NCBI GenBank assembly: GCA_964446625.1 | Contig: CAYUPH010000002.1 | Coordinates: 69,743-133,742 of the forward strand | DNA: 64,000 nucleotides | Source of the DNA: an uncultured Candidatus Saccharibacteria bacterium | Lineage (GTDB): Bacteria; Patescibacteriota; Minisyncoccia; Phycocordibacterales; CAIRYW01 | Direction of reading: 5' to 3' | Shown here: positions 1-64,000 of the stretch, piece by piece | Numbering within the stretch: the stretch's first letter is position 1 | Layout of the letters: each line of letters begins with the position of its first letter | The notes under the pieces: model-generated | Told to the model about the DNA's origin: nothing | Databases searched by the model: none | Seen by the model: the letters and a program-made list of their open reading frames with translations, nothing else | Made by a program: the position numbers and the translations under genes

Positions 1-168
1 TACGCAGCTCGGTCAGGCAAAATGTTTATATCAATCACACTATCTCCATTTTTTTCTTCTGTACTTTCTACTTCTGCAAGATGTTTTTCAAAAAGAGAAA
101 CAACAGCCTCAACTTGAGGAAGAGGTTTTTCAAAAAATGTTTGTAGTAAATTATACGAGACTTTCATA
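1..168 (-). CDS. pheT: phenylalanine--tRNA ligase beta subunit, N-terminal fragment (continues beyond window start)
   Basis: Minus-strand translation from ATG at 168 gives MKVSYNLLQTFFEKPLPQVEAVVSLFEKHLAEVESTEE..., which matches the conserved PheT N-terminus (M-K-x-S-Y-x-W-L); it lies downstream of pheS on the same strand. Confidence 0.6.
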
Positions 169-181
169 TGAAGTTAATTAA

Positions 182-823
182 TTATTCATTATTTTTCATA
201 CACCCTTCTTTTTCTTTCGCTTTCTTCAGTCTTTGCTCTTCTGAAATAATATATTTGTTCTTTTTTAAACTCTCTCCTTTATATTGATTTGGCACAATAT
301 AATAGAGTCTATCTGCTCTATCAATCCATGCATCCGAACATGGTCCTGGCGTATCACCATTTTCATGGTCCCAAAAAACTAATTTATCGCCATCAAAACC
401 TAGTAGCATTATTTCGTTATAACTACCGAGAGGGCTTACTTCCATATTATCCGTAAAAATTTTCTCGGAAAATTGTGCTCTGCCAAGGTAACCAGTGTCT
501 AGATTCTTAATTGTATCGGCATTAAAATCATATTTCTCAATATATGATTGATTTTCAAATCCATTATTTGCATAGAAAAATACATACGGTTTGTTTGAAA
601 AAGTAACAACTGGAAGTGGTCCATTACCGTTTGAGCTCCATAGATTTAATTCCACCAAGTTTTTAGCGTATTTTTGTTTGAGTTCTTCCTTACTAAAACT
701 ATCAAATGATTTTACTTTACCAACTCTTTCAGTTTCGTTATTATCTTTTCTGTAACTAGAAATAATCAAAAATAATCCTAAAACAATAATGATGCCAGCA
801 ACTATGTTTATTTTTTTATTCAT
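182..823 (-). CDS. hypothetical membrane-anchored protein (N-terminal TM helix)
   Basis: 213 aa ORF with hydrophobic N-terminus IVAGIIIVLGLFLIISS; no recognisable catalytic motif; inserted between pheS and pheT. Confidence 0.45.
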   Translation of the reverse strand: MNKKINIVAGIIIVLGLFLIISSYRKDNNETERVGKVKSFDSFSKEELKQKYAKNLVELNLWSSNGNGPLPVVTFSNKPYVFFYANNGFENQSYIEKYDFNADTIKNLDTGYLGRAQFSEKIFTDNMEVSPLGSYNEIMLLGFDGDKLVFWDHENGDTPGPCSDAWIDRADRLYYIVPNQYKGESLKKNKYIISEEQRLKKAKEKEGCMKNNE

Positions 824-866
824 TTTCCTTTCTACTTTCTACTTTTAACTTTCTACTCTTTTCTTT

Positions 867-1580
867 CTAAAACTGATTAACAAGCCGAAGGTCGCCACTA
901 TAAATCATTCGAATATCATCGATTCCGTACTTTAGCATCACCATTCGGTCAATTCCTCCACCAAACGCAAAACCTTGGTATTTTTCTGGATCAATCCCAG
1001 CATTGCGAAGTACATTTGGATGCACGAGTCCAGCTCCCATCATTTCAAGTGTCTTTCCTTTCCATTTCATTGCAACTTCTACCCCCGGCTCAACAAAAGG
1101 AAAAAAAGATGGTCTAAAGATTATCTCTACATCTTCTCCAAAATATCCTTTAAACAAGTGAAGAAGAGTTCCTTTGAGTTCTGCCATTGAGACTTTTTCT
1201 GCAACAAAGAGCCCTTCAACCTGGTAGAACTGCGCTTCATGCGTCGCGTCTGTCGCTTCGTTTCTGTACACCTTCCCAGGCACGATAATTGCGCAGGGTG
1301 CGCCGTGCTTTTCTAGGTACCTAATTTGAACAGGTGAAGTATGTGTCCGAAGGAGGTCTTTGCTATTTTTGTCTTTGGTTCCCGATCCGCCACTTAGCCA
1401 AAAAGTATCCTGCATATCTCGCGCAGGGTGATCAGAAGGAATGTTGAGAGCATCAAAGTTATACCACTCACTTTCTGCTTCAGGACCCGATACAGTCGAA
1501 AAGCCAATTTTAGACATTATCCTTATAATATCGTCTATCGCCTGTGTAATTATGTGTGGTCGTCCTTTTTTTTCTTCCAT
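867..1580 (-). CDS. pheS: phenylalanine--tRNA ligase alpha subunit, catalytic core only (lacks N-terminal helical domain)
   Basis: 237 aa; class II aaRS motifs including FRPSFFPFVEPG and GAGLVHPNVL; the alignment begins near residue 100 of canonical PheS. Confidence 0.85.
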   Translation of the reverse strand: MEEKKGRPHIITQAIDDIIRIMSKIGFSTVSGPEAESEWYNFDALNIPSDHPARDMQDTFWLSGGSGTKDKNSKDLLRTHTSPVQIRYLEKHGAPCAIIVPGKVYRNEATDATHEAQFYQVEGLFVAEKVSMAELKGTLLHLFKGYFGEDVEIIFRPSFFPFVEPGVEVAMKWKGKTLEMMGAGLVHPNVLRNAGIDPEKYQGFAFGGGIDRMVMLKYGIDDIRMIYSGDLRLVNQF

Positions 1581-1638
1581 TTTCTCTAGTCTACCAAACT
1601 TTGGGATAATTTAAAGACGACTTCCAAAATCGTCAAAA

Positions 1639-2883
1639 GTGATGTATAATCACAGTGTGGCAGATGTAACCCTATTCTTCAATTATTTTGTTATCTTTAT
1701 AACCCTCTACTTCGAGGTTTTTCTTTTAATTTCCCTCTTAGAGAAGAAACAAAGCCTATGGAATGACGAAGAGGAGTACACTCCTCCTGTCACAATTGTT
1801 GTACCTTGCTACAACGAGGAAAAGACTATTGCAGGAACCCTTGATTCCCTCCTTGCACTTGATTACCCGAGGGATATGATGCGAATAATGGTTATTGACG
1901 ATGGTTCAACAGACGGATCACAAAACGCCCTCCTACCCTACAAAGAAAACCCTATGATTGAAGTATACAAAAAAGAAAATGGTGGAAAGTACACCGCTCT
2001 CAACTTTGCAATCGAGAAATGCACTACTCCCTTTATTGGCTGTCTCGACGCTGACTCCTTTGTTATGCCGGGAGCTTTGCGCAGAATAGTCGCAGAATTT
2101 AAAGACCCAAAGACCATGGCTGTGACTCCAAGCATGGTAATTCATACTCCAAACACTTTTATACAAAAGCTTCAAAAATCAGAGTACAACTATGGAAATT
2201 TTACGCGAAAATTGCTTGCTCAAATTGGGTCTCTGCACGTTACCCCTGGACCCTTCTCGTTTTTTAGAACAGAAGTATTTGATAAAGTCGGCGGGTACAG
2301 GCATGCACACAATACAGAAGATATGGAAATGGCGATGCGCCTACAAAAGCATGGCCTAAAGATAGCGAACGCTGAAGGAGCTCTTGTTTACACTGTGGGG
2401 CCAGACACATTTAAAAAACTATATAAACAGCGAGTAAGGTGGGTAGGTGGGTTTATTGGAAACATTATAGATTACAGACACATGGTATTTAACAGAAAGT
2501 ATGGAGACCTAGGACTTGTTGTTCTTCCATTTACTATCTTTAGTACAACTATTTCAATTGGGTTTGTCCTTATAAATCTCTGGAGAATACTTCACAAAGT
2601 CTGGGAGCATATTGTTCGTTTTCAAGTTGTAGGATTTTCGTTGCCAAAGTTTGGAGAAATTAATTGGTTCTTCTTTAATAACAGCGCATTTTCTATGCTT
2701 GCAATTTTTTCAATTATTCTTAGTGTTTACCTTATCCATCTGGGGCAAAAAATGGCTACAGGAAAATGGACATTTTCTTTTGAAGCAATTTATTTTATCC
2801 TATTATACGGGAGCCTTACACCAATATGGCTAGTAAAAGCAATTTATAATAATATAATTGGAAAAGACGCCTCATGGCGATAA
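1639..2883 (+). CDS. family 2 glycosyltransferase, processive membrane synthase type (PgaC/IcaA/cellulose-synthase-like)
   Basis: N-terminal TM, VVPCYNEE, DDGSTDGS, DAD and QRVRW (QxxRW) motifs, followed by C-terminal TM helices. Confidence 0.7.
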   Translation: MMYNHSVADVTLFFNYFVIFITLYFEVFLLISLLEKKQSLWNDEEEYTPPVTIVVPCYNEEKTIAGTLDSLLALDYPRDMMRIMVIDDGSTDGSQNALLPYKENPMIEVYKKENGGKYTALNFAIEKCTTPFIGCLDADSFVMPGALRRIVAEFKDPKTMAVTPSMVIHTPNTFIQKLQKSEYNYGNFTRKLLAQIGSLHVTPGPFSFFRTEVFDKVGGYRHAHNTEDMEMAMRLQKHGLKIANAEGALVYTVGPDTFKKLYKQRVRWVGGFIGNIIDYRHMVFNRKYGDLGLVVLPFTIFSTTISIGFVLINLWRILHKVWEHIVRFQVVGFSLPKFGEINWFFFNNSAFSMLAIFSIILSVYLIHLGQKMATGKWTFSFEAIYFILLYGSLTPIWLVKAIYNNIIGKDASWR

Positions 2884-3587
2884 AAACTATGGAAAACCAA
2901 AACAGACATGTTGATTGGAGAAAATACCTTATTGCATTCCTTATAACAGGAGCAATTTTTGGTACCGCTCTCTATACAAATAATTATTTAAACAATAAAC
3001 GAATGTATGAGATAAAGCAGATTCAAGACGCAATCTCTATTAACATTCTATCTTCTGAAACAGAGTTCTCTCTTCTTTCAGATGTTACTTGTACTGATGG
3101 TAGCGATATTACCCTCGCTCACGAGCTAAACGAAATTGCTACTCGAATCTCATATGGTGAAAACAATATCAATTCAAATAAAGGAGAAATCGAAAATCTA
3201 AAGAAATACTACTCTCTCCTTCAAATCAAAGACTACCTCCTTTCAAAAAAAGTAGCCGAAAAGTGTAAGCAAAAAATGGTTATCGCGATGTACTTTTATG
3301 GAAACGGCTGTGACGAATGTATTAAACAAGGCTTTATTGTTGATGCACTTCGAAAAAAATACCCCGAACTAAAGATTTACTCTTTTGACGGAAGCCTTGG
3401 CCTTTCTGCACTATCTTCTTTTATGAAGACTCTAAAAGTAGATACTTACCCGACACTCATTATCGGAGGAAAGAAATACGGTCCTTTTACAACTCTTGAA
3501 GAGATGGAAAAAACCGTTCCCGAGATAAAGACTCTACAGACAGAACTAGAATCAAAAGAAAAAGCAGCTACCACAACAAAGAAATAG
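2874..3587 (+). CDS. thioredoxin-like fold membrane-anchored protein (CxxC)
   Basis: 237 aa with N-terminal TM; YGNGCDEC CxxC motif in a thioredoxin-like context; its start overlaps the upstream GT2 by 10 nt. Confidence 0.4.
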   Translation: MAIKTMENQNRHVDWRKYLIAFLITGAIFGTALYTNNYLNNKRMYEIKQIQDAISINILSSETEFSLLSDVTCTDGSDITLAHELNEIATRISYGENNINSNKGEIENLKKYYSLLQIKDYLLSKKVAEKCKQKMVIAMYFYGNGCDECIKQGFIVDALRKKYPELKIYSFDGSLGLSALSSFMKTLKVDTYPTLIIGGKKYGPFTTLEEMEKTVPEIKTLQTELESKEKAATTTKK

Positions 3588-3593
3588 CTAAAA

Positions 3594-3624
3594 CAAAAAC
3601 CTCCCACAAGGGAGGTTTTTGTTT
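3594..3624. terminator. palindromic bidirectional rho-independent terminator AAAAACCTCCC-ACAA-GGGAGGTTTTT
   Basis: Perfect hairpin flanked by an A-run and a T-run, lying between convergent genes ending at 3587 (+) and 3648 (-). Confidence 0.6.
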
Positions 3625-3647
3625 TAGCTAAGAGGTCTCTATGTTTA

Positions 3648-5129
3648 TTAATATTCATAAATGAAAGAGTTTCCCCACCCTTTTGAACATTCGTAGACTT
3701 TTTTGAAATTGCTATTTAAATCTTCATTAATCTTCTGATTTGTCATGTCGTAGTTCGCAAAGAATATATATACCTTCCTGTCGCCGTAAGTACCACTTAA
3801 AACATTTTTAAATATTGTTAGGTCCCATGGGTCCGGGTACAGACGCACTTCTTTTTGGGTGTAATAATGAACAATTGGTAATTGATTGGTTATTATAAGA
3901 GAATTTTTATCAATTGATTCGTCTCCTAAAAATTTATTTCCTTCAGAGAAACACAGATTTCCCCCTGAGACGGAATTTTGATACTCGGTTTTAAACATAC
4001 TCCAAAGCGACACTATCAAAATAGCGCATAATAGTCCAAAGATAATTTTTTTAAACTTTCCAAGCTTACTCATAAAAAAACCAGTAAGAATACACATAGC
4101 CGGGACAATGGGCATAATAAATCTTTCTTCCTTATGAGGCATATACATTAGCATAAGATAAAAGAAAATTATCCAAGTTAAAAGAAAATAAATTTCTTTT
4201 TTAAGAAACTCTTTTTTTATAAAAATAAAAAGTAAAGAAAATAAGAAAAATATTCCAAGGGCAGAAAAGATTTGCCATGAATTTATAAAAAAGAAGTTCC
4301 ATGACTGCACCCCTCCCCAATAACCTGCCGCCTTAAAACCGTGTAGAAATGCTCCAAATATATTGCCATAATATTTTAAACCATATATAAACCACGGAAG
4401 TAATGTCAAAAGAAAAGCTCCTACTGCAAGCCATAGATATTTGTCTTTCAAGAACTTTAATGACTTATCTCTAATAAGGAAATAAAATAGAAATATAGGA
4501 ATTATCCATAACGTTGTATAGCGTGCGTACAGCGACAATGCTAGAAATAATCCAAACAAAACCTTGTGTTTCTTCTTTTCTTTTTCATACCCCTCCCAAA
4601 AACTAATAAAAGTGAGTAGTAAAAAGAAAACAACAAGAGGATCGGTCCAGATCTTTCCGCTGTACAACACATGAATTGGTACTAATGAAAACAAAATTGC
4701 TGAAGATAATCCTATTTTTTTATTAAATAGTTTTTTTCCAAAAACATACACCAAAAGTACACTGGCAGTACCAAAAAAAGGAATAATTAATTGGATTAGG
4801 AAATTTAATTTGAAAACATAAAAAATCGAAAGAATATAAGGTAAGAGAGGGGCACGAAATCCAATGTTTGGCCAGCCATAAACTACGTCTGAAGATGGTA
4901 TGAAGTCATTCCACTTACTATTTTGCAAAGAATAAAATAAAGGATATCTACTTAAATCATGACCTAAATTCAAATAGACAGTTTCGTCCCATCCACGCAG
5001 GGGCGAATAAAGCGTAAATCCAATTCTTAGTAGAAATGAAAAAGCTAATACTAAAACGACTAACCTGTCCGTCCTATCAATTGCCAAAATCTTTTGCTTT
5101 ATACCTTTAATCATTTCTGAAAAGTCCAT
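3648..5129 (-). CDS. GT39/GT83-family membrane glycosyltransferase (ArnT / PMT-like), uses polyprenyl-phosphate sugar
   Basis: 493 aa with about 12 predicted TM helices, an aromatic-rich YARYTTLWIIPIFLFYF segment, and a downstream partner GT2-GtrA gene overlapping by 19 nt. Confidence 0.55.
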   Translation of the reverse strand: MDFSEMIKGIKQKILAIDRTDRLVVLVLAFSFLLRIGFTLYSPLRGWDETVYLNLGHDLSRYPLFYSLQNSKWNDFIPSSDVVYGWPNIGFRAPLLPYILSIFYVFKLNFLIQLIIPFFGTASVLLVYVFGKKLFNKKIGLSSAILFSLVPIHVLYSGKIWTDPLVVFFLLLTFISFWEGYEKEKKKHKVLFGLFLALSLYARYTTLWIIPIFLFYFLIRDKSLKFLKDKYLWLAVGAFLLTLLPWFIYGLKYYGNIFGAFLHGFKAAGYWGGVQSWNFFFINSWQIFSALGIFFLFSLLFIFIKKEFLKKEIYFLLTWIIFFYLMLMYMPHKEERFIMPIVPAMCILTGFFMSKLGKFKKIIFGLLCAILIVSLWSMFKTEYQNSVSGGNLCFSEGNKFLGDESIDKNSLIITNQLPIVHYYTQKEVRLYPDPWDLTIFKNVLSGTYGDRKVYIFFANYDMTNQKINEDLNSNFKKVYECSKGWGNSFIYEY

Positions 5130-6175
5130 ATCTTGTTTCCAATAAAGTTTATCATTAGTGAGATTCCAATAGCTATAATCTGCGAAATGATGTAGTAGAT
5201 TCCTAAAAACTCAGTAAATATATAAAGAAAAAGTAAATTTACAGATAATGCTGACAAACTAACGAGAAAAAAGATATTATATTCTTTTATTATTCTGTCC
5301 TGTATCTTTTCCCTGAAAGTCCACACTTTATTAAAAATAAAGTTCACTGTGACGGCAATACAGAAAGCAAAGAAGGCTGAAATTACATAGTAGACGCCTA
5401 AGTATTCAGTTAGTGTATACATTATAGACACATTCACAATAGTTCCAATAAGTCCCACAAATGCAAATTTAAAAAACTGCAATATAACTTCTTTTTTATA
5501 TGGAAGGTACTTTATCAAATTTTGTAGATAATAAATAATTTCCTTTGCTCCCGCCTTGCTTTTACCTACTGTGCGATTTGTAAAAGTGATAGGAACTTCT
5601 ACTATTTTTCTGCAATTAAGCTTTATTAAAAGTTCGAGCAAAATCTTAAAACCTTTTGGATTTATTTCTTTACTCATAACAAATTCTCTTTTGATCATAA
5701 AAAACCCTGACATAGGATCTTTTGTATTTACAAAAACCCTCGCTAAAAGAGTTGCTCCCTTCGATAGAATTTTTCTATACAAATTCCAACCCTCTATTCT
5801 CCCTCCTTTTACATACCTGCTTCCAATAACTAAATCTGCACCACTTTTTACTACATGATACATCTCTCCTATCTTTTGAGCGGGATGGCTTAAATCTGCA
5901 TCCATAACTCCTACAATATCGCCTTTTGCAATCTTAAAACCATCTGTAACAGCAGACGAAAGTCCTAATTTTCCTTCCCTATGAATCACCTCTAGATTTT
6001 GATTATCTTTTTTTAACCTCTCTAAAACTTCACCTGTACCGTCAGGTGAATTATCATCTACAAAAATCATCTCTCCGTCAATTTGCTCTTTTTGAAATTG
6101 CTCTTTTATTTGAGAGACGAGCTTTAGAACATTTTCTTTTTCGTTATAGGTTGGAATTATCAGACTGAATTTCAT
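5111..6175 (-). CDS. polyprenyl-phosphate glycosyltransferase (GT2, DPM1/ArnC-like) fused to a GtrA-like C-terminal membrane domain
   Basis: MKFSLIIPTYNEKEN, DDNSPDGT and DADLSHP motifs; four C-terminal TM helices with a GtrA signature (KFAFVGLIGTIVNVSIMY). Confidence 0.65.
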   Translation of the reverse strand: MKFSLIIPTYNEKENVLKLVSQIKEQFQKEQIDGEMIFVDDNSPDGTGEVLERLKKDNQNLEVIHREGKLGLSSAVTDGFKIAKGDIVGVMDADLSHPAQKIGEMYHVVKSGADLVIGSRYVKGGRIEGWNLYRKILSKGATLLARVFVNTKDPMSGFFMIKREFVMSKEINPKGFKILLELLIKLNCRKIVEVPITFTNRTVGKSKAGAKEIIYYLQNLIKYLPYKKEVILQFFKFAFVGLIGTIVNVSIMYTLTEYLGVYYVISAFFAFCIAVTVNFIFNKVWTFREKIQDRIIKEYNIFFLVSLSALSVNLLFLYIFTEFLGIYYIISQIIAIGISLMINFIGNKIWTFQK

Positions 6176-6275
6176 AAAGTTTCTAATTAAACTTAGTACA
6201 ATTAGTCAAAACTATATTAACACAGTTTGTTTTTTTAATTTAATAGCCCATGACTAAGTATTCTTCTACAAAAAA

Positions 6276-6312
6276 ACAAAAACCTCCCGCATGGGAGGTT
6301 TTTGTTTTTTTT
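6276..6312. terminator. palindromic terminator AAAAACCTCCC-GCAT-GGGAGGTTTTTGTTTTTTTTT
   Basis: Hairpin plus a long T-run immediately 3' of the minus-strand tRNA-Thr and downstream of the plus-strand region; same family as the hairpins at 3594 and 30646. Confidence 0.55.
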
Positions 6313-6388
6313 TGGAGCCGCTTCTCGGGCTTGAACCGAGGACCCACAGTTTACAAAACTGTTGCTCTACCAACTGAGCTAAAGCGGC
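6313..6388 (-). tRNA. tRNA-Thr (anticodon UGU), CCA encoded
   Basis: Reverse complement GCCGCTTTAGCTCAGTTGGTAGAGCAACAGTTTTGTAAACTGTGGGTCCTCGGTTCAAGCCCGAGAAGCGGCTCCA folds as a cloverleaf with a 7-bp acceptor stem, GCTC/GAGC D stem, ACAGT/ACTGT anticodon stem with loop TTTGTAA, and CTCGG/CCGAG T stem with a TTCAAGC loop. Confidence 0.8.
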
Positions 6389-6391
6389 GTG

Positions 6392-6763
6392 TTATTTTTT
6401 AAGGCTTTCTGCGTGCTCTTTTACTGATGTAAGGAAAAAAGAAACCGCTCCTCTATTCTTTGGAATATCCTTCCCTTTTACTGCGTCAATTATGTGCGCA
6501 ATTCGAGGTCGAATAACCTTCTTGAGTTGCTCTCCCACTATAATACTTTTCTTTACCGTAAAGTAAAGTCCCTGCTTTCCGACATACTTTGGATACTCTT
6601 TTGCAAAGACACACACATTTCCAACACACACTTTTATCTTCTCATCAGCATTAAAGTGAAGAGGAATAAAAGCTTTTCCTGCTGTTAACTCTCGATACCG
6701 GTTAAGTATCATAAAGACAATAACAAGAAGTGAAACGCTAAAAATTGTAATTGCAAAAATCAT
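6392..6763 (-). CDS. hypothetical small membrane-anchored protein
   Basis: 123 aa with N-terminal TM IFAITIFSVSLLVIVFMIL; directly downstream of tsf; no known motif recognised. Confidence 0.4.
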   Translation of the reverse strand: MIFAITIFSVSLLVIVFMILNRYRELTAGKAFIPLHFNADEKIKVCVGNVCVFAKEYPKYVGKQGLYFTVKKSIIVGEQLKKVIRPRIAHIIDAVKGKDIPKNRGAVSFFLTSVKEHAESLKK

Positions 6764-6765
6764 AT

Positions 6766-7350
6766 TTATGCTCCAGTCGAAAAGCGTGCGAATTTACCGA
6801 TTTCAGTCTTTTCGCCGAATTTCTGGACAGCACCTTCAAGAAGTCCTCCAATTGTGATGTCTGGGTTCTTCACAAATGGTTGATCAAGAAGAACCATGTC
6901 TTTAAAGTAAGCATCGAGCTTTCCTTTAAGGATTGTTTCTTTCATGTTCTCTGGTTTTCCTTCAACTTCTTTTTGGAAAACCTCTTTTGCTTTTTCTTTC
7001 GCATCTTCTGGAATTTGGTCAGAAGTAAGATAAAGAGGAGAAGTAGCAGCAATATGCATTGCTATATCTTTTGCAAGAGTCTTAAACTCTTCATTTTTTG
7101 CAACGAAATCAGTTTCGCACCAAAGTTCTACCATTGCTCCCACTGAACCTGTGCTGTGAATATAAGCTTGGACCACCCCCGCTCCTAGAGTTCTATCAGA
7201 TTTTTTTCCGGCAATTTCCGCTCCTTTTTTTCGGAGGATTACAAGAGCTTTTTCAATATCTCCTCCTGCATCTTCAAGTGCTTTTCGGCACTGCATAATT
7301 GAGATACCTGTCTTGTCTCTTAATTCTTTTACTTGCTCGGTTGAAATCAT
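6766..7350 (-). CDS. tsf: translation elongation factor Ts (short form)
   Basis: N-terminal UBA-like ISTEQVKELRDKTGISIMQCRKALEDAGGDIEKAL and the TDFVAKNEEF motif; sits in the rpsB-tsf arrangement. Confidence 0.85.
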   Translation of the reverse strand: MISTEQVKELRDKTGISIMQCRKALEDAGGDIEKALVILRKKGAEIAGKKSDRTLGAGVVQAYIHSTGSVGAMVELWCETDFVAKNEEFKTLAKDIAMHIAATSPLYLTSDQIPEDAKEKAKEVFQKEVEGKPENMKETILKGKLDAYFKDMVLLDQPFVKNPDITIGGLLEGAVQKFGEKTEIGKFARFSTGA

Positions 7351-7381
7351 AGTATTAAATGAACAAAAACTTTTAATTATT

Positions 7382-8068
7382 TTATTTGAGTGCGTTTACA
7401 ATCTTGTCTGTAAAGAATGCGACACTCGCCCTTGCTGTATCATTTGCAGCAATTGCGTAGTTTACTTTTGAAAGATCGCAGTCGCTTGAAGCAAGTGCAA
7501 TAACTGGAATATTCATTTTCTTTGCTTCAGTCACTGCAATATCTTCTTTCTTTGAGTCGATAACAAAAAGAAGGTCAGGAAGTCGGTTTAGAGATCGAAG
7601 TCCCCCGAAATTCTTCTCCAGGTTTTCAATCTCTCTATCAATGAGAAGTCGTTCTTTCTTTGTGTATTTTGTAAGCTCGTTCTTTGCTTTCCTTTGATTT
7701 AGATCCTCAAGCTTTGACACTCGCTTTTTTGTCTGTTCAAAGTTTGTAAGAGTTCCTCCAATCCATCTACCAGACACAAAAGGAAGTCCCGCTCGCTCTG
7801 CAGCGTTTCGAACAATGTCTTTTGCTTCGCTTTTAGAAGTAACAAAAAGAGCTAGTCTCTTTTCTTTTGGAAGTGAGGCAATAAACTCTTCTACCTTCCT
7901 AAGCATCTCTTCTGTTTTCTCGAGATCGATGATTTCAGTACCATTTTTAGCACCGAAAATAACCTTTTTAAAAGTAGGGTGTCGTCTTGCCTTAGAAAAG
8001 GCAAAATGAGCCCCTGCTTTAAACATTTCTTGTATATCTGCTGACATTTCTGCTTTTTTTACTGACAT
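7382..8068 (-). CDS. rpsB: 30S ribosomal protein S2
   Basis: AGAHFAFSKARRHPTFKK and GGTLTNF motifs; located upstream of tsf. Confidence 0.9.
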   Translation of the reverse strand: MSVKKAEMSADIQEMFKAGAHFAFSKARRHPTFKKVIFGAKNGTEIIDLEKTEEMLRKVEEFIASLPKEKRLALFVTSKSEAKDIVRNAAERAGLPFVSGRWIGGTLTNFEQTKKRVSKLEDLNQRKAKNELTKYTKKERLLIDREIENLEKNFGGLRSLNRLPDLLFVIDSKKEDIAVTEAKKMNIPVIALASSDCDLSKVNYAIAANDTARASVAFFTDKIVNALK

Positions 8069-8117
8069 ATTAGGCTATTTTACCAGGGTTTTTTGATTTT
8101 GCAACCCTTAGAGTCTC

Positions 8118-9101
8118 TTAATCTTCCTCACCCTCTCCTGCCTCAAAAGACTCAGCGTTTGCAAGCGCTTCGACTATTGGGTCAAGTTTCCCTGCTAAAA
8201 TATTGAAAATACTGTGCCAACTCTGTTTTATACGATGGTCTGTGATCCTGTCTTGAAGAAAATTGTATGTTCGAATCTTCTCGCTTCTGTCTCCTGTTCC
8301 AATTTGACCCTTTCTATTCGCAGAAAACTTAGCAGCTTCTTTTTGCTCTTCTTGTTGCTCAAGTTTCGCAATGAGAATAGACATCGCTTTCTCCCTGTTT
8401 TTAAGCTGACTTCGCTCCGAAGTACACCTAACATCAATTCCCGTGGGTTTGTGAATAAGGCGCACCGCTGTTTCTACCTTGTTTACGTTTTGTCCTCCTG
8501 CACCACCTGATCTAGAGAACTCTATATCAAGGTCTGACTCTTTTATTTCTATCTTTGTCTTTTTTCGAATAGGAAGGATTGCCACAGACGCAGTTGATGT
8601 ATGAATTCTTCCTGACTTTTCAGTTGCAGGAACTCTTTGCACTCTATGTACTCCCGTCTCATACTGGAGAATCTTGTACACACCTCTTCCATGAATTTCA
8701 AAAGATGCCTCTTTATAACCTCCAGCTTCACTCTTTGACTCGCTTATTACTTCCCAGGTCCAGCTGTTTGCAAGAGCATACGCCTTGTACATTGCAGAAA
8801 GTTCCTCCGCGAAAAGAGATGCCTCTTCTCCACCAGCACCTGCCCGAACTTCAAGAATAATCTCATTTGGAAACTCTTCCTCAATTTTTTCTGCTTCAGT
8901 AATTTCCTTCATTTGTGCAAGGAGAGCATCTTTTTGAATAGTTATATTTTTCATTTCTTCGGCGCAAAGTGCCTCCATTTCTGGGGACCCATCTTTCATG
9001 GCGCCTACAGATTCCTCTTCTTTCAAAAGCCTCAAAACCTCCTCGGCAAGGAAACGAGTTTTTGGATTTTCTTTGTACTGTTCTATTTCTTTTGTGTCCA
9101 T
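8118..9101 (-). CDS. prfA: peptide chain release factor 1
   Basis: GGQ motif ([18 protein letters not shown]) and PAT tripeptide ([14 protein letters not shown]), consistent with RF1 (P-x-T) rather than RF2 (SPF). Confidence 0.8.
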
Positions 9102-9149
9102 AAAATCAAAAGCCCCAAGTGCTTTTACTTGAGGTTTTTGCGGAGTAAT

Positions 9150-9404
9150 TTATTTAGATTTTTTTCCAGCTCTTGCCTTGAACTTATCGATTCGTCCTGC
9201 AGTGTCGATAATATTTTCTGTTCCTGTATAGAATGGGTGTGATGCGCTAGAAATTTCAACTTTTACTAGAGGATATTCTTTTCCATCTTCCCACTTTCCT
9301 GTTTCTTTTGTTGCTACAATAGAAGAAATAAGAAATCGCGCTCCGACTGTGGAATCTTCGAAGATGACTGGTCTATAATTGTCTGGATGAATGTCTTTTT
9401 TCAT
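9150..9404 (-). CDS. rpmE: 50S ribosomal protein L31 (Cys-less, type B-like)
   Basis: [17 protein letters not shown]...HPFYTG; Ser/Ala replace the canonical zinc-binding cysteines. Confidence 0.8.
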
Positions 9405-9459
9405 ATAGGGCTAAATCTAACAGATTTTCCGATTTTCTGCAAGTAGGCTCTGCTGAAGG

Positions 9460-10809
9460 CTATTTTCCGTCAAGAAAGTCGATATTTGCCTGGATTGTCT
9501 GGGCTTTTGCCATAACTTGGTCTCCGTAAAAAGTGTTTCCTGTACCCGAACAAGGTCGTCCCGAATAGTACTTGCAGGCTGCATTTCGCTCTGCTGTGTA
9601 AGACCCAGAAATTGCGCCTAAATCAGCCATATAGAGTGAAGTTGCTGTAATTGCATGCTCTGGCTTCCAAGGATCAGCAACGCTGTCTCCACTAATTTTC
9701 TCAATTCTTGTCTTAAAGAGCATCCATGTAGAAGGAATAAACTGCGACGGTCCCATCGCTCCTCCGTAGCCTACAGTAAATGGGCATGAAACTCGTGTCT
9801 TATAAGGGTCCCTTCCAAGCTCTTTTGTAATTGAAAGAAACGGTGCAACATCACGAGTTGGCTTCATCACATTTGCAATTTCTACCCCTGTTGTGACACG
9901 GATTCCCGCACCGGTTTCAGAATTTGAAAGATAACAACTTCCCACATTGGCTCCAAGGTTACTTTCTTGTGTCAAAATCGCAAGAATAAGTGCTGGCCTA
10001 ACCCCAGTAGACTTAGAAGCTTTCTTTGCAAAGTCGAGTGCGTCTCCAAAAGGAATAGCAGCGGCATCACGAAGTGAGAAAAGTGCTGCTCGAATTTCAG
10101 CTGCTCTTTTTGCTTTGTCGGCAATCACTTTTTGGTACCCCGCCTGCTCTGCTTGGTTAAGAGAAAGAAGTCTTTTCTTTTCTGCTTCAGCTTTTTCGAT
10201 GGTCTTTTTTTCTTGCTCAACGTTTACCCTTGTATCAATCTCTTGATTTCTTTTCTCACCTAGATTTTCCCGTTCCTCTTCATTTGATCTTTTTGTGTCA
10301 CGAAGTTCAGTAAAGGTTTCTTTCATCGAGTTTTCAAGAGAAAGAAAAAGTTCAGCATCAGCAATAGACTCAGAAAAACTCTCTGTCCCAAGGAGAAGCT
10401 CAGGGAGAGAAAAATCATCGAGCTCCCGAGTCCGTCGCATAATTTGAGCAAGAGACTCTTTACCCTGATCAATATTTTGATCGAGGGAAGCAATAGTTTT
10501 TGTTTTTACAACAATATCTTTCCCTAGCCTTTCGATCGCAAGGTTGTGCTTCTGGATTTTTAGCTGGGCTTCTTTTATTTTTGCGTTCAGAATTGCAATA
10601 TCCCGTGAAATAGAGGCTCCTTCCTGTTGCTTTGTTGAAAGAATATTTTGTTGCTCTTTGATTTCTCTTTCGATTTGCTCAAGCTCTTTTTGAAGTCTTG
10701 CTTTTCGCTCATCTTCTGTTTCAGCAAACGCGAAAGACGCCACAGAGACTACTGTGACAAATGCAAACAAAAAGATCAAAAAATGTTTATATCGTTTTTT
10801 ATGGATCAT
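9460..10809 (-). CDS. secreted lytic murein transglycosylase (MltB-like catalytic domain) with a long N-terminal coiled-coil
   Basis: Signal/TM segment, about 230 aa of heptad-rich E/K/Q sequence, then LILAILTQESNLG and GAMGPSQFIPSTW motifs typical of MltB-family transglycosylases. Confidence 0.6.
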   Translation of the reverse strand: MIHKKRYKHFLIFLFAFVTVVSVASFAFAETEDERKARLQKELEQIEREIKEQQNILSTKQQEGASISRDIAILNAKIKEAQLKIQKHNLAIERLGKDIVVKTKTIASLDQNIDQGKESLAQIMRRTRELDDFSLPELLLGTESFSESIADAELFLSLENSMKETFTELRDTKRSNEEERENLGEKRNQEIDTRVNVEQEKKTIEKAEAEKKRLLSLNQAEQAGYQKVIADKAKRAAEIRAALFSLRDAAAIPFGDALDFAKKASKSTGVRPALILAILTQESNLGANVGSCYLSNSETGAGIRVTTGVEIANVMKPTRDVAPFLSITKELGRDPYKTRVSCPFTVGYGGAMGPSQFIPSTWMLFKTRIEKISGDSVADPWKPEHAITATSLYMADLGAISGSYTAERNAACKYYSGRPCSGTGNTFYGDQVMAKAQTIQANIDFLDGK

Positions 10810-10821
10810 AACGAAGCTTCT

Positions 10822-11460
10822 TTAGGCTTCAGTCGATTCTCCTTCTTTCGCTTCCTTTCCTTTCTTTTCTACTTCAATTGCAGACAAGTCAACAGTAGTT
10901 GGTGTATCTGTCTCTTCTTTAGGCATAACAACTGATGCAACAATTTCCTCTGGTTTTGTGACAAGAGAAACGCCTTTTGGTAATTTAATATCTCCGGCTG
11001 TAATGTTTGAATCAAGGGTAACAAGTGCAGAAATATCTACTGTAAGTTCGTGTGGTAGGTTTTCTGGAAGGGCTTCTACTTCAACTTCGTGTACCACCTT
11101 TACGAGGATAGCTCCGCTTTCTTTTACTGCAGGAGATACACCTTCGAATTCAACTGGTACAGAAACCTGAAGTTTCTTTCCTTTTTCGATAACATAAAAA
11201 TCTGCGTGTCTAACAGTACCAGAAAGAGGGTCTCGGTCCACATCATGAATCATCACATCGTGGTTTCCAGCGTCTCCAGAAAGAGTAATCACAGTAGATT
11301 CACCTGCTTCTTTCCACACCTTATCAAAATCCTTTTGTTTTACAGAAATAGAAACAGGAGACTGCTTTCGGCCGTAAAATACAGCAGGAATAAAGCCTTC
11401 TGCTCGGAGGTTTCTAAGGTTTTCGTTTGATTCTCTTTTCTTTGTTTCTAGCGTTACCAT
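10822..11460 (-). CDS. rplY: 50S ribosomal protein L25 / general stress protein Ctc
   Basis: N-terminal ...LRAEGFIPAVFYGRKQSPVSISV... is characteristic of L25/Ctc; acidic C-terminal extension. Confidence 0.75.
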   Translation of the reverse strand: MVTLETKKRESNENLRNLRAEGFIPAVFYGRKQSPVSISVKQKDFDKVWKEAGESTVITLSGDAGNHDVMIHDVDRDPLSGTVRHADFYVIEKGKKLQVSVPVEFEGVSPAVKESGAILVKVVHEVEVEALPENLPHELTVDISALVTLDSNITAGDIKLPKGVSLVTKPEEIVASVVMPKEETDTPTTVDLSAIEVEKKGKEAKEGESTEA

Positions 11461-11514
11461 AGACCGTATATTACACGATATTTTTAAAAAATCAAATTCC
11501 TTCGTTTTTGGCTC

Positions 11515-12369
11515 TTATCCGAGAAAACTAAAGGTTTTTAGCTTCTCAGTGACAAGGTTTTTCATCTCGGCAACACTCTCTGCAAGGTATTTGTAGGGCG
11601 CCACCTCTCTTGGAGAGTCTGAAAGCCCTTTTTGAAGCCCCTCTTTAAAGGCGACACGAAGCTCTGTGTTTATATGCACAACAGAAACCCCTGCTTTTAT
11701 CGCAGCCTGAACATCTTCTTTACTGTTCCCTGAAGCGCCGTGCAAAACAAGGGGCACTCCGGTCTTTTCTGCAATTTCTCTTACTCTCTCAATATCGAGA
11801 CGAGGATCAGGAACTCCCTGAAGCATGCCGTGAATATTTCCAATAGCGGGTGCAAAGAGACTCACTCCTGTTTCTTTTACAAAGCGCTCTGCATCTTCTG
11901 CACTTGTAAGCTCGATTCCTTCTGGCACTCCATCAAGAATTTTTGAAGACTGTCCAATGTAGCCGAGCTCTGCCTCAACCAAGACTTCCCTTCCCGAGCT
12001 TCTTGTATACTCAACACACTCTTTTGTTTTTTGGATATTTTCTTCGAGAGTAAGCTTTGCTCCATCAAAAATGACAGCATCAAAGCCAGCGTCAATTGCT
12101 TCTTTTACTCTTTCTACTGAGTATGTGTGATCCGCATTTAAAAAGACTGGCAGCCCCTCTTTTTCTCTGGCAGCTTTTACCAGTGCTACGGCTTCTTCTA
12201 TTCCAAAAAAGTCTCTTTCCCCTTCAGAGAGGCCGATAATAACCGGAAGCGAGAGTTCGCGGGCTGACTGAACGATTGCATGAAAAGCCTCAAGGTTTGA
12301 AATATTGAAATGCCCAACCGCCTTCCCCTCTGCTTTTGCTTCTAAAATATATTCTTTTAGTGTTTTCAT
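11515..12369 (-). CDS. fba: class II fructose-bisphosphate aldolase
   Basis: 284 aa; VGHFNISNLE, LNADHT, HGASG and similar class II aldolase signatures. Confidence 0.8.
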   Translation of the reverse strand: MKTLKEYILEAKAEGKAVGHFNISNLEAFHAIVQSARELSLPVIIGLSEGERDFFGIEEAVALVKAAREKEGLPVFLNADHTYSVERVKEAIDAGFDAVIFDGAKLTLEENIQKTKECVEYTRSSGREVLVEAELGYIGQSSKILDGVPEGIELTSAEDAERFVKETGVSLFAPAIGNIHGMLQGVPDPRLDIERVREIAEKTGVPLVLHGASGNSKEDVQAAIKAGVSVVHINTELRVAFKEGLQKGLSDSPREVAPYKYLAESVAEMKNLVTEKLKTFSFLG

Positions 12370-12417
12370 GATTAAAAGTATATCACGGCTAAAAAGAAGG
12401 CATGTTTCGATTAAATA

Positions 12418-12446
12418 TTTACAAAATTATAAAAGTGATGTATTAT
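12418..12446 (+). promoter_or_regulatory. sigma70-like promoter TTTACA-17 nt-TATTAT
   Basis: TTTACA at 12418-12423 and TATTAT at 12441-12446 with a 17-nt spacer; it drives the ORF-less unit that ends at the 12610-12643 terminator. Confidence 0.4.
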
Positions 12447-12452
12447 GAATTT

Positions 12453-12643
12453 GGTATGAACGTACAAAAAAACTCCTGGGAGGAAAGGCTCCGCCTTTGG
12501 CTTGAAAAAAGGCATCCTTTGCCCATTCTTGCGGTGCGGTGTGTAATCACACTGTTCACTTTTCTAAGTTTCGCCACACAGTGGGTGTGGTATAGTTTCA
12601 AAAGAGCATGCAGGCGGACCCCCTAGGTCTCCTGCTTTTTTTA
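12453..12643 (+). ncRNA. candidate structured small RNA or cis-regulatory leader (class unknown; 6S-like or riboswitch-like architecture)
   Basis: About 190 nt between a good promoter and a strong intrinsic terminator (GCAGGCGGACC-CCCTA-GGTCTCCTGC followed by T7). GC-rich helices in an AT-rich genome (GGTGTG-TAAT-CACAC; CCACAC-AGTGG-GTGTGG). The 5' GGCTCCGCC can pair with the 3' GGCGGACC. The only ORF (12402-12626) starts upstream of the promoter. Confidence 0.3.
12610..12643 (+). terminator. rho-independent terminator
   Basis: 10-bp GC-rich interrupted stem followed by TTTTTTTAATT; ends 45 nt upstream of the pfkB-family start. Confidence 0.6.
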
Positions 12644-12688
12644 ATTCCCCTCACTTTTTTTTCTGATATAATTTGTCTACACAAATAT

Positions 12689-13696
12689 ATGTTTAATTTC
12701 ACAAAAAATAAGTCCTACGACATGGTCGCTCTCGGTGACACTGTCGTTGATGCGTTTATCAAACTAAAAGAGGCTCATGTTACTTGCAAAATCGACAATA
12801 CAGAGTGCGAGATTTGCATGAAGTTTGCGGATAAAATTCCCTACGAATCAGTCGAGGTAATAAACGGAGTAGGAAACAGTGCAAACGCTGCAGTGTCTGC
12901 TGCAAGACTTGGGCTCCACACTGCGCTCATCACCAACCTAGGCGACGACTCTTACGCAAAAGATGTTTTGGAGTATTTCAAAAAAGAAAAAGTAAGTACT
13001 GAGTTCGTAAAAGAGAACAAAGGCAAAAAAACGAATTATCACTATGTACTGTGGTATGGAGCAGAAAGAACGATTCTCATAAAACACGAAGACTACGAAT
13101 ATACATTTCCAAAGAATCTCAAAACAAATTGGCTCTACCTTAGCTCACTTGGAGAAAAGTCACTTCCTCTTCACAGCGAAATCGCAAACTACCTTTCAGA
13201 AAACACAGAGACAAAACTTGTTTTTCAGCCCGGAACCTACCAAATCCGTTTTGGAAAAGAAGCACTCCAGGAAATTTATAAAAGGACAGAAATCTTTTTC
13301 TGTAACAAAGAAGAGGCTGCAAAAATTCTTGGTGTAGCAGATACCAATATACCTTCCCTCATGAAACAAATCGCAGAGCTTGGCCCAAAAATTGTCGTAC
13401 TCACAGACGGACCAAACGGAGCTTACGCACTGCGAGATGGAAAAACTTTCTTTGCTCCTCCCTATCCTGATCCCAAACCCCCGTTTGAGAGAACGGGAGC
13501 AGGAGATGCTTACGCCTCTACTTTTGCTTCCGCAATTGCAAAAGGAAAAAGCACAGAAGAAGCGCTTCTTTGGGCAGGCGTAAACTCTATGTCAGTTGTT
13601 CAAGATGTTGGCGCGCAAAAAGGACTCCTCTCAGAAGAAAAGATTCAGGAGTGGTTACAAAAAGCACCCGAGAGTTATAAAGTAAAAGAAATATAG
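12689..13696 (+). CDS. PfkB-family carbohydrate/nucleoside kinase (ribokinase-like)
   Basis: DTVVDAF near the N-terminus and the C-terminal GAGDAYASTFASAIAKG anion-hole motif; the start was moved to the internal ATG at 12689 because the upstream frame overlaps the terminator hairpin; an extended -10 TGaTATAAT lies at 12664-12672. Confidence 0.7.
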   Translation: MFNFTKNKSYDMVALGDTVVDAFIKLKEAHVTCKIDNTECEICMKFADKIPYESVEVINGVGNSANAAVSAARLGLHTALITNLGDDSYAKDVLEYFKKEKVSTEFVKENKGKKTNYHYVLWYGAERTILIKHEDYEYTFPKNLKTNWLYLSSLGEKSLPLHSEIANYLSENTETKLVFQPGTYQIRFGKEALQEIYKRTEIFFCNKEEAAKILGVADTNIPSLMKQIAELGPKIVVLTDGPNGAYALRDGKTFFAPPYPDPKPPFERTGAGDAYASTFASAIAKGKSTEEALLWAGVNSMSVVQDVGAQKGLLSEEKIQEWLQKAPESYKVKEI

Positions 13697-13697
13697 T

Positions 13698-14189
13698 ATG
13701 GCAGAAAATGAACCAAACCCTATTAATTGGGAGAGTGCCGAAGTAAAAGCAGCGAGAATCGAGGCTTTGGAAAGTCTTGAAAAGGCTCTTGCTTCTGTAG
13801 AAATTGATGAGATGCGCCGAAAATTATTTGAAGACCTAAACTCTCTTATAGAAAGAGATAGCGCGTTGCATGTTATGGTTGTCCTAGATGAAATGGAGAA
13901 ACTAAATGACAAAATTGAAACATTGAAAAAAGAACAAAAAGACTTGGAAACTCAAAGAGATGCTCTACAGAAGGAAACTGAAAGTGATGAAGAAAAAGGT
14001 GAAATAGTTCATGACTTAAATTCTTTAATTACAGACAAAGTAAGAAAATTAAGAGAGGTAGAAGAAAGTTTGATAGGACGAATAAAAGTGATTGAAGCTA
14101 TTTTTTTGAGTAAAGAAAAAAGTAGTAGTGATATATTCCCTCCACAATCTCCTTATAATCTTTTAAAAAAAAGTTACGGAATAGAATAA
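13698..14189 (+). CDS. hypothetical coiled-coil protein
   Basis: 163 aa, highly charged with heptad periodicity, no enzymatic motif. Confidence 0.4.
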   Translation: MAENEPNPINWESAEVKAARIEALESLEKALASVEIDEMRRKLFEDLNSLIERDSALHVMVVLDEMEKLNDKIETLKKEQKDLETQRDALQKETESDEEKGEIVHDLNSLITDKVRKLREVEESLIGRIKVIEAIFLSKEKSSSDIFPPQSPYNLLKKSYGIE

Positions 14190-14190
14190 C

Positions 14191-15180
14191 CTACTTCCTC
14201 CCTAAAACCTTAGTGATTGCTCTAAGAATCGCTTTTTCTCCCAAATTGTAATACTCAATTAGTTCTTCTGGCGTACCAGATTGACCAAAAAGATTAGAAA
14301 CTCCTACAAATTCAATAGGCATAGGGTGGTTTTCTGCCAAACACTCAGCGATTGCACTCCCAAGCCCTCCCGCTTTTTGGTGCTCCTCAACAGTTACCAC
14401 AGCACCCGCCCGCTTTGCTTCTTCTACAACAGTTTTTATATCAAGAGGTTTTATAGTGTGCACATTTATGACCGACACCTGTCTTCCATTTTGTCTCAAA
14501 TTTTCTGCAACAAGGAGCGCTTTTGAAACAAGTGCTCCTGTCGCAAAGATTGCCACTTCAGGTTTTTCAGCTGTAAACAAAACTTCTGCTTTACCAATTT
14601 TAAAATGTGAATCCTCTGTTGTAATTACTGGAGTTTTTTCTCGAGCAAGGCGGATATAAACTGGCGACGAAACTTCTGAAGAAAGCGCAGCAAGAGTTGC
14701 CTTTTTTGCTTCAATCGCATCACATGGAGAAATGACTATCATATTTGGAAGAACGCGCATGAGTGCAATATCTTCGAGAGCTTGGTGCGTACCACCGTCT
14801 GGTCCTACAGAAACTCCGGCGTGGCTTCCTGCAATAACAACTTTCCTATCGTTGTAACAAATTGTGGTGCGAATCTGTTCCCAGTTTCTACCTGGAGAAA
14901 ACATTGCATACGAAGAGATAACAGGAAGCTTTCCCATTGCTGACATGCCACTTGCAACCGAAGCAAGGTTTTGTTCTGCGACACCCATTTCAACAAAACG
15001 CTCCGGAAACTTTTTCTTAAAAAGGTGCATCTGCGTTGATTCAGTGAGGTCGGCGCATAGTGCAACAATTGAAGCGTCTTTTTCTCCTGCAATAACTAAA
15101 CCTTCTCCAAGTCCTTTTCGAATTGGCACTTGCTCACACTCTGGTGAAAAAAGTTTTTTGTTTAAATGATTTTGGAGCAT
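14191..15180 (-). CDS. tktB: transketolase, C-terminal subunit (pyrimidine-binding plus C-terminal domain)
   Basis: 329 aa matching the Pyr-binding half of TK (EQNLASVASGMS, GSHAGVSVGPDGGTHQALEDIALMR). Confidence 0.8.
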   Translation of the reverse strand: MLQNHLNKKLFSPECEQVPIRKGLGEGLVIAGEKDASIVALCADLTESTQMHLFKKKFPERFVEMGVAEQNLASVASGMSAMGKLPVISSYAMFSPGRNWEQIRTTICYNDRKVVIAGSHAGVSVGPDGGTHQALEDIALMRVLPNMIVISPCDAIEAKKATLAALSSEVSSPVYIRLAREKTPVITTEDSHFKIGKAEVLFTAEKPEVAIFATGALVSKALLVAENLRQNGRQVSVINVHTIKPLDIKTVVEEAKRAGAVVTVEEHQKAGGLGSAIAECLAENHPMPIEFVGVSNLFGQSGTPEELIEYYNLGEKAILRAITKVLGRK

Positions 15181-15192
15181 TATAAAATATAA

Positions 15193-15582
15193 CTAATTAC
15201 CTGTTTCTCCTTTTTTCTGTAGTCCCCTTTTTCCAAGTGAATACTTTCCTCCTCCAGTAAAAATAAGCACAACCCCGAGAACAAATAGTGCTCCAGGTAT
15301 TAGAGCTCCTGCTCCTGGAGAAAGGTAGGTAGCTCCCGCCATAATAATTCCCGCTCCTACTGCCGCAAGCTCAGTATAGATCCCAAGAAGAACGCCAAGA
15401 CCCGCAAGAACTTCTCCTACAGCAACTAGCCAAAAGATAGTTGAAGAGAGTCCTAAAACACTAAACTCCTCCACCATACTCGCAGGATCTATGAGTTTCA
15501 TCACTCCTGCAAAAACAAACATTCCCCCGAGAACAATTCGGATTATAAGAAGAATAATATTTTTTGTTTTTTTTTGTTGCAT
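15193..15582 (-). CDS. DoxX-family small membrane protein
   Basis: 129 aa, four TM helices, Gly-rich as in the DoxX family. Confidence 0.5.
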   Translation of the reverse strand: MQQKKTKNIILLIIRIVLGGMFVFAGVMKLIDPASMVEEFSVLGLSSTIFWLVAVGEVLAGLGVLLGIYTELAAVGAGIIMAGATYLSPGAGALIPGALFVLGVVLIFTGGGKYSLGKRGLQKKGETGN

Positions 15583-15619
15583 ATATTTTGTGATTAGTTT
15601 TTATTATTGTAACATGATC

Positions 15620-15997
15620 CTATTTTTTGGTTCGATATGCTTTTTTTATTTTTTCGTACACACCCGTGCCGTGTTTTTCAGTTTTTCCTTTAAAAGCAGA
15701 CGCAGGGTACTTTTTTCCTGCTTTAATGAGTTTCACCTCCGCTGCTTTTTCTAAATCAAAAGAGAGTCTATTTGCGAGTTCACTGCAGTATATGATTATG
15801 TCCCCCACTTCATCTCTTACAGCTTCGTATTTTTCTTTGTTTGCTTTTATTTCTTCCGCGCTCCAGTTCTGCCACTGGAAATGCTCGAGGAGTTCCGCAG
15901 ATTCTATCGAAATAGACTTCACTAAATCTGCAGGTGGGAGACAATCCCAATCTCTCGCCTTCATAAACTTTCTAATCTTTTCTTGAAACTTTTTCAT
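15620..15997 (-). CDS. MazG-like nucleoside triphosphate pyrophosphohydrolase
   Basis: 125 aa all-alpha; EELLEH...E..D...Y pattern (SAELLEHFQW, EVGDIIIY) typical of the MazG/dCTPase superfamily. Confidence 0.5.
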   Translation of the reverse strand: MKKFQEKIRKFMKARDWDCLPPADLVKSISIESAELLEHFQWQNWSAEEIKANKEKYEAVRDEVGDIIIYCSELANRLSFDLEKAAEVKLIKAGKKYPASAFKGKTEKHGTGVYEKIKKAYRTKK

Positions 15998-16867
15998 CTA
16001 CTCGTGCTCGCTTTTTATTTCTCCGCCCCAGTTTCTTAGTTCCTTTAGCGCAAGGAGTGCCTCTTCTTTTGTAGGCGCTTTGCCATGCCATTCGTATTTT
16101 CTTTCAAATGCTTTTACACCTTTTCCTGGAATTGTGTGCGCAATTATAACGGACGGCATTTCAAAGACACTCTGCGCTTCGCCAAGTGCTCGTACTATAT
16201 CGCGAAAATCATGGCCGTTTATTTCTTCTACATGGAAATTAAACGCTTTTAGCTTATCTGCTAAAGGGTTAAGAGGCATTACATCTTCTGTAAAGCCATC
16301 TATTTGAATATTGTTTCTGTCAATAATCACAGTTAGGTTTTGGAGTTTCTCTTTTCCTGCAAGCATAAAAGCCTCCCAGTTTTGTCCCTCGTCGAGCTCA
16401 CCGTCTCCTAGGAGACAATAAAACTGCTTAGAAGAGTTTTTTCCATTGTCGATTCTGTCAGCAAGCGCCATACCAACAGCTTGAGAAAGTCCGCTTCCGA
16501 GTGGCCCTGACGAAGTTTCGACAATAGGCAGAAACTCTCTGTGTGGGTGCCCTTGAAGCTTTGAACCGAATTTACGCAGAGTCTTAAGCTCAGAAAGCCT
16601 CAGTGCGCCTGTGTGTGCAAGCGTCGCATAGTAAACAGGACAAATATGTCCATTAGACAGGACTAGCCGGTCCCTATCTTCCTTGCTCGGATTTTTTGGA
16701 TCAAAATTGAGCACATGAAAATACAGAGCAGTAAAAACATCTGTCATACCAAGAGGTCCTGCAGTGTGTCCACTTCCAGCTTCAGAAAGCATCTCAACAA
16801 TAGACTCACGAATTGCGCGCGCTTTTTCTTCTAAAAATTTTACTTTTTCTTCACTTAGAGGAAGCAT
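15998..16867 (-). CDS. tktA: transketolase, N-terminal subunit (TPP-binding)
   Basis: 289 aa with GHTAGPLGM and GDGELDEGQNWEA TPP-binding motifs. Confidence 0.8.
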   Translation of the reverse strand: MLPLSEEKVKFLEEKARAIRESIVEMLSEAGSGHTAGPLGMTDVFTALYFHVLNFDPKNPSKEDRDRLVLSNGHICPVYYATLAHTGALRLSELKTLRKFGSKLQGHPHREFLPIVETSSGPLGSGLSQAVGMALADRIDNGKNSSKQFYCLLGDGELDEGQNWEAFMLAGKEKLQNLTVIIDRNNIQIDGFTEDVMPLNPLADKLKAFNFHVEEINGHDFRDIVRALGEAQSVFEMPSVIIAHTIPGKGVKAFERKYEWHGKAPTKEEALLALKELRNWGGEIKSEHE

Positions 16868-16874
16868 GCTTACA

Positions 16875-17552
16875 TTATAGCAAACCCTCGATTTCTTTTA
16901 CTGCTTCTATTGGATTTGTAGAGTTTAAAATAAACGAACCTGCGATGACGCGATCAGCTCCTGCATCAAAAACTTTGTCCGCAGTTTCAGGATTCATGCC
17001 ACCATCTACAGAAATGACTAAGTCAGGAAATTCTGTTTTTAGTAATTTTATAAAATCAGGTACTTTCTCATCAAAAGGTTCCCCTTGGTAGCCAATACGT
17101 CGAATGCCCATAACTTGCACGAAGTCAGCAAAGGGTAATATATTTTTTATTTTTTCAATACTCTCTCCTGTCATGACAGCAATTCCCACTTCAACAATTC
17201 CTTCATTTTTAAATGTCTCAAGCTTCGAAATATCGCTCTCGGGAAACGACGCGAGGTGAAAGATAATCTTTGCTGCACCTGCTTTTACAAAATCCTCTGC
17301 TATCGAAAAAGGATTTTTTACCATAAGATCAATTTCAAAATCAAAATTCTCCCAATACGGCATCCCCTCTTCTCCTTCTATAATCTTTTCAAAATTTTTG
17401 TCTGCCTTTGCAAGTGGCCAAGAAGTTCGCCCAGCAAAAAAACCATCAGTGACATCTATCTGCACTTCTCTTGCAACACCCTTTAGTAGTTCAAGTTTTT
17501 CTTTGAGTTCATAAAAAGTGAGAGGAAGAACTGCGGGAATTACTTTTCTCAT
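16875..17552 (-). CDS. rpe: ribulose-phosphate 3-epimerase
   Basis: 225 aa TIM barrel; IDVTDG..., GGMNPETA and VAGSFI motifs. Confidence 0.75.
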   Translation of the reverse strand: MRKVIPAVLPLTFYELKEKLELLKGVAREVQIDVTDGFFAGRTSWPLAKADKNFEKIIEGEEGMPYWENFDFEIDLMVKNPFSIAEDFVKAGAAKIIFHLASFPESDISKLETFKNEGIVEVGIAVMTGESIEKIKNILPFADFVQVMGIRRIGYQGEPFDEKVPDFIKLLKTEFPDLVISVDGGMNPETADKVFDAGADRVIAGSFILNSTNPIEAVKEIEGLL

Positions 17553-18022
17553 CCTAGATTGTCTATTTTTTTAATTCGGCGAACATGTCTTTCGTCTCCA
17601 GAGAATTTCGTTCCAAGCCACGCATTGATTGCAATCTTTGCATCCGTCGCATTTAAAAATCGAGCGCCAAGTGAAAGTATGTTTGCGTCATTGTGTTCTC
17701 TCGAGAGTTTGATTTCGTTTGGCACAATTCTTTTGTCTTTTGGCTCATATTGTCCATTGAACACAATTGCTCTCACACCTTTATAACGATTACAAACAAT
17801 TGCTTCTCCTTGCCCGCTTCCACCAATTACAATTCCACGCCCTTCTGGATCTTTTGCTATTTCCTCTGCAACTTTTGAAACAAAATCAGGATAATCGTCG
17901 TTTGGGTCAAGTGCCATTGCACCTTTGTCTTCAACTTCATACCCAAGACTTTGAAGAAATGGTTTGATTTCTTCTTTTAGAGCAAATCCTGCATGGTCTG
18001 ATGCAATATAAATTCTAGACAT
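17549..18022 (-). CDS. rpiB: ribose-5-phosphate isomerase B
   Basis: MSRIYIASDHAGFALKEEI...GGSGQGEAIVCNR is the RpiB/LacAB signature; the start is taken at the internal Met that aligns with the family. Confidence 0.8.
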   Translation of the reverse strand: MSRIYIASDHAGFALKEEIKPFLQSLGYEVEDKGAMALDPNDDYPDFVSKVAEEIAKDPEGRGIVIGGSGQGEAIVCNRYKGVRAIVFNGQYEPKDKRIVPNEIKLSREHNDANILSLGARFLNATDAKIAINAWLGTKFSGDERHVRRIKKIDNLG

Positions 18023-18026
18023 AGAA

Positions 18027-18776
18027 TTAGCTTTTTGTAACCTCAAACTTTACACCATTTGAGCCTACACCAGTATTAATTTCGTATACCCCCGGTACCA
18101 CTTTGCTATATTCTTTGCAATTAAAATTCTCAAGAGAACTGCATAATTTATCTTTAACTGTTATTCGTAACCAATTTGAAGATGAGTCTTTGCCACTTTC
18201 TATTTTTTCAAGAACAAAATACACTTTACCTGCTTTATCCTTTAATTGAACAACAGGAACTCCATCAAATTCAGTATTTGTAATGTTACTACCTCTTATC
18301 TCTACTACAGTACCGACAGGACCAGAAGTTGGGTAGATTGATTCAATATATGTATCATGAGAGTTGTGATGCACAACACTATCAAACAATCTCTCAACTT
18401 CAACATTATCACTCTCGGTATATATTGTAATTCTTTGTGGATCATTTCCCACTGTATATCCTGACCAACATCTTTTTGCAGTAGCAATCGAGGAACAAGA
18501 ATGTTCTTTAAAAGAGGTGATAATTTTTATAACAGCATCATCATTCTCTGAAGAAGAAAGGATAGTTTCAGAAAAATCTTTTTTAGAAACATTATCAAGT
18601 GATTCCACCAGCTTCCAATCAGAAGGATAAGAGATTGTAGTGTATCCCCCCACATACTCTTTTGTAATCCATTCTATATTTTTCTCCTCATTAGATTGGT
18701 TAAAATAAAAAAAGTAAGCGCATATCAATAGTACAATTATTAGAATTGACCCCAAATAAAGATTTTTCTTTTTCAT
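18027..18776 (-). CDS. hypothetical membrane-anchored extracellular protein
   Basis: 249 aa with N-terminal TM and a beta-rich C-terminal part; no identifiable motif. Confidence 0.4.
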   Translation of the reverse strand: MKKKNLYLGSILIIVLLICAYFFYFNQSNEEKNIEWITKEYVGGYTTISYPSDWKLVESLDNVSKKDFSETILSSSENDDAVIKIITSFKEHSCSSIATAKRCWSGYTVGNDPQRITIYTESDNVEVERLFDSVVHHNSHDTYIESIYPTSGPVGTVVEIRGSNITNTEFDGVPVVQLKDKAGKVYFVLEKIESGKDSSSNWLRITVKDKLCSSLENFNCKEYSKVVPGVYEINTGVGSNGVKFEVTKS

Positions 18777-18791
18777 AACTCTTTTAAAAAA

Positions 18792-19901
18792 TTAAGTATA
18801 AGTAGGCGTAGCAGGAGCAGGAGAAACCTCTACCGCAGGAGGAACAGGATTTTCTGGAGATTTCATACTGCTTTTTGCTGCCTTTAGCGCATGCAGAACA
18901 AGCGAGTGAGTGTAGCCGATTTCATTGTCATACCACGCACACACTTTTCCTAGATTACTGTCTACAACTCGAGTGAGTGACAAATCAGCTATTGACGCAT
19001 ATACAGAACCAACAATATCAGAAGAAACAAGAGGTTCGTTTGTTACTGTAAAGACATCCTGCCACCTTTCGCTTTGAGATGCTTTTTGCAAAATACCGTT
19101 TATCTCCTCGGTGCTTGTAGGGCGTTTGAAAAGCATAGTAATGTCTGAAATTGACCCTGCAATCACAGGAACTCGCATTGAAATTCCATCGAACTTTCCT
19201 TTGAGTCGAGGCATTGCTTTTGTGACAGCGATTGCAGCTCCGGTAGAAGTAGGGACAATGTTTTGTGCTGCTGCCCTTCCTTCCTTCCAATCTTTTTTAC
19301 TTGGCGAATCTACAAGCGACTGCGAAGCTGTGTAGCCGTGAACTGTCGACAAAATTGCTTTCTCTACACCAATTGCCTCGTCCAAAATCGCAATAACTGG
19401 ACTCGATGCATTTGTTGTACAGCTAGCGTTTGATGTAATAGGTGAAGAACCAAATTCGTTTTCATTGAGCCCCATGAGGATTGTTGGAGTAACTACGCCT
19501 CCTTCTTCATCTTTTGCAGGCGCAGAAATCACAACATGTTTTGCACCAGCATCGAGGTGTGCTTTTGCTTTTTCGTAACTTGTAAAAAGCCCAGTTGATT
19601 CAATTACAATATCAATTTGAAGAGACGCCCACGGAAGACTCTTGGGGTCCTTCTCGCTAAAGTATAGAATTTCTTTTCCTCCAATTGTCAGAGATTTTTT
19701 GTCTGGTGCAGTCGAAACAGCGTATCCACTCTTTCCGTACGCACTGTCGTACTTCATAAGGTACGCAATATTTTCAATATCTGCCAAATCGTTTACAGCA
19801 ACAACTTCCATTTCTTTAAAACCTTGAGCGATTTTATAAAACGCTCGCCCGATTCGCCCTGCTCCGTTTATTGCAACTCTAATTTTTTGACTTCTGTCCA
19901 T
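18792..19901 (-). CDS. gap: glyceraldehyde-3-phosphate dehydrogenase with a Pro/Ala-rich C-terminal tail
   Basis: INGAGRIGR NAD motif and active-site ASCTTNASSPV; about 30 aa of extra C-terminal low-complexity sequence ENPVPPAVEVSPAPATPTYT. Confidence 0.85.
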   Translation of the reverse strand: MDRSQKIRVAINGAGRIGRAFYKIAQGFKEMEVVAVNDLADIENIAYLMKYDSAYGKSGYAVSTAPDKKSLTIGGKEILYFSEKDPKSLPWASLQIDIVIESTGLFTSYEKAKAHLDAGAKHVVISAPAKDEEGGVVTPTILMGLNENEFGSSPITSNASCTTNASSPVIAILDEAIGVEKAILSTVHGYTASQSLVDSPSKKDWKEGRAAAQNIVPTSTGAAIAVTKAMPRLKGKFDGISMRVPVIAGSISDITMLFKRPTSTEEINGILQKASQSERWQDVFTVTNEPLVSSDIVGSVYASIADLSLTRVVDSNLGKVCAWYDNEIGYTHSLVLHALKAAKSSMKSPENPVPPAVEVSPAPATPTYT

Positions 19902-20021
19902 TTGAGAATAATTCTATCATATTTCCCAAAAAAACTTTACAACTTTAGTGCTTCTGTTAGAGTGTTGGCAGTAGCCCTTTCAAATTCCTGAAACGGCGAA
20001 CTCATTCCAAAACCTACTCCA

Positions 20022-20615
20022 ATGATTCAACGCGCGTTACTATCCGTCTCCGACAAATCCGGCATCGTCGATTTTGCCCGAAGTCTGCATGAAATGAAAG
20101 TTGAGTTGCTGTCCACCGGCGGCACAGCCAAGACCCTCCGCGAAGCGGGACTGCCAGTTATCGAAGTCAGCGACTACACCGGCTTTCCTGAGTGCCTCGA
20201 CGGCCGGGTGAAGACGCTTCATCCGAAAATCCACGGCGGATTCCTCTACATCCGCGGGAATGCCGAGCACGAAGCCCAGGCCGCAAAGCATGGGATCGGC
20301 CCCATCGACCTGCTGGTGGTCAATCTTTACCCGTTCGAGCAGACCGTGGCCCGCGAAGGCGTGTCGTTCGAAGATGCCATCGAAAACATCGACATCGGCG
20401 GCCCGGCGATGCTCCGCGCTGCGGCGAAGAACCACGAATCCGTGACCATCGTCACTGATCCCGCCGACTACGAGACGGTGATCGAGGAAATGACCACCAA
20501 CGGCGGCGATACCACGCTTTCCACCCGGCGCCGGCTGGCCGTGAAGGTGTATCGCCGCACGTCGGAATACGACGCTGCGATAAGCGACTACTTGGAGGCG
20601 ACTTTCAAAGATTAA
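20022..20615 (+). CDS. purH: PurH N-terminal IMP-cyclohydrolase (MGS-like) domain only; high-GC, apparently foreign, truncated gene
   Basis: 197 aa collinear with the first ~200 residues of bacterial PurH ([91 protein letters not shown]) but lacking the AICAR-transformylase domain. GC content and third-position G/C codons are far above the flanking DNA. Confidence 0.75.
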
Positions 20616-20629
20616 ACTGCCCTCCTCCT

Positions 20630-20658
20630 GCAACAACCATAAGTTGTTGCTTTTTTTA
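20630..20658 (+). terminator. rho-independent terminator GCAACAAC-CATAA-GTTGTTGC followed by T7
   Basis: 8-bp perfect stem followed by TTTTTTTATT, 15 nt after the purH-fragment stop. Confidence 0.6.
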
Positions 20659-20667
20659 TTCCCAAAA

Positions 20668-22095
20668 CTAAGAAATAGCTGCAACAATCGCCTCTTTTGC
20701 GACCGCAGGGTTTATTGACCCTTTTCCTGCTTTCATAATTTGTCCAACTAGAAACATAAGAGCTGCTTCTTTTCCTCCTTTGTAGTCTTCTACCACACTT
20801 GGGTTTGCGACTAGAACTTCGTCTATTATCTTTTTGAGCGCTTCGGGATCATTTTTTAAAATCCATCCTTTTTCTTCTGCAATTTTTTCTGGGTCTTCAC
20901 CTCCTTCAGTAAAAAGAATTGCAAGAATATCCTTGGCTCCCCTGCTCGAAATCTTTCCAGAAGAGAGTAGGTTTATGAGTTCTCCAAATGAGCTTGGGAA
21001 AACTCCTCCTGTATCTGTTTTACCCGCATTTTTCATGAGTCCTAGAAGATCCGACACAATATAGTTTGCCGCAAGAGTCACACAGCTCTTATCGTTGCAA
21101 AAGTTTTCTATTGCTCTCTCAAAAAACACGCCGAGAGCACTGTTTTGAACAAATACTTCTATATCATCATTTTTTAGTCCGTATGTGTTTACATACCTCT
21201 GTCTCTTTTCTTCTGGGAGCTCGGGCATTTCTTTGCGAAGTGTTTCCTCTTTTAGTTCTGGAATTTCAGAGAGATAGAACTTTGGAATGTCTGGCTCTGG
21301 AAAGTATCTGTAGTCATGGGCATCTTCTTTTGATCTTTGGCTAAAAGTTTTTCCTGTTGATTCGTCAAAACCTCTTGTTTCTTGAACAATCTTTTCGCCG
21401 CTTTCTAAAACTTTTCGATGTCTTTCTATTTCAAACTCGATTGCTCTTTGTACTGATTTAAAGGAGTTAAGGTTTTTTACTTCTACTTTTGTTCCGAACT
21501 TTGTAGGGTCGCTACTTATTGAAATATTTGCCTCAACACGCATTTGTCCCTTTTCCATGTTTGCTTCACTTGCACCAAGATAGCGAAGAATGAGCTGAAG
21601 CTCTCGTGCAAAATCTCCTGCTGTTTTTGCGTCGTGTATTACAGGCTCTGTTACAAGTTCCATAAGTGGAAGCGATGAACGATTGAAATCCACGAGCGAG
21701 TAATCTCCCGTGTCGTGGCTACTTTTTGCCGTGTCTTCCTCTAAGTGAATTCGAGTGAGCTCTACCCCTTTTATATTTCCTCCTGAAACAAGAGGGTATT
21801 TGTACTGACTAATTTGATACCCTTTTGGAATGTCGGGATAAAAGTAGTTTTTTCTATCAAACTCTGTAAAGTCAGCGAGCTTTCCACCAACCGCAAGGCC
21901 TACCATGAGAACTTTTTTTATAGCTTCAAAGTTTGGGTAAGGAAGGGTTCCCGGGTGACCCATACACACCGGACAGACATTTACATTAGGTTTTTCTTCG
22001 TCAGGGTCGTTCTTGCACCCACAAAACATCTTGCTTACCGTCTGAAGCTCTGCGTGGATTTCGAGACCAATGGTTGCAGTGTATTTGTTTTCCAT
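20668..22095 (-). CDS. gatB: aspartyl/glutamyl-tRNA amidotransferase subunit B
   Basis: MENKYTATIGLEIHAELQT and the rest align with GatB end to end; the start is set at the internal Met (22095) that aligns with the family, not the upstream in-frame extension. Confidence 0.85.
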   Translation of the reverse strand: MENKYTATIGLEIHAELQTVSKMFCGCKNDPDEEKPNVNVCPVCMGHPGTLPYPNFEAIKKVLMVGLAVGGKLADFTEFDRKNYFYPDIPKGYQISQYKYPLVSGGNIKGVELTRIHLEEDTAKSSHDTGDYSLVDFNRSSLPLMELVTEPVIHDAKTAGDFARELQLILRYLGASEANMEKGQMRVEANISISSDPTKFGTKVEVKNLNSFKSVQRAIEFEIERHRKVLESGEKIVQETRGFDESTGKTFSQRSKEDAHDYRYFPEPDIPKFYLSEIPELKEETLRKEMPELPEEKRQRYVNTYGLKNDDIEVFVQNSALGVFFERAIENFCNDKSCVTLAANYIVSDLLGLMKNAGKTDTGGVFPSSFGELINLLSSGKISSRGAKDILAILFTEGGEDPEKIAEEKGWILKNDPEALKKIIDEVLVANPSVVEDYKGGKEAALMFLVGQIMKAGKGSINPAVAKEAIVAAIS

Positions 22096-22356
22096 AGGGA
22101 GTATGATAGCATCAATTTGAAACCTGTTCCAATCATATGGCACATTTTGACCCAGACCGCATACCAGAAGGAGCGGACATTCATGACCGTTCGGCTTTGC
22201 CCACACTCGGATTCCTTTCAAAAATTTCAGATTGGCTGAAAAGACGGAAAGGACTCGTTCGATGTGAGTTATGCGGTGAGTATTGGCTGCGCGATACTGC
22301 CAATAACAACTGTCCTAACTGCTGCGTCGGAGATTAACCTCTGATTGCAGCTTTTT

Positions 22357-23337
22357 TTATTTCCCCTCTTCTTCTCGAAGAAGCTTCACAAGCGAATCTT
22401 TAAAATTCTTTACTGATTCATCATCAAGAACAGAGATTGTCATCACCTCTTTCTTTGTAGCCTTTAGTTCTTTTATTTTTGCCTTTAGAGTCTTTTCGTC
22501 ACAAACATCTGTCTTAGTAAGCAGAATTATCTGTCTTTTTTTAAGTAGAGTTTCATCAAACTTTTCTAGTTCGCCTGCAACAGTTTCGTACACTTCTCGT
22601 ACATTTTCATTTTCCGCAGATACGAGATGTAAAATTATTTCTGTTCGCTTTATATGCTTCAAGAATTTGTGTCCAAGTCCTTTTCCCTCACTTGCCCCTT
22701 CTATAAGTCCAGGAATATCCGCGAGCACAAACTCGTAGAGTGCTCCGAGGTGTGGCTCAAGAGTTGTAAATTGATAGCTACCAATTTTTGAATTTGCATT
22801 TGTGAGAGCGTTCAAAAGAGAGCTCTTTCCTGCGTTTGGCAAACCCACAAGTCCAACTTGCGCAAACATCTGTAGCTCCACCTGAAACCATGCACTTTCT
22901 CCCTCCTGTCCTTTTGTGGATTCTTCTGGAGTTTGGTTTGTTGAACTCTTGAAGTACTCATTGCCAAGTCCACCTCTTCCTCCTTTTAATATAAGCTCTT
23001 CTTGTCCGATCTTTTCTAGAGAAAACTTCTCTCCCGTCTCCTGGTTCTTTAAAATACTTCCGACAGGAAAATCAATATAGAGGTTTTCTCCATTCTTTCC
23101 GTGACAGCTGTTTTTAAAACCATCTTCCCCTTTTTCTGCTTCAAACTTTTTTACATGTTTGTAGTTAGACAAAAGACTAATATCGGATACGGCGCGAATA
23201 AACACATCTCCTCCTCGTCCACCGTTTCCGCCTGACGGACCAGAATACTCTTTTCCTTTTTCATGTCGGAAGCGCACAACCCCATCTCCTCCACTTCCTG
23301 CTTTTATATAAATTTTAATTTCGTCAATTAATGCCAT
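22357..23337 (-). CDS. obg: GTPase Obg/CgtA
   Basis: Gly-rich Obg fold (GGDGVVRF, GGNGGRGGDV) and GTPase motifs GLPNAGKSS, DIPG and TKTD. Confidence 0.85.
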   Translation of the reverse strand: MALIDEIKIYIKAGSGGDGVVRFRHEKGKEYSGPSGGNGGRGGDVFIRAVSDISLLSNYKHVKKFEAEKGEDGFKNSCHGKNGENLYIDFPVGSILKNQETGEKFSLEKIGQEELILKGGRGGLGNEYFKSSTNQTPEESTKGQEGESAWFQVELQMFAQVGLVGLPNAGKSSLLNALTNANSKIGSYQFTTLEPHLGALYEFVLADIPGLIEGASEGKGLGHKFLKHIKRTEIILHLVSAENENVREVYETVAGELEKFDETLLKKRQIILLTKTDVCDEKTLKAKIKELKATKKEVMTISVLDDESVKNFKDSLVKLLREEEGK

Positions 23338-23389
23338 ATGTTTTATTTATTACTTTCAACTTTTTACTTTCTTCTTTCTACTACCTCCC

Positions 23390-24280
23390 CTACTCTCTGA
23401 GTGCGATTTTTGCGAGAGCTAGCGCTGACTCTTTATCTGTCGTAAATGCTGCAAAACGCTTGAGGTGACAAAACTTTGCCCCAGAAACTCCTGTCAGCTT
23501 TTGAAACTCCTCTCCTTCTTTTCCTGCCCAGTTTTCTGGAAGGTCTTTTCTATTTTCAAAAGTACCATCTCCTTTTTTTATCGCTCGCAGGCTCCAACTA
23601 TTTTCTGCTTTATTGTAAGGAGAGACAATAAAAACAACATCCTTATATTCCTGAACGACTCCCGAGAGACCAGAAAAATGATCTTCAAAAACAAGGAGCG
23701 CTTTGTTCTCTGCATTTTCATACACTTCTTTCACTTTTCTCTTAGTGTCTACTAACGCTCTTGCCCCCGCTATTTCTCGAGAAAGAACTAGTTTCGCCAT
23801 TTTCACTGCTTCAAAAAATGCAGCGTCCATATCATAGCTTCCTTCGAGATGTGTAGGTTCAAAAGATGAAACAATATTGTAGACAGCATATTGCGACACA
23901 CCTTCGAAAAGTGGCTTAGATATTGCAACCCCATTGTCCCCCGCATCAATCGGTAAAACAAGTTTTTGTTCAATATATTTTGCCTCTTCCTCTCCACCTG
24001 CTATTTGTGTTCCGTAGTGCTTCCACATAAGCCCGAATCCGGCATAAGGTATTTTATTTTCTCTATACATAATTTCCTGATGGTGATCAAATCGACAAGC
24101 CTCAGGATCATATATTCGCCCGACATCTACTGCAATGTCTGCTGTTTTAATCTTCTCCATGTCCCTTGTTCGAATGACAGATATATCTCCAAAAAGAATT
24201 TCAAATGCTGCAATTGAAAAAACATCATCTGCATGGAAAGGTCCATCGTGTGTTGCGACTACTTTCATTTTAGAGACCAA
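23390..24280 (-). CDS. MYG1/UPF0160-family metal-dependent hydrolase
   Basis: VATHDGPFHADDV and RFDHHQ motifs characteristic of MYG1-family phosphoesterases. Confidence 0.55.
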   Translation of the reverse strand: MVSKMKVVATHDGPFHADDVFSIAAFEILFGDISVIRTRDMEKIKTADIAVDVGRIYDPEACRFDHHQEIMYRENKIPYAGFGLMWKHYGTQIAGGEEEAKYIEQKLVLPIDAGDNGVAISKPLFEGVSQYAVYNIVSSFEPTHLEGSYDMDAAFFEAVKMAKLVLSREIAGARALVDTKRKVKEVYENAENKALLVFEDHFSGLSGVVQEYKDVVFIVSPYNKAENSWSLRAIKKGDGTFENRKDLPENWAGKEGEEFQKLTGVSGAKFCHLKRFAAFTTDKESALALAKIALRE

Positions 24281-24467
24281 GATTAAGACTGTTCACTTGC
24301 TCGAGACCTGAAAGAAAACTTGGTATAGCAAACGCAAGACCTATGACAGGAAGCACAACCAGCGCGATTGTAATCCAAAAAGTGAGTGCAAAGTACCTTT
24401 TGAGCTTTTTAATATCAGCACTCAGTAAGTCAATTTTTGTTTCGAGATTTTTAATTTGTTCTTCCAT
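24270..24467 (-). CDS. hypothetical small membrane protein
   Basis: 65 aa with an amphipathic N-terminus and one TM helix; 11-nt overlap with the downstream MYG1 start suggests coupling. Confidence 0.3.
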   Translation of the reverse strand: MEEQIKNLETKIDLLSADIKKLKRYFALTFWITIALVVLPVIGLAFAIPSFLSGLEQVNSLNLGL

Positions 24468-24471
24468 TTTT

Positions 24472-25299
24472 TTAGTCTAGTTTTAATAATCGTCCTTCTT
24501 TTTTTACTTTAGCAAACATTTTTACAAAAAACCAAAGCATTACTACCAAATAAATGAGTGCTACACCGAGTCCGTTTGCCATATATTTCCATGCCACATC
24601 TCCTGTTGCAAATGTAAACCTAATCCCTTCAAAGACATATGTTGAAGGAATAAAATATGAAATCCACGAAAACGCAGGGGGGATTGCTGAAACTGGGTAA
24701 AACACGGCTGAGAAAGGCTGAACTAGAAAGACAAGGCCGAAAGCCAGCACCTGTGCAGATGTTCCGAATCGGAGGATTATCGCCATGTTAAAGATAGCAA
24801 GACTAAAACCAAAAATAAGTAGAATGAGTATAAAAGGCAAAAGAGCGAATCCTAGCGAAAATATATTGAAGTGATAAAGGAGAATCGCAAGGAGTGCCAT
24901 TACTCCTAGAACTGCAGTCGTTCGGATAACACCAAGAAGAACAGTTGAAAAAAGGAACTCGCTAACACGCAGTGGCGTGACGAACAGATTAAGGAAGTTC
25001 CTTTCCCAAACATCCTCGAGGAAAGTAATCGCGACCGCATTTTGCATTCGTTGCATCAGCTCCCACAAAATAATTGATCCAAGGAGAATACTCACAATGT
25101 TTACATTGTCGAGGCTTATTTTTCCAAGGTAAACTGAAAGGAAACCCCACATAAGAATCGACACGACAGGCCAAAAGAAAATATCCATGAGTCTCGGAAG
25201 ACTTCGTTTGTAAAGATATAGGTGTCTGATTGTAAGCGCATTAATGCGGTGTAGTTTCATATTTTTACTCTTCTCTTGCAATTGCAAGGAACACTTCAT
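24472..25299 (-). CDS. ABC-2 type transporter permease
   Basis: 275 aa, six TM helices; overlaps the upstream ATPase gene by 35 nt. Confidence 0.6.
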   Translation of the reverse strand: MKCSLQLQEKSKNMKLHRINALTIRHLYLYKRSLPRLMDIFFWPVVSILMWGFLSVYLGKISLDNVNIVSILLGSIILWELMQRMQNAVAITFLEDVWERNFLNLFVTPLRVSEFLFSTVLLGVIRTTAVLGVMALLAILLYHFNIFSLGFALLPFILILLIFGFSLAIFNMAIILRFGTSAQVLAFGLVFLVQPFSAVFYPVSAIPPAFSWISYFIPSTYVFEGIRFTFATGDVAWKYMANGLGVALIYLVVMLWFFVKMFAKVKKEGRLLKLD

Positions 25300-25987
25300 T
25301 TAAGTCTTTGTGTCCAAACTTCTGGACAAGAGCTGCTGGAGTTCCCTCTTCTCGGATTTTTCCTTTGTTTATAAAAATAACTGTGTCACAAATCTCTTCT
25401 ATCTCCTGCATATTGTGTGATGTATAAAGAATCGATACCCCTCTTTCCTGCTGAATTTTCTTTAACATTTTTCGTGTCTTGTCTGCTATATCTGGATCAA
25501 GGGACGCAGTTGCCTCGTCCAAAAGAAGAAGTTCTGGATCGTTTAAAAATGCTTTTGTTAGATTCACACGAGTAAGTTGTCCAGTAGAGAGTGCAGGAGT
25601 TTTTTTTGAAAGCAGGTGCTCCACCTCGAAATACTTTGCGGTCTCTTTTATTTTTTGTACCGGATTTTTTACTCCATAAAGACGAGCAAAAGTAAGGAGG
25701 TTTTCCATGACAGTAAGACTCATCGGAAGAGAGACGTACGGGGAAGAAAAGTTTGTCTTCGCCAAAATCTCTCCTCTATGCTCGATAAAATCTTTGCCGA
25801 AAATCTCTATACTTCCTTTTGTAGGCGTAATAAGTCCAAGAAGCATTTGAATTGTTGTAGTCTTTCCAGCACCATTTGGACCAAGAAGCGCAGTGATCTT
25901 CCCTTTTTGCACCCGCAGCGAAAGGTTGTCAACAGCGCGAAAAGTACCAAACTCTTTGATTAGATTTTTTGTCTCAATAATATACAT
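25265..25987 (-). CDS. ABC transporter ATP-binding protein
   Basis: Walker A GPNGAGKTT, signature LSTGQLTRV and Walker B LLLLDEAT. Confidence 0.8.
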   Translation of the reverse strand: MYIIETKNLIKEFGTFRAVDNLSLRVQKGKITALLGPNGAGKTTTIQMLLGLITPTKGSIEIFGKDFIEHRGEILAKTNFSSPYVSLPMSLTVMENLLTFARLYGVKNPVQKIKETAKYFEVEHLLSKKTPALSTGQLTRVNLTKAFLNDPELLLLDEATASLDPDIADKTRKMLKKIQQERGVSILYTSHNMQEIEEICDTVIFINKGKIREEGTPAALVQKFGHKDLNEVFLAIAREE

Positions 25988-27042
25988 TACGCTCTATAGT
26001 CTCGCACAATGAGCGTTTTGTAAATATCCAGAAGAGCAAATAGAAAACTAAGTGTAATTGGCCCCAAAATAAAGCCTACTGCCCCGAAAAAGCTAATTCC
26101 TCCAAGAGCAGACAAAAGGATAAGGAGCGGGTGAATTTGAACACCTTTTCCGATAAGTTTTGGACCGAGCAAATTATCAATAAACCCTACCGCAAGTGCT
26201 CCCCAAATCAAAAGACCTAGTGCTCCAAAACTGTTTCCTGAAAAGAAAAGGTAAAGAATAGCAGGAACAATAACTATTGAAGTTCCAAGTCCTGGAATAA
26301 GCGCTGCCACCATCGCGACACCTCCCCATAGAACCGGTGACGGAAGTCCAAAAAATGAAAAACCAGCTATTGAAAGTGCTCCTTGAATGATTGCAACAAA
26401 TATTGAACCCTTCACAATAGAATGAACAGCACTCTGAAGCTTCTGCATTATTAGTTCGTCTCTATCGTCTTTCATTGGACTAAGTGCAACAATACTCTTT
26501 CGAAGTTTTTCTCCATCTCGAATAAGATAGAAGAAAGAGATGAGAAAAAGAAATATTCCTACCGCAAGCTTTGCGAGTCCAGAGAAAATATCTCCAAAAT
26601 GCCCCCGAAGCCATGTCAAAACCTGAATAATGTAGTTTTCGGTGTCTGCAACATCAAAGACAGGTGTATTTACAGAGACTGGTGAAAAGTTATGAACAAG
26701 TCTATTGGCCACTTCAGTTAGTTTTGGTATTAGATCACCTTCTCCAAGAGTGGTGACTGAGGTTGTATAGAGGTTTCTTACTTCATCGGAAAGTTGAATT
26801 CCAAAAAGGGATAGCGGGACAACTACAACTGCAATAACAATCACTACGGTTATAAGCGCAGAAAGAGACTCACTATTCGGCATGTGTCTTAAGATTTTTT
26901 TGTATAAAGGAGAGAAAATCACTGCAAATACAACCGCAATAAAAAGCGTATATAGATAGGGAGACAAAATTTTAAAAACCAAAAACAGCGACCCTATGAG
27001 TAGAAAGAAGAAAAGATAGTTTTCGAGTTTCCTTTCGTGCAT
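25987..27042 (-). CDS. AI-2E family (PerM/UPF0118) membrane transporter
   Basis: 351 aa with about eight TM helices and AI-2E-type topology. Confidence 0.6.
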   Translation of the reverse strand: MHERKLENYLFFFLLIGSLFLVFKILSPYLYTLFIAVVFAVIFSPLYKKILRHMPNSESLSALITVVIVIAVVVVPLSLFGIQLSDEVRNLYTTSVTTLGEGDLIPKLTEVANRLVHNFSPVSVNTPVFDVADTENYIIQVLTWLRGHFGDIFSGLAKLAVGIFLFLISFFYLIRDGEKLRKSIVALSPMKDDRDELIMQKLQSAVHSIVKGSIFVAIIQGALSIAGFSFFGLPSPVLWGGVAMVAALIPGLGTSIVIVPAILYLFFSGNSFGALGLLIWGALAVGFIDNLLGPKLIGKGVQIHPLLILLSALGGISFFGAVGFILGPITLSFLFALLDIYKTLIVRDYRA

Positions 27043-27089
27043 GTATTAATTATACTTTTTTTTAAAAAAATCCACAAAGGGGAAAAACC

Positions 27090-28103
27090 TTAACTCTGAG
27101 GAAGTCCGGATGTGCCCACAGGACTCGGAACTTCTTTGGATTTAAAGAAATCTTCTACACCGTCATACGTTGCTTTCGCCATGTCTTTTATAAAAAAATT
27201 CCTTTTTCTTTTATTCTGAACCTGGTTTTCATAAATGTACGCATACTCAATCAGCATACTAGGTGCACTTGAGGTATTACTTGCACCAATCGCTATAAGC
27301 TCCTCATCTTCTACAATTCCAGCATCTTCGATTGGCAAATTACTTACTTTAGATTGTTTCTTGAGCCTTCCAAAAACATACTCCGCAATATGCTTTGTTG
27401 TTTCGCTATTTCCATACTTACTTTCTGGAACATAAATAGCAAACCCTGAGTAAAGTTTCTCCTTCCCCACTCGTCCTCCATAGTCATTGAAATGAACATG
27501 GAGAACAATGTCTATACTGTTTTCATTGGCCCATTTTGTAATTGCATAGAGGCGTTCGGCAACTCCTGGAGGTGCAGTGTTATGAGGTACGCCTGCCTTT
27601 TTTTCTCCCACTTTTTTTACACTTCCTTTGTTCTTTTGAAAATCTTTTCTCGATGCATTTATCCATGCTGGGATTTTGCTTAAGTTTCCATCAAAATAGC
27701 TCGAGAAAACAGGGTCCCAATTTTCTTTGTCTCTTGTAATATATACTTTGTAGTGAGTATTTTTTTCTAATAACTTTTTTATTTCATTACCCAGATCAAC
27801 ATTTAGATCACGTTCCCAAAGGTTATTAAAGCCCGTTCCTCCAAAGCTCGGCTCGTGACCAGGAACAATAAGAATTTTTACTTCCTTTCCTTTTTCTTCA
27901 TAATTTTTTTGTATTTGACTTATGGTTTTAAAATCAGGCTTCAAAACAATTGGAGAAACTGAAACCGAGGTGTTTTTTGCGGATACCCCTAAGATAACTC
28001 TTGGAGTATCATTTTTTGCATGAGAAGCAACACAAAAAAAGCTTAGAAATGCATAAAGAACACCCAAAGATATTTTATTCAGTTTTTTGGAAGGCGCTTC
28101 CAC
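27090..28103 (-). CDS. secreted N-acetylmuramoyl-L-alanine amidase-like (Amidase_3-like) protein
   Basis: Signal peptide; LIVPGHEPSFGGTG, YITRDKE, VLHVHFNDYGG and GFAIYV fit the Amidase_3 Zn-site pattern, with insertions. Confidence 0.45.
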   Translation of the reverse strand: MEAPSKKLNKISLGVLYAFLSFFCVASHAKNDTPRVILGVSAKNTSVSVSPIVLKPDFKTISQIQKNYEEKGKEVKILIVPGHEPSFGGTGFNNLWERDLNVDLGNEIKKLLEKNTHYKVYITRDKENWDPVFSSYFDGNLSKIPAWINASRKDFQKNKGSVKKVGEKKAGVPHNTAPPGVAERLYAITKWANENSIDIVLHVHFNDYGGRVGKEKLYSGFAIYVPESKYGNSETTKHIAEYVFGRLKKQSKVSNLPIEDAGIVEDEELIAIGASNTSSAPSMLIEYAYIYENQVQNKRKRNFFIKDMAKATYDGVEDFFKSKEVPSPVGTSGLPQS

Positions 28104-28147
28104 TCAGACATTATACTTCGAGAAAAGTAAAATTTACAGAGGAAAAT

Positions 28148-30610
28148 TTACTTACCGTGGCACTTTTTATACTTCTTGCCACTTCCACAATAGCAAGGAT
28201 CGTTTCTTCCAGGTACATTTTCTGCTGTAACAGGAGAAGATGTACTTTGTTTTTCTTCTCCTTCAACTTCTGCAAAAGTTTCTTTGCCGTCGTCTAGTGC
28301 TTCTTCTTTGATTTGTCCGCCAATTTCTGGAATTGCTTTAAAGATGGTATCTTCAATTCCTGCTTCCATGTCTTTATAGAGTCGAAGTCCTTCTTTTTTA
28401 TACTCTACAAGTGGGTCCCTCTGACCGTAGGCTCTTAGGTTTACACTTCCCCTTAGGTAATCCATCATTTCGAGGTGGTCCATCCAGAAAAGGTCGATTG
28501 TTTGAAGGTACATACCTCGAAGCGAATCACCAAAAACTCCTTCTCCGAATTGCTCAATTTTCTTTTGGAGGATTTTCTCTAACTCCTCGTCTCCTGCAAC
28601 AATTTCTTTCATAAACTGAATCATTTCCTCTCCAGTTGAAAAGAGTGCTCTCCTTCTTTTTTCATAAACTGCCTTTCTTTGAATATTGAGAACATTGTCG
28701 TACTCAAGTACATGCTTTCGGGAATCAAAATGAAATCCTTCGATTCGAGTTTGTGCGTTTTCAATTGACCTTGATACAAGTTTCATTCCTGTAATTGGCT
28801 CATCTTCCGGTGTTTCAAGTTTTTCGAGCATCTTCTTCATCATCTCACCCGCAAACACTCGCAGGAGATCATCATCAAAAGAAACAAAGAATTGTGTTTC
28901 TCCAGGGTCTCCCTGTCTTCCCGATCTTCCCCTTAGCTGGTTATCAATTCGTCTTGCTTCATGCCGCTCTGTTCCAAGAACAAAGAGCCCTCCGAGTGCT
29001 CGAACTTCTTCGGCTTTTTCTTCAGAGAAAGGAACTCCTCCAAGTTTAATGTCTACTCCTCGTCCGGCCATGTTGGTTGCAATAGTTACAGCACCCCTCT
29101 TTCCTGCGTCTGCAATAATCTCTCCTTCCTTTTCGTGATTCTTTGCATTTAGAATCTGGTGAGGAACCCCTTCTCTTTTTAGATACGCAGAAAGAAGTTC
29201 GTTCTTTTCAATAGAAACAGTACCAATTAAAACAGGCTGCCCCTTGCTATGGAGTTCTTTTACTTTTCTCGCAACCGCCATAAACTTTCCTTTTTCGGTC
29301 TTGAAAACTAAATCATTTTCATCAATTCTTTGCACTGGTCTATGTGTTGGAACAATAACAGTGTCTAGCCCATACACTTTAAAAAACTCTTCCTTACTCG
29401 TCTCAGCAGTTCCTGTCATACCTGAGAGCTTTCCATACATTCGGAAATAGTTCTGGTATGTCACAGACGCATAGGTTCGTGATTCTTCTTTTATATTAAC
29501 GCCCTCCTTCGCTTCAATTGCCTGATGAAGTCCTTCTGACCATCTGCGTCCCGGTTGCATTCGTCCCGTAAACTCATCTACTATTACAATTTCTCCGTCT
29601 TTTACCACATATTCTTTGTCGCGATTAAAAAGTGCTTTCGCTTTTACCGCTGTCTCCAAGTGGTGAACAAATTTTACACCTCCTTCTGCGTATAAATTTT
29701 GGATATTAAGTGCCTTTTCAGCTTTTTCAATTCCTGCTTCTGTGAGTGCAATAGATCGAAACTTCTCATCTACTGTAAAGTCTGTCTCCTTTTCAAAAGT
29801 TCCCGCAATTTTTGCAAAAGTCTCATAAAGCTTTTCAGATTTGTTTGCAGGCGCTGAAATAATAAGAGGCGTTCTCGCTTCATCAATTAAAATCGAGTCT
29901 ACTTCATCAACGATAGCAAAGAAAAATTCTCTTTGTACTACCTGATCCTTTCGGTATGAAATATTGTCGCGGAGATAGTCAAAACCGAATTCACTGTTTG
30001 TTCCGTAGGTTATGTCTGCCGCATATGCTTCCTTTTTAGTAACGGGTCTTAGGAATTCATGTACAACTTTGTACGATGCTACTTCATCTTTTTCGGTATC
30101 TAACTCTTTATGATTCGGATCATATATATATGCACTATCGCTGTTTAGTACTCCAGTTGAAAGTCCTAAAAATGCAAAAAGCTCTCCCATCCAGACTGCG
30201 TCTCTCCTTGAAAGATAATCGTTTACCGTCACAAGATGCACTCCTTTTTCAGCAAGCGCGTTTAGATAGAGTGGAAGTGTTGCAACAAGTGTCTTTCCCT
30301 CCCCAGTTCGCATTTCTGTAATTTTACCAAAGTGAAGCGCAGCACCTCCAAGAAGCTGTTCATCAAAGTGTCTCATTCCAAGGCACCTTTTAGACGCTTC
30401 TCTAGTTAGAGCAAAGGCTTCAGGGAGAAGAGAATCTAGACTCTCACCTTTTTTTACCCTTTCTTTAAGTTCGTTTGTTTTGGTTGGGAAATCACTGTCT
30501 AGAAGCTTTGTATACTCCTCCTCAAAAGAGACAACCTTTTTAAGGAGAGGTGCGTAAGAATTAAGTGCTTTTGTTGACGAATTTCCAAATATACTTTCTA
30601 AGATTTTCAT
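28148..30610 (-). CDS. secA: preprotein translocase ATPase SecA
   Basis: 820 aa with DEAD-like motor motifs and the C-terminal zinc finger CYCGSGKKYKKCHGK. Confidence 0.9.
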   Translation of the reverse strand: MKILESIFGNSSTKALNSYAPLLKKVVSFEEEYTKLLDSDFPTKTNELKERVKKGESLDSLLPEAFALTREASKRCLGMRHFDEQLLGGAALHFGKITEMRTGEGKTLVATLPLYLNALAEKGVHLVTVNDYLSRRDAVWMGELFAFLGLSTGVLNSDSAYIYDPNHKELDTEKDEVASYKVVHEFLRPVTKKEAYAADITYGTNSEFGFDYLRDNISYRKDQVVQREFFFAIVDEVDSILIDEARTPLIISAPANKSEKLYETFAKIAGTFEKETDFTVDEKFRSIALTEAGIEKAEKALNIQNLYAEGGVKFVHHLETAVKAKALFNRDKEYVVKDGEIVIVDEFTGRMQPGRRWSEGLHQAIEAKEGVNIKEESRTYASVTYQNYFRMYGKLSGMTGTAETSKEEFFKVYGLDTVIVPTHRPVQRIDENDLVFKTEKGKFMAVARKVKELHSKGQPVLIGTVSIEKNELLSAYLKREGVPHQILNAKNHEKEGEIIADAGKRGAVTIATNMAGRGVDIKLGGVPFSEEKAEEVRALGGLFVLGTERHEARRIDNQLRGRSGRQGDPGETQFFVSFDDDLLRVFAGEMMKKMLEKLETPEDEPITGMKLVSRSIENAQTRIEGFHFDSRKHVLEYDNVLNIQRKAVYEKRRRALFSTGEEMIQFMKEIVAGDEELEKILQKKIEQFGEGVFGDSLRGMYLQTIDLFWMDHLEMMDYLRGSVNLRAYGQRDPLVEYKKEGLRLYKDMEAGIEDTIFKAIPEIGGQIKEEALDDGKETFAEVEGEEKQSTSSPVTAENVPGRNDPCYCGSGKKYKKCHGK

Positions 30611-30645
30611 ATTTTTGTGTCTAGGGATTCTACCATAAAAAATAC

Positions 30646-30680
30646 AAACAAAAAACCTCCGGCATGCCGGAGGTTTTTTG
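30646..30680. terminator. palindromic bidirectional terminator AAAAACCTCCGGC-AT-GCCGGAGGTTTTTT
   Basis: 8-bp perfect stem flanked by A- and T-runs; third member of the CCTCC/GGAGG hairpin family. Confidence 0.55.
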
Positions 30681-30686
30681 AAAAAA

Positions 30687-30776
30687 CTAAGCTCGTTTCT
30701 TTGTAGTTTTTTTCTTAGCTACTTTCTTTGTAGCTTTTTTTGTAGCTTTCTTAGCTGCTTTCTTTTTTGCTGCCAT
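30687..30776 (-). CDS. candidate 29-aa Lys/Ala-rich basic peptide MAAKKKAAKKATKKATKKVAKKKTTKKRA
   Basis: Not in the ORF track (under 60 aa). It sits between an AT-rich promoter-like region and the 30646-30680 hairpin, which would otherwise terminate nothing on the minus strand; its composition resembles histone-H1-like or ribosomal basic tails. Confidence 0.35.
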   Translation of the reverse strand: MAAKKKAAKKATKKATKKVAKKKTTKKRA

Positions 30777-30998
30777 GTTTTTGTGTTTCGCTATTTCTTT
30801 TTTCTTTGGAGTGGAAAGAAAGAGCGAAAAAAAAATTTTTAATAAGTTGTCTCCCTAAAATAATTTCGACCGAAAATATTTTTTGAAGATACAACATAAA
30901 TTATCTCGCATTAAAAAATTTTTACAAGAATTTTTTTCAAAAAAGTGTGGATAACTTTTTTAAAAAATATTTTTAGAAAACTTTTTTGAAAAAAATTT

Positions 30999-31040
30999 AA
31001 AATAAAATGCCAGTAAACTTTTTACTGGCATTTTATTTTT
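30999..31040. terminator. AT-rich palindromic terminator AAAATAAAATGCCAGTAAA-CTT-TTTACTGGCATTTTATTTT
   Basis: Perfect 19-nt inverted repeat 22 nt downstream of the murB stop. Confidence 0.5.
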
Positions 31041-31061
31041 AAGAAAATAATTTTTGCTTTT

Positions 31062-32132
31062 TTAATTTTTATTTTGCACGTTTGTAAGAAGGACAACTTC
31101 TTCTTCAATCACTACTCCTGTCTTTTCCAAAACAATATCTTTTACTTTTTCTTTGAAACTCACAATTTCATCAGAAGAAGCGCCACCATAATTTACAAGA
31201 ACAAGTGTTTGATTTTTAAAGAGACCAACGGCACCTTCTTTGTAATCCCGGAGGCCACATACTTTGTCGAGAAGGAATGCTGTTGAAATCTTAAACACAC
31301 CCCCTGGCATTTCATAGACAGGTAAATCGGGAAAATTCTTTTTGAGTTCATCCGCTTTTTCTTTTGAAACGAGAGCGTTTTTAAAAAAAGACCCTGCTGT
31401 CCCGTAGATGTTTAAGTCAGGAAACTTTTTTGCTCGAATTGAAAGAACAGCACTCCTCACTTCTTCGCTTGTTTCGGGAGCTTTTTTTTGCTCTGCAAAA
31501 AAAAGCTCCAAATCTTTATACGCAATTTTAAACTTCTTTTCTTTTGAAAGTACAAACTCAATTGACAGTACTATGTATTTACCAGGTTTCTTTTTAAAAA
31601 CACTTTCTCTATAACCAAAAAAACACTCCTTGTTTGTGAGTATTTTTTCTACGGAGTCCTCCGTATCAAACACTTTCACATTTTTTACTACTTCTCTTAC
31701 TTCCGCTCCATACGCACCTATGTTTTGTATAACTGAAGCTCCAACAGTTCCAGGTATACCAGATAAGTTTTCAATACCAAAATAATTCTTTTTTGTAGTC
31801 ATTTTCACAAAGTCGTCCCAACTTTCTCCCGCTGCAACTTGCATGGTAACAATGTCAAAGTCTTCTGTTTCTTCTATTCCTTTATTTTTTATTTTTATAA
31901 CAACACCGAAGTAACCTTCATCTGGCACCAAAGTGTTTGATCCGCCACCGAGTACAAAAAAAGGGAGGTTTTTTTGCTTTGCAAAAGAGAGACCCAAACG
32001 TACATCCTCCGTACTTTCTGCATCAAGAAAGTACATAGCAGGACCACCTACTTTCATTGTGGTATGTACAGAAAGCAAAACCCCTTCTTTAGGGGTTTTG
32101 CTTGTTATATTTTTGTCAGGATTTTGTTCCAT
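31062..32132 (-). CDS. murB: UDP-N-acetylenolpyruvoylglucosamine reductase
   Basis: FAD-binding TTMKVGGPA and GGGSNTL motifs plus the MurB C-terminal domain; the start is set at the internal Met that gives a family-typical length. Confidence 0.75.
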   Translation of the reverse strand: MEQNPDKNITSKTPKEGVLLSVHTTMKVGGPAMYFLDAESTEDVRLGLSFAKQKNLPFFVLGGGSNTLVPDEGYFGVVIKIKNKGIEETEDFDIVTMQVAAGESWDDFVKMTTKKNYFGIENLSGIPGTVGASVIQNIGAYGAEVREVVKNVKVFDTEDSVEKILTNKECFFGYRESVFKKKPGKYIVLSIEFVLSKEKKFKIAYKDLELFFAEQKKAPETSEEVRSAVLSIRAKKFPDLNIYGTAGSFFKNALVSKEKADELKKNFPDLPVYEMPGGVFKISTAFLLDKVCGLRDYKEGAVGLFKNQTLVLVNYGGASSDEIVSFKEKVKDIVLEKTGVVIEEEVVLLTNVQNKN

Positions 32133-32235
32133 ACCTTCATGGCCGACGGATGCGAGCTCCAACAAATACCACTTTGTGAGTGCGACCGTCAGCCATGAAG
32201 ACAAAGAAGCTGTTACCTATTATAGCACAGAGGAC

Positions 32236-32272
32236 TATATAAAAAACACAAAACCCGCACGGGGCGGGTTTT
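32236..32272 (-). terminator. rho-independent terminator AAAACCCGC-ACGGG-GCGGGTTTT
   Basis: GC-rich hairpin followed on the minus strand by a T-run, downstream of the gene ending at 32368. Confidence 0.55.
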
Positions 32273-32367
32273 GCGAGTGGTATTTGTTTTAAAGCAGCAT
32301 CATTAGAAAATTCCGCTACTCACAGAGCTATACTATCAGATTATTAAGAAATGTCAAATTATTAATC

Positions 32368-34578
32368 CTATTTTAAGGTCACTCCCCTCTTTGCAAACTC
32401 TGCAACAAGAAATGGTGGCACTTCTCCCTTAGAAACAGAAAAAGGATTTATTACTTGTTTTGCCTCCGTAACCTTACCCGTAAGAAGAAGCGAGAATGTG
32501 TAGAGAACTGCCACTTCCCGAAGTTCGGGAGTTTTTTCGTACTGCTGACTCAATATTTCTTTTGCTTTAACAGCATCGTTTTGGTTAAGGTAAAAAATTG
32601 CATTTTGGAGAGAAAACTGTGGTTTGTTTGGAGAAACCTCTGCTATCTTTGAGAGCAAGTCGGAAGAAACTCTCACGAAATCTTGTCTCTTCTCCCCTGT
32701 TGTCATGAGAGTGATTTGATTTGTAAATGTCACAAAAGCAAGAAGACTTCTCGCATCCTTTGGGTGCTCAATAATTTGTTTCTTATACTCATCGACCACC
32801 GCTTCAGTAAAGTAAGCCTTCACGTCATACGGAACAGACGGCATTAAAGCGAGCTGGTTTGCGAAGCTTAGGAAATACTCCCGCCCTTCACTTCTTCCTA
32901 TTGGAAAACCATTTATCGAATTAAGGAAGTCCGACTTTACAACAGATACATCATTAGTTCTTTTTGTATTTGTGTAAGCACCTATGAGACGAACATTTTG
33001 TACGATTCCAGGAATATTTATTAAATACACAATTACAATTCCACCAAGTAACACTCCCCCAATACCAAGAGGCGGAAGAGTGTTTTTTGGATGAACTTTT
33101 TGTAACGCTTTTTCTACAAAATTTTCCTTTTCTGTAAAAGAGTTAATAATTCCAATAAATGCAAAAAACAAAAGGTAACTTGCAATGTTATCGAAGATAA
33201 ACAAGTTCTGAAATGCATAAGCTAAGATAAGTCCAAACACCAAAGCAGCAAATACCCTGTCCTCCACGTATTTCTTTCTAATCAAAACATACAAGATAAA
33301 TATATAGAGAGAAAGGTAAAGTGAAAGAGAAAGAAGTCCACCTGCAACAAGCCAGTCAAGGAAAACGTTGTGTGACCTATCAAACCAAGGCTCGTGTCTC
33401 CATAATTCATTTCTATAATAGTGTGAAAAAACATAATTAAAACCTTCTTGCCCAAAACCTAGAAGCGCCGTCTTTGGACTTGAGAAAGAAGCCTCGATTG
33501 CCATTGGCCAGATAATTGCACGTGCCTGTGTTTGTGTTTCTGAAAGAGAAATTACTGCAAAACGACCCAGGACAGGATGAGTTTTTACATACTCTGTATT
33601 TTTAAAAGCAAAGAAAAGCGAAACAACAAGTATCACTCCTCCAAGAATAATATAAGAAACCCTTTTAATGTTTTTATCGGTTTTATTAAAGAGAACAAAA
33701 ACAGATCCTGCAATAAGTCCCCCAATAAGTCCAATTACCGCTCCACGAGTTTGAGTATAAAATGTTACGAAAGCAAAGAGAAAAAGAAGTGCGGTATAAA
33801 GTATAGGCACAAAAACACGACTAAAGGTTTTATTTTTCCAAAGGAAGAGCATTAGAGCTGACACTAGGGAAAAACAGAAAGCAACAATAGCAACCGTACT
33901 GAACTCAAAGGAACTATTACTCCTTTTTATTCCAATGAAAACATATAGATACTGTACTAAAAAAAGTAAACTTCCAAAAAGAAACACTTTTGCAACTGCT
34001 TGTTCTTCTGTTTTTTTTCTCCAGAAGATCAGCAGTGTAACAAAAAAAGCAAAAAGCATTACTCCCCCTAGGTACGCAGGGTTTCCGAGTGTTGAGTCAA
34101 TTCGAGCATGAGCAGGAGTAGCTAATCCACCTACAAATTGAACAATTCCGTATAAAGCAATCGCAAGTCCTGTCGAAAGAAAAGAGACAAAAAAGTTATT
34201 TTGTTTTTCTTCTGTCCGAAGAACAAATGAAGCAAGAAAATAAAAAAGAACGACATGAGCAATTCCTACAAACCCCTCCATTCTTTCAAAATTGCTCCAA
34301 AACGCTTTAGTAACATCTACTGCAAAAATATCAGCAACAAAAACCGCTCCAAGAAACCCAAGTATTGAATAGAAAAGAAAACCTCTTTTAGGGCGGGCAG
34401 TTTTGTCTGATAGGCAAAGTAATAGATATAAGATACCTCCCAATCCTACAAGGATCCGAAAGGCAAAGTTTTTACCTGTAATAAAAGGAAAGAACATGCT
34501 GTTTGGAATCAGTATAAGCACGACTGGAACAAGATAAACCAAAAGGCTAATAGTTTTCTGAAGAATATTGTTTTTCAT
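32368..34578 (-). CDS. O-antigen ligase/polymerase-like (Wzy_C-like) polytopic membrane protein with a C-terminal TPR-like domain
   Basis: 736 aa with about 12 TM helices, a large loop carrying the GFGQEGFNYVFSHYY region, and a ~250 aa C-terminal helical-repeat soluble domain. Confidence 0.5.
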   Translation of the reverse strand: MKNNILQKTISLLVYLVPVVLILIPNSMFFPFITGKNFAFRILVGLGGILYLLLCLSDKTARPKRGFLFYSILGFLGAVFVADIFAVDVTKAFWSNFERMEGFVGIAHVVLFYFLASFVLRTEEKQNNFFVSFLSTGLAIALYGIVQFVGGLATPAHARIDSTLGNPAYLGGVMLFAFFVTLLIFWRKKTEEQAVAKVFLFGSLLFLVQYLYVFIGIKRSNSSFEFSTVAIVAFCFSLVSALMLFLWKNKTFSRVFVPILYTALLFLFAFVTFYTQTRGAVIGLIGGLIAGSVFVLFNKTDKNIKRVSYIILGGVILVVSLFFAFKNTEYVKTHPVLGRFAVISLSETQTQARAIIWPMAIEASFSSPKTALLGFGQEGFNYVFSHYYRNELWRHEPWFDRSHNVFLDWLVAGGLLSLSLYLSLYIFILYVLIRKKYVEDRVFAALVFGLILAYAFQNLFIFDNIASYLLFFAFIGIINSFTEKENFVEKALQKVHPKNTLPPLGIGGVLLGGIVIVYLINIPGIVQNVRLIGAYTNTKRTNDVSVVKSDFLNSINGFPIGRSEGREYFLSFANQLALMPSVPYDVKAYFTEAVVDEYKKQIIEHPKDARSLLAFVTFTNQITLMTTGEKRQDFVRVSSDLLSKIAEVSPNKPQFSLQNAIFYLNQNDAVKAKEILSQQYEKTPELREVAVLYTFSLLLTGKVTEAKQVINPFSVSKGEVPPFLVAEFAKRGVTLK

Positions 34579-34655
34579 ATTATTTCATATTAACACACCC
34601 CTTACACTCAATCTATATAAATAAGAGTGCTAAAATATAGCCTATACTATAATAT

Positions 34656-35807
34656 ATGTATATGCGAATAAAAAAATGGATCCTGACGTTCTTTCAAGAA
34701 CCATACTGGTGCCTTATCTTTGCTGGTATCGTAGGGCTTTTGTGCATAAAAATCCTCCCTCCTGTGCCTGTGATATCAGATTTTAAAGATTACGACGATA
34801 TTGCCCTCCACATCGTGAGCACAGGAGAATTTCGTACAATCTCAAATGAGGAGATTATCTATCCCCCACTTTACCCTTACTTTCTCTCTGCCATATACAT
34901 TGGGCTTGGTTATAACTATAATTTTGTATATTTTATTCAATTTCTTCTTTTGGGCGGTATTGCGGGAACCTTTTTTGTTATCGCAAAAAAATATTTCTCT
35001 TTTTCAACACTTCTCGCATCAACCCTTGCTCTCGCAATTTTACTTTGGCCATACACTCTTCTCTATTCTTTTGTCCTAAGCAACGAAATACTCTTTATGT
35101 TCTTTCTTTCGCTCTCTGCATTTTATTTTTTAAAATTCATCTCTGAAAAGAAAAAAACTGATGTGTTGCTAAGTGGCACCCTAGTTGCCTTCGCAGTCCT
35201 TACACGTCCAGTAGCACTTCTTCTGCCTCTTTGGGTATTTATCGGACTTTATATATTTAAAAAAATTAAAGTTATAGAATTAGAAAAAGAACACTTTAGA
35301 AAAGGTGTCTTTATCTTTCTTCTTTTTGTAGCACTACTTCTTCCTTGGACATTGTATGTCAAAGAAAAATTTAACCGATTTATCCCAGTTGCATCTAATC
35401 TTTCCGCAGTTTTCAGCAAGGCAAATAAAACTTTCGAATACGACCCGACACTGGCGAGCAAAAATACAACATCAGCTTTATTAAAAGCTAAAATTAAAAA
35501 CCTTTATCTCTTTTGGAATCCAGGGGCAAGTGGATACCATGTTGAGATACTTAAAAATAAAATTCCTCATGCTTCTTTTTTGCTTTGGTGTTATAGGATA
35601 GTTTTTGTTACATTTGTTGTACTAGGACTTTTTTCTCTTAAATTTATAAAAAAGAAAAAAGAAGTAGCTGTGCTATTTTCTATTATTTTGTATTTCTGGG
35701 CGCTTCACAGTGTTCTTTTTCCATTTCCACGATACACCTTGCCAATTATGCCGTTTGTGATTATGCTAGCCTTTTACACATTGCTACAATTCAAAAGAAA
35801 TGCCTAA
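34656..35807 (+). CDS. GT39/GT83-family membrane glycosyltransferase (ArnT / PMT-like)
   Basis: 383 aa with about 10 TM helices; shares the aromatic-rich loop architecture of the 3648-5129 gene; its end overlaps the downstream GT2. Confidence 0.5.
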   Translation: MYMRIKKWILTFFQEPYWCLIFAGIVGLLCIKILPPVPVISDFKDYDDIALHIVSTGEFRTISNEEIIYPPLYPYFLSAIYIGLGYNYNFVYFIQFLLLGGIAGTFFVIAKKYFSFSTLLASTLALAILLWPYTLLYSFVLSNEILFMFFLSLSAFYFLKFISEKKKTDVLLSGTLVAFAVLTRPVALLLPLWVFIGLYIFKKIKVIELEKEHFRKGVFIFLLFVALLLPWTLYVKEKFNRFIPVASNLSAVFSKANKTFEYDPTLASKNTTSALLKAKIKNLYLFWNPGASGYHVEILKNKIPHASFLLWCYRIVFVTFVVLGLFSLKFIKKKKEVAVLFSIILYFWALHSVLFPFPRYTLPIMPFVIMLAFYTLLQFKRNA

Positions 35808-36759
35808 AAAAATATTACTCTCGATTCCAGCTAAGAACGAAGAATCCACTTTAGAAAAAGTGATTGAAGATGCGACTTCCGAACTCAAAAAGTGTAACTT
35901 TGAGGAAATTCTAGTTCTTGTTGTAGATGATGGGTCAACCGATAACACAAAACAAATAGCAGAAAAATCAGGCGCGTATGTTATTCATCATAAAAAAAGC
36001 AAGGGTCTTGGCGTTGCTTTCTCGAGAGCGATTGAATACGCACTCGAGAAAGATGCAGATATTGTTCTTACCATCGATGCAGACAATCAATTTAGAGCAG
36101 AAGATATACCAAATATACTCTCCCCTCTCCTTAGTAAAAAAGCTGATTTCGTAACAGGATCTCGTTTTCTAAAAGATTCAAAAGTATCTGGAATCCCGTT
36201 TGCAAAAAGAATCGGCAATAGGCTCATGTCCGAACTTATTAGCTCGATTCTTAAAGAAGAATTTAAAGATGTGTCCTGTGGTTTTAGAGCCTATAATAAG
36301 GAGGCGCTTCACCATCTAAACCTATTTGGGAAGTTTACTTATACTCAAGAAGTTTTTATCAATCTTGCAGCAAAAGATTTTCGAATCTACGAAGTGCCTA
36401 TTACAGTAGAGTATTTTAAAGAAAGAACATCGCGTATTGCATCAAGCCTTCTGCGCTACGGACTTCAAACTTCTCGAATTATTTTCAGCTCAGTAATACA
36501 CTATGCGCCGATGCGCCTTTTTGGAGGATTTGCGATTATTACTTTTCTCCTTGGATTCCCCCCCGTTCTTATACTTGGTATCCGCTATGTACTTACAGAC
36601 ATGATTACTCCCTTTAAAGGAATTGCAATTTCAGGAATAGTTTTGCTTGTCGTTTCTTTCGCTTCATTTACTTCTGGTTTAGTACTTCAAATTCTAAGTC
36701 GACTACAATTAAGTATTGAAAAGAATATATATTATGCTCGCAAAAATTCTCGAAAATAA
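35800..36759 (+). CDS. polyprenyl-phosphate glycosyltransferase (GT2, DPM1/ArnC-like)
   Basis: LSIPAKNEE, VVDDGSTDNT and IDADNQ motifs with two C-terminal TM helices. Confidence 0.7.
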   Translation: MPKKILLSIPAKNEESTLEKVIEDATSELKKCNFEEILVLVVDDGSTDNTKQIAEKSGAYVIHHKKSKGLGVAFSRAIEYALEKDADIVLTIDADNQFRAEDIPNILSPLLSKKADFVTGSRFLKDSKVSGIPFAKRIGNRLMSELISSILKEEFKDVSCGFRAYNKEALHHLNLFGKFTYTQEVFINLAAKDFRIYEVPITVEYFKERTSRIASSLLRYGLQTSRIIFSSVIHYAPMRLFGGFAIITFLLGFPPVLILGIRYVLTDMITPFKGIAISGIVLLVVSFASFTSGLVLQILSRLQLSIEKNIYYARKNSRK

Positions 36760-37135
36760 ATACATAAAAAAGATTCACGATCTTCTTCGCTACGGACTAG
36801 TCGCAGCAATCAGTTACCCTGTTATATACGGAGGAACTTTCGTACTGGTTACATTAGGTCTGACTGAAAACACAGCATATCTTATTACCCTTTCTTTTGT
36901 ATATATAGGAGTATATTTTGCGTATACTAATTTTGTTTTCCGAAAAAATACCTCGAAGAAAACAATTGTTCGTTTCCTTGTCTCACTTTTACTTATTTGG
37001 GTTATTAACAACACATCATTTGCAGTTTTTCATAATCTCCTCCACTTGCATTACCTCATCGCAATCACACTCAATATCATCATATTTGGAGGAATAAAGT
37101 TTCTCATTCAAAAAATGTATGTTTTCAAAGACTAA
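36716..37135 (+). CDS. GtrA-family small membrane protein
   Basis: 139 aa with four TM helices and an LLRYGLVAAISYPV GtrA-like N-terminal motif. Confidence 0.55.
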   Translation: MKRIYIMLAKILENKYIKKIHDLLRYGLVAAISYPVIYGGTFVLVTLGLTENTAYLITLSFVYIGVYFAYTNFVFRKNTSKKTIVRFLVSLLLIWVINNTSFAVFHNLLHLHYLIAITLNIIIFGGIKFLIQKMYVFKD

Positions 37136-37988
37136 AGAAAAAGAAAAATTAATTCTCACTTTTGACCTAGAGATATGGCATGAGTCAAAATGGATGGAAC
37201 CTTTTATTTCTGAAGATTTAAAAAAAGACACTCTTACCGAATCCGTCCTTCCTCTTTTGCACATTCTAAAGGAAACAAATTCGCACGCGACCTTTTTTAC
37301 TACAAATGCTGTTCTCGACAATTACCCTGAAATAATTAAAAAGATTTTTTCAGAAGATCATGAAGTAGGATCTCATAGCACAACTCATATTCGTCTAGAC
37401 GAGCAGCAAGCTGAAGTATTTGAGGGAAACCTCCAGCTTCAAAAAGAAAAGATAGAAAAACTCATTGGTAAAAATGTTTCAGGATTTCGAGCACCTCACT
37501 TTTCTCTTAATCAGAAAACTAAATGGCTTATCCCTCTTTTAACACGCCTAGGTTTTCTTTACGACTCAAGTATTTTCCCTATAAAGACTCCTGAGTATGG
37601 CATTTCAAAAGCTCCTACTTTTCCTTATAAAATTAGTAGCGAGACGCTTCTCGAGGAAAAAGGAAGTTCTTTTTTGGAGTTTCCCCAATCAACAGTTAAA
37701 ATTTTTGGTCTACAAATCCCAGTTGCAGGCGGTGTTTATTTTAGAATTCTACCTCTTTTTATTTTTAAATTTCTTTTAAACATGGCGATAAAGCAAGGAA
37801 ACACTCCTATGGTATACTTTCACCCACATGAGCTTTACTCGGAAACACCTCGCATCAAGGGTCCTATACTTAAAACCTTTATCAAATATTTCGGAACAAA
37901 AAGATCCTTGCTAAAGTTCAATAAACTAATAAAAAATTACACTTGTATTTCGGTAGAAGAGTACATATCAAAAGTAAAAAATGTTTGA
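37119..37988 (+). CDS. polysaccharide deacetylase-like protein (divergent NodB/DUF3473 type)
   Basis: LILTFDLEIWHE replaces the TFDDG motif; His-rich HSTTH and FHPHE motifs. Confidence 0.4.
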   Translation: MFSKTKEKEKLILTFDLEIWHESKWMEPFISEDLKKDTLTESVLPLLHILKETNSHATFFTTNAVLDNYPEIIKKIFSEDHEVGSHSTTHIRLDEQQAEVFEGNLQLQKEKIEKLIGKNVSGFRAPHFSLNQKTKWLIPLLTRLGFLYDSSIFPIKTPEYGISKAPTFPYKISSETLLEEKGSSFLEFPQSTVKIFGLQIPVAGGVYFRILPLFIFKFLLNMAIKQGNTPMVYFHPHELYSETPRIKGPILKTFIKYFGTKRSLLKFNKLIKNYTCISVEEYISKVKNV

Positions 37989-39216
37989 AAAAATTATAAA
38001 AAAAGCAGAAGCGTATCTTCAAACAGATGTGCGGTACATCCTCTCTGGAGGTTTCTGGCTAACTATGGGTCAAGTAATCTCGTCAGGAAGTTCTTTTCTT
38101 CTTTCAATCGCATTTGCCAACCTTCTTTCAAAAGAAGTATACGGAGAGTATAAGTATATAATCTCGCTTTTTGGGCTCCTTGGCGCTCTCTCACTTTCTG
38201 GGCTTGGAACTTCTATTACCGGATCGAGCGCTCGAGGATACGACGGCGTACTGCGAAAATCTTTTTTCCTTTGTCTCCGTTGGGGATTTTTAATTACAGG
38301 AGTTTCAACTCTAGCTTCCCTCTATTACTTTTTAAATCAAAACTTCACTCTTGGTTACTCACTTCTTGTGGTGGGAGTTATTAGTCCTTTTCTTTATAGC
38401 TCACTTCTCTATAAATCTTTTCTAAATGGAAAAAAAGAATTTCGAGCACTTACTCTCTATGGAATTATTTACAATGTAGTTCCAGTTCTTTGTATCATTG
38501 GAACTATTTTGCTAACCGAAAAAACAGTTTTTATCGTAACTGCCTACCTACTATCAAATACTATAATTTCACTTATTTTGTACAAACACGTTATTAAGAA
38601 GTATGCCCCGAACAATAAAATCGATGAGAAAAGTATTTCCTTTGGAAAACATCTGAGTCTCGTCAATACCTTAGACACTATTGCAACCTATATCGATAAA
38701 GTACTTCTTTTCCATTTTGATGGGGGAATTAATCTTGCTATTTATTCCTTTGCTGTCGCAGTACCCGAGCAAATACGAAGCTTACTCAAAATGATTCCAA
38801 CCTTAGCAATTCCAAAGCTTTCAGAAAAAACTCACGAACAGATCCAAAAAACAATTTACAAAAAGATTTTCAAAGTGATGCTAATCACGATTCCTATTGC
38901 GGTTCTCTACTACTTCATTGCTCCTTATATATACAAAATCGTATTCCCTGAGTACATAGACTCAATTATTTATTCGCAAGTGTTCATGCTAATTATCTTA
39001 GTAGAAGGAGGTCTGCCGGGGGCAGTATTTAAAGCGCAAATGGCAGTAAAAGAGTCTTACCTCTTAAATATTTTAGGAAACACTGCTCGCATTGCACTCA
39101 TTATTCCTCTTGTGTGGAGTTACGGAATTTGGGGACTCATTGTAGCGCGAATCTTAGGACGCTACCTTACTTTTGCCATTTCCCTTGCTCTTTTGGGAAA
39201 AATGAAGGAAAACTAA
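37981..39216 (+). CDS. Wzx-like oligosaccharide flippase (MOP superfamily polysaccharide biosynthesis protein)
   Basis: 411 aa with 12 TM helices in a Wzx/MATE-like arrangement. Confidence 0.55.
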   Translation: MFEKIIKKAEAYLQTDVRYILSGGFWLTMGQVISSGSSFLLSIAFANLLSKEVYGEYKYIISLFGLLGALSLSGLGTSITGSSARGYDGVLRKSFFLCLRWGFLITGVSTLASLYYFLNQNFTLGYSLLVVGVISPFLYSSLLYKSFLNGKKEFRALTLYGIIYNVVPVLCIIGTILLTEKTVFIVTAYLLSNTIISLILYKHVIKKYAPNNKIDEKSISFGKHLSLVNTLDTIATYIDKVLLFHFDGGINLAIYSFAVAVPEQIRSLLKMIPTLAIPKLSEKTHEQIQKTIYKKIFKVMLITIPIAVLYYFIAPYIYKIVFPEYIDSIIYSQVFMLIILVEGGLPGAVFKAQMAVKESYLLNILGNTARIALIIPLVWSYGIWGLIVARILGRYLTFAISLALLGKMKEN

Positions 39217-39224
39217 AGAGTACC

Positions 39225-39962
39225 TTATAACGGAGCAGTTTTTCCTCCTTTTGCCACCCCTCCTTTTGCTAAATTGACACTTTTAACCTTTAAATGAAAA
39301 GGGTTGGCGGATATTTCATGCCTTAAATCAATAATTCTTTTTTTATAATCTTTTAGTAGTTGAGGCACATCTCCATTTTCGTCCACAGAAAAATCTACTA
39401 TTCTTCCAATAGTGATATGAAGTATTTTAATTTCTTTCGGCCCCACTTTTTTTTCAGTAAACTCATGATCAACTTTACCTCTCGCCTCATTAATTTCCTC
39501 AGGGATTTTAGTTGAAACAAGTATGAGATTTCCTTTTGTGTCCAAGAGAAGATATTTAAATTCAATTTCTTTATCTTTTAATGTCTCTGCCATGTCAGAT
39601 AGCGCCCCTTCAGAAACCAGACTTACATAAGCGGTCTCTGCTTCGTCTGTATCTTCAGCTTCTCCTTGAAGAAGCGACGAATGTAACTGGAAATCTCTCT
39701 GTGCAAGAAAAAATTTTATCCCGAGATCTTTTTCTATATCTTTTATTTTAGAAGTGAGTCTTTTTTGAACCTCTCCTTCTGAAGCCTCATCAAACTTTAG
39801 CCATACATTTAAACGTCTATCAAACTCCGCTCCAAATTCTCTAAATTGAGGAAGTCCTTCTTTAGACAAAACTCCTTCAAGCATTCTTTTACCGTCTGAG
39901 TTGATACCAGCATATATCCTTCCCACTTCCCTATCTTGTCCCAGTTTTTCTCCGTTTTCCAT
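39225..39962 (-). CDS. possible 2H-phosphoesterase superfamily protein (LigT-like)
   Basis: Two H-x-S/T-x motifs (QLHSSLLQG and LHITIGRI) at the spacing expected for the 2H fold; otherwise uncharacterised. Confidence 0.3.
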   Translation of the reverse strand: MENGEKLGQDREVGRIYAGINSDGKRMLEGVLSKEGLPQFREFGAEFDRRLNVWLKFDEASEGEVQKRLTSKIKDIEKDLGIKFFLAQRDFQLHSSLLQGEAEDTDEAETAYVSLVSEGALSDMAETLKDKEIEFKYLLLDTKGNLILVSTKIPEEINEARGKVDHEFTEKKVGPKEIKILHITIGRIVDFSVDENGDVPQLLKDYKKRIIDLRHEISANPFHLKVKSVNLAKGGVAKGGKTAPL

Positions 39963-40036
39963 ATCATTATATTAATACACTATGCCTCGGAAACATAATG
40001 GCTAAAAACCACCCTTTCTGCTACAATAATCTCGCA

Positions 40037-40762
40037 ATGAAAGCAATTATATTAGCAGGAGGACAAGCAACAAGGCTTAGACCAATTACCGAGGACTTAC
40101 CGAAGTGTATGCTAAAAGTAGGCGAGCTCACTATAATTGAGTTTCAAATAAACACTCTAAAAGATGCAGGGGTTCTGAATATAATTATTGTAACTGGGTT
40201 TAAGGCAAAGCTACTGGAAAATTTTATTCTTGAAACATACAAAGACACTGCACTCCACTTCACTTTTGTTTTTAATTCAGAGTACGAAAGCACCCGTGCT
40301 GCTTACGGTCTTTGGACTGCAAGGGAGTATTTAAACGAAGAAACAATTTACCTCAATTCTGACCTTTACTGTGAAAAAAAAATATTTGAAGAAGTAATCA
40401 ATCATGAAAAAGATTCTGTAACTGCAATTCAAAACACTCCCTGGGACGAAGAGGAAGTAAATGTTGTTATTGATTCAAATTCAAAAGTAGAAAAAATCGG
40501 AAAGCTAATTCCTGAACACGAGAGCTCGGGAGAATTTATTGGCGCAACAAAACTGAGTAAAGAATTTTTAGAAAGCCTTATTTCGGTTCTCGACGATATG
40601 GTTGGGCGAGGTGACAAACAAAAATTTGCTGTTGATGCCATTCAAAGCGTTATCGACGGAGGAAAATATTCTTTGTTTGCCCACAATGTGACAAGGTACA
40701 AAGCCATAGAAATTGACTCAATAGAAGATTACGAAAACGGAAAAAAGCTATGGGAAAAATAA
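40037..40762 (+). CDS. sugar-phosphate nucleotidyltransferase (NTP_transferase fold, LicC/RmlA-like)
   Basis: MKAIILAGGQATRLRPITEDLPKCML matches the G-x-G-T-R-L signature; the start is taken at this Met. Confidence 0.6.
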   Translation: MKAIILAGGQATRLRPITEDLPKCMLKVGELTIIEFQINTLKDAGVLNIIIVTGFKAKLLENFILETYKDTALHFTFVFNSEYESTRAAYGLWTAREYLNEETIYLNSDLYCEKKIFEEVINHEKDSVTAIQNTPWDEEEVNVVIDSNSKVEKIGKLIPEHESSGEFIGATKLSKEFLESLISVLDDMVGRGDKQKFAVDAIQSVIDGGKYSLFAHNVTRYKAIEIDSIEDYENGKKLWEK

Positions 40763-41922
40763 AAGTATTTTTTGGAAAAGCGTTCACTTTTTTTGATATT
40801 GCTTTTACTCCACTAATTTTTTTACTTTCTAAACTAACACCAAGAGACCCTTACACATGGGTTTTTATTGGCTGGCACAGAAGTAGCAAAATAGAAATCT
40901 TTGCGGACAATACCAAGTACCTTTTTCTTTACACCCATAAGAATCTAAAAAGGGTAAAACCCGTGTGGCTCGCTAAAGACAGGACACTTGCCGCGCTCCT
41001 AAGGGAAAGAGGCTACAACTCTTATTATGAACATAGTCTAAAGGGAATTTATTATGCACTAAGAGCAAAATACACTTTTCTCGACGCATTTCTTCAAAGG
41101 CAAAACTATAGACTTACAGGGAGAGGAAAAATTATGCAGCTCCTCCACGGGAAAGGTATGAAGAAAAAAGGATACGACGAAGTTCAGCTTCGCCCCCAGG
41201 ATTATATTTTCGCCCCGTCACAATTTGTCATTGGGCTCCTTCCCTCTTCTTTTACAATAAAAAGTAAAATCTTGGTGACTGGATATTCCCGAAGTGATGA
41301 GATTTACGCGGATATAGAAGGCTCAGATATTTCTGTGTGCACTGAAACTTTGCAGTCATTAAAAGAGAAAAAGGAACAAGAAGTAAAAACTCTGTGGTAT
41401 GCCCCGACTTTTAGAAGAGGACAAAAAGTATTTGATATAGAAAAAGTACTTGAAGTATCAAAGCTTTCTGCGTGGCTCAAAGAGAAAAACCTTCACCTTT
41501 ACATTTCTCTTCATCCAAAATACAGAGACCAGGCTCGAAGTGCTTCGTATGAAAACATTAGCTTCTTTGAAGACTCCGATGTTTACCCGCTTATGAAGTA
41601 TTTTGATATACAAATTACAGACTACTCATCCTCTTTTACAGATTATATTCTCCTGGACAGACCAATTATATTTTACCCCTACGACATAGAGGACTATACA
41701 AAAAACGAAGGATTTAGCTTTGACTACGATTCCCACACACCAGGGCCAAAGGCATACGACCCAAAAGGCCTACGAGACCAAATCGAAAATGTCCTCACAG
41801 AAGATAAGCATACAGAAGCTCGGAAGGAAATCCGGGACCTTTACCATGATTTTAAAGACGCTCATTCATCAAGGAGGATTATCGACGCAATTGAAAAAGA
41901 AGAAGGTCTAACTCTTTCTTAA
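40750..41922 (+). CDS. CDP-glycerol glycerophosphotransferase family protein (TagB/TagF-like)
   Basis: 390 aa with the C-terminal glycerophosphotransferase domain architecture (HGKGMKK, ISLHPKY); overlaps the upstream NTP-transferase stop. Confidence 0.5.
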   Translation: MGKIKVFFGKAFTFFDIAFTPLIFLLSKLTPRDPYTWVFIGWHRSSKIEIFADNTKYLFLYTHKNLKRVKPVWLAKDRTLAALLRERGYNSYYEHSLKGIYYALRAKYTFLDAFLQRQNYRLTGRGKIMQLLHGKGMKKKGYDEVQLRPQDYIFAPSQFVIGLLPSSFTIKSKILVTGYSRSDEIYADIEGSDISVCTETLQSLKEKKEQEVKTLWYAPTFRRGQKVFDIEKVLEVSKLSAWLKEKNLHLYISLHPKYRDQARSASYENISFFEDSDVYPLMKYFDIQITDYSSSFTDYILLDRPIIFYPYDIEDYTKNEGFSFDYDSHTPGPKAYDPKGLRDQIENVLTEDKHTEARKEIRDLYHDFKDAHSSRRIIDAIEKEEGLTLS

Positions 41923-43064
41923 GATATCTTTTGATTATTCCAAACCACTAAAAGCAGTTTTCCAAACTCATCACTATATCTTTTTACCGAGTACTTATCT
42001 GCAGTAGAAACTGCATTTTCTTTCATTACCGGAAGCTCAGAACTACTTAGTGAAAGTGCCTTTTTCATTGCGCTTCGAAAACTCTCTGGAGTTGCGTCAG
42101 AAAAAAATCCATTATATCCATCTTTTAAGTACTCAATGACTCCCGCAACTCGAGTTGAAATAACAGGAAGACCAAAAGCGAGAGCTTCCATAGCAGCAAT
42201 GCAAAAGCCCTCGTGCCTTGAAGTTAAAAGAAAGTAATCAGAAATTGCATAGTACTTATGCACATATTTATTCTCACCAAGTACCAACACTTTATTCGTG
42301 AGGCCAAGTGACTCCACCTGGTCTTCGACTTTTTTTCTTAAACTACCATCACCTAGTATAACTAGGACGGAATCATTTCTTTCTTTTAATAGAAGATTAA
42401 AAGCGTTCACCATAAGTTCATGATTTTTTTGTGTAGTGATTCTTGCCACACTCAAAAAAACTTTATCGGTTGGATTAATTCCAATTTCCTTTCTAATTTG
42501 TTCTCTTTGATTAAACAACTCTTTTTTTGAATTTTGAATTCCCTCTATATCTACACCATTGTAGATTACCTTCATTTTCCTAGGGTCTATTTTTTCATTT
42601 GAAGTTATAAAACTTGAAACCTCCTTTGAGTCAGCGATAATTGCATTTGAAAAAGTAGAGAGAAATCTGTCTAGAATTCTAAACGACCACTTTCGCGGTG
42701 TTCCAGTGTTGTGTTCTGCAGATATAAGCTTGTATCCAAAAAAAGGTTTTAAAATTCTAAAAATATTATTACTAAAAAAAAGACTAGTTTTTATAATATC
42801 AGGTTTCAATTTACGGAGCTCTTGGATAATTGCTACCCATCCTTTTAGGTCAAGAAATCCCTTAAAATCAAACTTTGTTACAGAAACTCCTTCTGGAACA
42901 AGGTTATAAAAATCCCCTTTTCCTCTAAACTGCATCAAAGTAAAAAGACTAGGAGAAAAGACACTTTTATCAAGCCCTCTTAGTTGATCTAAAGTAAGTC
43001 TTTGAACACCTCCGATAATCAAATCATTCTCAACAATCAGAAGTTTTATTGGCTTTTTTTGCAC
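41919..43064 (-). CDS. GT4 (group 1) glycosyltransferase
   Basis: EGFCIAAMEALAFGLPVISTRVAGVIE is the E-x7-E region of GT4. Confidence 0.7.
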   Translation of the reverse strand: MQKKPIKLLIVENDLIIGGVQRLTLDQLRGLDKSVFSPSLFTLMQFRGKGDFYNLVPEGVSVTKFDFKGFLDLKGWVAIIQELRKLKPDIIKTSLFFSNNIFRILKPFFGYKLISAEHNTGTPRKWSFRILDRFLSTFSNAIIADSKEVSSFITSNEKIDPRKMKVIYNGVDIEGIQNSKKELFNQREQIRKEIGINPTDKVFLSVARITTQKNHELMVNAFNLLLKERNDSVLVILGDGSLRKKVEDQVESLGLTNKVLVLGENKYVHKYYAISDYFLLTSRHEGFCIAAMEALAFGLPVISTRVAGVIEYLKDGYNGFFSDATPESFRSAMKKALSLSSSELPVMKENAVSTADKYSVKRYSDEFGKLLLVVWNNQKIS

Positions 43065-43072
43065 AAGTGAAA

Positions 43073-44146
43073 TTATTGAAGTTCCAATTTTCCTTTAGAA
43101 CTAAGAACTTTTACCTGCTTCATAAAAAGCTTTGGTGTCCACCACTCGGGGTTATTGCGATACCATTCTATTACCATATCGAGACCCTCCTCAAATGATA
43201 CCTTTGGCTTCCACCCTATTGCTTTTCGAATTTTATTTGTGTCGCTTATGTGTTTTTCAACTTGTCCGAGTCTATCCCCTACTTTTTTTATGTATTTCGC
43301 TGGAGAAGCAATGTTCATTTTTTTACATAATAGGCTCGCAATTTCATTTACAGATACAGTTCTTTCACTTCCAATATTGAATACTTCTCCGTCTACAATT
43401 TTTGATGGTGCCTGAAGAAGCATATCAATCGCATTAGCTGCATCACTTGTATGAGTAAAATCTCGATAACTTTCTCCTCCTCCATGAATTGTCATAGGCT
43501 CTCCTTGAAGAAGACTTGTAATAAAACGAGGGATTACTTTTTCAGGATGTTGATTTGGACCAAAAAGATTAAAAGGTCTCACAATAACAGCAGGAATAGA
43601 ATAAGTTGCGATATATGAGTAAACTAGTCTGTCCGCCCCTGCTTTTGCAGCAGCATAAGGACTACGCGGGTTTAGTGGGTGCTCTTCAGACATTCCGGGA
43701 GTTTCAGCAGTACCGTACACTTCACTTGTTGATATATGAATAAAACGCTTTATTTTGTCTTTATTTTTAAGGAGCGATTGAAGGAGTACTTCCGTTCCAA
43801 GCATATCAGTTTCAATAAAACGAATATCGTCTGCAATTGAGCGAGCCACATGTGTTTCTGCAGCAAAATGCACTACATAGTCACAAAGAGAAAATATCTC
43901 CTCCATCATTTTTATATTAGTAATATTTTCATACCAGAAAGTAAACCGACTACTCTCTCTTATGCTTATATCAATGTTTCGGAGGTCTCCTGCATAAGTA
44001 AGAGTGTCAACAACATGAAAATGGGTTTTAGGATATTTATTCCAGAGATATCTAAGTACATTACTACCTATAAATCCCGCTCCACCTGTAATTAAAATCG
44101 ACTTTGGGTTAAAAGATTTTCCGTCGGCTTTTCCTGTTTTTTTCAT
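43073..44146 (-). CDS. rfbB: dTDP-glucose 4,6-dehydratase / NAD-dependent sugar epimerase-dehydratase
   Basis: ILITGGAGFIGSN Rossmann motif and the YAAAKAGAD (YxxxK) catalytic motif. Confidence 0.7.
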   Translation of the reverse strand: MKKTGKADGKSFNPKSILITGGAGFIGSNVLRYLWNKYPKTHFHVVDTLTYAGDLRNIDISIRESSRFTFWYENITNIKMMEEIFSLCDYVVHFAAETHVARSIADDIRFIETDMLGTEVLLQSLLKNKDKIKRFIHISTSEVYGTAETPGMSEEHPLNPRSPYAAAKAGADRLVYSYIATYSIPAVIVRPFNLFGPNQHPEKVIPRFITSLLQGEPMTIHGGGESYRDFTHTSDAANAIDMLLQAPSKIVDGEVFNIGSERTVSVNEIASLLCKKMNIASPAKYIKKVGDRLGQVEKHISDTNKIRKAIGWKPKVSFEEGLDMVIEWYRNNPEWWTPKLFMKQVKVLSSKGKLELQ

Positions 44147-44238
44147 AAATATAAGTTATTTACTTTGGGATTATTATATACCCCGCCTATAGTGAAAGCA
44201 ATTTAGCGTGATATATTGACATATAATACTTTTTATTT

Positions 44239-44985
44239 CTATATTTTTGCCGCAGCCTTTGCTTTAAATTCAGGAAAGGTTGTATCCCTTCCTACAAAAT
44301 ACCTCGGGATTTCAAAATTATTTTGTAAATTATTATACACTCCGCTTTTTACTGTAACCGCTGCACTGTATCCTACTTCTTTTGCCTTTTCGACGCACAT
44401 TTGGTTAAACCTTCCCTTTGGGTATGCAAGGAGAGTTCCTGGCTTCCCTGTAATTTTTTCTATAAATTCCTTTGATTCCTCTAGCTCATAGTGAAGATCT
44501 TCTTTAGAAAGAACACTCAAATCAGGATGCGAAACTGTGTGGGGCATAAGCTCTATTGTTTCTCTTTCTTCCTTCGCAATATGCAAAATTTGCTCCATAT
44601 CCATAACAGAAAGTGTCACACCATCACTAGTTGTCATCTCACTTCCAATTTTTCCTGTTGGAATAAAAAAAGTCGCTTTCATGCCATACTTGCGAAGTAA
44701 CGGTAAAACAGTTGTAAAGTTATCGGTATAACCATCATCAAAAGTAAGCACGATTTCGTTTTCACTTTTTTTTGCTAGTAGATCAGAAATTGCTTCACTT
44801 AAAAATACAGTCTTTAATCCTTTTTGCTTTATATACTTCAGTTGACGCTCGAATTTTTGAGGAGAAACAGTAAAAAAAGCATTACTCTCTCCCACTGAGT
44901 GGTACATCAAAATACTCACACCCTCCTTCGATGGAAATAGAAGACGAAAAGAAAAATAGCAATACTTTAAAAACTTCTTTAACAT
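44239..44985 (-). CDS. polysaccharide deacetylase (CE4, NodB domain)
   Basis: LTFDDGYTDN, PHTVSHPDL and KATFF motifs. Confidence 0.7.
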   Translation of the reverse strand: MLKKFLKYCYFSFRLLFPSKEGVSILMYHSVGESNAFFTVSPQKFERQLKYIKQKGLKTVFLSEAISDLLAKKSENEIVLTFDDGYTDNFTTVLPLLRKYGMKATFFIPTGKIGSEMTTSDGVTLSVMDMEQILHIAKEERETIELMPHTVSHPDLSVLSKEDLHYELEESKEFIEKITGKPGTLLAYPKGRFNQMCVEKAKEVGYSAAVTVKSGVYNNLQNNFEIPRYFVGRDTTFPEFKAKAAAKI

Positions 44986-46007
44986 ACAATTTTTTGGACT
45001 AGGAGTGACAAACTGTGATCCCTAACAACAATTTCTCGGAGTCTCTTACCAATCTGTTTTTTTTCCGCTTCTCCCAGAGAACTTAGGTAACTAATTTTTT
45101 CTTTTAAGTCTGTAGTGTCGTTCTCTTTTACCAAAAGGCGGTCTCTTAAATCTGTGGGAAAAATTTCTTCGAAAGACTTGTTTTGCACAAGAACCAGACC
45201 TTCGGTGGCCATCATTTCAAGTATCACTTTATCAAAGGATCCACTTGGAGTCATATTTATTAGGATTTCATGTGAATTAAATATATCTTTTGTCTGACAA
45301 TTAGGAACACTCCCTTTAAATACCACTTTTCCTATCTTTTCAAAAGACGAGCTGTCTTTCCTGATTTTGTTGTAATAAGAAACTTCTGAACTTTTATTTA
45401 CCTTATCACCAAAAAGATTGAGTGTGTATTCTGGAGGTAGTGCACATACAGCTTCCAAAATATTCTCAACTTTTTTTATTGATGAAATCCTGCCAAGGTA
45501 AAGAAGAGAGTGCGGTGTGCGCTTAATTTCTTCTCTGCAAAAGAAGTTTGTATCTATTCCAGCAGGCATAAGCTCTGTTTTTTTAAAAGAAGCAGTAAAA
45601 GAAAACGCTGAGGTACAATACACTTTGTCTGCCAAAAAAACTGCGACTCTGGTTTTAAACGAACCATGCGGATGATTTCTCCAAAGTAAAATCTTCTTTC
45701 CTAAAACCTTCCACAAAAGACCTGCGAGAAGGACATACTCTTCGTTCATATGCACAAAGACTGTGTCGTACTCTTTGCGAAGTGTCCAAATATATTTAAA
45801 AAGATTTTGTATGTATTTTATCTTTGAGACGCCCCTCTCCTTCCCAAGAGAATAAATAGGCGCCCCCCCTGTTTCCACTTCACCTTTTTCCAAACAAATG
45901 ACCGAAAGTTTCTCTACTTTCTTTTGAAACTCTTCTATCCACCTTACAAAAAAGCCGAGTACATCATCATTTTTATCTACTTTTTGTGTAAGAATTAGAA
46001 GTTTCAT
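44979..46007 (-). CDS. GT4-like glycosyltransferase
   Basis: C-terminal SFDKVILEMMATEGLVLV (E-x7-E-like) and an N-terminal GT-B half. Confidence 0.5.
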   Translation of the reverse strand: MKLLILTQKVDKNDDVLGFFVRWIEEFQKKVEKLSVICLEKGEVETGGAPIYSLGKERGVSKIKYIQNLFKYIWTLRKEYDTVFVHMNEEYVLLAGLLWKVLGKKILLWRNHPHGSFKTRVAVFLADKVYCTSAFSFTASFKKTELMPAGIDTNFFCREEIKRTPHSLLYLGRISSIKKVENILEAVCALPPEYTLNLFGDKVNKSSEVSYYNKIRKDSSSFEKIGKVVFKGSVPNCQTKDIFNSHEILINMTPSGSFDKVILEMMATEGLVLVQNKSFEEIFPTDLRDRLLVKENDTTDLKEKISYLSSLGEAEKKQIGKRLREIVVRDHSLSLLVQKIVC

Positions 46008-46009
46008 TT

Positions 46010-46849
46010 TTAAAGTCCGTATACACCTTTTAGTAGTTCACTGTCTTTTCCGCTAGATTTTAATAGCTCAACATTTTTTTCCTCCATGGCTCGAAGCATT
46101 TGAAGACCTTTTAAATCCTCTACTTTATTTTCGTAAAACTCACGAAGTGCTGCGAAATCCTTTATGAAGCACTCTCCCCCTGCCCCTCTTCCTGATTTGT
46201 GTAGTGCATTTGCGTAAGTAGGCCCATTGTCAGGGTCTGCTCCTATTGCTTCTTTAATTTTCTCATAGTCTACCCCTTCTGCCTGGCTTAGATCATAAAA
46301 AATATTTGCCATAAGCACTCTCGCATACCCAATACAATTGCGGGCATATTTTATAAGTTCCGCTTCAGTGGAATCGCACACAAGCGAGAACTGCGATTTA
46401 GGTAGAACACTAAGAACTTCTTCAGAGACTCTTGTATAGGCATCCGTTTTTTGAGGAATACCAATTATATTCCTCGTAGGGTGTGACGCATCATACTTTG
46501 CTGTTGCTACAGACAGAAATTCGGGATTATGAACAACAAAGATTTCAGAAAAATCGGCGGCAATCTCTTTTGTTTTTCCTGGAAGTAGTGTTGATTTTAT
46601 AACCGCAACCTTGCCTTTTCCCACCAAAGCAAGAGCGCTGCGAACAATACTATCGCTAAAACCTTCTTTTGTTGTAGGAGTTGGCACTGCTACAAAAACA
46701 ATATCACACGAAGAAATTTTTTCTTTGTTTTGAATATAAGGCTCTTCGAGAGAGTAGCGTACGACTTCAAAGCCCCGCTCTTCAAAGTCGTCCGCGTAGT
46801 TTTTTCCTATCCATCCTTGCCCAATAAAACCGATTTTTTTATTTTGCAT
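46010..46849 (-). CDS. UDP-glucose/GDP-mannose dehydrogenase family protein, short form lacking the C-terminal UDP-binding domain
   Basis: IGFIGQGWIG and VAVPTPT NAD-domain motifs and the catalytic-Cys motif GGECFIKD, but only 279 aa. Confidence 0.5.
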   Translation of the reverse strand: MQNKKIGFIGQGWIGKNYADDFEERGFEVVRYSLEEPYIQNKEKISSCDIVFVAVPTPTTKEGFSDSIVRSALALVGKGKVAVIKSTLLPGKTKEIAADFSEIFVVHNPEFLSVATAKYDASHPTRNIIGIPQKTDAYTRVSEEVLSVLPKSQFSLVCDSTEAELIKYARNCIGYARVLMANIFYDLSQAEGVDYEKIKEAIGADPDNGPTYANALHKSGRGAGGECFIKDFAALREFYENKVEDLKGLQMLRAMEEKNVELLKSSGKDSELLKGVYGL

Positions 46850-46850
46850 A

Positions 46851-47327
46851 CTATCTTTTTTTTACACTCTTTTGGCAAATATAACAAACATTTTGCCTTT
46901 CAATAAGTCCATCTATCATCTTTGTGGTAGAAATTTCAGGAGTATATTTTGGCTCAATAACCTTCCCTCCCCATGTCTTCATAAGTTCAATTACTTTTTT
47001 TCGTTTCTCTGCTTGCACTCCTGTTTTCCAATCGTCCCCATGAACAAAATAATCCGGGCGAAGTTTCAAAAGGTTCTTTGTAAAATCTAAGGTTGTCTGT
47101 TTCATTACTTTCTCTACCCCTTTTATTTGCTCGATCACTTTTTTTCTCATTTGGTAGCTATGAACAGGAATTCTCTTATAACTCGCGATTGCCTCGTCAG
47201 TAAGGAGCCCTACAACAACATCTCCTAGTTTCTTTCCTTTTAGGATAATATTCACGTGCCCATGGTGGATTATATCTACCGCCATAGGGACATATACTAC
47301 TTTTTTCTTTTTATTTTCTTTTTTCAT
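46851..47327 (-). CDS. cytidylyltransferase (TagD-like, HxGH nucleotidyltransferase)
   Basis: PMAVDIIHHGHVNII (HxGH) and a later HGDDW motif; size and fold resemble glycerol-3-phosphate cytidylyltransferase. Confidence 0.6.
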   Translation of the reverse strand: MKKENKKKKVVYVPMAVDIIHHGHVNIILKGKKLGDVVVGLLTDEAIASYKRIPVHSYQMRKKVIEQIKGVEKVMKQTTLDFTKNLLKLRPDYFVHGDDWKTGVQAEKRKKVIELMKTWGGKVIEPKYTPEISTTKMIDGLIERQNVCYICQKSVKKR

Positions 47328-48241
47328 TACGCGTATCTTTTTTCTGAAAGCTGTTTATAAAGACTGTCCCATTCTTTACTATACTCTTCAAACTCTTGCT
47401 CTTCCTTCTCACTCCATACATGCTCTGCATTTTGTTTTGCTTTTACAGTCTTCCCTTTTACAACAAGAAATTCTTTTTCCGAAAGAAGTGGCGAGAGCCC
47501 AAACTCATTTGCAATCTTTTTATAATATTCATAATTTTGATCAGCGTGGCGCAAAATAAATACAAACCTCTTATCTTCTGGCAATTCTTCCATTTGCTTC
47601 CAAATCTCCTTGTTTACCATACTCCCCCACCATGCGATTTTCCCTATCCGGGTAAGTCCTGACCATGTTGAATAAAAGTCTCCGTTTGGTACAAGACGAC
47701 CAAAAAGGTAAAGCCAATACCACTTTTGAGGAAAAGTCGGTTGAAAACCGAGAGCTAAATCATTTCGTCCTCGAACATATTTGTGCTCAAAAAAGCCTTT
47801 ATTGTAGATTGACTGCACAGTAAACCGAGGCTCATTGATTGCAAAAATTATCTTTTCTGGAGAAAGTATATTATAAAGCTCGAGTATGCCATGTGAGAAA
47901 AAAGGGCTTATAACGAGCGACACATCAGCTTTCTTCCAATCTTCCACGATCCCTTTTTTAATTATGCGAATTATACCCGCGGTATCAATAGGAAGCTTGT
48001 TATAGCAAATATACCTATAAAAACACTCAGGCTCAAAGTTTCTTTCTGTAATTCCTGTAGCGTTTTTGTGAGCATTGAAAACATCTCCTAGCCACCTAGT
48101 TCCTGATCGAGCAGAAAGTGTGCATAAAATAAGCTTCTTTCCTTTCTTTTTCCCTTCTTCAAATAAAGCGTCAATAGTATCAAAATCCTCATCCGACATA
48201 CCCCCTCGGTCCCAAGAAATAAGCAGTTTTCCTATCTTCAT
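47327..48241 (-). CDS. sulfotransferase-family protein
   Basis: LILCTLSARSGTRWL resembles the 5'-PSB PAPS-binding loop (xxSGTtW); about 300 aa alpha/beta protein. Confidence 0.4.
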   Translation of the reverse strand: MKIGKLLISWDRGGMSDEDFDTIDALFEEGKKKGKKLILCTLSARSGTRWLGDVFNAHKNATGITERNFEPECFYRYICYNKLPIDTAGIIRIIKKGIVEDWKKADVSLVISPFFSHGILELYNILSPEKIIFAINEPRFTVQSIYNKGFFEHKYVRGRNDLALGFQPTFPQKWYWLYLFGRLVPNGDFYSTWSGLTRIGKIAWWGSMVNKEIWKQMEELPEDKRFVFILRHADQNYEYYKKIANEFGLSPLLSEKEFLVVKGKTVKAKQNAEHVWSEKEEQEFEEYSKEWDSLYKQLSEKRYA

Positions 48242-48303
48242 GTTCTTTTGATTACCTGACTAATTTGACCATTATACACCAAATTTTGCGTCTCAAAAGG
48301 AGA

Positions 48304-48969
48304 CTATTTCTTCTCCAAAATGAAAAAATGGTGGAATTTATTGAGGGGTGGATTGAACTCTCGGAGAATTTTAAAATGTTCCTTAAGTGAATTTCTTACT
48401 TTCTTTTTAGAAGTAGTAAAATAGTCGATCTCAAAATAATGCTGACCTGAATCTTCAAATCCACCAAACCGAACCGGAAACCGAAGAGACAAATCGATAT
48501 ACTTTCTTTTAAGAAGTGTTTGAATAAAAGGAAACTTTAGCACAATATTAAGACCTGTGTGTTTTTCAGGAAGAGAGATTACAACGTATTTTCTTGAAAT
48601 TCTATGAAAATCACCGAGCACCTTTTCGAAATCACCATATGGAATATGCTCAAGTATTTGACACGCAACGATACAGTCAAAAGAGTCTTTTTCAAAAGGA
48701 AGTGACCTCACGTCTGAAACAACGTCAGGTAAAACATTTTTATCAAAATCACATGTTGTTACTTTGTAGCCAAGCGCAGTAAGTTCTCGAGAGAGAATTT
48801 TGCTCCCCGGACCAATTTCAAGAACTGTTTCTACTTCTGGAAGCGAAATAACCGAGTCAATTTGAAAAAAGTAAGAAATAAATCTTTCAAAGGTGTTGTA
48901 CCTCTTCTTTTTGTAGTGTCCTTCTTTTACTTGTACTTTATTTTTTTCTTCCAACATAAAAATATCCAA
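48304..48969 (-). CDS. class I SAM-dependent methyltransferase
   Basis: VLEIGPGSK motif I and DCIVACQILEH. Confidence 0.65.
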   Translation of the reverse strand: MDIFMLEEKNKVQVKEGHYKKKRYNTFERFISYFFQIDSVISLPEVETVLEIGPGSKILSRELTALGYKVTTCDFDKNVLPDVVSDVRSLPFEKDSFDCIVACQILEHIPYGDFEKVLGDFHRISRKYVVISLPEKHTGLNIVLKFPFIQTLLKRKYIDLSLRFPVRFGGFEDSGQHYFEIDYFTTSKKKVRNSLKEHFKILREFNPPLNKFHHFFILEKK

Positions 48970-49591
48970 TAGGAAGCGGATAATTTGTTTTTATTTTCTT
49001 TGGTATTAGCATATCAAAAAAGAGTGCGAAAGTATTTACAACTAGACGAATAGGCCAAAACAAAAGAAGCGTGTGAAGGGAGTATGCAAAAACAGAAAAT
49101 CTTTCACCGATTCTTTCCCCCAAAACAATCTCAAAACTTTGTTTTTCAAAAAGACTCTCTATCCCCTCCTTAGTATGCCTTTGGTAATCGTGTGGCTCTG
49201 GCATTTCATTGACTGCAAAGGGATTAGACACAAGAAGGTGTCCATCTTTTTGTAAGACACGAGCCACTTCCTTAAGCACAAAGCCTGGATCTTCTGCTAT
49301 ATAAAGATTATGAAAAAGAAAAACCGTATCGAAGGATTCGTTTTCATAAGGAAACACTTTGTTAAAATCAAGAAAAACATCTTTGTCATCTGATCCAAAA
49401 TCTGTCTTTATATATGTGATGTCCTCTGGAAGAAAACCGATATAAGATGGGGCTTTTCCTGCACCTATGTCGAGAACTTTCCCTTTTATATACTTGCCGT
49501 GTTTTAAAAGACGAAACTGAAACAAGATTCGGTAAAGCGTCTTCCCTTTGATTGTCTGCCGGAGGAAACTAAATAAATTTTTCATGTGCAA
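48938..49591 (-). CDS. class I SAM-dependent methyltransferase
   Basis: VLDIGAGKA motif I and FDTVFLFHNL; overlaps the downstream methyltransferase by 32 nt. Confidence 0.65.
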   Translation of the reverse strand: MHMKNLFSFLRQTIKGKTLYRILFQFRLLKHGKYIKGKVLDIGAGKAPSYIGFLPEDITYIKTDFGSDDKDVFLDFNKVFPYENESFDTVFLFHNLYIAEDPGFVLKEVARVLQKDGHLLVSNPFAVNEMPEPHDYQRHTKEGIESLFEKQSFEIVLGERIGERFSVFAYSLHTLLLFWPIRLVVNTFALFFDMLIPKKIKTNYPLPIGYFYVGRKK

Positions 49592-50654
49592 TCTTTATCC
49601 AATTATCTTTGTACGCTTGGAGCGTTTCCTCTTCAGAAAGAAGTTTCTTGCTTAAATCTTTATTTGCTTCACAAATTTTTTTTCGAAACTCATTGTCTTC
49701 TATAATTCGTATCATCTCAGCTAGCAACTCTTTTTCGTCTCCAATTTTTATTACAACAGCATTTTCATTATGAATAAGTAACTCATTTGCCGCACCAACA
49801 TTCGTCATGATAACAGGAAGGCCCGAAAGCGCTGCTTCTATGGGTGCAAGTCCATACCCCTCACTATATGAAGTTAGAAGAAAACAATCTCCCTTTTCAA
49901 AAAAGCTCAAAGTATCATCTATGTTTCCCAAAAAATGCACCGAGTCTGATATTTGTAGTTCCGCAGTCTTTTCTTTTAAAGAAGCTTCCTCAGGTCCTGA
50001 ACCTCCAATGAGAAGCTGACAATTTTGAAATACTTTTTTCAGCCGGTGAAATGCTCTGAGCTGCATTTCAATATTTTTTACTTTTACCAACCGGCTTAAA
50101 GTTATAAAAGTAAAACTGGTTCTATTTACATCTCTTTCCTTGTACTGAAATTTTGTACAATCTGTAAAAATAGGTACCACTGATATTTTACTTCCTTCAA
50201 GTTTAAAAGAAGATACTAAAAAGTTTTTGAGTCGAAAACTGACCGTGCGTAGTCCAGTTGCTTTTTTTAAGACAAAGCCAGCAAGAAGCTTTCTTATTCC
50301 AGTATATTTTTCAAAACCATGAACTTGAATTTCAAGTGGTGTTTTAGTGATAATACTTAAAAAAACTGCCACACTTCCTACAAAATACGTATCTCTTGTT
50401 GAGATTAAACTGTAGCCCACCCTTTTCATAAGAGCGAAACCCATGAAAAAGAACTTTAAAAGACTTACTATCTTTGATCTGGAACTAAAACTTATTACTC
50501 GTACATTTTCCGATATGTAGGTCTCTCCTTTTTTTACTCCAGGAACAAGAATATCAATTTTTTCTACAAGATTTCCATATGAAATAAATCTCTTCTGCAC
50601 CGCAGATCCTGCTACCAAAATATTCTTGTCGAGTCCAAAAAAGAGGATTTTCAT
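49569..50654 (-). CDS. GT4 glycosyltransferase
   Basis: EGYGLAPIEAALSGLPVIMTNVG motif. Confidence 0.7.
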   Translation of the reverse strand: MKILFFGLDKNILVAGSAVQKRFISYGNLVEKIDILVPGVKKGETYISENVRVISFSSRSKIVSLLKFFFMGFALMKRVGYSLISTRDTYFVGSVAVFLSIITKTPLEIQVHGFEKYTGIRKLLAGFVLKKATGLRTVSFRLKNFLVSSFKLEGSKISVVPIFTDCTKFQYKERDVNRTSFTFITLSRLVKVKNIEMQLRAFHRLKKVFQNCQLLIGGSGPEEASLKEKTAELQISDSVHFLGNIDDTLSFFEKGDCFLLTSYSEGYGLAPIEAALSGLPVIMTNVGAANELLIHNENAVVIKIGDEKELLAEMIRIIEDNEFRKKICEANKDLSKKLLSEEETLQAYKDNWIKIAHEKFI

Positions 50655-51745
50655 ATAAGGCCAATTAACTTATTTACTGTATTATCAAAACTGTATTTTT
50701 TCGCTTCTTCCCTAGCAGCAAGACTAACCCTCTTTACCCCCTCTGGATTTTTATAGACTTCAATTATCTTTTTTTTAAGAGCGTCTGTATCTCCAGGAGA
50801 AAAAAGAAATCCTGTAACTCCGTCGCAAATAATTTCCTCAAGGCTTCCTGTCCTCGTCGCCACAACTACAGCCCTAAGAGCCATTGCCTCTACGGCTTGA
50901 AAAGAAAAACTTTCAAATCCGGAATTTAAAACAAAAACACTCGACTTTTTTATGAGCCCGAAAAGCTCTTCTCGGGGAAGAGATTTTTGAGTTTTTATAC
51001 ATTGGGAAAGACCAGTTTCTTTGATTGCATTTAAAATGTTCTGCTCCTCGGGCCCGCTTCCCACTATACAAAGCGTCGCCTCAGGAATAACCTCCTTTAT
51101 ATCCTTAAAAGCGTATACAAGCTCTTTAAACCCCTTCCAAGGCACCATTCTCCCTGCTGTTAGTATGGCAAATCCGTCTTTTTGTGCCTCTAACGCTACA
51201 CCCTCTTTATATACAAATTTTTCAATTCCATTGTAAACTACCCGAAGTTTAGAATCCAAAACCCCCCACTTTAAAACCACACTCTTGAAGTACTCACTCG
51301 GCACAATGACTGTGTCTGCATGTGTAGCTACAAACTTTTGAATGGAACGCAAAAAACCAAGAACTCCTTTAGTTTTTTTATCTTGAAACTCATCTATACT
51401 TTCTTTTACCTCAAACCTCTGTACACCTTGCTCCCATGCGTAGTCCCCAGGAACCCGAAGTATCATTTTTTTTCGAAGTATTTTTGAAACAATCAGAGCT
51501 GGCAGACCAACACTTACTGTATCTTGCACAAAAAAAGTATTAGCTTTTCGTCCGTGCCAAAAAAGCTTTGCTCCATATACAAAGTGACGCACTATTTTTG
51601 GAAAAGACAGAACCTCTCCAAATGATTCAACTATTACATTTACACCTCGCTCAGGTAGCGCGTCTGCTAAGAGTTTTGCATATGTAGCCGGTCCACCAAT
51701 TTGTGGAGGAAAAATTCCAGTTGCAATGAGTACAGTTTTTGCCAT
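50651..51745 (-). CDS. GT4 glycosyltransferase
   Basis: ESFSFQAVEAMALRAVVVATRTG motif. Confidence 0.7.
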   Translation of the reverse strand: MAKTVLIATGIFPPQIGGPATYAKLLADALPERGVNVIVESFGEVLSFPKIVRHFVYGAKLFWHGRKANTFFVQDTVSVGLPALIVSKILRKKMILRVPGDYAWEQGVQRFEVKESIDEFQDKKTKGVLGFLRSIQKFVATHADTVIVPSEYFKSVVLKWGVLDSKLRVVYNGIEKFVYKEGVALEAQKDGFAILTAGRMVPWKGFKELVYAFKDIKEVIPEATLCIVGSGPEEQNILNAIKETGLSQCIKTQKSLPREELFGLIKKSSVFVLNSGFESFSFQAVEAMALRAVVVATRTGSLEEIICDGVTGFLFSPGDTDALKKKIIEVYKNPEGVKRVSLAAREEAKKYSFDNTVNKLIGLI

Positions 51746-51746
51746 T

Positions 51747-53039
51747 TTAAACTACAAGAAGCTTGTAAAGAGATTCGATTTTACCAGCGCCGAGCGTAAG
51801 GATTATATCCCCTTCTCCCGCAAATCTTGTTATATAATCCACTGCGCTTTGTGGAGAGTCTTCATATGTAACAGCTTCGCTTCCAGCTTTTTCTACCACC
51901 ATTTGACTGGTAATACTACCATCAAAAACTTCTCTTGCGGGGTAAATAGGCAAAATCACTGTTTTCTCTGCGCCCGCAAAGCTTTCTGCAAATTCAGAGA
52001 GAAGGAGTTTTGTGCGACTGTAGAGGTGAGGCTCAAAAATAACAAAAACTTTTTTTCCTCCCACAGCTTCTATTGCCGCTTCTATTGTTGCTTTGATTTC
52101 TGTCGGATGGTGTGCGTAATCACTCACAACTTTCGAGCCCTCAGGAGTATTTCCTTTATATTCAAATCGTCGCCATGTTCCTGTAAATCCAAAAAGGCTT
52201 TTCTTTGCATCCTCTGCAGAAATTCCCAATATCTCTGCGACAGCAAGAGCTGCTGCAGCATTTTTTCTATTATGCACCCCAAACACTTGAAGTGCTAAGT
52301 GTGGGTCAAAATATTTTTTATAATCCACAACTTTTGCTTTTACTCCTTCGAGCGCTTCTTTAACCCCTTTTCCGTCTGGATCACAAACAATATATCCATC
52401 TTCGGGAACTGACATTAGAAATTCTCCAAAAGTTTTTACAATATTTTCATAACTGCCATAAAAATCTAAGTGGTCATTATCAATATTTGTCACCACTGCA
52501 ATTTTAGGCGAAATCTGCAAAAAAGATTTTTCGTACTCGCACGCCTCCACCAAAAAATATTTTCCACTTCCCCCCACATAATTGCTTTTATACTTCGAAA
52601 GGAGAGAACCCACAACAACAGTGGGCTCGAATTTTCCTTCTATCATTATTTCTGCAGTCATTGCAGTTGTTGTTGTCTTGCCGTGAGTTCCCGAAACTGC
52701 AATTGTAAATTTTTCTCTTGAAATAAGTCCAAGAACTTCTGGATACGAAAGCGTGTTTGGAAACTTTTGTTTTACGCTCTCAAGAAAGTCGGACGCAAAA
52801 TCACGAATCGCAACGGTATACACAACTAAATCTGTGTCCCCTGGAATATGCTCTAGGTTTTGTCCCTCATATACCTCTATTCCAATTTTTTGAAGTTCTT
52901 CTGTAATAAAAGAAGAACTTGAATCAGACCCCCTCACCTCAGCCCCCGCTTCTTTAAACATTCGTGCGAGTGCTGATACGCCAATACCCCCTATCCCAAG
53001 GAGAAAGACTTTTTTTATCTTTGACAAATCCGAAATCAT
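51747..53039 (-). CDS. murC: UDP-N-acetylmuramate--L-alanine ligase
   Basis: GIGGIGVSALA N-terminal Rossmann motif and Mur ligase GTHGKTTTT P-loop. Confidence 0.85.
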   Translation of the reverse strand: MISDLSKIKKVFLLGIGGIGVSALARMFKEAGAEVRGSDSSSSFITEELQKIGIEVYEGQNLEHIPGDTDLVVYTVAIRDFASDFLESVKQKFPNTLSYPEVLGLISREKFTIAVSGTHGKTTTTAMTAEIMIEGKFEPTVVVGSLLSKYKSNYVGGSGKYFLVEACEYEKSFLQISPKIAVVTNIDNDHLDFYGSYENIVKTFGEFLMSVPEDGYIVCDPDGKGVKEALEGVKAKVVDYKKYFDPHLALQVFGVHNRKNAAAALAVAEILGISAEDAKKSLFGFTGTWRRFEYKGNTPEGSKVVSDYAHHPTEIKATIEAAIEAVGGKKVFVIFEPHLYSRTKLLLSEFAESFAGAEKTVILPIYPAREVFDGSITSQMVVEKAGSEAVTYEDSPQSAVDYITRFAGEGDIILTLGAGKIESLYKLLVV

Positions 53040-53231
53040 GAGGCTATTTTAGCATTTTACGCCTTTTCCTTTTATTGACTAAAGGTAAAGAACGTGACTT
53101 TATTTTATTAAAAACAAGACGACATCTTTACCCAATTTTGTTGATCGTTAACTTCTAATAGGACATCGAAATTCTGCTTACTTATAAAATTACAAATCTT
53201 AACTTAACTATATAAATATATAAGATAATAA

Positions 53232-53260
53232 TTGACATAGTATTAACAATGTGATATGGT
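53232..53260 (+). promoter_or_regulatory. sigma70-like promoter TTGACA-17 nt-TATGGT
   Basis: Consensus -35 TTGACA at 53232-53237, 17-nt spacer and a -10-like TATGGT, at the end of a 215-bp AT-rich intergenic tract upstream of the orphan ORF. Confidence 0.4.
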
Positions 53261-53288
53261 TCTGAACGGCAATTCCGCCTCTTTAAAA

Positions 53289-53900
53289 ATGAATAATCTG
53301 GAAAACTTCCTCCGGGCCGCCGGAGATCTGAACCAAAACAACCCTCTTGCAAGCAGTGCTCGCGCACAGACCTGGACTCAACTCTTCCTGCCAGCAGCTA
53401 AGATCCTGGAAGGAGAAAATCCCAGCCGGGTAGGTGCAGTCTTACAAGCAAGTTTTTTTAACTACGAAGATGGTCTGAAGTCTGTCGTTCACGTGTCTTT
53501 AGGAAGGCCCAGCTTGAAAAACTTTGCGTTCGCCAGCGAAAAAGCATGGCGACTCTGCACAAACCAAACTCACCGCTTTGCTTCACAAAGCGCTAATCCT
53601 TTAAGGCCCACCTATGATGATCTGAGCTTTGACGACCTAAAGGCGGTGAAATTTGCTGGTGCAGTCAGGTTTGATTTACCGAAGGATGAGACGGTCATCT
53701 TATCAGTCTCGGGACTTCCTCCTCAAGTTGATGAAGTTTGTGCCTTCCTGTTCGGGAAACTTTTTTTTCCAGAGTTTGGTCCTCGTCCTAGATCGGACTA
53801 CTGGGGAGAAATGCTCTTCCGTGGTGCATCTAGCTTGTTCAACAGATTTTACGCTTCTCATCTTGATTGGTTTGACCCCAATCATACATGGAGTGCGTAA
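53289..53900 (+). CDS. orphan hypothetical protein (GC-shifted)
   Basis: The ORF is open from 53256. The start is placed at MNNLENFL (53289), downstream of the predicted -10. It is Ala/Ser/Phe-rich with no recognisable motif, and its GC content and codon usage are visibly higher than the surroundings. Confidence 0.4.
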   Translation: MNNLENFLRAAGDLNQNNPLASSARAQTWTQLFLPAAKILEGENPSRVGAVLQASFFNYEDGLKSVVHVSLGRPSLKNFAFASEKAWRLCTNQTHRFASQSANPLRPTYDDLSFDDLKAVKFAGAVRFDLPKDETVILSVSGLPPQVDEVCAFLFGKLFFPEFGPRPRSDYWGEMLFRGASSLFNRFYASHLDWFDPNHTWSA

Positions 53901-53948
53901 CCCGTCTTTCAAAAGGCGGTTTTTTTATTTCCTAATTTTATCTACAAT

Positions 53949-54245
53949 TTACTGACTATAAGTTATCCTCTCGTCGCTGGACTCGTCGCGAAGTCGTTTA
54001 GCGTTTAGGATTTCTTCAAGAAGAGTTTTGAGCTTCCTTTCCGCAAAAAGGTCGTCAGAGGGTGCACTCTCGAGGTACTCACTAAGTCGAGTTTGAAAAA
54101 GTTTCTTTGTGTCCTCAAGGTACTTTGATAGGAGAAGGTGCCTATCATCGGCTTTTCCAAAATCGAGGTGAACTCCTAGCTCTGGCGCATCTCGAAAAAT
54201 AAAATAAGAAGCAGCAACACTATACTCTTTTACTTTTGTTTTCAT
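53949..54245 (-). CDS. hypothetical small protein upstream of radC
   Basis: 98 aa, charged and helical, directly upstream of and co-oriented with the RadC-like gene. Confidence 0.35.
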   Translation of the reverse strand: MKTKVKEYSVAASYFIFRDAPELGVHLDFGKADDRHLLLSKYLEDTKKLFQTRLSEYLESAPSDDLFAERKLKTLLEEILNAKRLRDESSDERITYSQ

Positions 54246-54253
54246 ATTTTTTA

Positions 54254-55018
54254 TTAAAAATTATAATCAACATCAATACTTATAAAACCATTTTTTCCAA
54301 TTATAACATGATCAAGGAGGTCAATTCCCATAATCTTACCGCACTCAATGATCTGCTTTGTTATTTCAACATCTGCTTTACTTGGCTTCAAAACTCCGGA
54401 AGGGTGATTGTGCGCCAAGATAACAGCAACTGCTCCACACTCAAGCGCTGGACGAAAAACTTCCCTTGGGTGAACTATATTTGAATCCACTGTACCAATA
54501 GAAATCACTTCATCGCGTACTACCATGTGATGATTGTTGAGATAAATTCCCCTAAGATGTTCCTTTGACAGACTTCTCATGTCAGAGAGGTACTCGTAGA
54601 CATCATCTGCGGTTCGAATCGTTTCTCCTCTTCCCTTTTCTTTAAAAAAGCGTCGCCCTAGCTCTCCTGCAGCAACTACTTGCAGAGCTTTTACTATTGG
54701 AATTTTTAGCTCCGCGGAAAGCGCATTTGCATCCTTATGATTCACAAGAGCCTTTTGGCCATAGTTTCTAATAATCCTACCTGCCATTTCTAAAACTCCT
54801 TCCTTTTTTGTTCCGCTTGAAAGTACAATAGCAAGAAGCTCTTCGGTAGAGAGTACATCAGCGCCATGTGCGAGAAGTTTTTCTCGTGGTTTTTCATCCT
54901 CGGGTAAATCTCGAATTTTGAGAATATACCTACGAGGAGACTGTCTCAAGCGGAGACTAATCTCTGGCGTATCGTCAGTAATAAAATCATGATTTTTGAT
55001 TAAATACTTTGCCGGCAT
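54254..55018 (-). CDS. radC: RadC-family JAB/MPN-domain protein
   Basis: C-terminal JAMM motif ILAHNHPSG...D...T and N-terminal helix-hairpin-helix region. Confidence 0.8.
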   Translation of the reverse strand: MPAKYLIKNHDFITDDTPEISLRLRQSPRRYILKIRDLPEDEKPREKLLAHGADVLSTEELLAIVLSSGTKKEGVLEMAGRIIRNYGQKALVNHKDANALSAELKIPIVKALQVVAAGELGRRFFKEKGRGETIRTADDVYEYLSDMRSLSKEHLRGIYLNNHHMVVRDEVISIGTVDSNIVHPREVFRPALECGAVAVILAHNHPSGVLKPSKADVEITKQIIECGKIMGIDLLDHVIIGKNGFISIDVDYNF

Positions 55019-55025
55019 GTTTTTA

Positions 55026-55616
55026 TTATACCACTTTCTTTTTACTAGTTTTCAAAAATCTTCGGATGCAAAGTACAAAAGTAAGCAGATAAATGCCAAA
55101 TAGATAAGTAGGAAATATTTTTAATAGTAGTGAAGGGTTTGAAAAGGAAGAAAAAAAGGCGAGCCCTGTTGCAACGGATCCTACTCCCCACGCAATAATT
55201 GACTCAGATCTTGGGTTTATAAAAACATTGTGTAGGGTCGGAATTGAAACAAATAAATCTGCCAGCACAGAAAAGACTGTCGTTATAAACGCATCCTTAG
55301 AAACAAGGAATACTACGAGACACAAAATTCCGAGCGCAAGATAGATGTAGTCAAAGAAAAGTATTGTCCGATTTTTGCGAGAAAGTGAAAGGAAAAAGAC
55401 TATGAGGCACGACACGCACGAACCTATAACAATCGACATAAGAAAATCAAAACCGCTTTCAAGTACCTGTGCAATCAAACTCGCAGACATAATAAGAAAC
55501 CATCCAAGCCACGAGAGAGGTCGTGGACTAAGAGTACCCTTCAAAATACCCACTGAATAAGGCACCGCAACACTCGCAAGAATGATACCAGAGAGAATTG
55601 AAAGCGTATTTTCCAT
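55026..55616 (-). CDS. hypothetical polytopic membrane protein
   Basis: 196 aa with about six TM helices; its start abuts the murD stop (shared nucleotide). Confidence 0.4.
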   Translation of the reverse strand: MENTLSILSGIILASVAVPYSVGILKGTLSPRPLSWLGWFLIMSASLIAQVLESGFDFLMSIVIGSCVSCLIVFFLSLSRKNRTILFFDYIYLALGILCLVVFLVSKDAFITTVFSVLADLFVSIPTLHNVFINPRSESIIAWGVGSVATGLAFFSSFSNPSLLLKIFPTYLFGIYLLTFVLCIRRFLKTSKKKVV

Positions 55617-56944
55617 TATTTCTTAGCCTCTCCAACAATTTTTAAAAACTGATCATTTCTATCGTACTCGTTTTTAAAGAGTCCAAACGAAGCAAACACA
55701 GGAGAAAAAAGAAAATTATCTCCTTCTTTTGTTAAAGACAAAACCTTTTGAACACCTTCTTCTAAATCTTTGACCTCTGTAAATTTATGAAGTAGTGGCT
55801 TTAACTTTTCGGTTCCAGTTCCCGGAAGAAGAACAATTTCTTTACACCTTTCATTTGCTACATTTGCGAATTCTTCCAAAGACACATTTTTGTCCGCACC
55901 GCCACAGAGAAGTACAATTCCTCCACTAAGCGCACGAAGCGCTGCAATCCCCGCCTCTGGTGTTGTTGCATTGTTGTCGTTCCAGATTTTGACACCATTT
56001 TCTTCTTTTACAAACTCAAGTCTTCCTTGAACCGCTTCAAAACTTTCTACTCCTTCTTTTATTTTTTCTTCGCTCGCTCCGAGCGCTCGACATGCCTCTA
56101 GAGCGCAAGCTATGTTTAGCAAATTGTGTTCTCCTGGAATTTTTATTTTCCAATCCTGTGGAACATTGTTTGGATTTCCTATTTTTATTCTCCCAACTGG
56201 TTTGCAATTTCTGCCTTCTACTTCTTTTTGCATTCCGTCTCCTAGAACCAAAGTACCATCTGGTTTTTGATATTTGAAAATATTTGCTTTGTCATCAAAA
56301 TATTTTTCCATATCTCCTCCATAGTAGTTCATATGGTCGGACATAAAAGTTGTAAAGACTGCAATGTCCGGAGAAATTTTACCTTCTCCAAAACCTTGGA
56401 GTTGCCAACTATCGAGTTCCAAAACAACAATATCTCCTGCTTCAACTTCCTTAAGAAGCGGAAGAGTTGCCATGTCACGAATATTTCCTCCTACAAACAC
56501 GTTTCCTTTTCCCGCTTCAAGTCTTAGTATATGCGCAATAAGGTGTGTTGTTGTTGATTTTCCTCGTGTTCCAGTAACACCAACAGTCCGAACGCCCGGA
56601 GGCAAAAGTTTTACAAAAAGTGACGAATCCATTTCAATAGGAATCCCTTTTTCTCTAGCGTGCAAGATAAACTCTGAATCAAGAGGAACTCCAGCACCTT
56701 TCAAAATAAAATCTTTGTCTTCAAAGTCTGTCACGGTGTGCCCGCCGAGGTGAAGTGTAAGGTTTTGAAAACCAGCAAGCTTTTCAACTGAAGTTCGAAG
56801 CTCCTCTTCTGTTTTTTTATCTGTGACAGTAAGCTCCTCTACTCCGCTTTGGAGCATAAACAGAGCGTCTCCTAGTCCTCTACCAAGAAGCCCGAGCCCG
56901 AGCTGTGTCACCTTTTTCCCTTTAAAAAAGTCTTTGTAGTTCAT
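55616..56944 (-). CDS. murD: UDP-N-acetylmuramoylalanine--D-glutamate ligase
   Basis: Mur ligase P-loop GVTGTRGKSTTT and the MurD-type N-terminal domain. Confidence 0.8.
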   Translation of the reverse strand: MNYKDFFKGKKVTQLGLGLLGRGLGDALFMLQSGVEELTVTDKKTEEELRTSVEKLAGFQNLTLHLGGHTVTDFEDKDFILKGAGVPLDSEFILHAREKGIPIEMDSSLFVKLLPPGVRTVGVTGTRGKSTTTHLIAHILRLEAGKGNVFVGGNIRDMATLPLLKEVEAGDIVVLELDSWQLQGFGEGKISPDIAVFTTFMSDHMNYYGGDMEKYFDDKANIFKYQKPDGTLVLGDGMQKEVEGRNCKPVGRIKIGNPNNVPQDWKIKIPGEHNLLNIACALEACRALGASEEKIKEGVESFEAVQGRLEFVKEENGVKIWNDNNATTPEAGIAALRALSGGIVLLCGGADKNVSLEEFANVANERCKEIVLLPGTGTEKLKPLLHKFTEVKDLEEGVQKVLSLTKEGDNFLFSPVFASFGLFKNEYDRNDQFLKIVGEAKK

Positions 56945-56952
56945 ATATTTGA

Positions 56953-58773
56953 TTATACCTGTCCTGTCGTACTTTGGGTATGATAAAGTTCAAAGAATTT
57001 TGATTCCTTATCTTTAGATAATTCTTTGAAAGACCCTTCTTCTACTATTTTACCCTGCTCGAAGACGATTATTCGGTCAGTATTTTTAAGAGTTGAAATT
57101 CTATGAGCAATGCTAATAACTGTTTTATCTCCGAGCTGTTCTTCAAAAGACTTGAGTATAGCTGTTTCCGTCTTACTGTCGAGCGAACTAGTTGATTCAT
57201 CAAAAATAAGAATTTCTGGATCTTTATAAATTGCACGTGCAATACCGATTCTTTGACGCTCACCACCTGAGAGTCTATACCCTTTTTCACCAATAAGAGT
57301 ATCCTCTCCTTCGGGTAATTTTGAAATCAGGTCAGAAAGAGCAGCAACATGAACAGCTTTATTGAACAAATCTTGATCAAAAGTTCGCATAAGGGTGATA
57401 TTTTCTTTAAGTGAAAGATTAAACATTTCTGAATCTTGAAGCACTAAAGCCATGTGCTTTGTCACATCATCATGGTCAATAGTATTAAAATCTCTTCTTC
57501 CTACACTGTATGTGCCCTTTTGAAAATCATAAAGACCAATGAGAATCTTTGCAAAAGTGGACTTACCACTTCCTGATCGTCCAACGACACCAATCTTTTC
57601 ATGCTTATGTATGGAAAGATTTATATTATGAAGAGATCCCTCCGCTTCTTTATTACTATCCTCTTTATAAGAAAATGAGGCATCGCTAATTTTAATACTC
57701 TCCCAGTCAGATGGAAATTTTTCATTACCCCGATTAGATAATTCATTACTCCAAAAAATAGGCATCATTCGTGCAATACTCACTTTAGCGTTCATTAAAT
57801 CATCAACCACTCCAGTTGCTTCACCCATTGATCCGTTTAATTTTTGGAAATACGTATAAACAATAAAAAAAGATCCCAAACTCATCGTACCGATAACAAA
57901 ATTATGCCCTGCAATAAGTAAGTTGGTACCAACCGCAAGAGCATTAACAATTTGGAATGATTGCCATTTCAGATTCGATAGATTTATCCTCCTTATAGAA
58001 AAATCTCTTGAGGATTCTTCTTGTACAGTAATCCCTTGCTTAAAATCATTCTTTACTCCTAATGTTTTAATAGTAAGCACATTAGAAAGACCCTCATAAT
58101 ATGTACCCGAAGCTTTTTCAAGAGCTTTATTTGCTTCGATTGCAAGTTCAATCTGGCGTTTATAAAAATAAATTTGAACACCTAAAAAAAGGGCTATGTA
58201 TAGAATGCCAAAAATAAAAAAATTAGTGCCGAAAAAGAAAAAGGAGCTGAGTACGCCTACAACTGTGACAATCTGCCCATAGAGCCCATTACCTGTACCA
58301 CTTAGTATACCTTGAAGACTTTTGAGAGTATCACTGCCCGCTTGAATTTTTTGGATCTTATTACCTGTATTTTCACTGTCATGCCACTTCAGTGAAAAAT
58401 CAATTAAACGTTGGAAACCTTTTACTCGGGTTGTGTACGTTACCTCTGATTGAATATTTGCTAAATTTCTTTTTGCGGCAAGTCTGATTTGAGAAACTAC
58501 TCCCCATGTAATAGAAAGTGTTGCAACATAAACATAAAAGACCTTAAGTGAATCTCCGGGTTTGTATGAAGTAAAAAAATCAACTATCTTTCCTACTAAA
58601 AACGCCGGAACAAGATCATAAAAAAGTACAATAATAATAACTATTGTCCAAAAAACATATCGCTTTCTCTTTTCTTCGAGTAGAAAAAAGAAAGCTTTAA
58701 GCATCTTGCCCCAACCAAATTCCTTATCTTCTGGTTGTGGTACCCTACCCCTACCCATAGTGTTAGATTTCAT
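56953..58773 (-). CDS. ABC exporter, fused permease-ATPase (MsbA/lipid-or-glycan exporter type)
   Basis: Six TM helices followed by an NBD with GRSGSGKST, LSGGERQRIGIARAI and ILIFDESTSSLD. Confidence 0.8.
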   Translation of the reverse strand: MKSNTMGRGRVPQPEDKEFGWGKMLKAFFFLLEEKRKRYVFWTIVIIIVLFYDLVPAFLVGKIVDFFTSYKPGDSLKVFYVYVATLSITWGVVSQIRLAAKRNLANIQSEVTYTTRVKGFQRLIDFSLKWHDSENTGNKIQKIQAGSDTLKSLQGILSGTGNGLYGQIVTVVGVLSSFFFFGTNFFIFGILYIALFLGVQIYFYKRQIELAIEANKALEKASGTYYEGLSNVLTIKTLGVKNDFKQGITVQEESSRDFSIRRINLSNLKWQSFQIVNALAVGTNLLIAGHNFVIGTMSLGSFFIVYTYFQKLNGSMGEATGVVDDLMNAKVSIARMMPIFWSNELSNRGNEKFPSDWESIKISDASFSYKEDSNKEAEGSLHNINLSIHKHEKIGVVGRSGSGKSTFAKILIGLYDFQKGTYSVGRRDFNTIDHDDVTKHMALVLQDSEMFNLSLKENITLMRTFDQDLFNKAVHVAALSDLISKLPEGEDTLIGEKGYRLSGGERQRIGIARAIYKDPEILIFDESTSSLDSKTETAILKSFEEQLGDKTVISIAHRISTLKNTDRIIVFEQGKIVEEGSFKELSKDKESKFFELYHTQSTTGQV

Positions 58774-58781
58774 TTTAAATT

Positions 58782-59975
58782 TTATAGATTCTTAAAGATA
58801 GTATGCATTTCTTCTGAAATCAAGCTCCAGCTGTATTTTTGTCTTACCATCTCGAGGGCATTTCTTTTTATTTTTGTTACCAAATCCTCGTCTTTCATTA
58901 GTCTTTGAACTGCCTCAGCTACTGTCTCTGGGTGTTTAGGAGACGCAAAAAGACCAGTTTCGCCATCCTTTAAGAAGTCACCAATTCCCCCTACTTCGCT
59001 GGCAATACAAGGAAGACCTGTCGCCATAGCCTCTATATACGAATTTCCAAACCCTTCCGAGTGTGGTGTTCGAATAAATACATCAGAAGCTTTAAGTAGT
59101 AGCGGTAAATCTTTGTGTGAAATAAAACCAAGAAACCGGACCCTCTCTTCGAGTCCCAGAAGGAGCGCCTGCTCTTTTAAGTTTTGAAAAAGTGGACCGT
59201 TTCCTGCAATATAAAAAACAACTTCTTTTGGTAAAAGCGGAAGGGCTGATATAACATTTGCAATATTGTTTTTCTCTACAAGGCGAGATGTAGTAATAAG
59301 AGAAATCTCCCCCTCCTTTTTTCCTATCCTTTTTTTCTCTGCATTTATCTCATCTTCAGTATATGCGCGGGTAAAAAAATCAACATCCACGCCATTTGGA
59401 ACAACAATCACAGGACACTTCGCATTCATTTCGTGCGCAAAGCGAGCAAGGTAGTTTGAGATAGTTTGGATAGTGTCCGCATATGTAAAAATATGATTGT
59501 AAATTCCACCAGAGAGTGCTGCTCTTTTTTTGATATAAGAAATCGGGTCCCCTTCTTGCAGGGTAAGCAAAAACTTTTTTCGCGGAAGGAGCATCTTCAA
59601 AAAAAGAGCAGCAAATGCTTGGTAAGACGCAAGTAAGCTCCAAAAAATATCGTACCTCTTCTTTCGCATAAGGAGGAGTGCTTTTATGCTTGCCGTTATT
59701 GGCATGAGGTATTTATTTAAATTTATGACCGGAGGAATATTTTCGGCAGAAATATTTTGAAACCACGGCAAAGTGAATCCAACCCGATAGACATTTACTT
59801 TTCCAATTCTTTCAAAGCGAGGAAGCGCTGCATCAAGGCGAAGTGTCACCATGTCAAATTCAATTTCATCCCCTAGCCTATCTGTAATCTCTTTTACGGC
59901 AACCTCCGCACCCCCCACAAAACGCGGGTAGTAGACTAGAGAAAATATGAGGACTCTTTTCTTTTGCTTTTCCAT
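58782..59975 (-). CDS. GT4 glycosyltransferase
   Basis: EGFGNSYIEAMATGLPCIASEVGG motif. Confidence 0.7.
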   Translation of the reverse strand: MEKQKKRVLIFSLVYYPRFVGGAEVAVKEITDRLGDEIEFDMVTLRLDAALPRFERIGKVNVYRVGFTLPWFQNISAENIPPVINLNKYLMPITASIKALLLMRKKRYDIFWSLLASYQAFAALFLKMLLPRKKFLLTLQEGDPISYIKKRAALSGGIYNHIFTYADTIQTISNYLARFAHEMNAKCPVIVVPNGVDVDFFTRAYTEDEINAEKKRIGKKEGEISLITTSRLVEKNNIANVISALPLLPKEVVFYIAGNGPLFQNLKEQALLLGLEERVRFLGFISHKDLPLLLKASDVFIRTPHSEGFGNSYIEAMATGLPCIASEVGGIGDFLKDGETGLFASPKHPETVAEAVQRLMKDEDLVTKIKRNALEMVRQKYSWSLISEEMHTIFKNL

Positions 59976-60103
59976 TAGTCTTCTATTATCTCATATTCCT
60001 CCGCGCTTGAAAGCTGTCTATTTTTAGCAAATACATCGTCAAAATAAACCACCCCGAGAATGCCACAAAGTATGACAAACCCTGCTGCTGCATAAAACCA
60101 CAT
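59975..60103 (-). CDS. candidate 42-aa single-TM peptide MWFYAAAGFVILCGILGVVYFDDVFAKNRQLSSAEEYEIIED
   Basis: Not in the ORF track (under 60 aa). Its ATG lies 1 nt after the TraD-like stop, and its TAA overlaps the ATG of the GT4 gene (TAATG), a classic translational-coupling arrangement. Confidence 0.3.
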   Translation of the reverse strand: MWFYAAAGFVILCGILGVVYFDDVFAKNRQLSSAEEYEIIED

Positions 60104-60104
60104 A

Positions 60105-62051
60105 CTACTTAATATCAAGAATACGCCTCAAAACTTCCTCTGGAACTTCTTTGTGCGGTGCACTTTTCTCCCCCTCTACCACCTTTTTCTCTTCTACTAT
60201 CTTTTCTTCTGGCGCTTCAACCTTCTCCTTTATGTGCACTTTCTCTTCATATGAAATTTTTACTTCCTCTTTTGCTGGCTCAATTTTTGGAGTTTCTCCC
60301 TCTCTTTTTTCCTCATCTTTCAGAGGGGTACCCGTAATCATTGCAAGAGCTTCTCTAAGACCTGAGAGATGTTCTTCTGTCGGAGCTTTTTTGTCTTTTG
60401 TGTCTTGTAGTTTTCCTGTTTGTCTAAGATAACTAAGGGACACAGCTCTTCGTAGAGCTTTCTCTCTTTCATTTGCTGCTTCCTTTTTACCGAGGGGCGC
60501 TTGTGTTTGCTGTAGCGCATTTGAAACACTGTGGGTCGTTACTTTGGAATGTGCAACAATTTTTGTTGGGTTTGGGTAGTTCCCTTCTCTATGTACTTCA
60601 CCTTGGTGTACTCTGGGCGCAGAAAACTCCCTTCCTCCTCCACTATTTTGTTTCGGAGGAGTATGATTTCTGTCACCCGAAAGAACAGCTTGAAGCGCGA
60701 GGTCAATTGGACTTTTTTTACTATCTCTCTTTGTTTCTGCTACGGAAAATGATTGTTCCTCATGCCACCTCCTAATCGCATCCTCAACTTCCGCACGAGG
60801 GCGTGCAAATGTGTCTCGAGAATACTGCACCACATCTTCGTGGAAAATTTTTGGTGGAAGAGGCACAGGTGGAAGCGTTGTTGCGGAAAAAGGCCTCGAG
60901 CTCACTCCGTCAATCATGAGCTTGAGATATACCTGTGCAAAACCAAGATTTACCAAGTCCTCTGCTGTGAAGTTCGGCGCAAATTCTTTTTCGAGAACCT
61001 CTGCATCATAAGCCCCTACTCGAAAAGTAATCATAGTCCCCACGTTTCCAAAAACCGCAGCACGCACTTCTTCTGTCATTTGCTCAATATACTGGTGCGC
61101 AACAGTAAGATTTAATTTGTACTTTCGGGCTTCGGAGAGAATATCCGCAAAGCTCTCGTTCGCAAAGTTTTGAAACTCGTCCACAAAAAGATAGAAGTTC
61201 GGCAAAAGTTTTAGCTCCTCATCTCTCTTATCCGCACGACTCATCGCTGCAAGGTATATTTTTGTAATAAGCATTCCTCCAAGAAGGTTTGCATTTGCCT
61301 CACCTACCCTTCCTTTTGAGAGGTTAATGATAAGAATTTTCCCCTCGTCCATTATCTTTCGGATATCAAAAGTAGACTTTGGCTGACCTATAATATTTCG
61401 AATAAGAGGGTTTGAAATAAATTGTCCAATCTTGTTTTGAATCGCAGCACCCGCTTCTTGCATGTAGTTCTTGCCATATTTTGCAAACTCGTCTAGCCAA
61501 AAACTTTTTACAGCAGGGTCTGTCACATACTCAATCACTTTGTTGCGGTACGCTTCGTCCGCAAGCATTCTGTTTACCCCAATAATTGTTGACTCTGGGT
61601 ACTCGAGAAGAGCAAGAAGAATGTTGTTTAGAATATATTCCATTCGAGCACTCCACGCATCCACCCAGATTTTCTTGAAAGCAGCCATAAGTCCGTTTGC
61701 AACAAGGTGCCTTTTATCTGCTCCTACATCCTCAAGCACATTAAAAGAAATCGGATAATCCAAATCAAAGGGAGCAAAGTAGAGAACATCCTTTACTCTT
61801 TCTTCAGGAATATAATCAAGAAGGAGGTCCGCAGTCTTTCCGTGGGGATCAATAAATGCAAGTCCATGACCATTTTGAATATCCTGAACTGCAAGATTCT
61901 CAAGAAGGGTAGATTTTCCCATTCCTGTTTTTCCAATTATGTACACATGCCTGCTTCTGTCTTTTGTTTTTATACCAAAACGAAGACACTTATTTCGAGC
62001 GTCAGTTTCCGCAAAATATATTACTTTTTCCGGATCCTCATGTACTGCCAT
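60105..62051 (-). CDS. TraD/VirD4-like type IV coupling-protein-family P-loop ATPase (TraG-D_C / DUF87-like) with an acidic-basic low-complexity C-terminal tail
   Basis: Walker A IIGKTGMGKST, Walker B LFVDEFQNF, and the overall AAA-like domain of conjugative coupling proteins. The start is set at MAVHEDPEK because the upstream extension is hydrophobic junk. The C-terminal 120 aa are E/K-rich. Confidence 0.5.
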   Translation of the reverse strand: MAVHEDPEKVIYFAETDARNKCLRFGIKTKDRSRHVYIIGKTGMGKSTLLENLAVQDIQNGHGLAFIDPHGKTADLLLDYIPEERVKDVLYFAPFDLDYPISFNVLEDVGADKRHLVANGLMAAFKKIWVDAWSARMEYILNNILLALLEYPESTIIGVNRMLADEAYRNKVIEYVTDPAVKSFWLDEFAKYGKNYMQEAGAAIQNKIGQFISNPLIRNIIGQPKSTFDIRKIMDEGKILIINLSKGRVGEANANLLGGMLITKIYLAAMSRADKRDEELKLLPNFYLFVDEFQNFANESFADILSEARKYKLNLTVAHQYIEQMTEEVRAAVFGNVGTMITFRVGAYDAEVLEKEFAPNFTAEDLVNLGFAQVYLKLMIDGVSSRPFSATTLPPVPLPPKIFHEDVVQYSRDTFARPRAEVEDAIRRWHEEQSFSVAETKRDSKKSPIDLALQAVLSGDRNHTPPKQNSGGGREFSAPRVHQGEVHREGNYPNPTKIVAHSKVTTHSVSNALQQTQAPLGKKEAANEREKALRRAVSLSYLRQTGKLQDTKDKKAPTEEHLSGLREALAMITGTPLKDEEKREGETPKIEPAKEEVKISYEEKVHIKEKVEAPEEKIVEEKKVVEGEKSAPHKEVPEEVLRRILDIK

Positions 62052-62127
62052 TTCATATAAGTATAAAGTAAAAAGACTAAAGTATAAAGGAGAGGAAATA
62101 AAAAAGTAGGGATGTTTCCCTACTATA

Positions 62128-62568
62128 TTAAGCCCTGGACTTAAGTCGAAAATGTCTCCTCGCGTCTTCTGTTGCCTTCTGCTGTTCAAGCCAATCAGCA
62201 ACTGCAAAGGATGGAGGATTATTCGCACCGAATATAAATTCAACAAATTGAGCATGTTCCATCATTCGCGCAGAAAGGGCAAATTCCATCATTTGAATTA
62301 TTGCCAAATCAGCATTTTCGTGAGAAGTAACAATGTTATTACACATTGCTCCAGTATGAGTAAGGCAAGTGTGCGCTGCCATTACCATAATACCCACAAT
62401 TCTTCCTTTTTCTCTTGCAGTTATGATCCTAGAGCGCTGCAAGATATCCGTTATGCTCAGGACATTATGTTCCCTCACCTGGCTATGGAGAAGCCGGAGC
62501 AAGTGATTGATTGTAGCTACGTCAGCAGGAGTTACCTCTTCCAAAAAACCGATCAAAAAAGAGCTCAT
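62128..62568 (-). CDS. hypothetical protein (weak GNAT-like features)
   Basis: 146 aa; REKGRIVG resembles the acetyl-CoA binding R/Q-x-x-G-x-G/A loop, but the match is weak. Confidence 0.3.
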   Translation of the reverse strand: MSSFLIGFLEEVTPADVATINHLLRLLHSQVREHNVLSITDILQRSRIITAREKGRIVGIMVMAAHTCLTHTGAMCNNIVTSHENADLAIIQMMEFALSARMMEHAQFVEFIFGANNPPSFAVADWLEQQKATEDARRHFRLKSRA

Positions 62569-62606
62569 AAGAGCCTAATAATACATACCACTTTTTGAAT
62601 GTCAAA

Positions 62607-62634
62607 ATAAAAAACCTCGGGTGGTACCAGAGGT
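62607..62634 (-). repeat. 28-nt repeat / terminator hairpin ATAAAAAACCTCGGGTGGTACCAGAGGT (copy 1)
   Basis: Identical 28-mer also at 63091-63118. The hairpin ACCTC-GGGTGGTACCA-GAGGT is followed on the minus strand by a T-run, and it overlaps the stop codon of the 62634-63038 gene. Confidence 0.6.
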
Positions 62635-63038
62635 TAACGACGACCAATCCATTTTAATCTTTTCCAACTAGAAAAGTTAAACTGAAATAGGCTATCTAAA
62701 TCCCATAAATCAGCTCGGCCGAGCGGAAAATTTTTATCAAAGATTTCACGATCGAAGCCAAGAATAAATCGTCTTCCTTCGTGCACAATTGGTTCGTGGT
62801 ATACCAAAAATAAGGGTTGTCCCTGTATTTTGGTTATCTCTGGCTGTAAGCCAATCCCCCATGCATAGCTGAGGGGAAAAGTGACCGAAAATGGGGAGTC
62901 TGCGACCCTAACCTCAACTGGTTCACAAGACTCAAGCTCAGCATGAGAAATATTCGGTCTCCTTCCCACAAACCAACCTTGCTCATTCAACATTTTGAAT
63001 CCGTCTGGAAGTGACATTAAGAAGCGCTGCAGTATCAT
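62634..63038 (-). CDS. hypothetical protein
   Basis: 134 aa, no recognisable motif, GC-shifted. Confidence 0.35.
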   Translation of the reverse strand: MILQRFLMSLPDGFKMLNEQGWFVGRRPNISHAELESCEPVEVRVADSPFSVTFPLSYAWGIGLQPEITKIQGQPLFLVYHEPIVHEGRRFILGFDREIFDKNFPLGRADLWDLDSLFQFNFSSWKRLKWIGRR

Positions 63039-63090
63039 AAAGAAGAGTTGTTCTAGAATTTCATAATACCTTTTTTAAAAAATAAAGTAA

Positions 63091-63118
63091 ATAAAAAACC
63101 TCGGGTGGTACCAGAGGT
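63091..63118 (-). repeat. 28-nt repeat / terminator hairpin (copy 2)
   Basis: Exact duplicate of 62607-62634, overlapping the TGA stop of the 63118-63510 gene. Confidence 0.6.
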
Positions 63119-63510
63119 CAGAAACGGTCAGAAATCGTTATAAGGAGAAAACGATCTAAACCGTGAAAATGAAAGATGATGTTTGCGTCTGCAAGGTGTT
63201 CGCGTCTTTCGGAGAACGCGATCGTTGTTAATACAACTACTTTCTCCTGAACAAATTTAGCCCAATCGACTCCATCGATCACCACCCTCTTCCACCCAAT
63301 CACGTGGAGCACTTCAATAATCGATGTCATCACTTCACAGAGATTGCCTATTACATAGACACCCATCTCAATGAGCGACGCACTTTCTTGAACATCGACA
63401 TCTAGGACTTTTTTTGTTCGGGTTCTATTGATAGCACGAACACCTCTCTTTCCACACGCGGCGCAGAACACCAGTGGTATGTTTACCACGCTGTAATGTC
63501 CTTTTTTCAT
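63118..63510 (-). CDS. hypothetical protein
   Basis: 130 aa with a Cys pair near the N-terminus (CAACGKRG); unrelated in sequence to the neighbouring 134-aa protein despite the shared terminator. Confidence 0.35.
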   Translation of the reverse strand: MKKGHYSVVNIPLVFCAACGKRGVRAINRTRTKKVLDVDVQESASLIEMGVYVIGNLCEVMTSIIEVLHVIGWKRVVIDGVDWAKFVQEKVVVLTTIAFSERREHLADANIIFHFHGLDRFLLITISDRF

Positions 63511-63543
63511 CTAAAAAGATAATACTACTTTTTCAAAAACTTC

Positions 63544-64000
63544 CTACCCCTCTTTTAGAGCTCCTGTTGTATAAGTGTTTCCCGCATCCCAGAGGAGCCA
63601 GCAATTTAGCCCTACATCATAAGTTGACTGTATTTGAGCTCTCACCATTTGAGCAGTATAAGTCGCTCCTAAATTAAAGTCTTGTATCCACGAGCAGAGT
63701 TTCTTTGGCTCTATTGAAGCCTCTGTCGCTTTTTGTACAGCACCTGCCATAGCGATTTTGACAACTTCTCCTGGGTGGTCTGCAGGATTTTTAAAACCAT
63801 TCCAGGTTGCTGGGTAGTGTGACGGATACACCATTGGGTATACATAGTCAAAATTCTGAAGTGCCACCTCTAATTTCTGACCAATATTTAAATCATCATC
63901 ATTTGTAGTTGTCATACCAAATAGGTCTGCCGATATAACTGGTTTCCCTTCCTCGATATTACTTCGAAGGTAGGAAAAGAAGTTTCCGAGGTTTTCTACT
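63544..64000 (-). CDS. hypothetical protein, C-terminal part (gene continues beyond window end)
   Basis: The frame stays open upstream of the listed Met through to position 64000 (..VENLGNFFSYLRSNIEEGKPVISADLFGMTTTNDDD..); Trp/Tyr-rich, possibly a glycoside-hydrolase-like fold. Confidence 0.4.
   Translation of the reverse strand, partial: VENLGNFFSYLRSNIEEGKPVISADLFGMTTTNDDDLNIGQKLEVALQNFDYVYPMVYPSHYPATWNGFKNPADHPGEVVKIAMAGAVQKATEASIEPKKLCSWIQDFNLGATYTAQMVRAQIQSTYDVGLNCWLLWDAGNTYTTGALKEG

Follow-up and report, generated by a model that had tools for sequence, protein, structure and literature searches.

The locus considered here raises the question of why a gene of conspicuously high GC content, encoding one domain of a bifunctional purine biosynthesis enzyme, lies between the gatB and GAPDH genes of a genome with a GC content of about 38%, and of where it came from and whether it is used. 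In the window (i.e., the whole stretch of 64,000 nucleotides that was analysed) the ORF at 20022-20615 has a GC content of 0.593, compared with 0.38 on both flanking sides. Its GC3 is 0.751 (0.305 ± 0.044 for the 56 other ORFs of the window; z = 10.2), and its CAI-like index, built from host ORFs, is 0.40 (0.69 ± 0.035; z = -8.4), which is in line with a previous annotation made from the letters alone (hereafter the sequence-only reading) that had described a high-GC foreign gene in low-GC surroundings. Apart from the ORF, the 64 kb contain no strong GC island, only a weak second one at 53293-53616. The compositional step had been placed from about 60 bp upstream of the gene to its stop codon, whereas its onset coincides with the start codon and its end lies about 14 nt past the stop; the leader (19961-20021), with a GC content of 0.46, is only mildly enriched. 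The stop-free antisense frame reported opposite the gene is present (20040-20687). The codon usage of the gene is very poorly matched to the host, which was counted against the explanation preferred below.

The Pfam model MGS (PF02142) recognised the 197-aa product with 93.3 bits (cutoff 24.1), together with the first 59 columns of the model AICARFT_IMPCHas. The NCBIfam purH equivalogs TIGR00355 and NF002049 matched over positions 2-196 of about 510, with scores of 302-303 bits that are below the cutoffs of 528 and 402, which indicates that only the IMP cyclohydrolase (IMPCH) domain is encoded. Neither the C-terminal AICARFT domain nor the equivalog score of a bifunctional PurH was found, and the stop codon is located in the linker. 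Among solved structures, the product was aligned to residues 1-193 of PDB 9ou7 and 6-196 of 1g8m, with conserved motifs including AAKNH intact; the PDB PurH N-domains yielded E values of 4e-67 to 1e-57 and an identity of 55-60%, which fixes the fold of the product. Residues equivalent to human K66, Y104, D125 and K137, which we take to have the catalytic roles assigned to them in the structural literature on ATIC, are present in the structure-sequence alignment. Compared with bifunctional PurH/ATIC (PDB 9ou7, 1g8m, 1pkx), the N-terminal 196 residues align collinearly at 55-78% identity, whereas the AICARFT domain of about 320 aa is wholly missing. The product corresponds to PurH residues 1-196, i.e., the complete IMPCH domain and only that domain, as had been proposed from the letters. 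Its end column is that of stand-alone IMPCH genes (13 in GTDB genomes, with Leptospirales, Spirochaetota and Nitrospirota among them; also P0003, P0029 and P0055). The positions of the gene and of the features around it are summarized in Table 1.

Table 1. Features of the gatB-GAPDH region of the window (L092, sister-strain contig; L100, contig with a distant allele).
Feature	Position	Strand	Basis and remarks
Host GAPDH gene, left flank, divergent from the inserted gene	18792..19901	-	Pfam Gp_dh_N and Gp_dh_C; GC3 0.31; directly after gatB in relatives
Left copy of 9-bp direct repeat TTCCCAAAA	19923..19931		Repeat search; part of the ancestral gatB-GAPDH spacer
Putative sigma-70-like promoter TTTACA-16-TAGAGT, extended -10 TG	19936..19963	+	Consensus match; in L092 with two spacer changes
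Leader element TTCTGTTA-N10-AGTAGCCCTTTCAAAT, cassette-specific	19952..19985	+	Common to window, L092 and distant allele L100
Allele-specific stretch just 5' of the ATG, where the divergent block has its left breakpoint	20002..20021	+	Window/L092 alignment
Predicted stand-alone IMP cyclohydrolase gene (PurH N-terminal / MGS-like domain)	20022..20615	+	197 aa, ATG start; domain and PDB alignment, origin, selection, composition
Intrinsic terminator GCAACAAC-cataa-GTTGTTGC and T7	20630..20657	+	8-bp stem, 5-nt loop; dG -10.3 kcal/mol, z = -4.46
Right copy of 9-bp direct repeat TTCCCAAAA	20659..20667		Abuts the gatB stop codon
Host gatB gene, right flank	20668..22095	-	475 aa in public assemblies (mechanical ORF to 22221); Pfam GatB_N and GatB_Yqey

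The stop codon of the gene is 52 nt from gatB, and the terminator reported in this interval was confirmed as a hairpin followed by a T-run. It is conserved in L092, where the right breakpoint of the divergent block lies at 20629, and L100 has an equivalent hairpin and T-run 3' of the gene with another stem sequence. Upstream, the promoter-like element claimed earlier is present, but its spacer is 16 nt instead of 17 and the match is at chance level (two promoter-like matches in the region, 0.9 expected). The leader element, also given in the form TTCTGTTA-N10-AGTWGCCCTTTCAAAT for the window, L092 and L100 alleles, was absent elsewhere in about 1 Mb of fetched loci, including the upstream regions of verrucomicrobial purH and the empty-site relatives described below; a leader copied from elsewhere in the host was rejected because no other copy occurs in the window or the fetched loci. 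A ZTP riboswitch is what one would expect for purH. The leader yielded no Rfam match even at E <= 5, and a riboswitch or other known RNA was discarded as a candidate. No obvious Shine-Dalgarno sequence precedes the ORF, and the neighbouring host genes are also without one.

Two perfect copies of the direct repeat TTCCCAAAA, 736 bp apart, bracket the promoter-gene-terminator unit. The left copy has a homologous counterpart in the empty-site relatives L097 and L099, namely a TTTTGGGAA-like spacer sequence on the upstream side of the GAPDH -10. The cassette ends form a 17-nt inverted repeat (76%); repeats of such size, like the 9-bp copy, are expected by chance in 1 kb. The 9-bp repeat may have arisen as a target duplication or at a microhomology junction; taken alone, a repeat of this length is within chance. 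No mobility genes were found with the cassette.

An identical IMPCH protein was found on nine contigs of separate ENA, Logan and NCBI assemblies. The three contigs retrieved, namely one of 60 kb (metaSPAdes), one of 15 kb from Logan in which an unrelated 812-bp indel occurs, and one of 791 nt that covers both junctions, matched the window at 99.99-100% with identical junctions; identical junctions were observed in contigs from ERZ17987007, SRR32414319 and ERZ17987222. The gene is real and not a chimera, as the sequence-only reading had considered possible; diverged alleles, moreover, occupy the same locus in two other lineages. The window contains genes for translation, cell wall, envelope polysaccharides, glycolysis and the pentose-phosphate pathway. 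The named close relatives of its ribosomal protein S2 are all Patescibacteria, Paceibacterota, Parcubacteria or Taylorbacteria, by which the host is placed as a Parcubacteria/Paceibacterota (CPR) bacterium. The nearest S2 outside its own species is only 65-67% identical, and the lineage is therefore poorly sampled.

A metagenome scan with the GAPDH protein yielded 21 related loci, in which the gene order obg-gatB-GAPDH-rpiB is conserved. The distance from the gatB stop to the GAPDH start is 23-61 nt in L097, L098, L099, L101 and L102, which represents the empty site. In the GAPDH tree, empty-site genomes are the sisters of both occupied lineages: L097 is the sister of the window (89% bootstrap) and L099 that of L100. 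In other lineages this spacer is occupied by unrelated inserts of 136-489 nt. Because gatB and GAPDH are directly adjacent in the closest relatives, the IMPCH gene is an insertion into a permissive operon boundary. Horizontal transfer is indicated by the atypical composition (z = 10.2), the affinity to Verrucomicrobiota and the empty sites, including that of sister L097. Horizontally acquired genes of CPR/Patescibacteria resemble this case in being GC and codon outliers with tree incongruence, an empty sister site and intergenic insertion; the window case differs in being a single domain-sized gene without mobility genes, which recurs at one locus in several lineages, with strongly divergent coding sequences and a common leader.

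The best matches among 185,579 GTDB species genomes were full-length PurH proteins (514-542 aa) of Verrucomicrobiales / Verrucomicrobiota with 73-76% identity, the best hits, of Verrucomicrobiales, reaching 75-76%, on contigs with a GC content of 0.59-0.64. A first protein search gave no full-length PurH among the best 120 matches, and the relatives with 77-78% identity were reached only via a second search, which yielded 515-aa PurH proteins with 77-78.5% identity (P0125 and others); the closest donor-type sequence among those found showed an identity of 78.5%. P0125, the nearest donor, comes from a sample (ERZ27286916) other than those of the host. In neighbour-joining (NJ) distance trees of 150-197 sites, the window allele and the sister allele P0002 are located at the base of clade A (Verrucomicrobiales), with support of 66-77% for all sites and 84% in core-region bootstraps. 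The window allele branches within full-length Verrucomicrobiales PurH and not with the stand-alone genes L027, L033, L063, L075 and P0003; the established stand-alone IMPCH genes (Leptospirales, Spirochaetota, Nitrospirota, Desulfarculaceae) show 60-67% identity and branch elsewhere. By these matches and trees the donor is Verrucomicrobiota; a high-GC donor had been anticipated, but its tentative assignment to Proteobacteria or Actinobacteria was not borne out. The GC3 of the donors is 0.69-0.79, and the window allele (0.75) is nearly unameliorated, which implies that the coding sequence arrived or was overwritten recently, 'recent' being based on composition only. The leader and locus shared with relatives imply that the cassette itself is older than the window coding sequence. 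Of the recent acquisition that had been postulated, the barely ameliorated window allele remains in favour, while the cassette is common to relatives and has a complicated history.

The 2-kb Logan contig L092 represents a sister strain with GAPDH and gatB flanks 96-97% identical to the window (dS 0.175 and 0.176), whereas its IMPCH allele P0002 (202 aa) showed identities of 77% (protein) and 75% (DNA). The dS between the two alleles is about 1.2 overall, 0.70 over codons 1-100 and saturated over codons 151-197, and the L092 allele is about 7-fold more diverged than the flanks. The breakpoints are sharp at 20001 and 20629, with the identity changing from 96-100% to unalignable at 20001/20002. 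The stop codon of the L092 allele is in the same column as that of the window allele, its GC3 is 0.59, decreasing to 0.43 in the last third, and it carries D11N in the SVSDK motif. The third allele, in L100 (GAPDH 74% identical to that of the window), has the same position and orientation; it is 196 aa long and 64% identical, with a GC content of 0.55 falling to 0.44. It branches with clade B (P0004, P0164, P0139) in 88-96% of core-region bootstraps, also after Dayhoff-6 recoding, and has the rare states G41, Q77, E79, V92 and S161 in common with P0004. A clade of all three CPR alleles appeared in 0-1 of 50-100 bootstraps.

P0004 (201 aa) was considered as a stand-alone verrucomicrobial gene and rejected; it is a purH in which an in-frame TAG interrupts the linker and a GTG restart follows after 10 nt. 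The split was seen in two assemblies, and a clade B donor whose first ORF is already IMPCH-only therefore exists. Polarised changes are biased from GC to AT in the window allele (16 vs 4) and in the L092 allele (24 vs 10). Amelioration alone was rejected as the cause of the allele divergence, as the AT-biased spectrum raises the rate at most about 1.7-fold (rough two-state estimate), not 4-7-fold.

Regarding constraint, of the 53 positions with a conservation of at least 97% in the 198 other sequences, none is changed in the window allele and one each in P0002 and L100, compared with 7.7 (window), 9.3 (P0002) and 13.4 (L100) changes expected on the branches without constraint (P <= 4e-4). Over codons 1-150, a dN/dS of 0.11 was obtained for the window and L092 alleles. 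In the last approximately 45 residues, which in PurH are packed onto the domain that is missing here, the identity is 0.51-0.56, whereas in 70 full-length pairs of equal core identity it never falls below 0.63; a fast C-terminal tail with a spared core is the pattern expected if the core was selected after the partner domain had been lost. Part of the dN/dS and conserved-site signal could be inherited from the verrucomicrobial donors, if the alleles were acquired separately. On this evidence the IMPCH gene is apparently kept by purifying selection.

No further pur gene and no enzyme that produces FAICAR turned up in the 64-kb window, in the adjoining 10 kb to its left or in related CPR loci totalling 218 kb, which for the window agrees with what the sequence-only reading had stated; tblastn with AICARFT and PurD yielded nothing in the window and 23 CPR loci. 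A co-transferred AICARFT half was rejected after a protein search with the AICARFT domain of L013, which returned only full-length or contig-truncated verrucomicrobial PurH and no purV of low GC content or CPR context. CPR genomes are often described as being without nucleotide synthesis (PMC5113843). In one survey the de novo purine module was scored complete in about 32% of CPR MAGs (PMC11608272), which makes a purV elsewhere in the genome plausible.

Unfused IMPCH genes have been described as the class purJ (Cruz et al. 2019, PMC6486802). Their usual companion is purV, or purP in the case of Archaeoglobus, and 63% of the replacing genes, among which purJ is counted, are located outside a pur context (PMC6486802). 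Activity and complementation of E. coli were shown for the unfused PurH2 of A. fulgidus (AF1811; Hunter et al. 2019, PMC6797443), whose Km for FAICAR is about 8 µM (PMC6797443). The earlier opinion that a lone cyclohydrolase domain is useless is contradicted by these cases (PMC6486802, PMC6797443), as well as by the conserved residues and the purifying selection suggested for the window gene. Similar to purJ/PurH2, the window gene encodes about 195-200 aa with only the IMPCH (MGS-like) domain, ends in the same linker column, retains all motifs and is located outside a pur operon; it differs in being nested in full-length verrucomicrobial PurH and not in the established stand-alone clades. This branching indicates an origin of the window gene separate from that of the known stand-alone genes, either through truncation or because the first half of a split purH was captured.

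The explanation preferred here, which is considered probable, is that of a horizontally acquired cassette in a Parcubacteria genome with an IMPCH gene of verrucomicrobial origin, most likely expressed and working as a purJ-type enzyme. A 736-bp unit (promoter-like site, leader, 197-aa ORF and terminator) is inserted into the gatB-GAPDH spacer, which normally is about 20-60 nt long, and the ORF represents the whole IMPCH domain of a verrucomicrobial PurH, ending in the inter-domain linker. The 197-aa protein would most likely be expressed and cyclise FAICAR to IMP, the last step of purine synthesis; FAICAR could be provided by a separate AICAR formyltransferase encoded elsewhere in the genome or derive from partner-cell intermediates. 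An assembly chimera or binning contaminant, to which the sharp compositional step at the gene borders might point, has a negligible probability, as both junctions occur in at least nine contigs of different samples and assemblers (including the 791-nt contig and the variant with the 812-bp indel), the sister-strain and third alleles have the same architecture, and the terminator and leader beside the gene are host-like in composition. If the gene were a neutral passenger, i.e., a recently captured purH piece, unused and undecayed, its intact residues and low dN/dS would reflect selection in the donor. Such a passenger would fit the GC3 of 0.75, equal to the donor values of 0.69-0.79, the extremely poor codon adaptation of ORF 20022-20615, the lack of partner pur genes in the sequence searched (64-kb window and nearby or related loci) and the attachment of the alleles to different verrucomicrobial clades, by which the divergence may partly pre-date the transfer. 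It is regarded as improbable because the three alleles of three lineages are all open, 196-202 aa long and end within about four codons of the same linker column, because L100, although more ameliorated (terminal branch of 0.29 substitutions per site), still has 52/53 conserved positions, because change is concentrated in the former interface tail while the catalytic core is spared, and because promoter, leader and terminator are conserved. Quite improbable, too, is a re-purposed domain, kept for another ribonucleotide-like substrate or as a nucleotide-binding regulator. Its model would be ForH of formycin biosynthesis (PDB 6nko, 216 aa), a detectable homologue that is likewise a stand-alone IMPCH fold of about 200 aa, and both the orphan state of the gene in the sequence searched and the fast-evolving C-terminal segment would be compatible with it. 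The product, however, resembles genuine PurH (E = 4e-67, 75-78% identity) much more than ForH (E = 1e-28), none of the near-invariant PurH positions has been lost from the window allele, which speaks against another substrate, and the neighbours are central carbon and translation genes without any secondary-metabolite genes or biosynthetic-cluster context.

As for the history of the locus, one ancient acquisition by a parcubacterial ancestor, with subsequent vertical descent, losses and exchange of cassettes among Parcubacteria, is a possible though doubtful alternative, under which the affinity to two clades would be an artefact of long branches and short alignments. The same locus, orientation, homologous leader and truncation point in the three alleles speak for it, as do the GC-to-AT bias in the window and L092 alleles and the fact that the trees are only NJ trees on 150-197 sites; it conflicts with the near absence of monophyly of the CPR alleles (0-1 of 50-100 bootstraps), with the grouping of L100 with clade B (88-96%) and of the window with clade A (84%), also under Dayhoff-6 recoding, with the rare states that L100 has in common with P0004, with the empty-site genomes being the GAPDH sisters of both occupied lineages, and with a GC3 of 0.75 that would be hard to keep through a long stay in a host of GC3 0.31. 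A more far-reaching proposal, to which only a small chance is given, is that of a resident IMPCH cassette (leader and terminator) with a coding part repeatedly overwritten from different Verrucomicrobia. The locus would then record a lasting physical association (episymbiosis) with verrucomicrobial hosts, and the orphan enzyme would convert FAICAR derived from these hosts, or AICAR-pathway intermediates, to IMP in a cell perhaps without purine synthesis of its own. Repeated overwriting would explain the alleles of two clades, the 7-fold excess divergence with sharp breakpoints at the ORF edges, the near-donor GC content and the shared leader.

Both IMP cyclohydrolases of the stand-alone type and the transfer of genes into CPR genomes have precedents, and the basic finding is not new in kind. 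The history of the locus is unusual, with deeply diverged alleles beside nearly identical flanks, affinities to two donors and a common leader. The locus is a clean case of a catalytic domain cut from a bifunctional enzyme, moved across phyla and then apparently kept under selection, and it names Verrucomicrobiota as DNA donor, and possibly as partner, for a sparsely sampled Parcubacteria lineage. If the genome is truly without a FAICAR source, the gene would indicate the uptake of late purine intermediates from a host, which to our knowledge is so far undescribed. With its three alleles, the locus offers a natural experiment, on a small scale, on how alleles are ameliorated and replaced in ultra-small bacteria.

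At the ends of the cassette that carries the IMP cyclohydrolase (IMPCH) gene, a 17-nt imperfect inverted repeat (19929-19945 and 20641-20657 of the window, 76% complementary) was found just internal to the 9-bp direct repeat, a MITE-like geometry. The inverted repeat may have arisen by chance, because a good part of it consists of A/T runs and the terminator stem.

The allele of the sister strain, P0002, carries D11N within the SVSDK motif, elsewhere invariant, and P104R within NLYPF. Its N-terminus has five additional residues, and the last third of the gene is of low GC (GC3 0.43). P0002 may be mosaic in origin or a copy under partly relaxed constraint.

At L007/L008 (6001-8773), in a genome of free-living type (GC 0.41), purD is preceded two genes upstream by a genuine stand-alone IMPCH gene (product P0029), and a protoglobin/PsiE-domain gene stands between the two; the locus is an example of purJ, the unfused IMPCH gene, within a pur context. 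The purH gene of P0004, on a verrucomicrobia-like contig of high GC (0.6), is interrupted within the linker between its two domains by an in-frame TAG, and a GTG restart follows 10 nt downstream. This split was found in two independent assemblies and may represent either a nascent natural division into purJ and purV (the AICARFT gene) or stop-codon read-through.

Coordinates of features in the window and in related loci
Feature	Sequence	Coordinates	Strand	Remark
ORF, 249 aa	window	18027-18776	-	hypothetical secreted or membrane-anchored protein
ORF, 214 aa	window	53256-53900	+	second compositional outlier of the window
RadC	window	54254-55018		adjoins the 214-aa ORF
TraG/VirD4-like coupling protein	window	60105-62255		fairly near the 214-aa ORF
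IMPCH allele P0002	L092	726-1334
Split purH (P0004)	L095	3686-4366		also on L096
Spacer insert, 489 nt	L104	about 324-812
Spacer insert, 478 nt	L112	about 3509-3986		with small His-rich membrane ORF
Spacer insert, 136 nt	L105	about 3857-3992

Transketolase is encoded in the window (14191-16867) by two genes, N-terminal (15998-16867) and C-terminal (14191-15180), between which MazG-like and DoxX genes are located. For the 214-aa ORF, GC3 is 0.46 and the CAI-like index 0.54; it yielded no Pfam or NCBIfam hit, and GC exceeds 0.5 within its region, at 53293-53616. It may be a further foreign or mobile-element gene.

Directly adjoining the GAPDH gene, positions 18024-18835 of the window are a strain-variable indel: in the matching Logan contig L002 they are replaced by approximately 56 nt, whereas the remainder is 99.99% identical. 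GAPDH was called at 376 aa in L002. The 249-aa ORF in this segment is without a Pfam or NCBIfam match. In other Parcubacteria relatives, the inserts in the gatB-GAPDH spacer of L104, L112 and L105 are unrelated, and insertions seem to have been repeatedly tolerated at this operon boundary.

Follow-up and report, generated by a model that had tools for sequence, protein, structure and literature searches.

The locus examined here raises the question of what kind of surface polymer is built by a reduced-genome bacterium, and what a sulfotransferase-like protein does in its synthesis. It occupies about 20 kb of the window, the 64-kb stretch of DNA that we analysed (the contig is 354 kb or longer), and sits between murB and murC of a Paceibacteria-like Patescibacteria bacterium; where homologues of the sulfotransferase-like protein are named, nearly all come from Patescibacteria MAGs. 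An initial annotation had proposed a teichoic-acid-like polymer that is sulfated and/or methylated. Pfam and NCBIfam searches find the ORFs where that annotation placed them, and 19 of the 20 ORFs in 32368-51745 match the expected Pfam families, so that the gene content is real. The genes are as follows.

32368-34578, minus strand: Wzy_C / O-antigen-ligase-like polytopic membrane protein, 736 aa (PF04932, 4.2e-15, 56 bits)
34656-35807, plus strand: GT-C (PMT_2 / ArnT-like) glycosyltransferase, predicted outer-face (PF13231, marginal at 26.5 bits vs cut-off 26.1)
35800-36759, plus strand: GT2, GtrB-like polyprenyl-phosphate sugar synthase (PF00535, 2.5e-26)
36716-37135, plus strand: GtrA-family small membrane protein (PF04138, marginal at 26.3 bits)
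37119-37988, plus strand: CE4 + DUF3473 polysaccharide deacetylase (PF11959, 1.1e-28; PF01522, 5.7e-19)
37981-39216, plus strand: Wzx-type flippase (PF01943, 4.9e-20)
39225-39962, minus strand: 2H (LigT-like) phosphoesterase (PF02834, 24.7 bits)
39998-40762, plus strand: LicC/PntC-like cytidylyltransferase, an NTP-transferase (PF00483 and DUF6564)
40750-41922, plus strand: TagB/F-family CDP-alcohol phosphotransferase (Glyphos_transf, PF04464, 7.2e-50, 170 bits)
41919-43064, minus strand: GT4 glycosyltransferase, GT4a (PF00534, 1e-39)
43073-44146, minus strand: NDP-hexose 4,6-dehydratase, RfbB-like (PF16363, 2.6e-70)
44239-44985, minus strand: CE4 polysaccharide deacetylase (PF01522, 8.8e-29)
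44979-46007, minus strand: GT4-like glycosyltransferase, GT4b (PF13524 and PF00534, about 1e-8)
46010-46849, minus strand: short UGDH-family dehydrogenase, 279 aa (PF03721 and PF00984)
46851-47327, minus strand: stand-alone Fom1-type cytidylyltransferase domain, 158 aa (PDB 5X3D match; HxGH motif)
47327-48241, minus strand: sulfotransferase-fold protein, 304 aa (AlphaFold model and Foldseek)
48304-48969, minus strand: SAM methyltransferase MT1 (PF13489 and PF08241, about 1e-10)
48938-49591, minus strand: SAM methyltransferase MT2 (PF08241, 2.9e-8)
49569-50654, minus strand: GT4 glycosyltransferase, GT4c (PF00534, 4.7e-37)
50651-51745, minus strand: GT4 glycosyltransferase, GT4d (PF00534, 2.7e-36)
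51747-53039, minus strand: MurC-type Mur ligase (Mur_ligase N, M and C domains)
56953-58773, minus strand: ABC exporter (ABC_membrane + ABC_tran)
58782-59975, minus strand: GT4 glycosyltransferase beyond murC (PF00534, 6.8e-41)

At least seven further Patescibacteria loci carry the same gene set in synteny, and the block is therefore not a chance grouping. Gene content and synteny identify it as one envelope-glycan locus for a decorated cell-surface sugar polymer, as had been proposed. Paceibacteria-like genomes often carry a locus of this type, which is thus not unusual among them, contrary to the initial annotation; that it is experimentally uncharacterised is correct. The MurC-type gene marks the boundary, heading a long minus-strand gene string with which it is probably co-transcribed. 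No strong terminator-like site lies within 41919-51999, the scanned part of this string, and the order MurC-GT4d-GT4c is shared with a related locus, L011. A strong terminator-like hairpin (32275-32247, minus strand) follows the Wzy_C gene. The ABC exporter and GT4 gene with which the locus was said to continue past murC are present but not contiguous with it: two unknown ORFs (scanned), a 98-aa ORF (unscanned), RadC and a second Mur ligase lie in between, and the pair (56953-59975) is possibly associated with the locus. The other GT4 genes are also there, but just one stands between the TagF-like gene and RfbB, and an extra GT4-like gene is located between CE4 and the short UGDH. An initiating phosphoglycosyl transferase was not found in the locus.

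In the working that we propose, the repeat unit would be assembled on a lipid carrier by five GT4 enzymes, with a 6-deoxy or 4-keto sugar supplied by the RfbB-like dehydratase (306 bits against TIGR01181, below the cut-off of 365). Two CE4 enzymes would carry out de-N-acetylation; the one at 37119-37988 gives 189 bits against TIGR03006, below the cut-off of 276. Methylation would be due to the two SAM methyltransferases, which Pfam confirms and which have homologues in L005, L010 and L012 (60-66% identity for MT1, 56-61% for MT2). The unit would be flipped by Wzx, 64% identical to its L011 homologue, and polymerised or ligated by the Wzy_C/TPR protein, a candidate polymerase or ligase with a weak C-terminal TPR signal (TPR_19 below the Pfam cut-off), whose homologues flank related loci. 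An outer-face sugar would be added by the trio of GT2 (kept in L005 and L012), GtrA (kept in L005, L010 and L012) and GT-C. The 2H phosphoesterase, whose translation shows both HxS/T motifs (HSSL and HITI), finds no counterpart by tblastn in the related loci and is therefore specific to the window lineage.

The polymer would be decorated by two activated head-group modules, the first consisting of the LicC/PntC-like cytidylyltransferase and the TagF-like transferase, whose genes are paired in at least seven related loci. The best PDB matches of the former are LicC (1JYK, 6.2e-16, full length) and the T. denticola PntC fusion (6PD1, 1.5e-11), and we infer that it cytidylylates a small phospho(no) head group. 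The TagF-like protein gives 85.8 bits against the TarF model (NCBIfam cut-off 550) and is thus not an equivalog. With this transferase and two cytidylyltransferases present, the CDP/CMP-alcohol-type head-group chemistry predicted earlier is supported.

The second module would comprise a Fom1-type cytidylyltransferase, translationally coupled to the sulfotransferase-fold protein, with the short UGDH-like dehydrogenase adjoining. The cytidylyltransferase had been called TagD-like, an identity that we reject in any specific sense: it gives 165 bits against the cytidylyltransferase (CyTase) domain of Fom1 (5X3D, E 8.7e-48, 53% identity), compared with 50 bits (E 2.3e-12) against TagD (1COZ) and 56 bits against TIGR01518, for which the NCBIfam cut-off is 165. 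It has the HxGH (IIHHGH) and ISTT motifs, and is by sequence a Fom1-type 2-hydroxyethylphosphonate (HEP) cytidylyltransferase domain. HEP is cytidylylated by Fom1, and the Pfam domain of the Fom1 CyTase occurs as a fusion in 23.6% of PEP mutases (Rice et al. 2019, PMC6697681). The start of the gene overlaps the stop of the upstream sulfotransferase-like gene (TAATG). The dehydrogenase is, as annotated, a C-terminally truncated UGDH of 279 aa: the NAD-binding (N-terminal) and central domains are present, the UDP-sugar-binding C-terminal domain is absent, and the translation and an alignment to UGDH 3VTF show the catalytic Cys motif GGxCFxKD kept as GGECFIKD. The same short length is also kept in L011 (72% identity), L014 and L027, and GT4b always adjoins it in these loci.

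In 12 distinct related loci (L005, L008/L012, L010/L021, L011, L014, L015, L016, L017, L020, L024, L026 and L027; L013 is ambiguous and not among them), homologues of the sulfotransferase-like protein with 51-71% identity are in an operon with a CyTase-PEP mutase fusion. Wherever the contig extends far enough, it also carries phosphonopyruvate decarboxylase (Ppd) and an Fe-alcohol dehydrogenase (Fe-ADH). The layout of this cassette is CyTase-PEP mutase fusion, Ppd and Fe-ADH, then a methylphosphonate-synthase-like (MPnS-like) cupin (in about half of the loci) or the short UGDH. The homologue lies directly downstream of Fe-ADH in the 11 loci with a readable upstream gene, the L010/L021 contig ending there. 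The cassette PEP mutases bear EDKxxxxxNS, the diagnostic motif of this enzyme. The fusion, Ppd and Fe-ADH would make HEP in these sister lineages, and in some loci the product is probably methylphosphonate. Comparison shows the cytidylyltransferase, sulfotransferase-like and short-UGDH block to correspond to the tailoring part of this cassette.

Among the compared lineages, the window alone is without PEP mutase, Ppd and Fe-ADH: none has a tblastn match anywhere in the 64 kb, and EDKxxxxxNS occurs in none of the six frames. The cytidylyltransferase domain that remains shares 61% identity with the CyTase part of the L011 fusion, and the homology stops at the domain boundary. The L011 order, MurC-GT4-GT4-Ppd-ADH-ST-CyT/Ppm-shortUGDH-GT4-CE4-GT4 / TagF...NTPtr-Wzx-CE4, is also that of the window, except that the two methyltransferases occupy the place of Ppd and ADH. 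Judging from this comparison, three functions (PEP-mutase domain, Ppd and alcohol dehydrogenase) have disappeared from the window lineage, and the genes formerly read in terms of teichoic acid and sulfation are the left-over tailoring half of a phosphonate (C-P) pathway. The module-2 proteins look functional: the sulfotransferase-like protein has every family-invariant residue and recurs unchanged on 13 contigs from several samples, and the gene junctions are TAATG and TAG-TATG. The stand-alone cytidylyltransferase would still make a CMP-linked small phosphonate or phosphate analogue, from a substrate that may be salvaged or come from elsewhere in the genome, and the sulfotransferase-fold protein would act in the same branch. 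There is no phosphonate source in the window, which counts against a reading based on CMP-phosphonates.

The sulfotransferase call fails HMM validation and stands as a fold. For the 47327-48241 product, Pfam gives no sulfotransferase family, not even with the threshold relaxed to E <= 5, and NCBIfam likewise gives no sulfotransferase model. Its AlphaFold model (pLDDT 91.4, pTM 0.90) does fold as a sulfotransferase, the best 38 Foldseek matches in the PDB all being sulfotransferases (best E 1.1e-5, TM about 0.47). The reported PAPS-loop-like motif is present as a P-loop-like SARSGTRW, and the conserved residues include R44, S45, G46 and T47 (5'-PSB loop), E65 and S143. Where the 3'-phosphate-binding (3'-PB) Arg would stand, the protein has Asn135. 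This Arg is replaced by N/A/S/T/G in 43 of 45 close members; across the wider family, 117 of 136 aligned representatives have R, and the absence of the Arg is thus a derived loss. The protein belongs to an unannotated, mostly Patescibacteria clade, and some members are fused to GT4 domains, which links the family to glycan work.

As a working assignment, we tentatively propose that this protein moves the head group from its CMP-activated form onto a hydroxyl of a sugar and releases CMP, a role to which we give somewhat less than an even chance. Such a transfer would be a mechanistic parallel to sulfuryl transfer from PAPS. The MPnS-like gene of the cassettes counts for it over sulfation, since methylphosphonate has no hydroxyl available for sulfation. 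A precedent for a PAPS-like cytidine donor is the CDP-phosphoramidate 3'-phosphate of C. jejuni MeOPN synthesis (PMC11800397). The obvious alternative is that the TagF-like enzyme transfers the CMP-phosphonates instead, but L014 and L024 showed no TagF-like gene nearby, and there the sulfotransferase-like protein is therefore the sole non-GT transferase candidate.

That the protein is a genuine PAPS- or APS-dependent sulfotransferase is, in our judgement, only slightly less likely. Such an enzyme would be expected to keep the 5'-PSB loop, the putative catalytic Glu and the 3'-PB Ser, and the protein has all three, whereas the canonical Arg is lost in the clade and the homologues in the 12 loci sit within a phosphonate cassette. 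Weak Pfam matches among the 45 family members (PF00685 in 11, PF13469 in 6) speak for sulfation, as do the equally Arg-less members in L009 and L025 (47-49% identity), which adjoin a canonical Sulfotransfer_3 gene and methyltransferases and no phosphonate genes, with a PAPS_reduct-family gene near the one in L025. To our knowledge, moreover, no sulfotransferase-fold enzyme uses a CMP-linked donor. PAPS-synthesis genes were not recognised in the 64-kb window (Pfam on about 40 ORFs, about 20 housekeeping ORFs judged by eye). This result and the failed HMM validation are what the initial annotation had named as refuting its reading, and the predicted sulfated polymer is not borne out; the fold is nevertheless that of a sulfotransferase, so that sulfation of the window glycan, though unproven, may occur.

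The explanation as a whole, an envelope-glycan locus with two head-group modules of which the second derives from a phosphonate cassette, has in our judgement a little better than an even chance of being right. The predicted product is an O-methylated, partly de-N-acetylated glycan with phospho(no)ester head groups. The locus is of interest mainly because its sulfotransferase-fold protein is a candidate for the transferase that is still missing for CMP-activated phosphonates.

The ORFs between 28 and 58 kb of the window were listed, every ORF of the locus (32368-51745) was scanned against Pfam, and the key ORFs were also scanned against NCBIfam. The gene list that the initial annotation had drawn up from the sequence alone is borne out nearly item by item, the sole failure being the ORF called a sulfotransferase. 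We will argue from gene content that the locus is a Wzx/Wzy-type glycan locus with what appears to be one half of a pathway for phosphonate decoration, namely the half that tailors and attaches. Its features are as follows.

32368-34578, minus strand: Wzy_C membrane protein (PF04932, 56.3 bits)
34656-39216, all on the plus strand: PMT_2 GT-C, GT2, GtrA, CE4 with DUF3473, and Wzx (by Pfam)
39225-39962, minus strand: LigT-like 2H phosphoesterase, both HxS/T motifs being seen in the translation
39998-41922, plus strand: NTP-transferase and Glyphos_transf protein (by Pfam)
From murC (53039) down to 41919, minus strand: a continuous string of genes, in the order described below

Read from murC, the minus-strand string consists of two GT4 genes, two methyltransferases, the 'sulfotransferase' (304 residues, 47327-48241), the HxGH cytidylyltransferase (158 residues, 46851-47327), a UGDH-family protein of 279 residues (46010-46849), a GT4-like protein (GT4b, 44979-46007), a CE4 deacetylase, an RfbB-like dehydratase and a last GT4 (GT4a, 41919-43064). 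Both in the window and in L011, one of the related Patescibacteria loci, murC is the head of this long string of glycan genes. Peptidoglycan genes are in fact interleaved with the glycan locus, namely murB (31062-32204), murC (51747-53039) and a second, weakly MurD-like Mur ligase (55616-56944). On the murB side the locus is closed, after the Wzy-like gene, by a strong terminator-like hairpin (32275-32247, minus strand), which is the only informative result of a promoter scan that returned fewer sites than in shuffled sequence. Beyond murC, the ABC exporter and the extra GT4 with which the locus had been said to continue do exist, but they are parted from it by unknown ORFs, RadC and the second Mur ligase.

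The flippase belongs to PF01943 (72.5 bits) and the Wzy/ligase-type protein to PF04932. The scores of PMT_2, GtrA and LigT are barely over the Pfam cut-offs, and on the key ORFs the NCBIfam equivalog models RfbB, TarF, UGDH and TagD all remain under theirs. The GT2, GtrA and GT-C trio at 34656-37135 resembles the GtrABC and CsbB-GtcA-YfhO types of extracytoplasmic glycosylation, with the difference that the GT-C of the window is PMT_2-like and its score only marginal. Going by the established functions of these families, the glycan would be assembled by the GT4s, the dehydratase, the deacetylases, the methyltransferases, Wzx and the Wzy_C protein, with the trio acting on the outer face. No Bac_transf or MraY/WecA-type family was found by Pfam among the 20 locus ORFs, and the initiating phosphoglycosyl transferase may be encoded elsewhere.

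Some features outside the locus can be mentioned here. There is a second envelope-glycosylation module at 1639-6175, with a chitin-synthase-like GT2 (1639-2883, plus strand), a PMT_2 or GT22-like GT-C (3648-5129, minus strand) and a GT2-GtrA fusion (5111-6175, minus strand). A protein of 716 residues (60105-62255, minus strand) has the signatures of TrwB/TraG/VirD4 type IV secretion coupling proteins and of HerA-like ATPases. Four ORFs of 196-249 residues have no Pfam match (53256-53900, plus strand; 55026-55616, 182-823 and 18027-18776, minus strand). Rfam and tRNA scans revealed a single RNA gene in the window, a tRNA-Thr (TGT; 6313-6388, minus strand), and none in the region of the locus.

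The identity of the HxGH cytidylyltransferase is central to the interpretation of the locus. Against the PDB, it matches the cytidylyltransferase (CyTase) domain of Fom1 (5X3D) with 165 bits (E 8.7e-48, 53% identity over 132 residues), compared with 65 bits for ethanolamine-phosphate cytidylyltransferase and 50 bits for TagD (1COZ). The HxGH and ISTT motifs are intact. The enzyme is also 61% identical to the CyTase domain of a fusion protein in L011, the similarity ending exactly at the domain boundary. The earlier label 'TagD-like' does not hold, the score with TIGR01518 being 56 bits against a cut-off of 165 and Fom1 being far closer than TagD. On these alignments the enzyme is a Fom1-type cytidylyltransferase, with predicted activity on 2-hydroxyethylphosphonate (HEP). 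An HxGH cytidylyltransferase beside a TagF-like gene is not in itself a sign of teichoic acid.

In the HEP-CMP branch of the fosfomycin pathway, the Fom1/Fom2/FomC set makes HEP and its CMP conjugate (Rice et al. 2019, PMC6697681). The window enzyme has the same HxGH and ISTT motifs as Fom1 of Streptomyces, and the sister loci have the domain fused to PEP mutase (Ppm), together with a phosphonopyruvate decarboxylase (Ppd) and an Fe-alcohol dehydrogenase, just as in the Fom1/Fom2/FomC set. In the window, on the other hand, the domain stands alone, and PEP mutase, Ppd and alcohol dehydrogenase are all missing from the 64 kb. The later fosfomycin steps use the radical-SAM methylase Fom3, the hydrolase FomD and the epoxidase Fom4, and by Pfam scans the locus is without these gene types; its context is moreover glycan assembly and not a diffusible antibiotic. 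Fusion to, or adjacency with, a PEP mutase is seen in all related loci and nowhere in the window. Such an orphan is unusual, since stand-alone Fom1-type cytidylyltransferases in other genomes still adjoin a PEP mutase gene, which was immediately adjacent in both cases examined.

The DNA around homologues of the sulfotransferase-like protein was compared with the window proteins by tblastn. Homologues with 51-71% identity are found in 12 distinct loci (L005, L008/12, L010/21, L011, L014, L015, L016, L017, L020, L024, L026 and L027), while L013 is ambiguous as to the cassette. In all 12 loci the homologue shares an operon with a cytidylyltransferase-PEP mutase fusion, and in 11 of them it lies immediately downstream of the Fe-alcohol dehydrogenase, the L010/L021 contig ending at that point. 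Where the contig extends far enough, a TPP-dependent decarboxylase is found as well, and the diagnostic EDKxxxxxNS motif is present in the PEP mutases. Comparative synteny, proposed earlier as a check on the locus, shows that the window gene set recurs: GT4b, CE4, the two methyltransferases and GT4a are common to the same loci, as are the divergent pair of TagF-like and NTP-transferase genes, CE4 with DUF3473, GtrA, GT2 and Wzx, and L011 starts with murC like the window. No TagF-like gene was found near L014 and L024.

About half of the cassette loci also encode a protein of 382-394 residues that is barely recognised by Pfam but is a clear homologue of methylphosphonate synthase (MPnS). Its gene follows the CyTase-PEP mutase fusion in L005 (12339-13523) and also in L010, L012, L020 and L021. 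In the PDB it matches methylphosphonate synthase (6B9S) with E 3.3e-57 and HEP dioxygenase (6B9R) with E 2.1e-42, and the marker residues of MPnS (His148, Gln152, Phe162, Ile184 and His190) all appear conserved, as read from the PDB alignment. This suggests the synthesis of methylphosphonate (MPn) in Patescibacteria, for which our literature search found no paper that mentions it.

CyTase-PEP mutase fusions with 67-82% identity to the one in L011 (11454-12317) occur widely among Patescibacteria and DPANN archaea (Woesearchaeota and Nanoarchaeota). The cultured Minisyncoccus archaeiphilus has one and could serve for experiments. In L016 a small P-loop kinase-like ORF (4899-5519, with weak AAA_17/18/33 matches) adjoins the phosphonate cassette and may encode a nucleotide 3'-kinase, as a candidate analogue of APS kinase or Cj1415.

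In the window, no tblastn match to the PEP mutase, the decarboxylase or the Fe-alcohol dehydrogenase was obtained anywhere in the 64 kb, and the EDKxxxxxNS motif is absent from all six frames. With no Ppm motif and no Ppd, the window locus is not a phosphonate biosynthetic cluster. The two methyltransferases sit where L011 has the decarboxylase and the dehydrogenase, and among the loci compared this loss of the C-P genes is seen only in the window lineage. The tailoring genes that remain look alive. The sulfotransferase-like protein retains every clade-invariant residue and is identical on 13 contigs from several samples, with a 99% variant also existing, and its stop codon overlaps the start of the cytidylyltransferase gene (TAATG), the next junction being equally tight.

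The gene after that junction encodes the short UGDH-family protein, which had been described as truncated at the C-terminus with the catalytic Cys motif retained. This description is accurate: only the N-terminal and central domains are present (TIGR03026 120 bits, cut-off 189.8), the C-terminal UDP-sugar-binding domain is absent, and GGECFIKD can be read in the translation. The protein is found in the window, L011, L014 and L027, where it takes the place of the MPnS-like protein. We also considered that it could substitute for a glycerol-3-phosphate dehydrogenase in a TagD pathway. This was rejected, since L011, L014 and L027 contain the protein alongside complete HEP cassettes and its gene is in every case the neighbour of GT4b.

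The second head-group module consists of the NTP-transferase and the TagF-like protein. The best PDB match of the former is LicC (1JYK, 6.2e-16, full length), followed by the phosphonate-specific PntC of Treponema denticola (6PD1). The locus has thus two cytidylyltransferases, each with a candidate for a non-glycosyl transferase adjoining. The TagF-like protein belongs clearly to the TagB/TagF family PF04464 (170.4 bits, cut-off 22.1), while it is far under the cut-offs of the NCBIfam equivalog models TarF, TarB and TarL. The likeness to the TagD/TagF (TarD/TarF) system of wall teichoic acid lies in this pairing of a Glyphos_transf enzyme with a cytidylyltransferase for a CDP or CMP head group. 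The differences are that the adjoining cytidylyltransferase is of the LicC/PntC type and the HxGH enzyme of the Fom1 type, that there is no TagO, TagA or TagGH in the locus, and that export looks Wzx/Wzy-like. The locus is not a teichoic-acid TagD/TagF system.

A closer likeness in logic is offered by the Pnt pathways for phosphonoglycans and phosphonolipids (Rice et al. 2019, PMC6697681), which pass a phosphonate, once activated with CMP, to a polymer of the cell surface. The LicC/PntC-like cytidylyltransferase of the window stands likewise beside glycan genes, and the related loci carry a true Ppm. Unlike in the Pnt pathways, there is no transaminase for AEP, the HEP or MPn branch taking its place; the recurrent partner is a sulfotransferase-fold protein, which is absent from the phosphonate literature searched; and the window itself is without Ppm.

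Concerning this recurrent partner, the initial annotation was right about the fold and the 5'-PSB loop, but no HMM supports the call and the 3'-PB Arg is absent. Neither the sulfotransferase families of Pfam, even at E <= 5, nor the sulfotransferase models of NCBIfam recognise the window protein. The 86 homologues found by database search are all unnamed or 'hypothetical', the named ones being almost all from Patescibacteria, and PF13469 is carried only by the most distant of them. When 45 members were scanned singly, weak hits were obtained to Sulfotransfer_1 (PF00685) in 11 and to Sulfotransfer_3 (PF13469) in 6. The family is small, with 554 matches at E <= 1e-3 and 130 at <= 1e-30 in a profile search of 1.84 billion cluster representatives.

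An AlphaFold model based on the 45-member family alignment reached a pLDDT of 91.4 and a pTM of 0.90. The 38 best Foldseek matches in the PDB are all sulfotransferases, including TPST1/2, heparan sulfate 3-OST, schistosome sulfotransferases and mycobacterial Stf1/Stf9, so the fold was called correctly; the best E-value is 1.1e-5, at a TM-score of only about 0.47. Sequence searches of the PDB with the window protein, the 45-member profile and the outlier P0086 found no sulfotransferase and gave chance matches only, to SspH2/IpaH and chlorite dismutase. With hhalign, the family profile could be aligned to a canonical Sulfotransfer_3 neighbour in the 5'-PSB region only (probability 2.8%), and the mapping of the motifs rests therefore on the family alignment, with its canonical-looking outliers, and on the TPST1 alignment of the canonical neighbour.

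The 5'-phosphosulfate-binding (5'-PSB) loop, canonically xK/RSGTT, reads ARSGTR, and its Arg44, Ser45, Gly46 and Thr47 are found in 45, 42, 44 and 41 of the 45 members, respectively. Glu65, 21 residues after the loop Arg, is conserved in the family alignment; the spacing between loop Arg and acid is that of R78 and E99 in TPST2. In the 3'-phosphate motif R-x7-S, canonically R-D/N-P-x5-S and, for example, RDGRASVHS in TPST1, Ser143 is invariant among the 45 members. The position of the Arg is occupied by Asn135 in the window protein and by N, A, S, T or G in 43 of the 45, the Arg being kept only in two canonical-looking outliers. In the wider family, 117 of the 136 aligned representatives have Arg here, which indicates that the clade of the window lost the ancestral ligand of the PAPS 3'-phosphate. 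This loss does not track with phosphonate context: the proteins of L009 and L025, two loci without phosphonate genes and beside canonical sulfotransferases, are also Arg-less, and the loss is thus not specific evidence for a CMP donor.

In these two loci (L009, 8295-10900; L025, 8287-10894; 47-49% identity) a Sulfotransfer_3 gene is followed by a methyltransferase gene and then by the sulfotransferase-like gene. Near the latter, L025 has a gene of the PAPS_reduct family and an APH-type kinase gene, and L009 a B12-binding radical-SAM gene. In the wider family, domain fusions occur to a GT4 domain (twice), a pyruvate-kinase-type barrel and a radical-SAM domain (P0364, P0404, P0448 and P0471); they show only that the family would work on glycans and in the tailoring of small molecules.

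The likeness to PAPS-dependent sulfotransferases (TPST1/2, heparan sulfate 3-OST, Stf0/Stf1/Stf9, CurM ST) consists, then, of the same fold, a 5'-PSB loop xRSGTx, the acidic residue 21 positions after the loop Arg and the 3'-PB Ser. The window protein differs from them in its lack of Pfam and NCBIfam matches, in the modest superposition and in the Asn, Ala, Ser or Thr that replaces the 3'-PB Arg across its clade, and the gene context of the clade is phosphonate synthesis and not PAPS supply. A P-loop-like motif alone is not a sign of sulfation. Genes for PAPS synthesis (sat, cysC/cysDN) were also searched for. None was recognised in the 64-kb window, where about 40 ORFs were scanned with Pfam and roughly 20 housekeeping ORFs recognised by eye (ribosomal proteins, translation factors, and pentose-phosphate and glycolytic enzymes), and none is present in those gene tables of cassette-type loci that list Pfam families. 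The locus is not a validated sulfation locus.

What the sulfotransferase-like protein does can be discussed in terms of two roles. Transfer of a CMP-activated head group is a real possibility, which we put short of an even chance. It is favored by the fixed place of the gene after that of the HEP-forming reductase, by its retention with the cytidylyltransferase after the loss of C-P synthesis, by its occurrence where HEP is probably turned into methylphosphonate, a product without a hydroxyl for sulfation, and by the lack of a TagF-like gene near L014 and L024. The lost 3'-phosphate ligand can be added to this support, although it is not specific for a CMP donor, and by analogy there is a chemical parallel between PAPS and a CMP-phosphonate anhydride. 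A true sulfotransferase with a role in sulfation is also possible, at a slightly lower probability; it is favored by the fold with its retained loop, Glu and Ser, by the weak HMM matches in relatives, and by the Arg-less members of 47-49% identity that lie beside Sulfotransfer_3 and methyltransferases without phosphonate genes, one of them near a PAPS_reduct-family gene. Other roles take up the remainder.

A precedent for a PAPS-like cytidine cofactor exists in Campylobacter jejuni, where the donor for the O-methyl phosphoramidate (MeOPN) decoration of the capsule (Cj1415-Cj1422) is CDP-phosphoramidate 3'-phosphate, which resembles PAPS (PMC11800397). In that system, too, a phosphorus head group activated by a cytidine nucleotide is placed on a surface polysaccharide, and the cluster has two adjacent methyltransferase genes. 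The window locus differs in having, by Pfam, no glutamine-kinase-like, amidotransferase-like or APS-kinase-like gene.

In a more speculative reading, which we consider possible but less likely than not, the Arg-less clade would be the missing phosphonoglycan transferase, and the window lineage would use a salvaged phosphonate or a phosphate analogue. CMP-HEP or CMP-methylphosphonate, supplied by the Fom1-type cytidylyltransferase, would donate its phosphonyl group to a sugar hydroxyl, with CMP as the leaving group. In the window lineage C-P synthesis would have been deleted and the pair kept, such that the surface is decorated with a phosphonate from the host or the environment, or with the phosphate analogue. 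If this is true, a sulfotransferase scaffold has been re-used for phosphorus chemistry.

The initial annotation had combined a TagD making CDP-glycerol, a TagF-like glycerol-phosphate enzyme, a PAPS sulfotransferase and two methyltransferases into a sulfated, methylated polymer of the teichoic-acid type. The strong TagF-family match, the common superfamily of the HxGH enzyme and TagD, and the sulfotransferase fold with its conserved 5'-PSB loop, Glu65 and Ser143 agree with this, as do the weak Pfam matches in relatives and the canonical sulfotransferase genes that adjoin distant clade members. We nevertheless consider it rather unlikely, as the cytidylyltransferase scores 165 bits with Fom1 against 50 with TagD and is under the TIGR01518 cut-off, no sulfotransferase HMM is matched by the window protein, the clade is without the Arg that binds the 3'-phosphate, and no PAPS-synthesis gene was recognised in the window, read partly by eye, or in the gene tables of the cassette loci. 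It also leaves the position of the gene after a phosphonoacetaldehyde-reductase-like gene unexplained.

Two further explanations retain the phosphonate origin of the locus. A phosphonoglycan could still be made with Ppm, Ppd and alcohol dehydrogenase encoded elsewhere in the genome, the locus only activating and attaching the phosphonate. In its favor, the contig that holds the 64 kb extends to at least 354 kb, the tailoring genes are undamaged and closely coupled, and stand-alone Fom1-type cytidylyltransferases do occur in other genomes. Yet both such cases examined have a PEP mutase gene as next neighbour, the nucleotidyltransferase nearest to ppm is reported to be within 5 genes of it in two-thirds of cases (Rice et al., PMC6697681), and all 12 related loci hold the genes together, which makes this quite unlikely. 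The locus could alternatively be an ordinary methylated-glycan locus in which deletion of the C-P genes left the cytidylyltransferase, the sulfotransferase-like protein and the short UGDH behind without a function. We regard such a relic as very unlikely. The absence of Ppm, Ppd and Pdh from the window and the restriction of the loss to the window lineage among the loci compared are what it would predict, but the ORFs are of full length, all clade-invariant residues and the HxGH and ISTT motifs are kept, the stop/start codon overlaps are preserved, and the protein is identical on the 13 contigs from several samples, besides the 99% variant. Small Patescibacteria genomes, furthermore, rarely retain dead genes.

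The tailoring steps of phosphonates have been called enigmatic (Rice et al. 2019, PMC6697681). For the attachment of phosphonates such as HEP and methylphosphonate to polysaccharides, we found no named phosphonate transferase in the literature searched, nor any paper linking sulfotransferase-like genes with PEP mutase clusters or with Patescibacteria, or phosphonates with Patescibacteria. Directly following the gene of the HEP-forming reductase in 11 loci and persisting with the cytidylyltransferase after the loss of C-P synthesis, the sulfotransferase-like family is a concrete and testable candidate for the transferase. More generally, the comparison of gene clusters shows that phosphonate decoration of the surface, as predicted from these genes, is widespread in ultrasmall Patescibacteria and DPANN archaea, and that it probably includes methylphosphonate. 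Such decoration would bear on the attachment of these organisms to their hosts, and its methylphosphonate component on the sources of methane in freshwater and groundwater.
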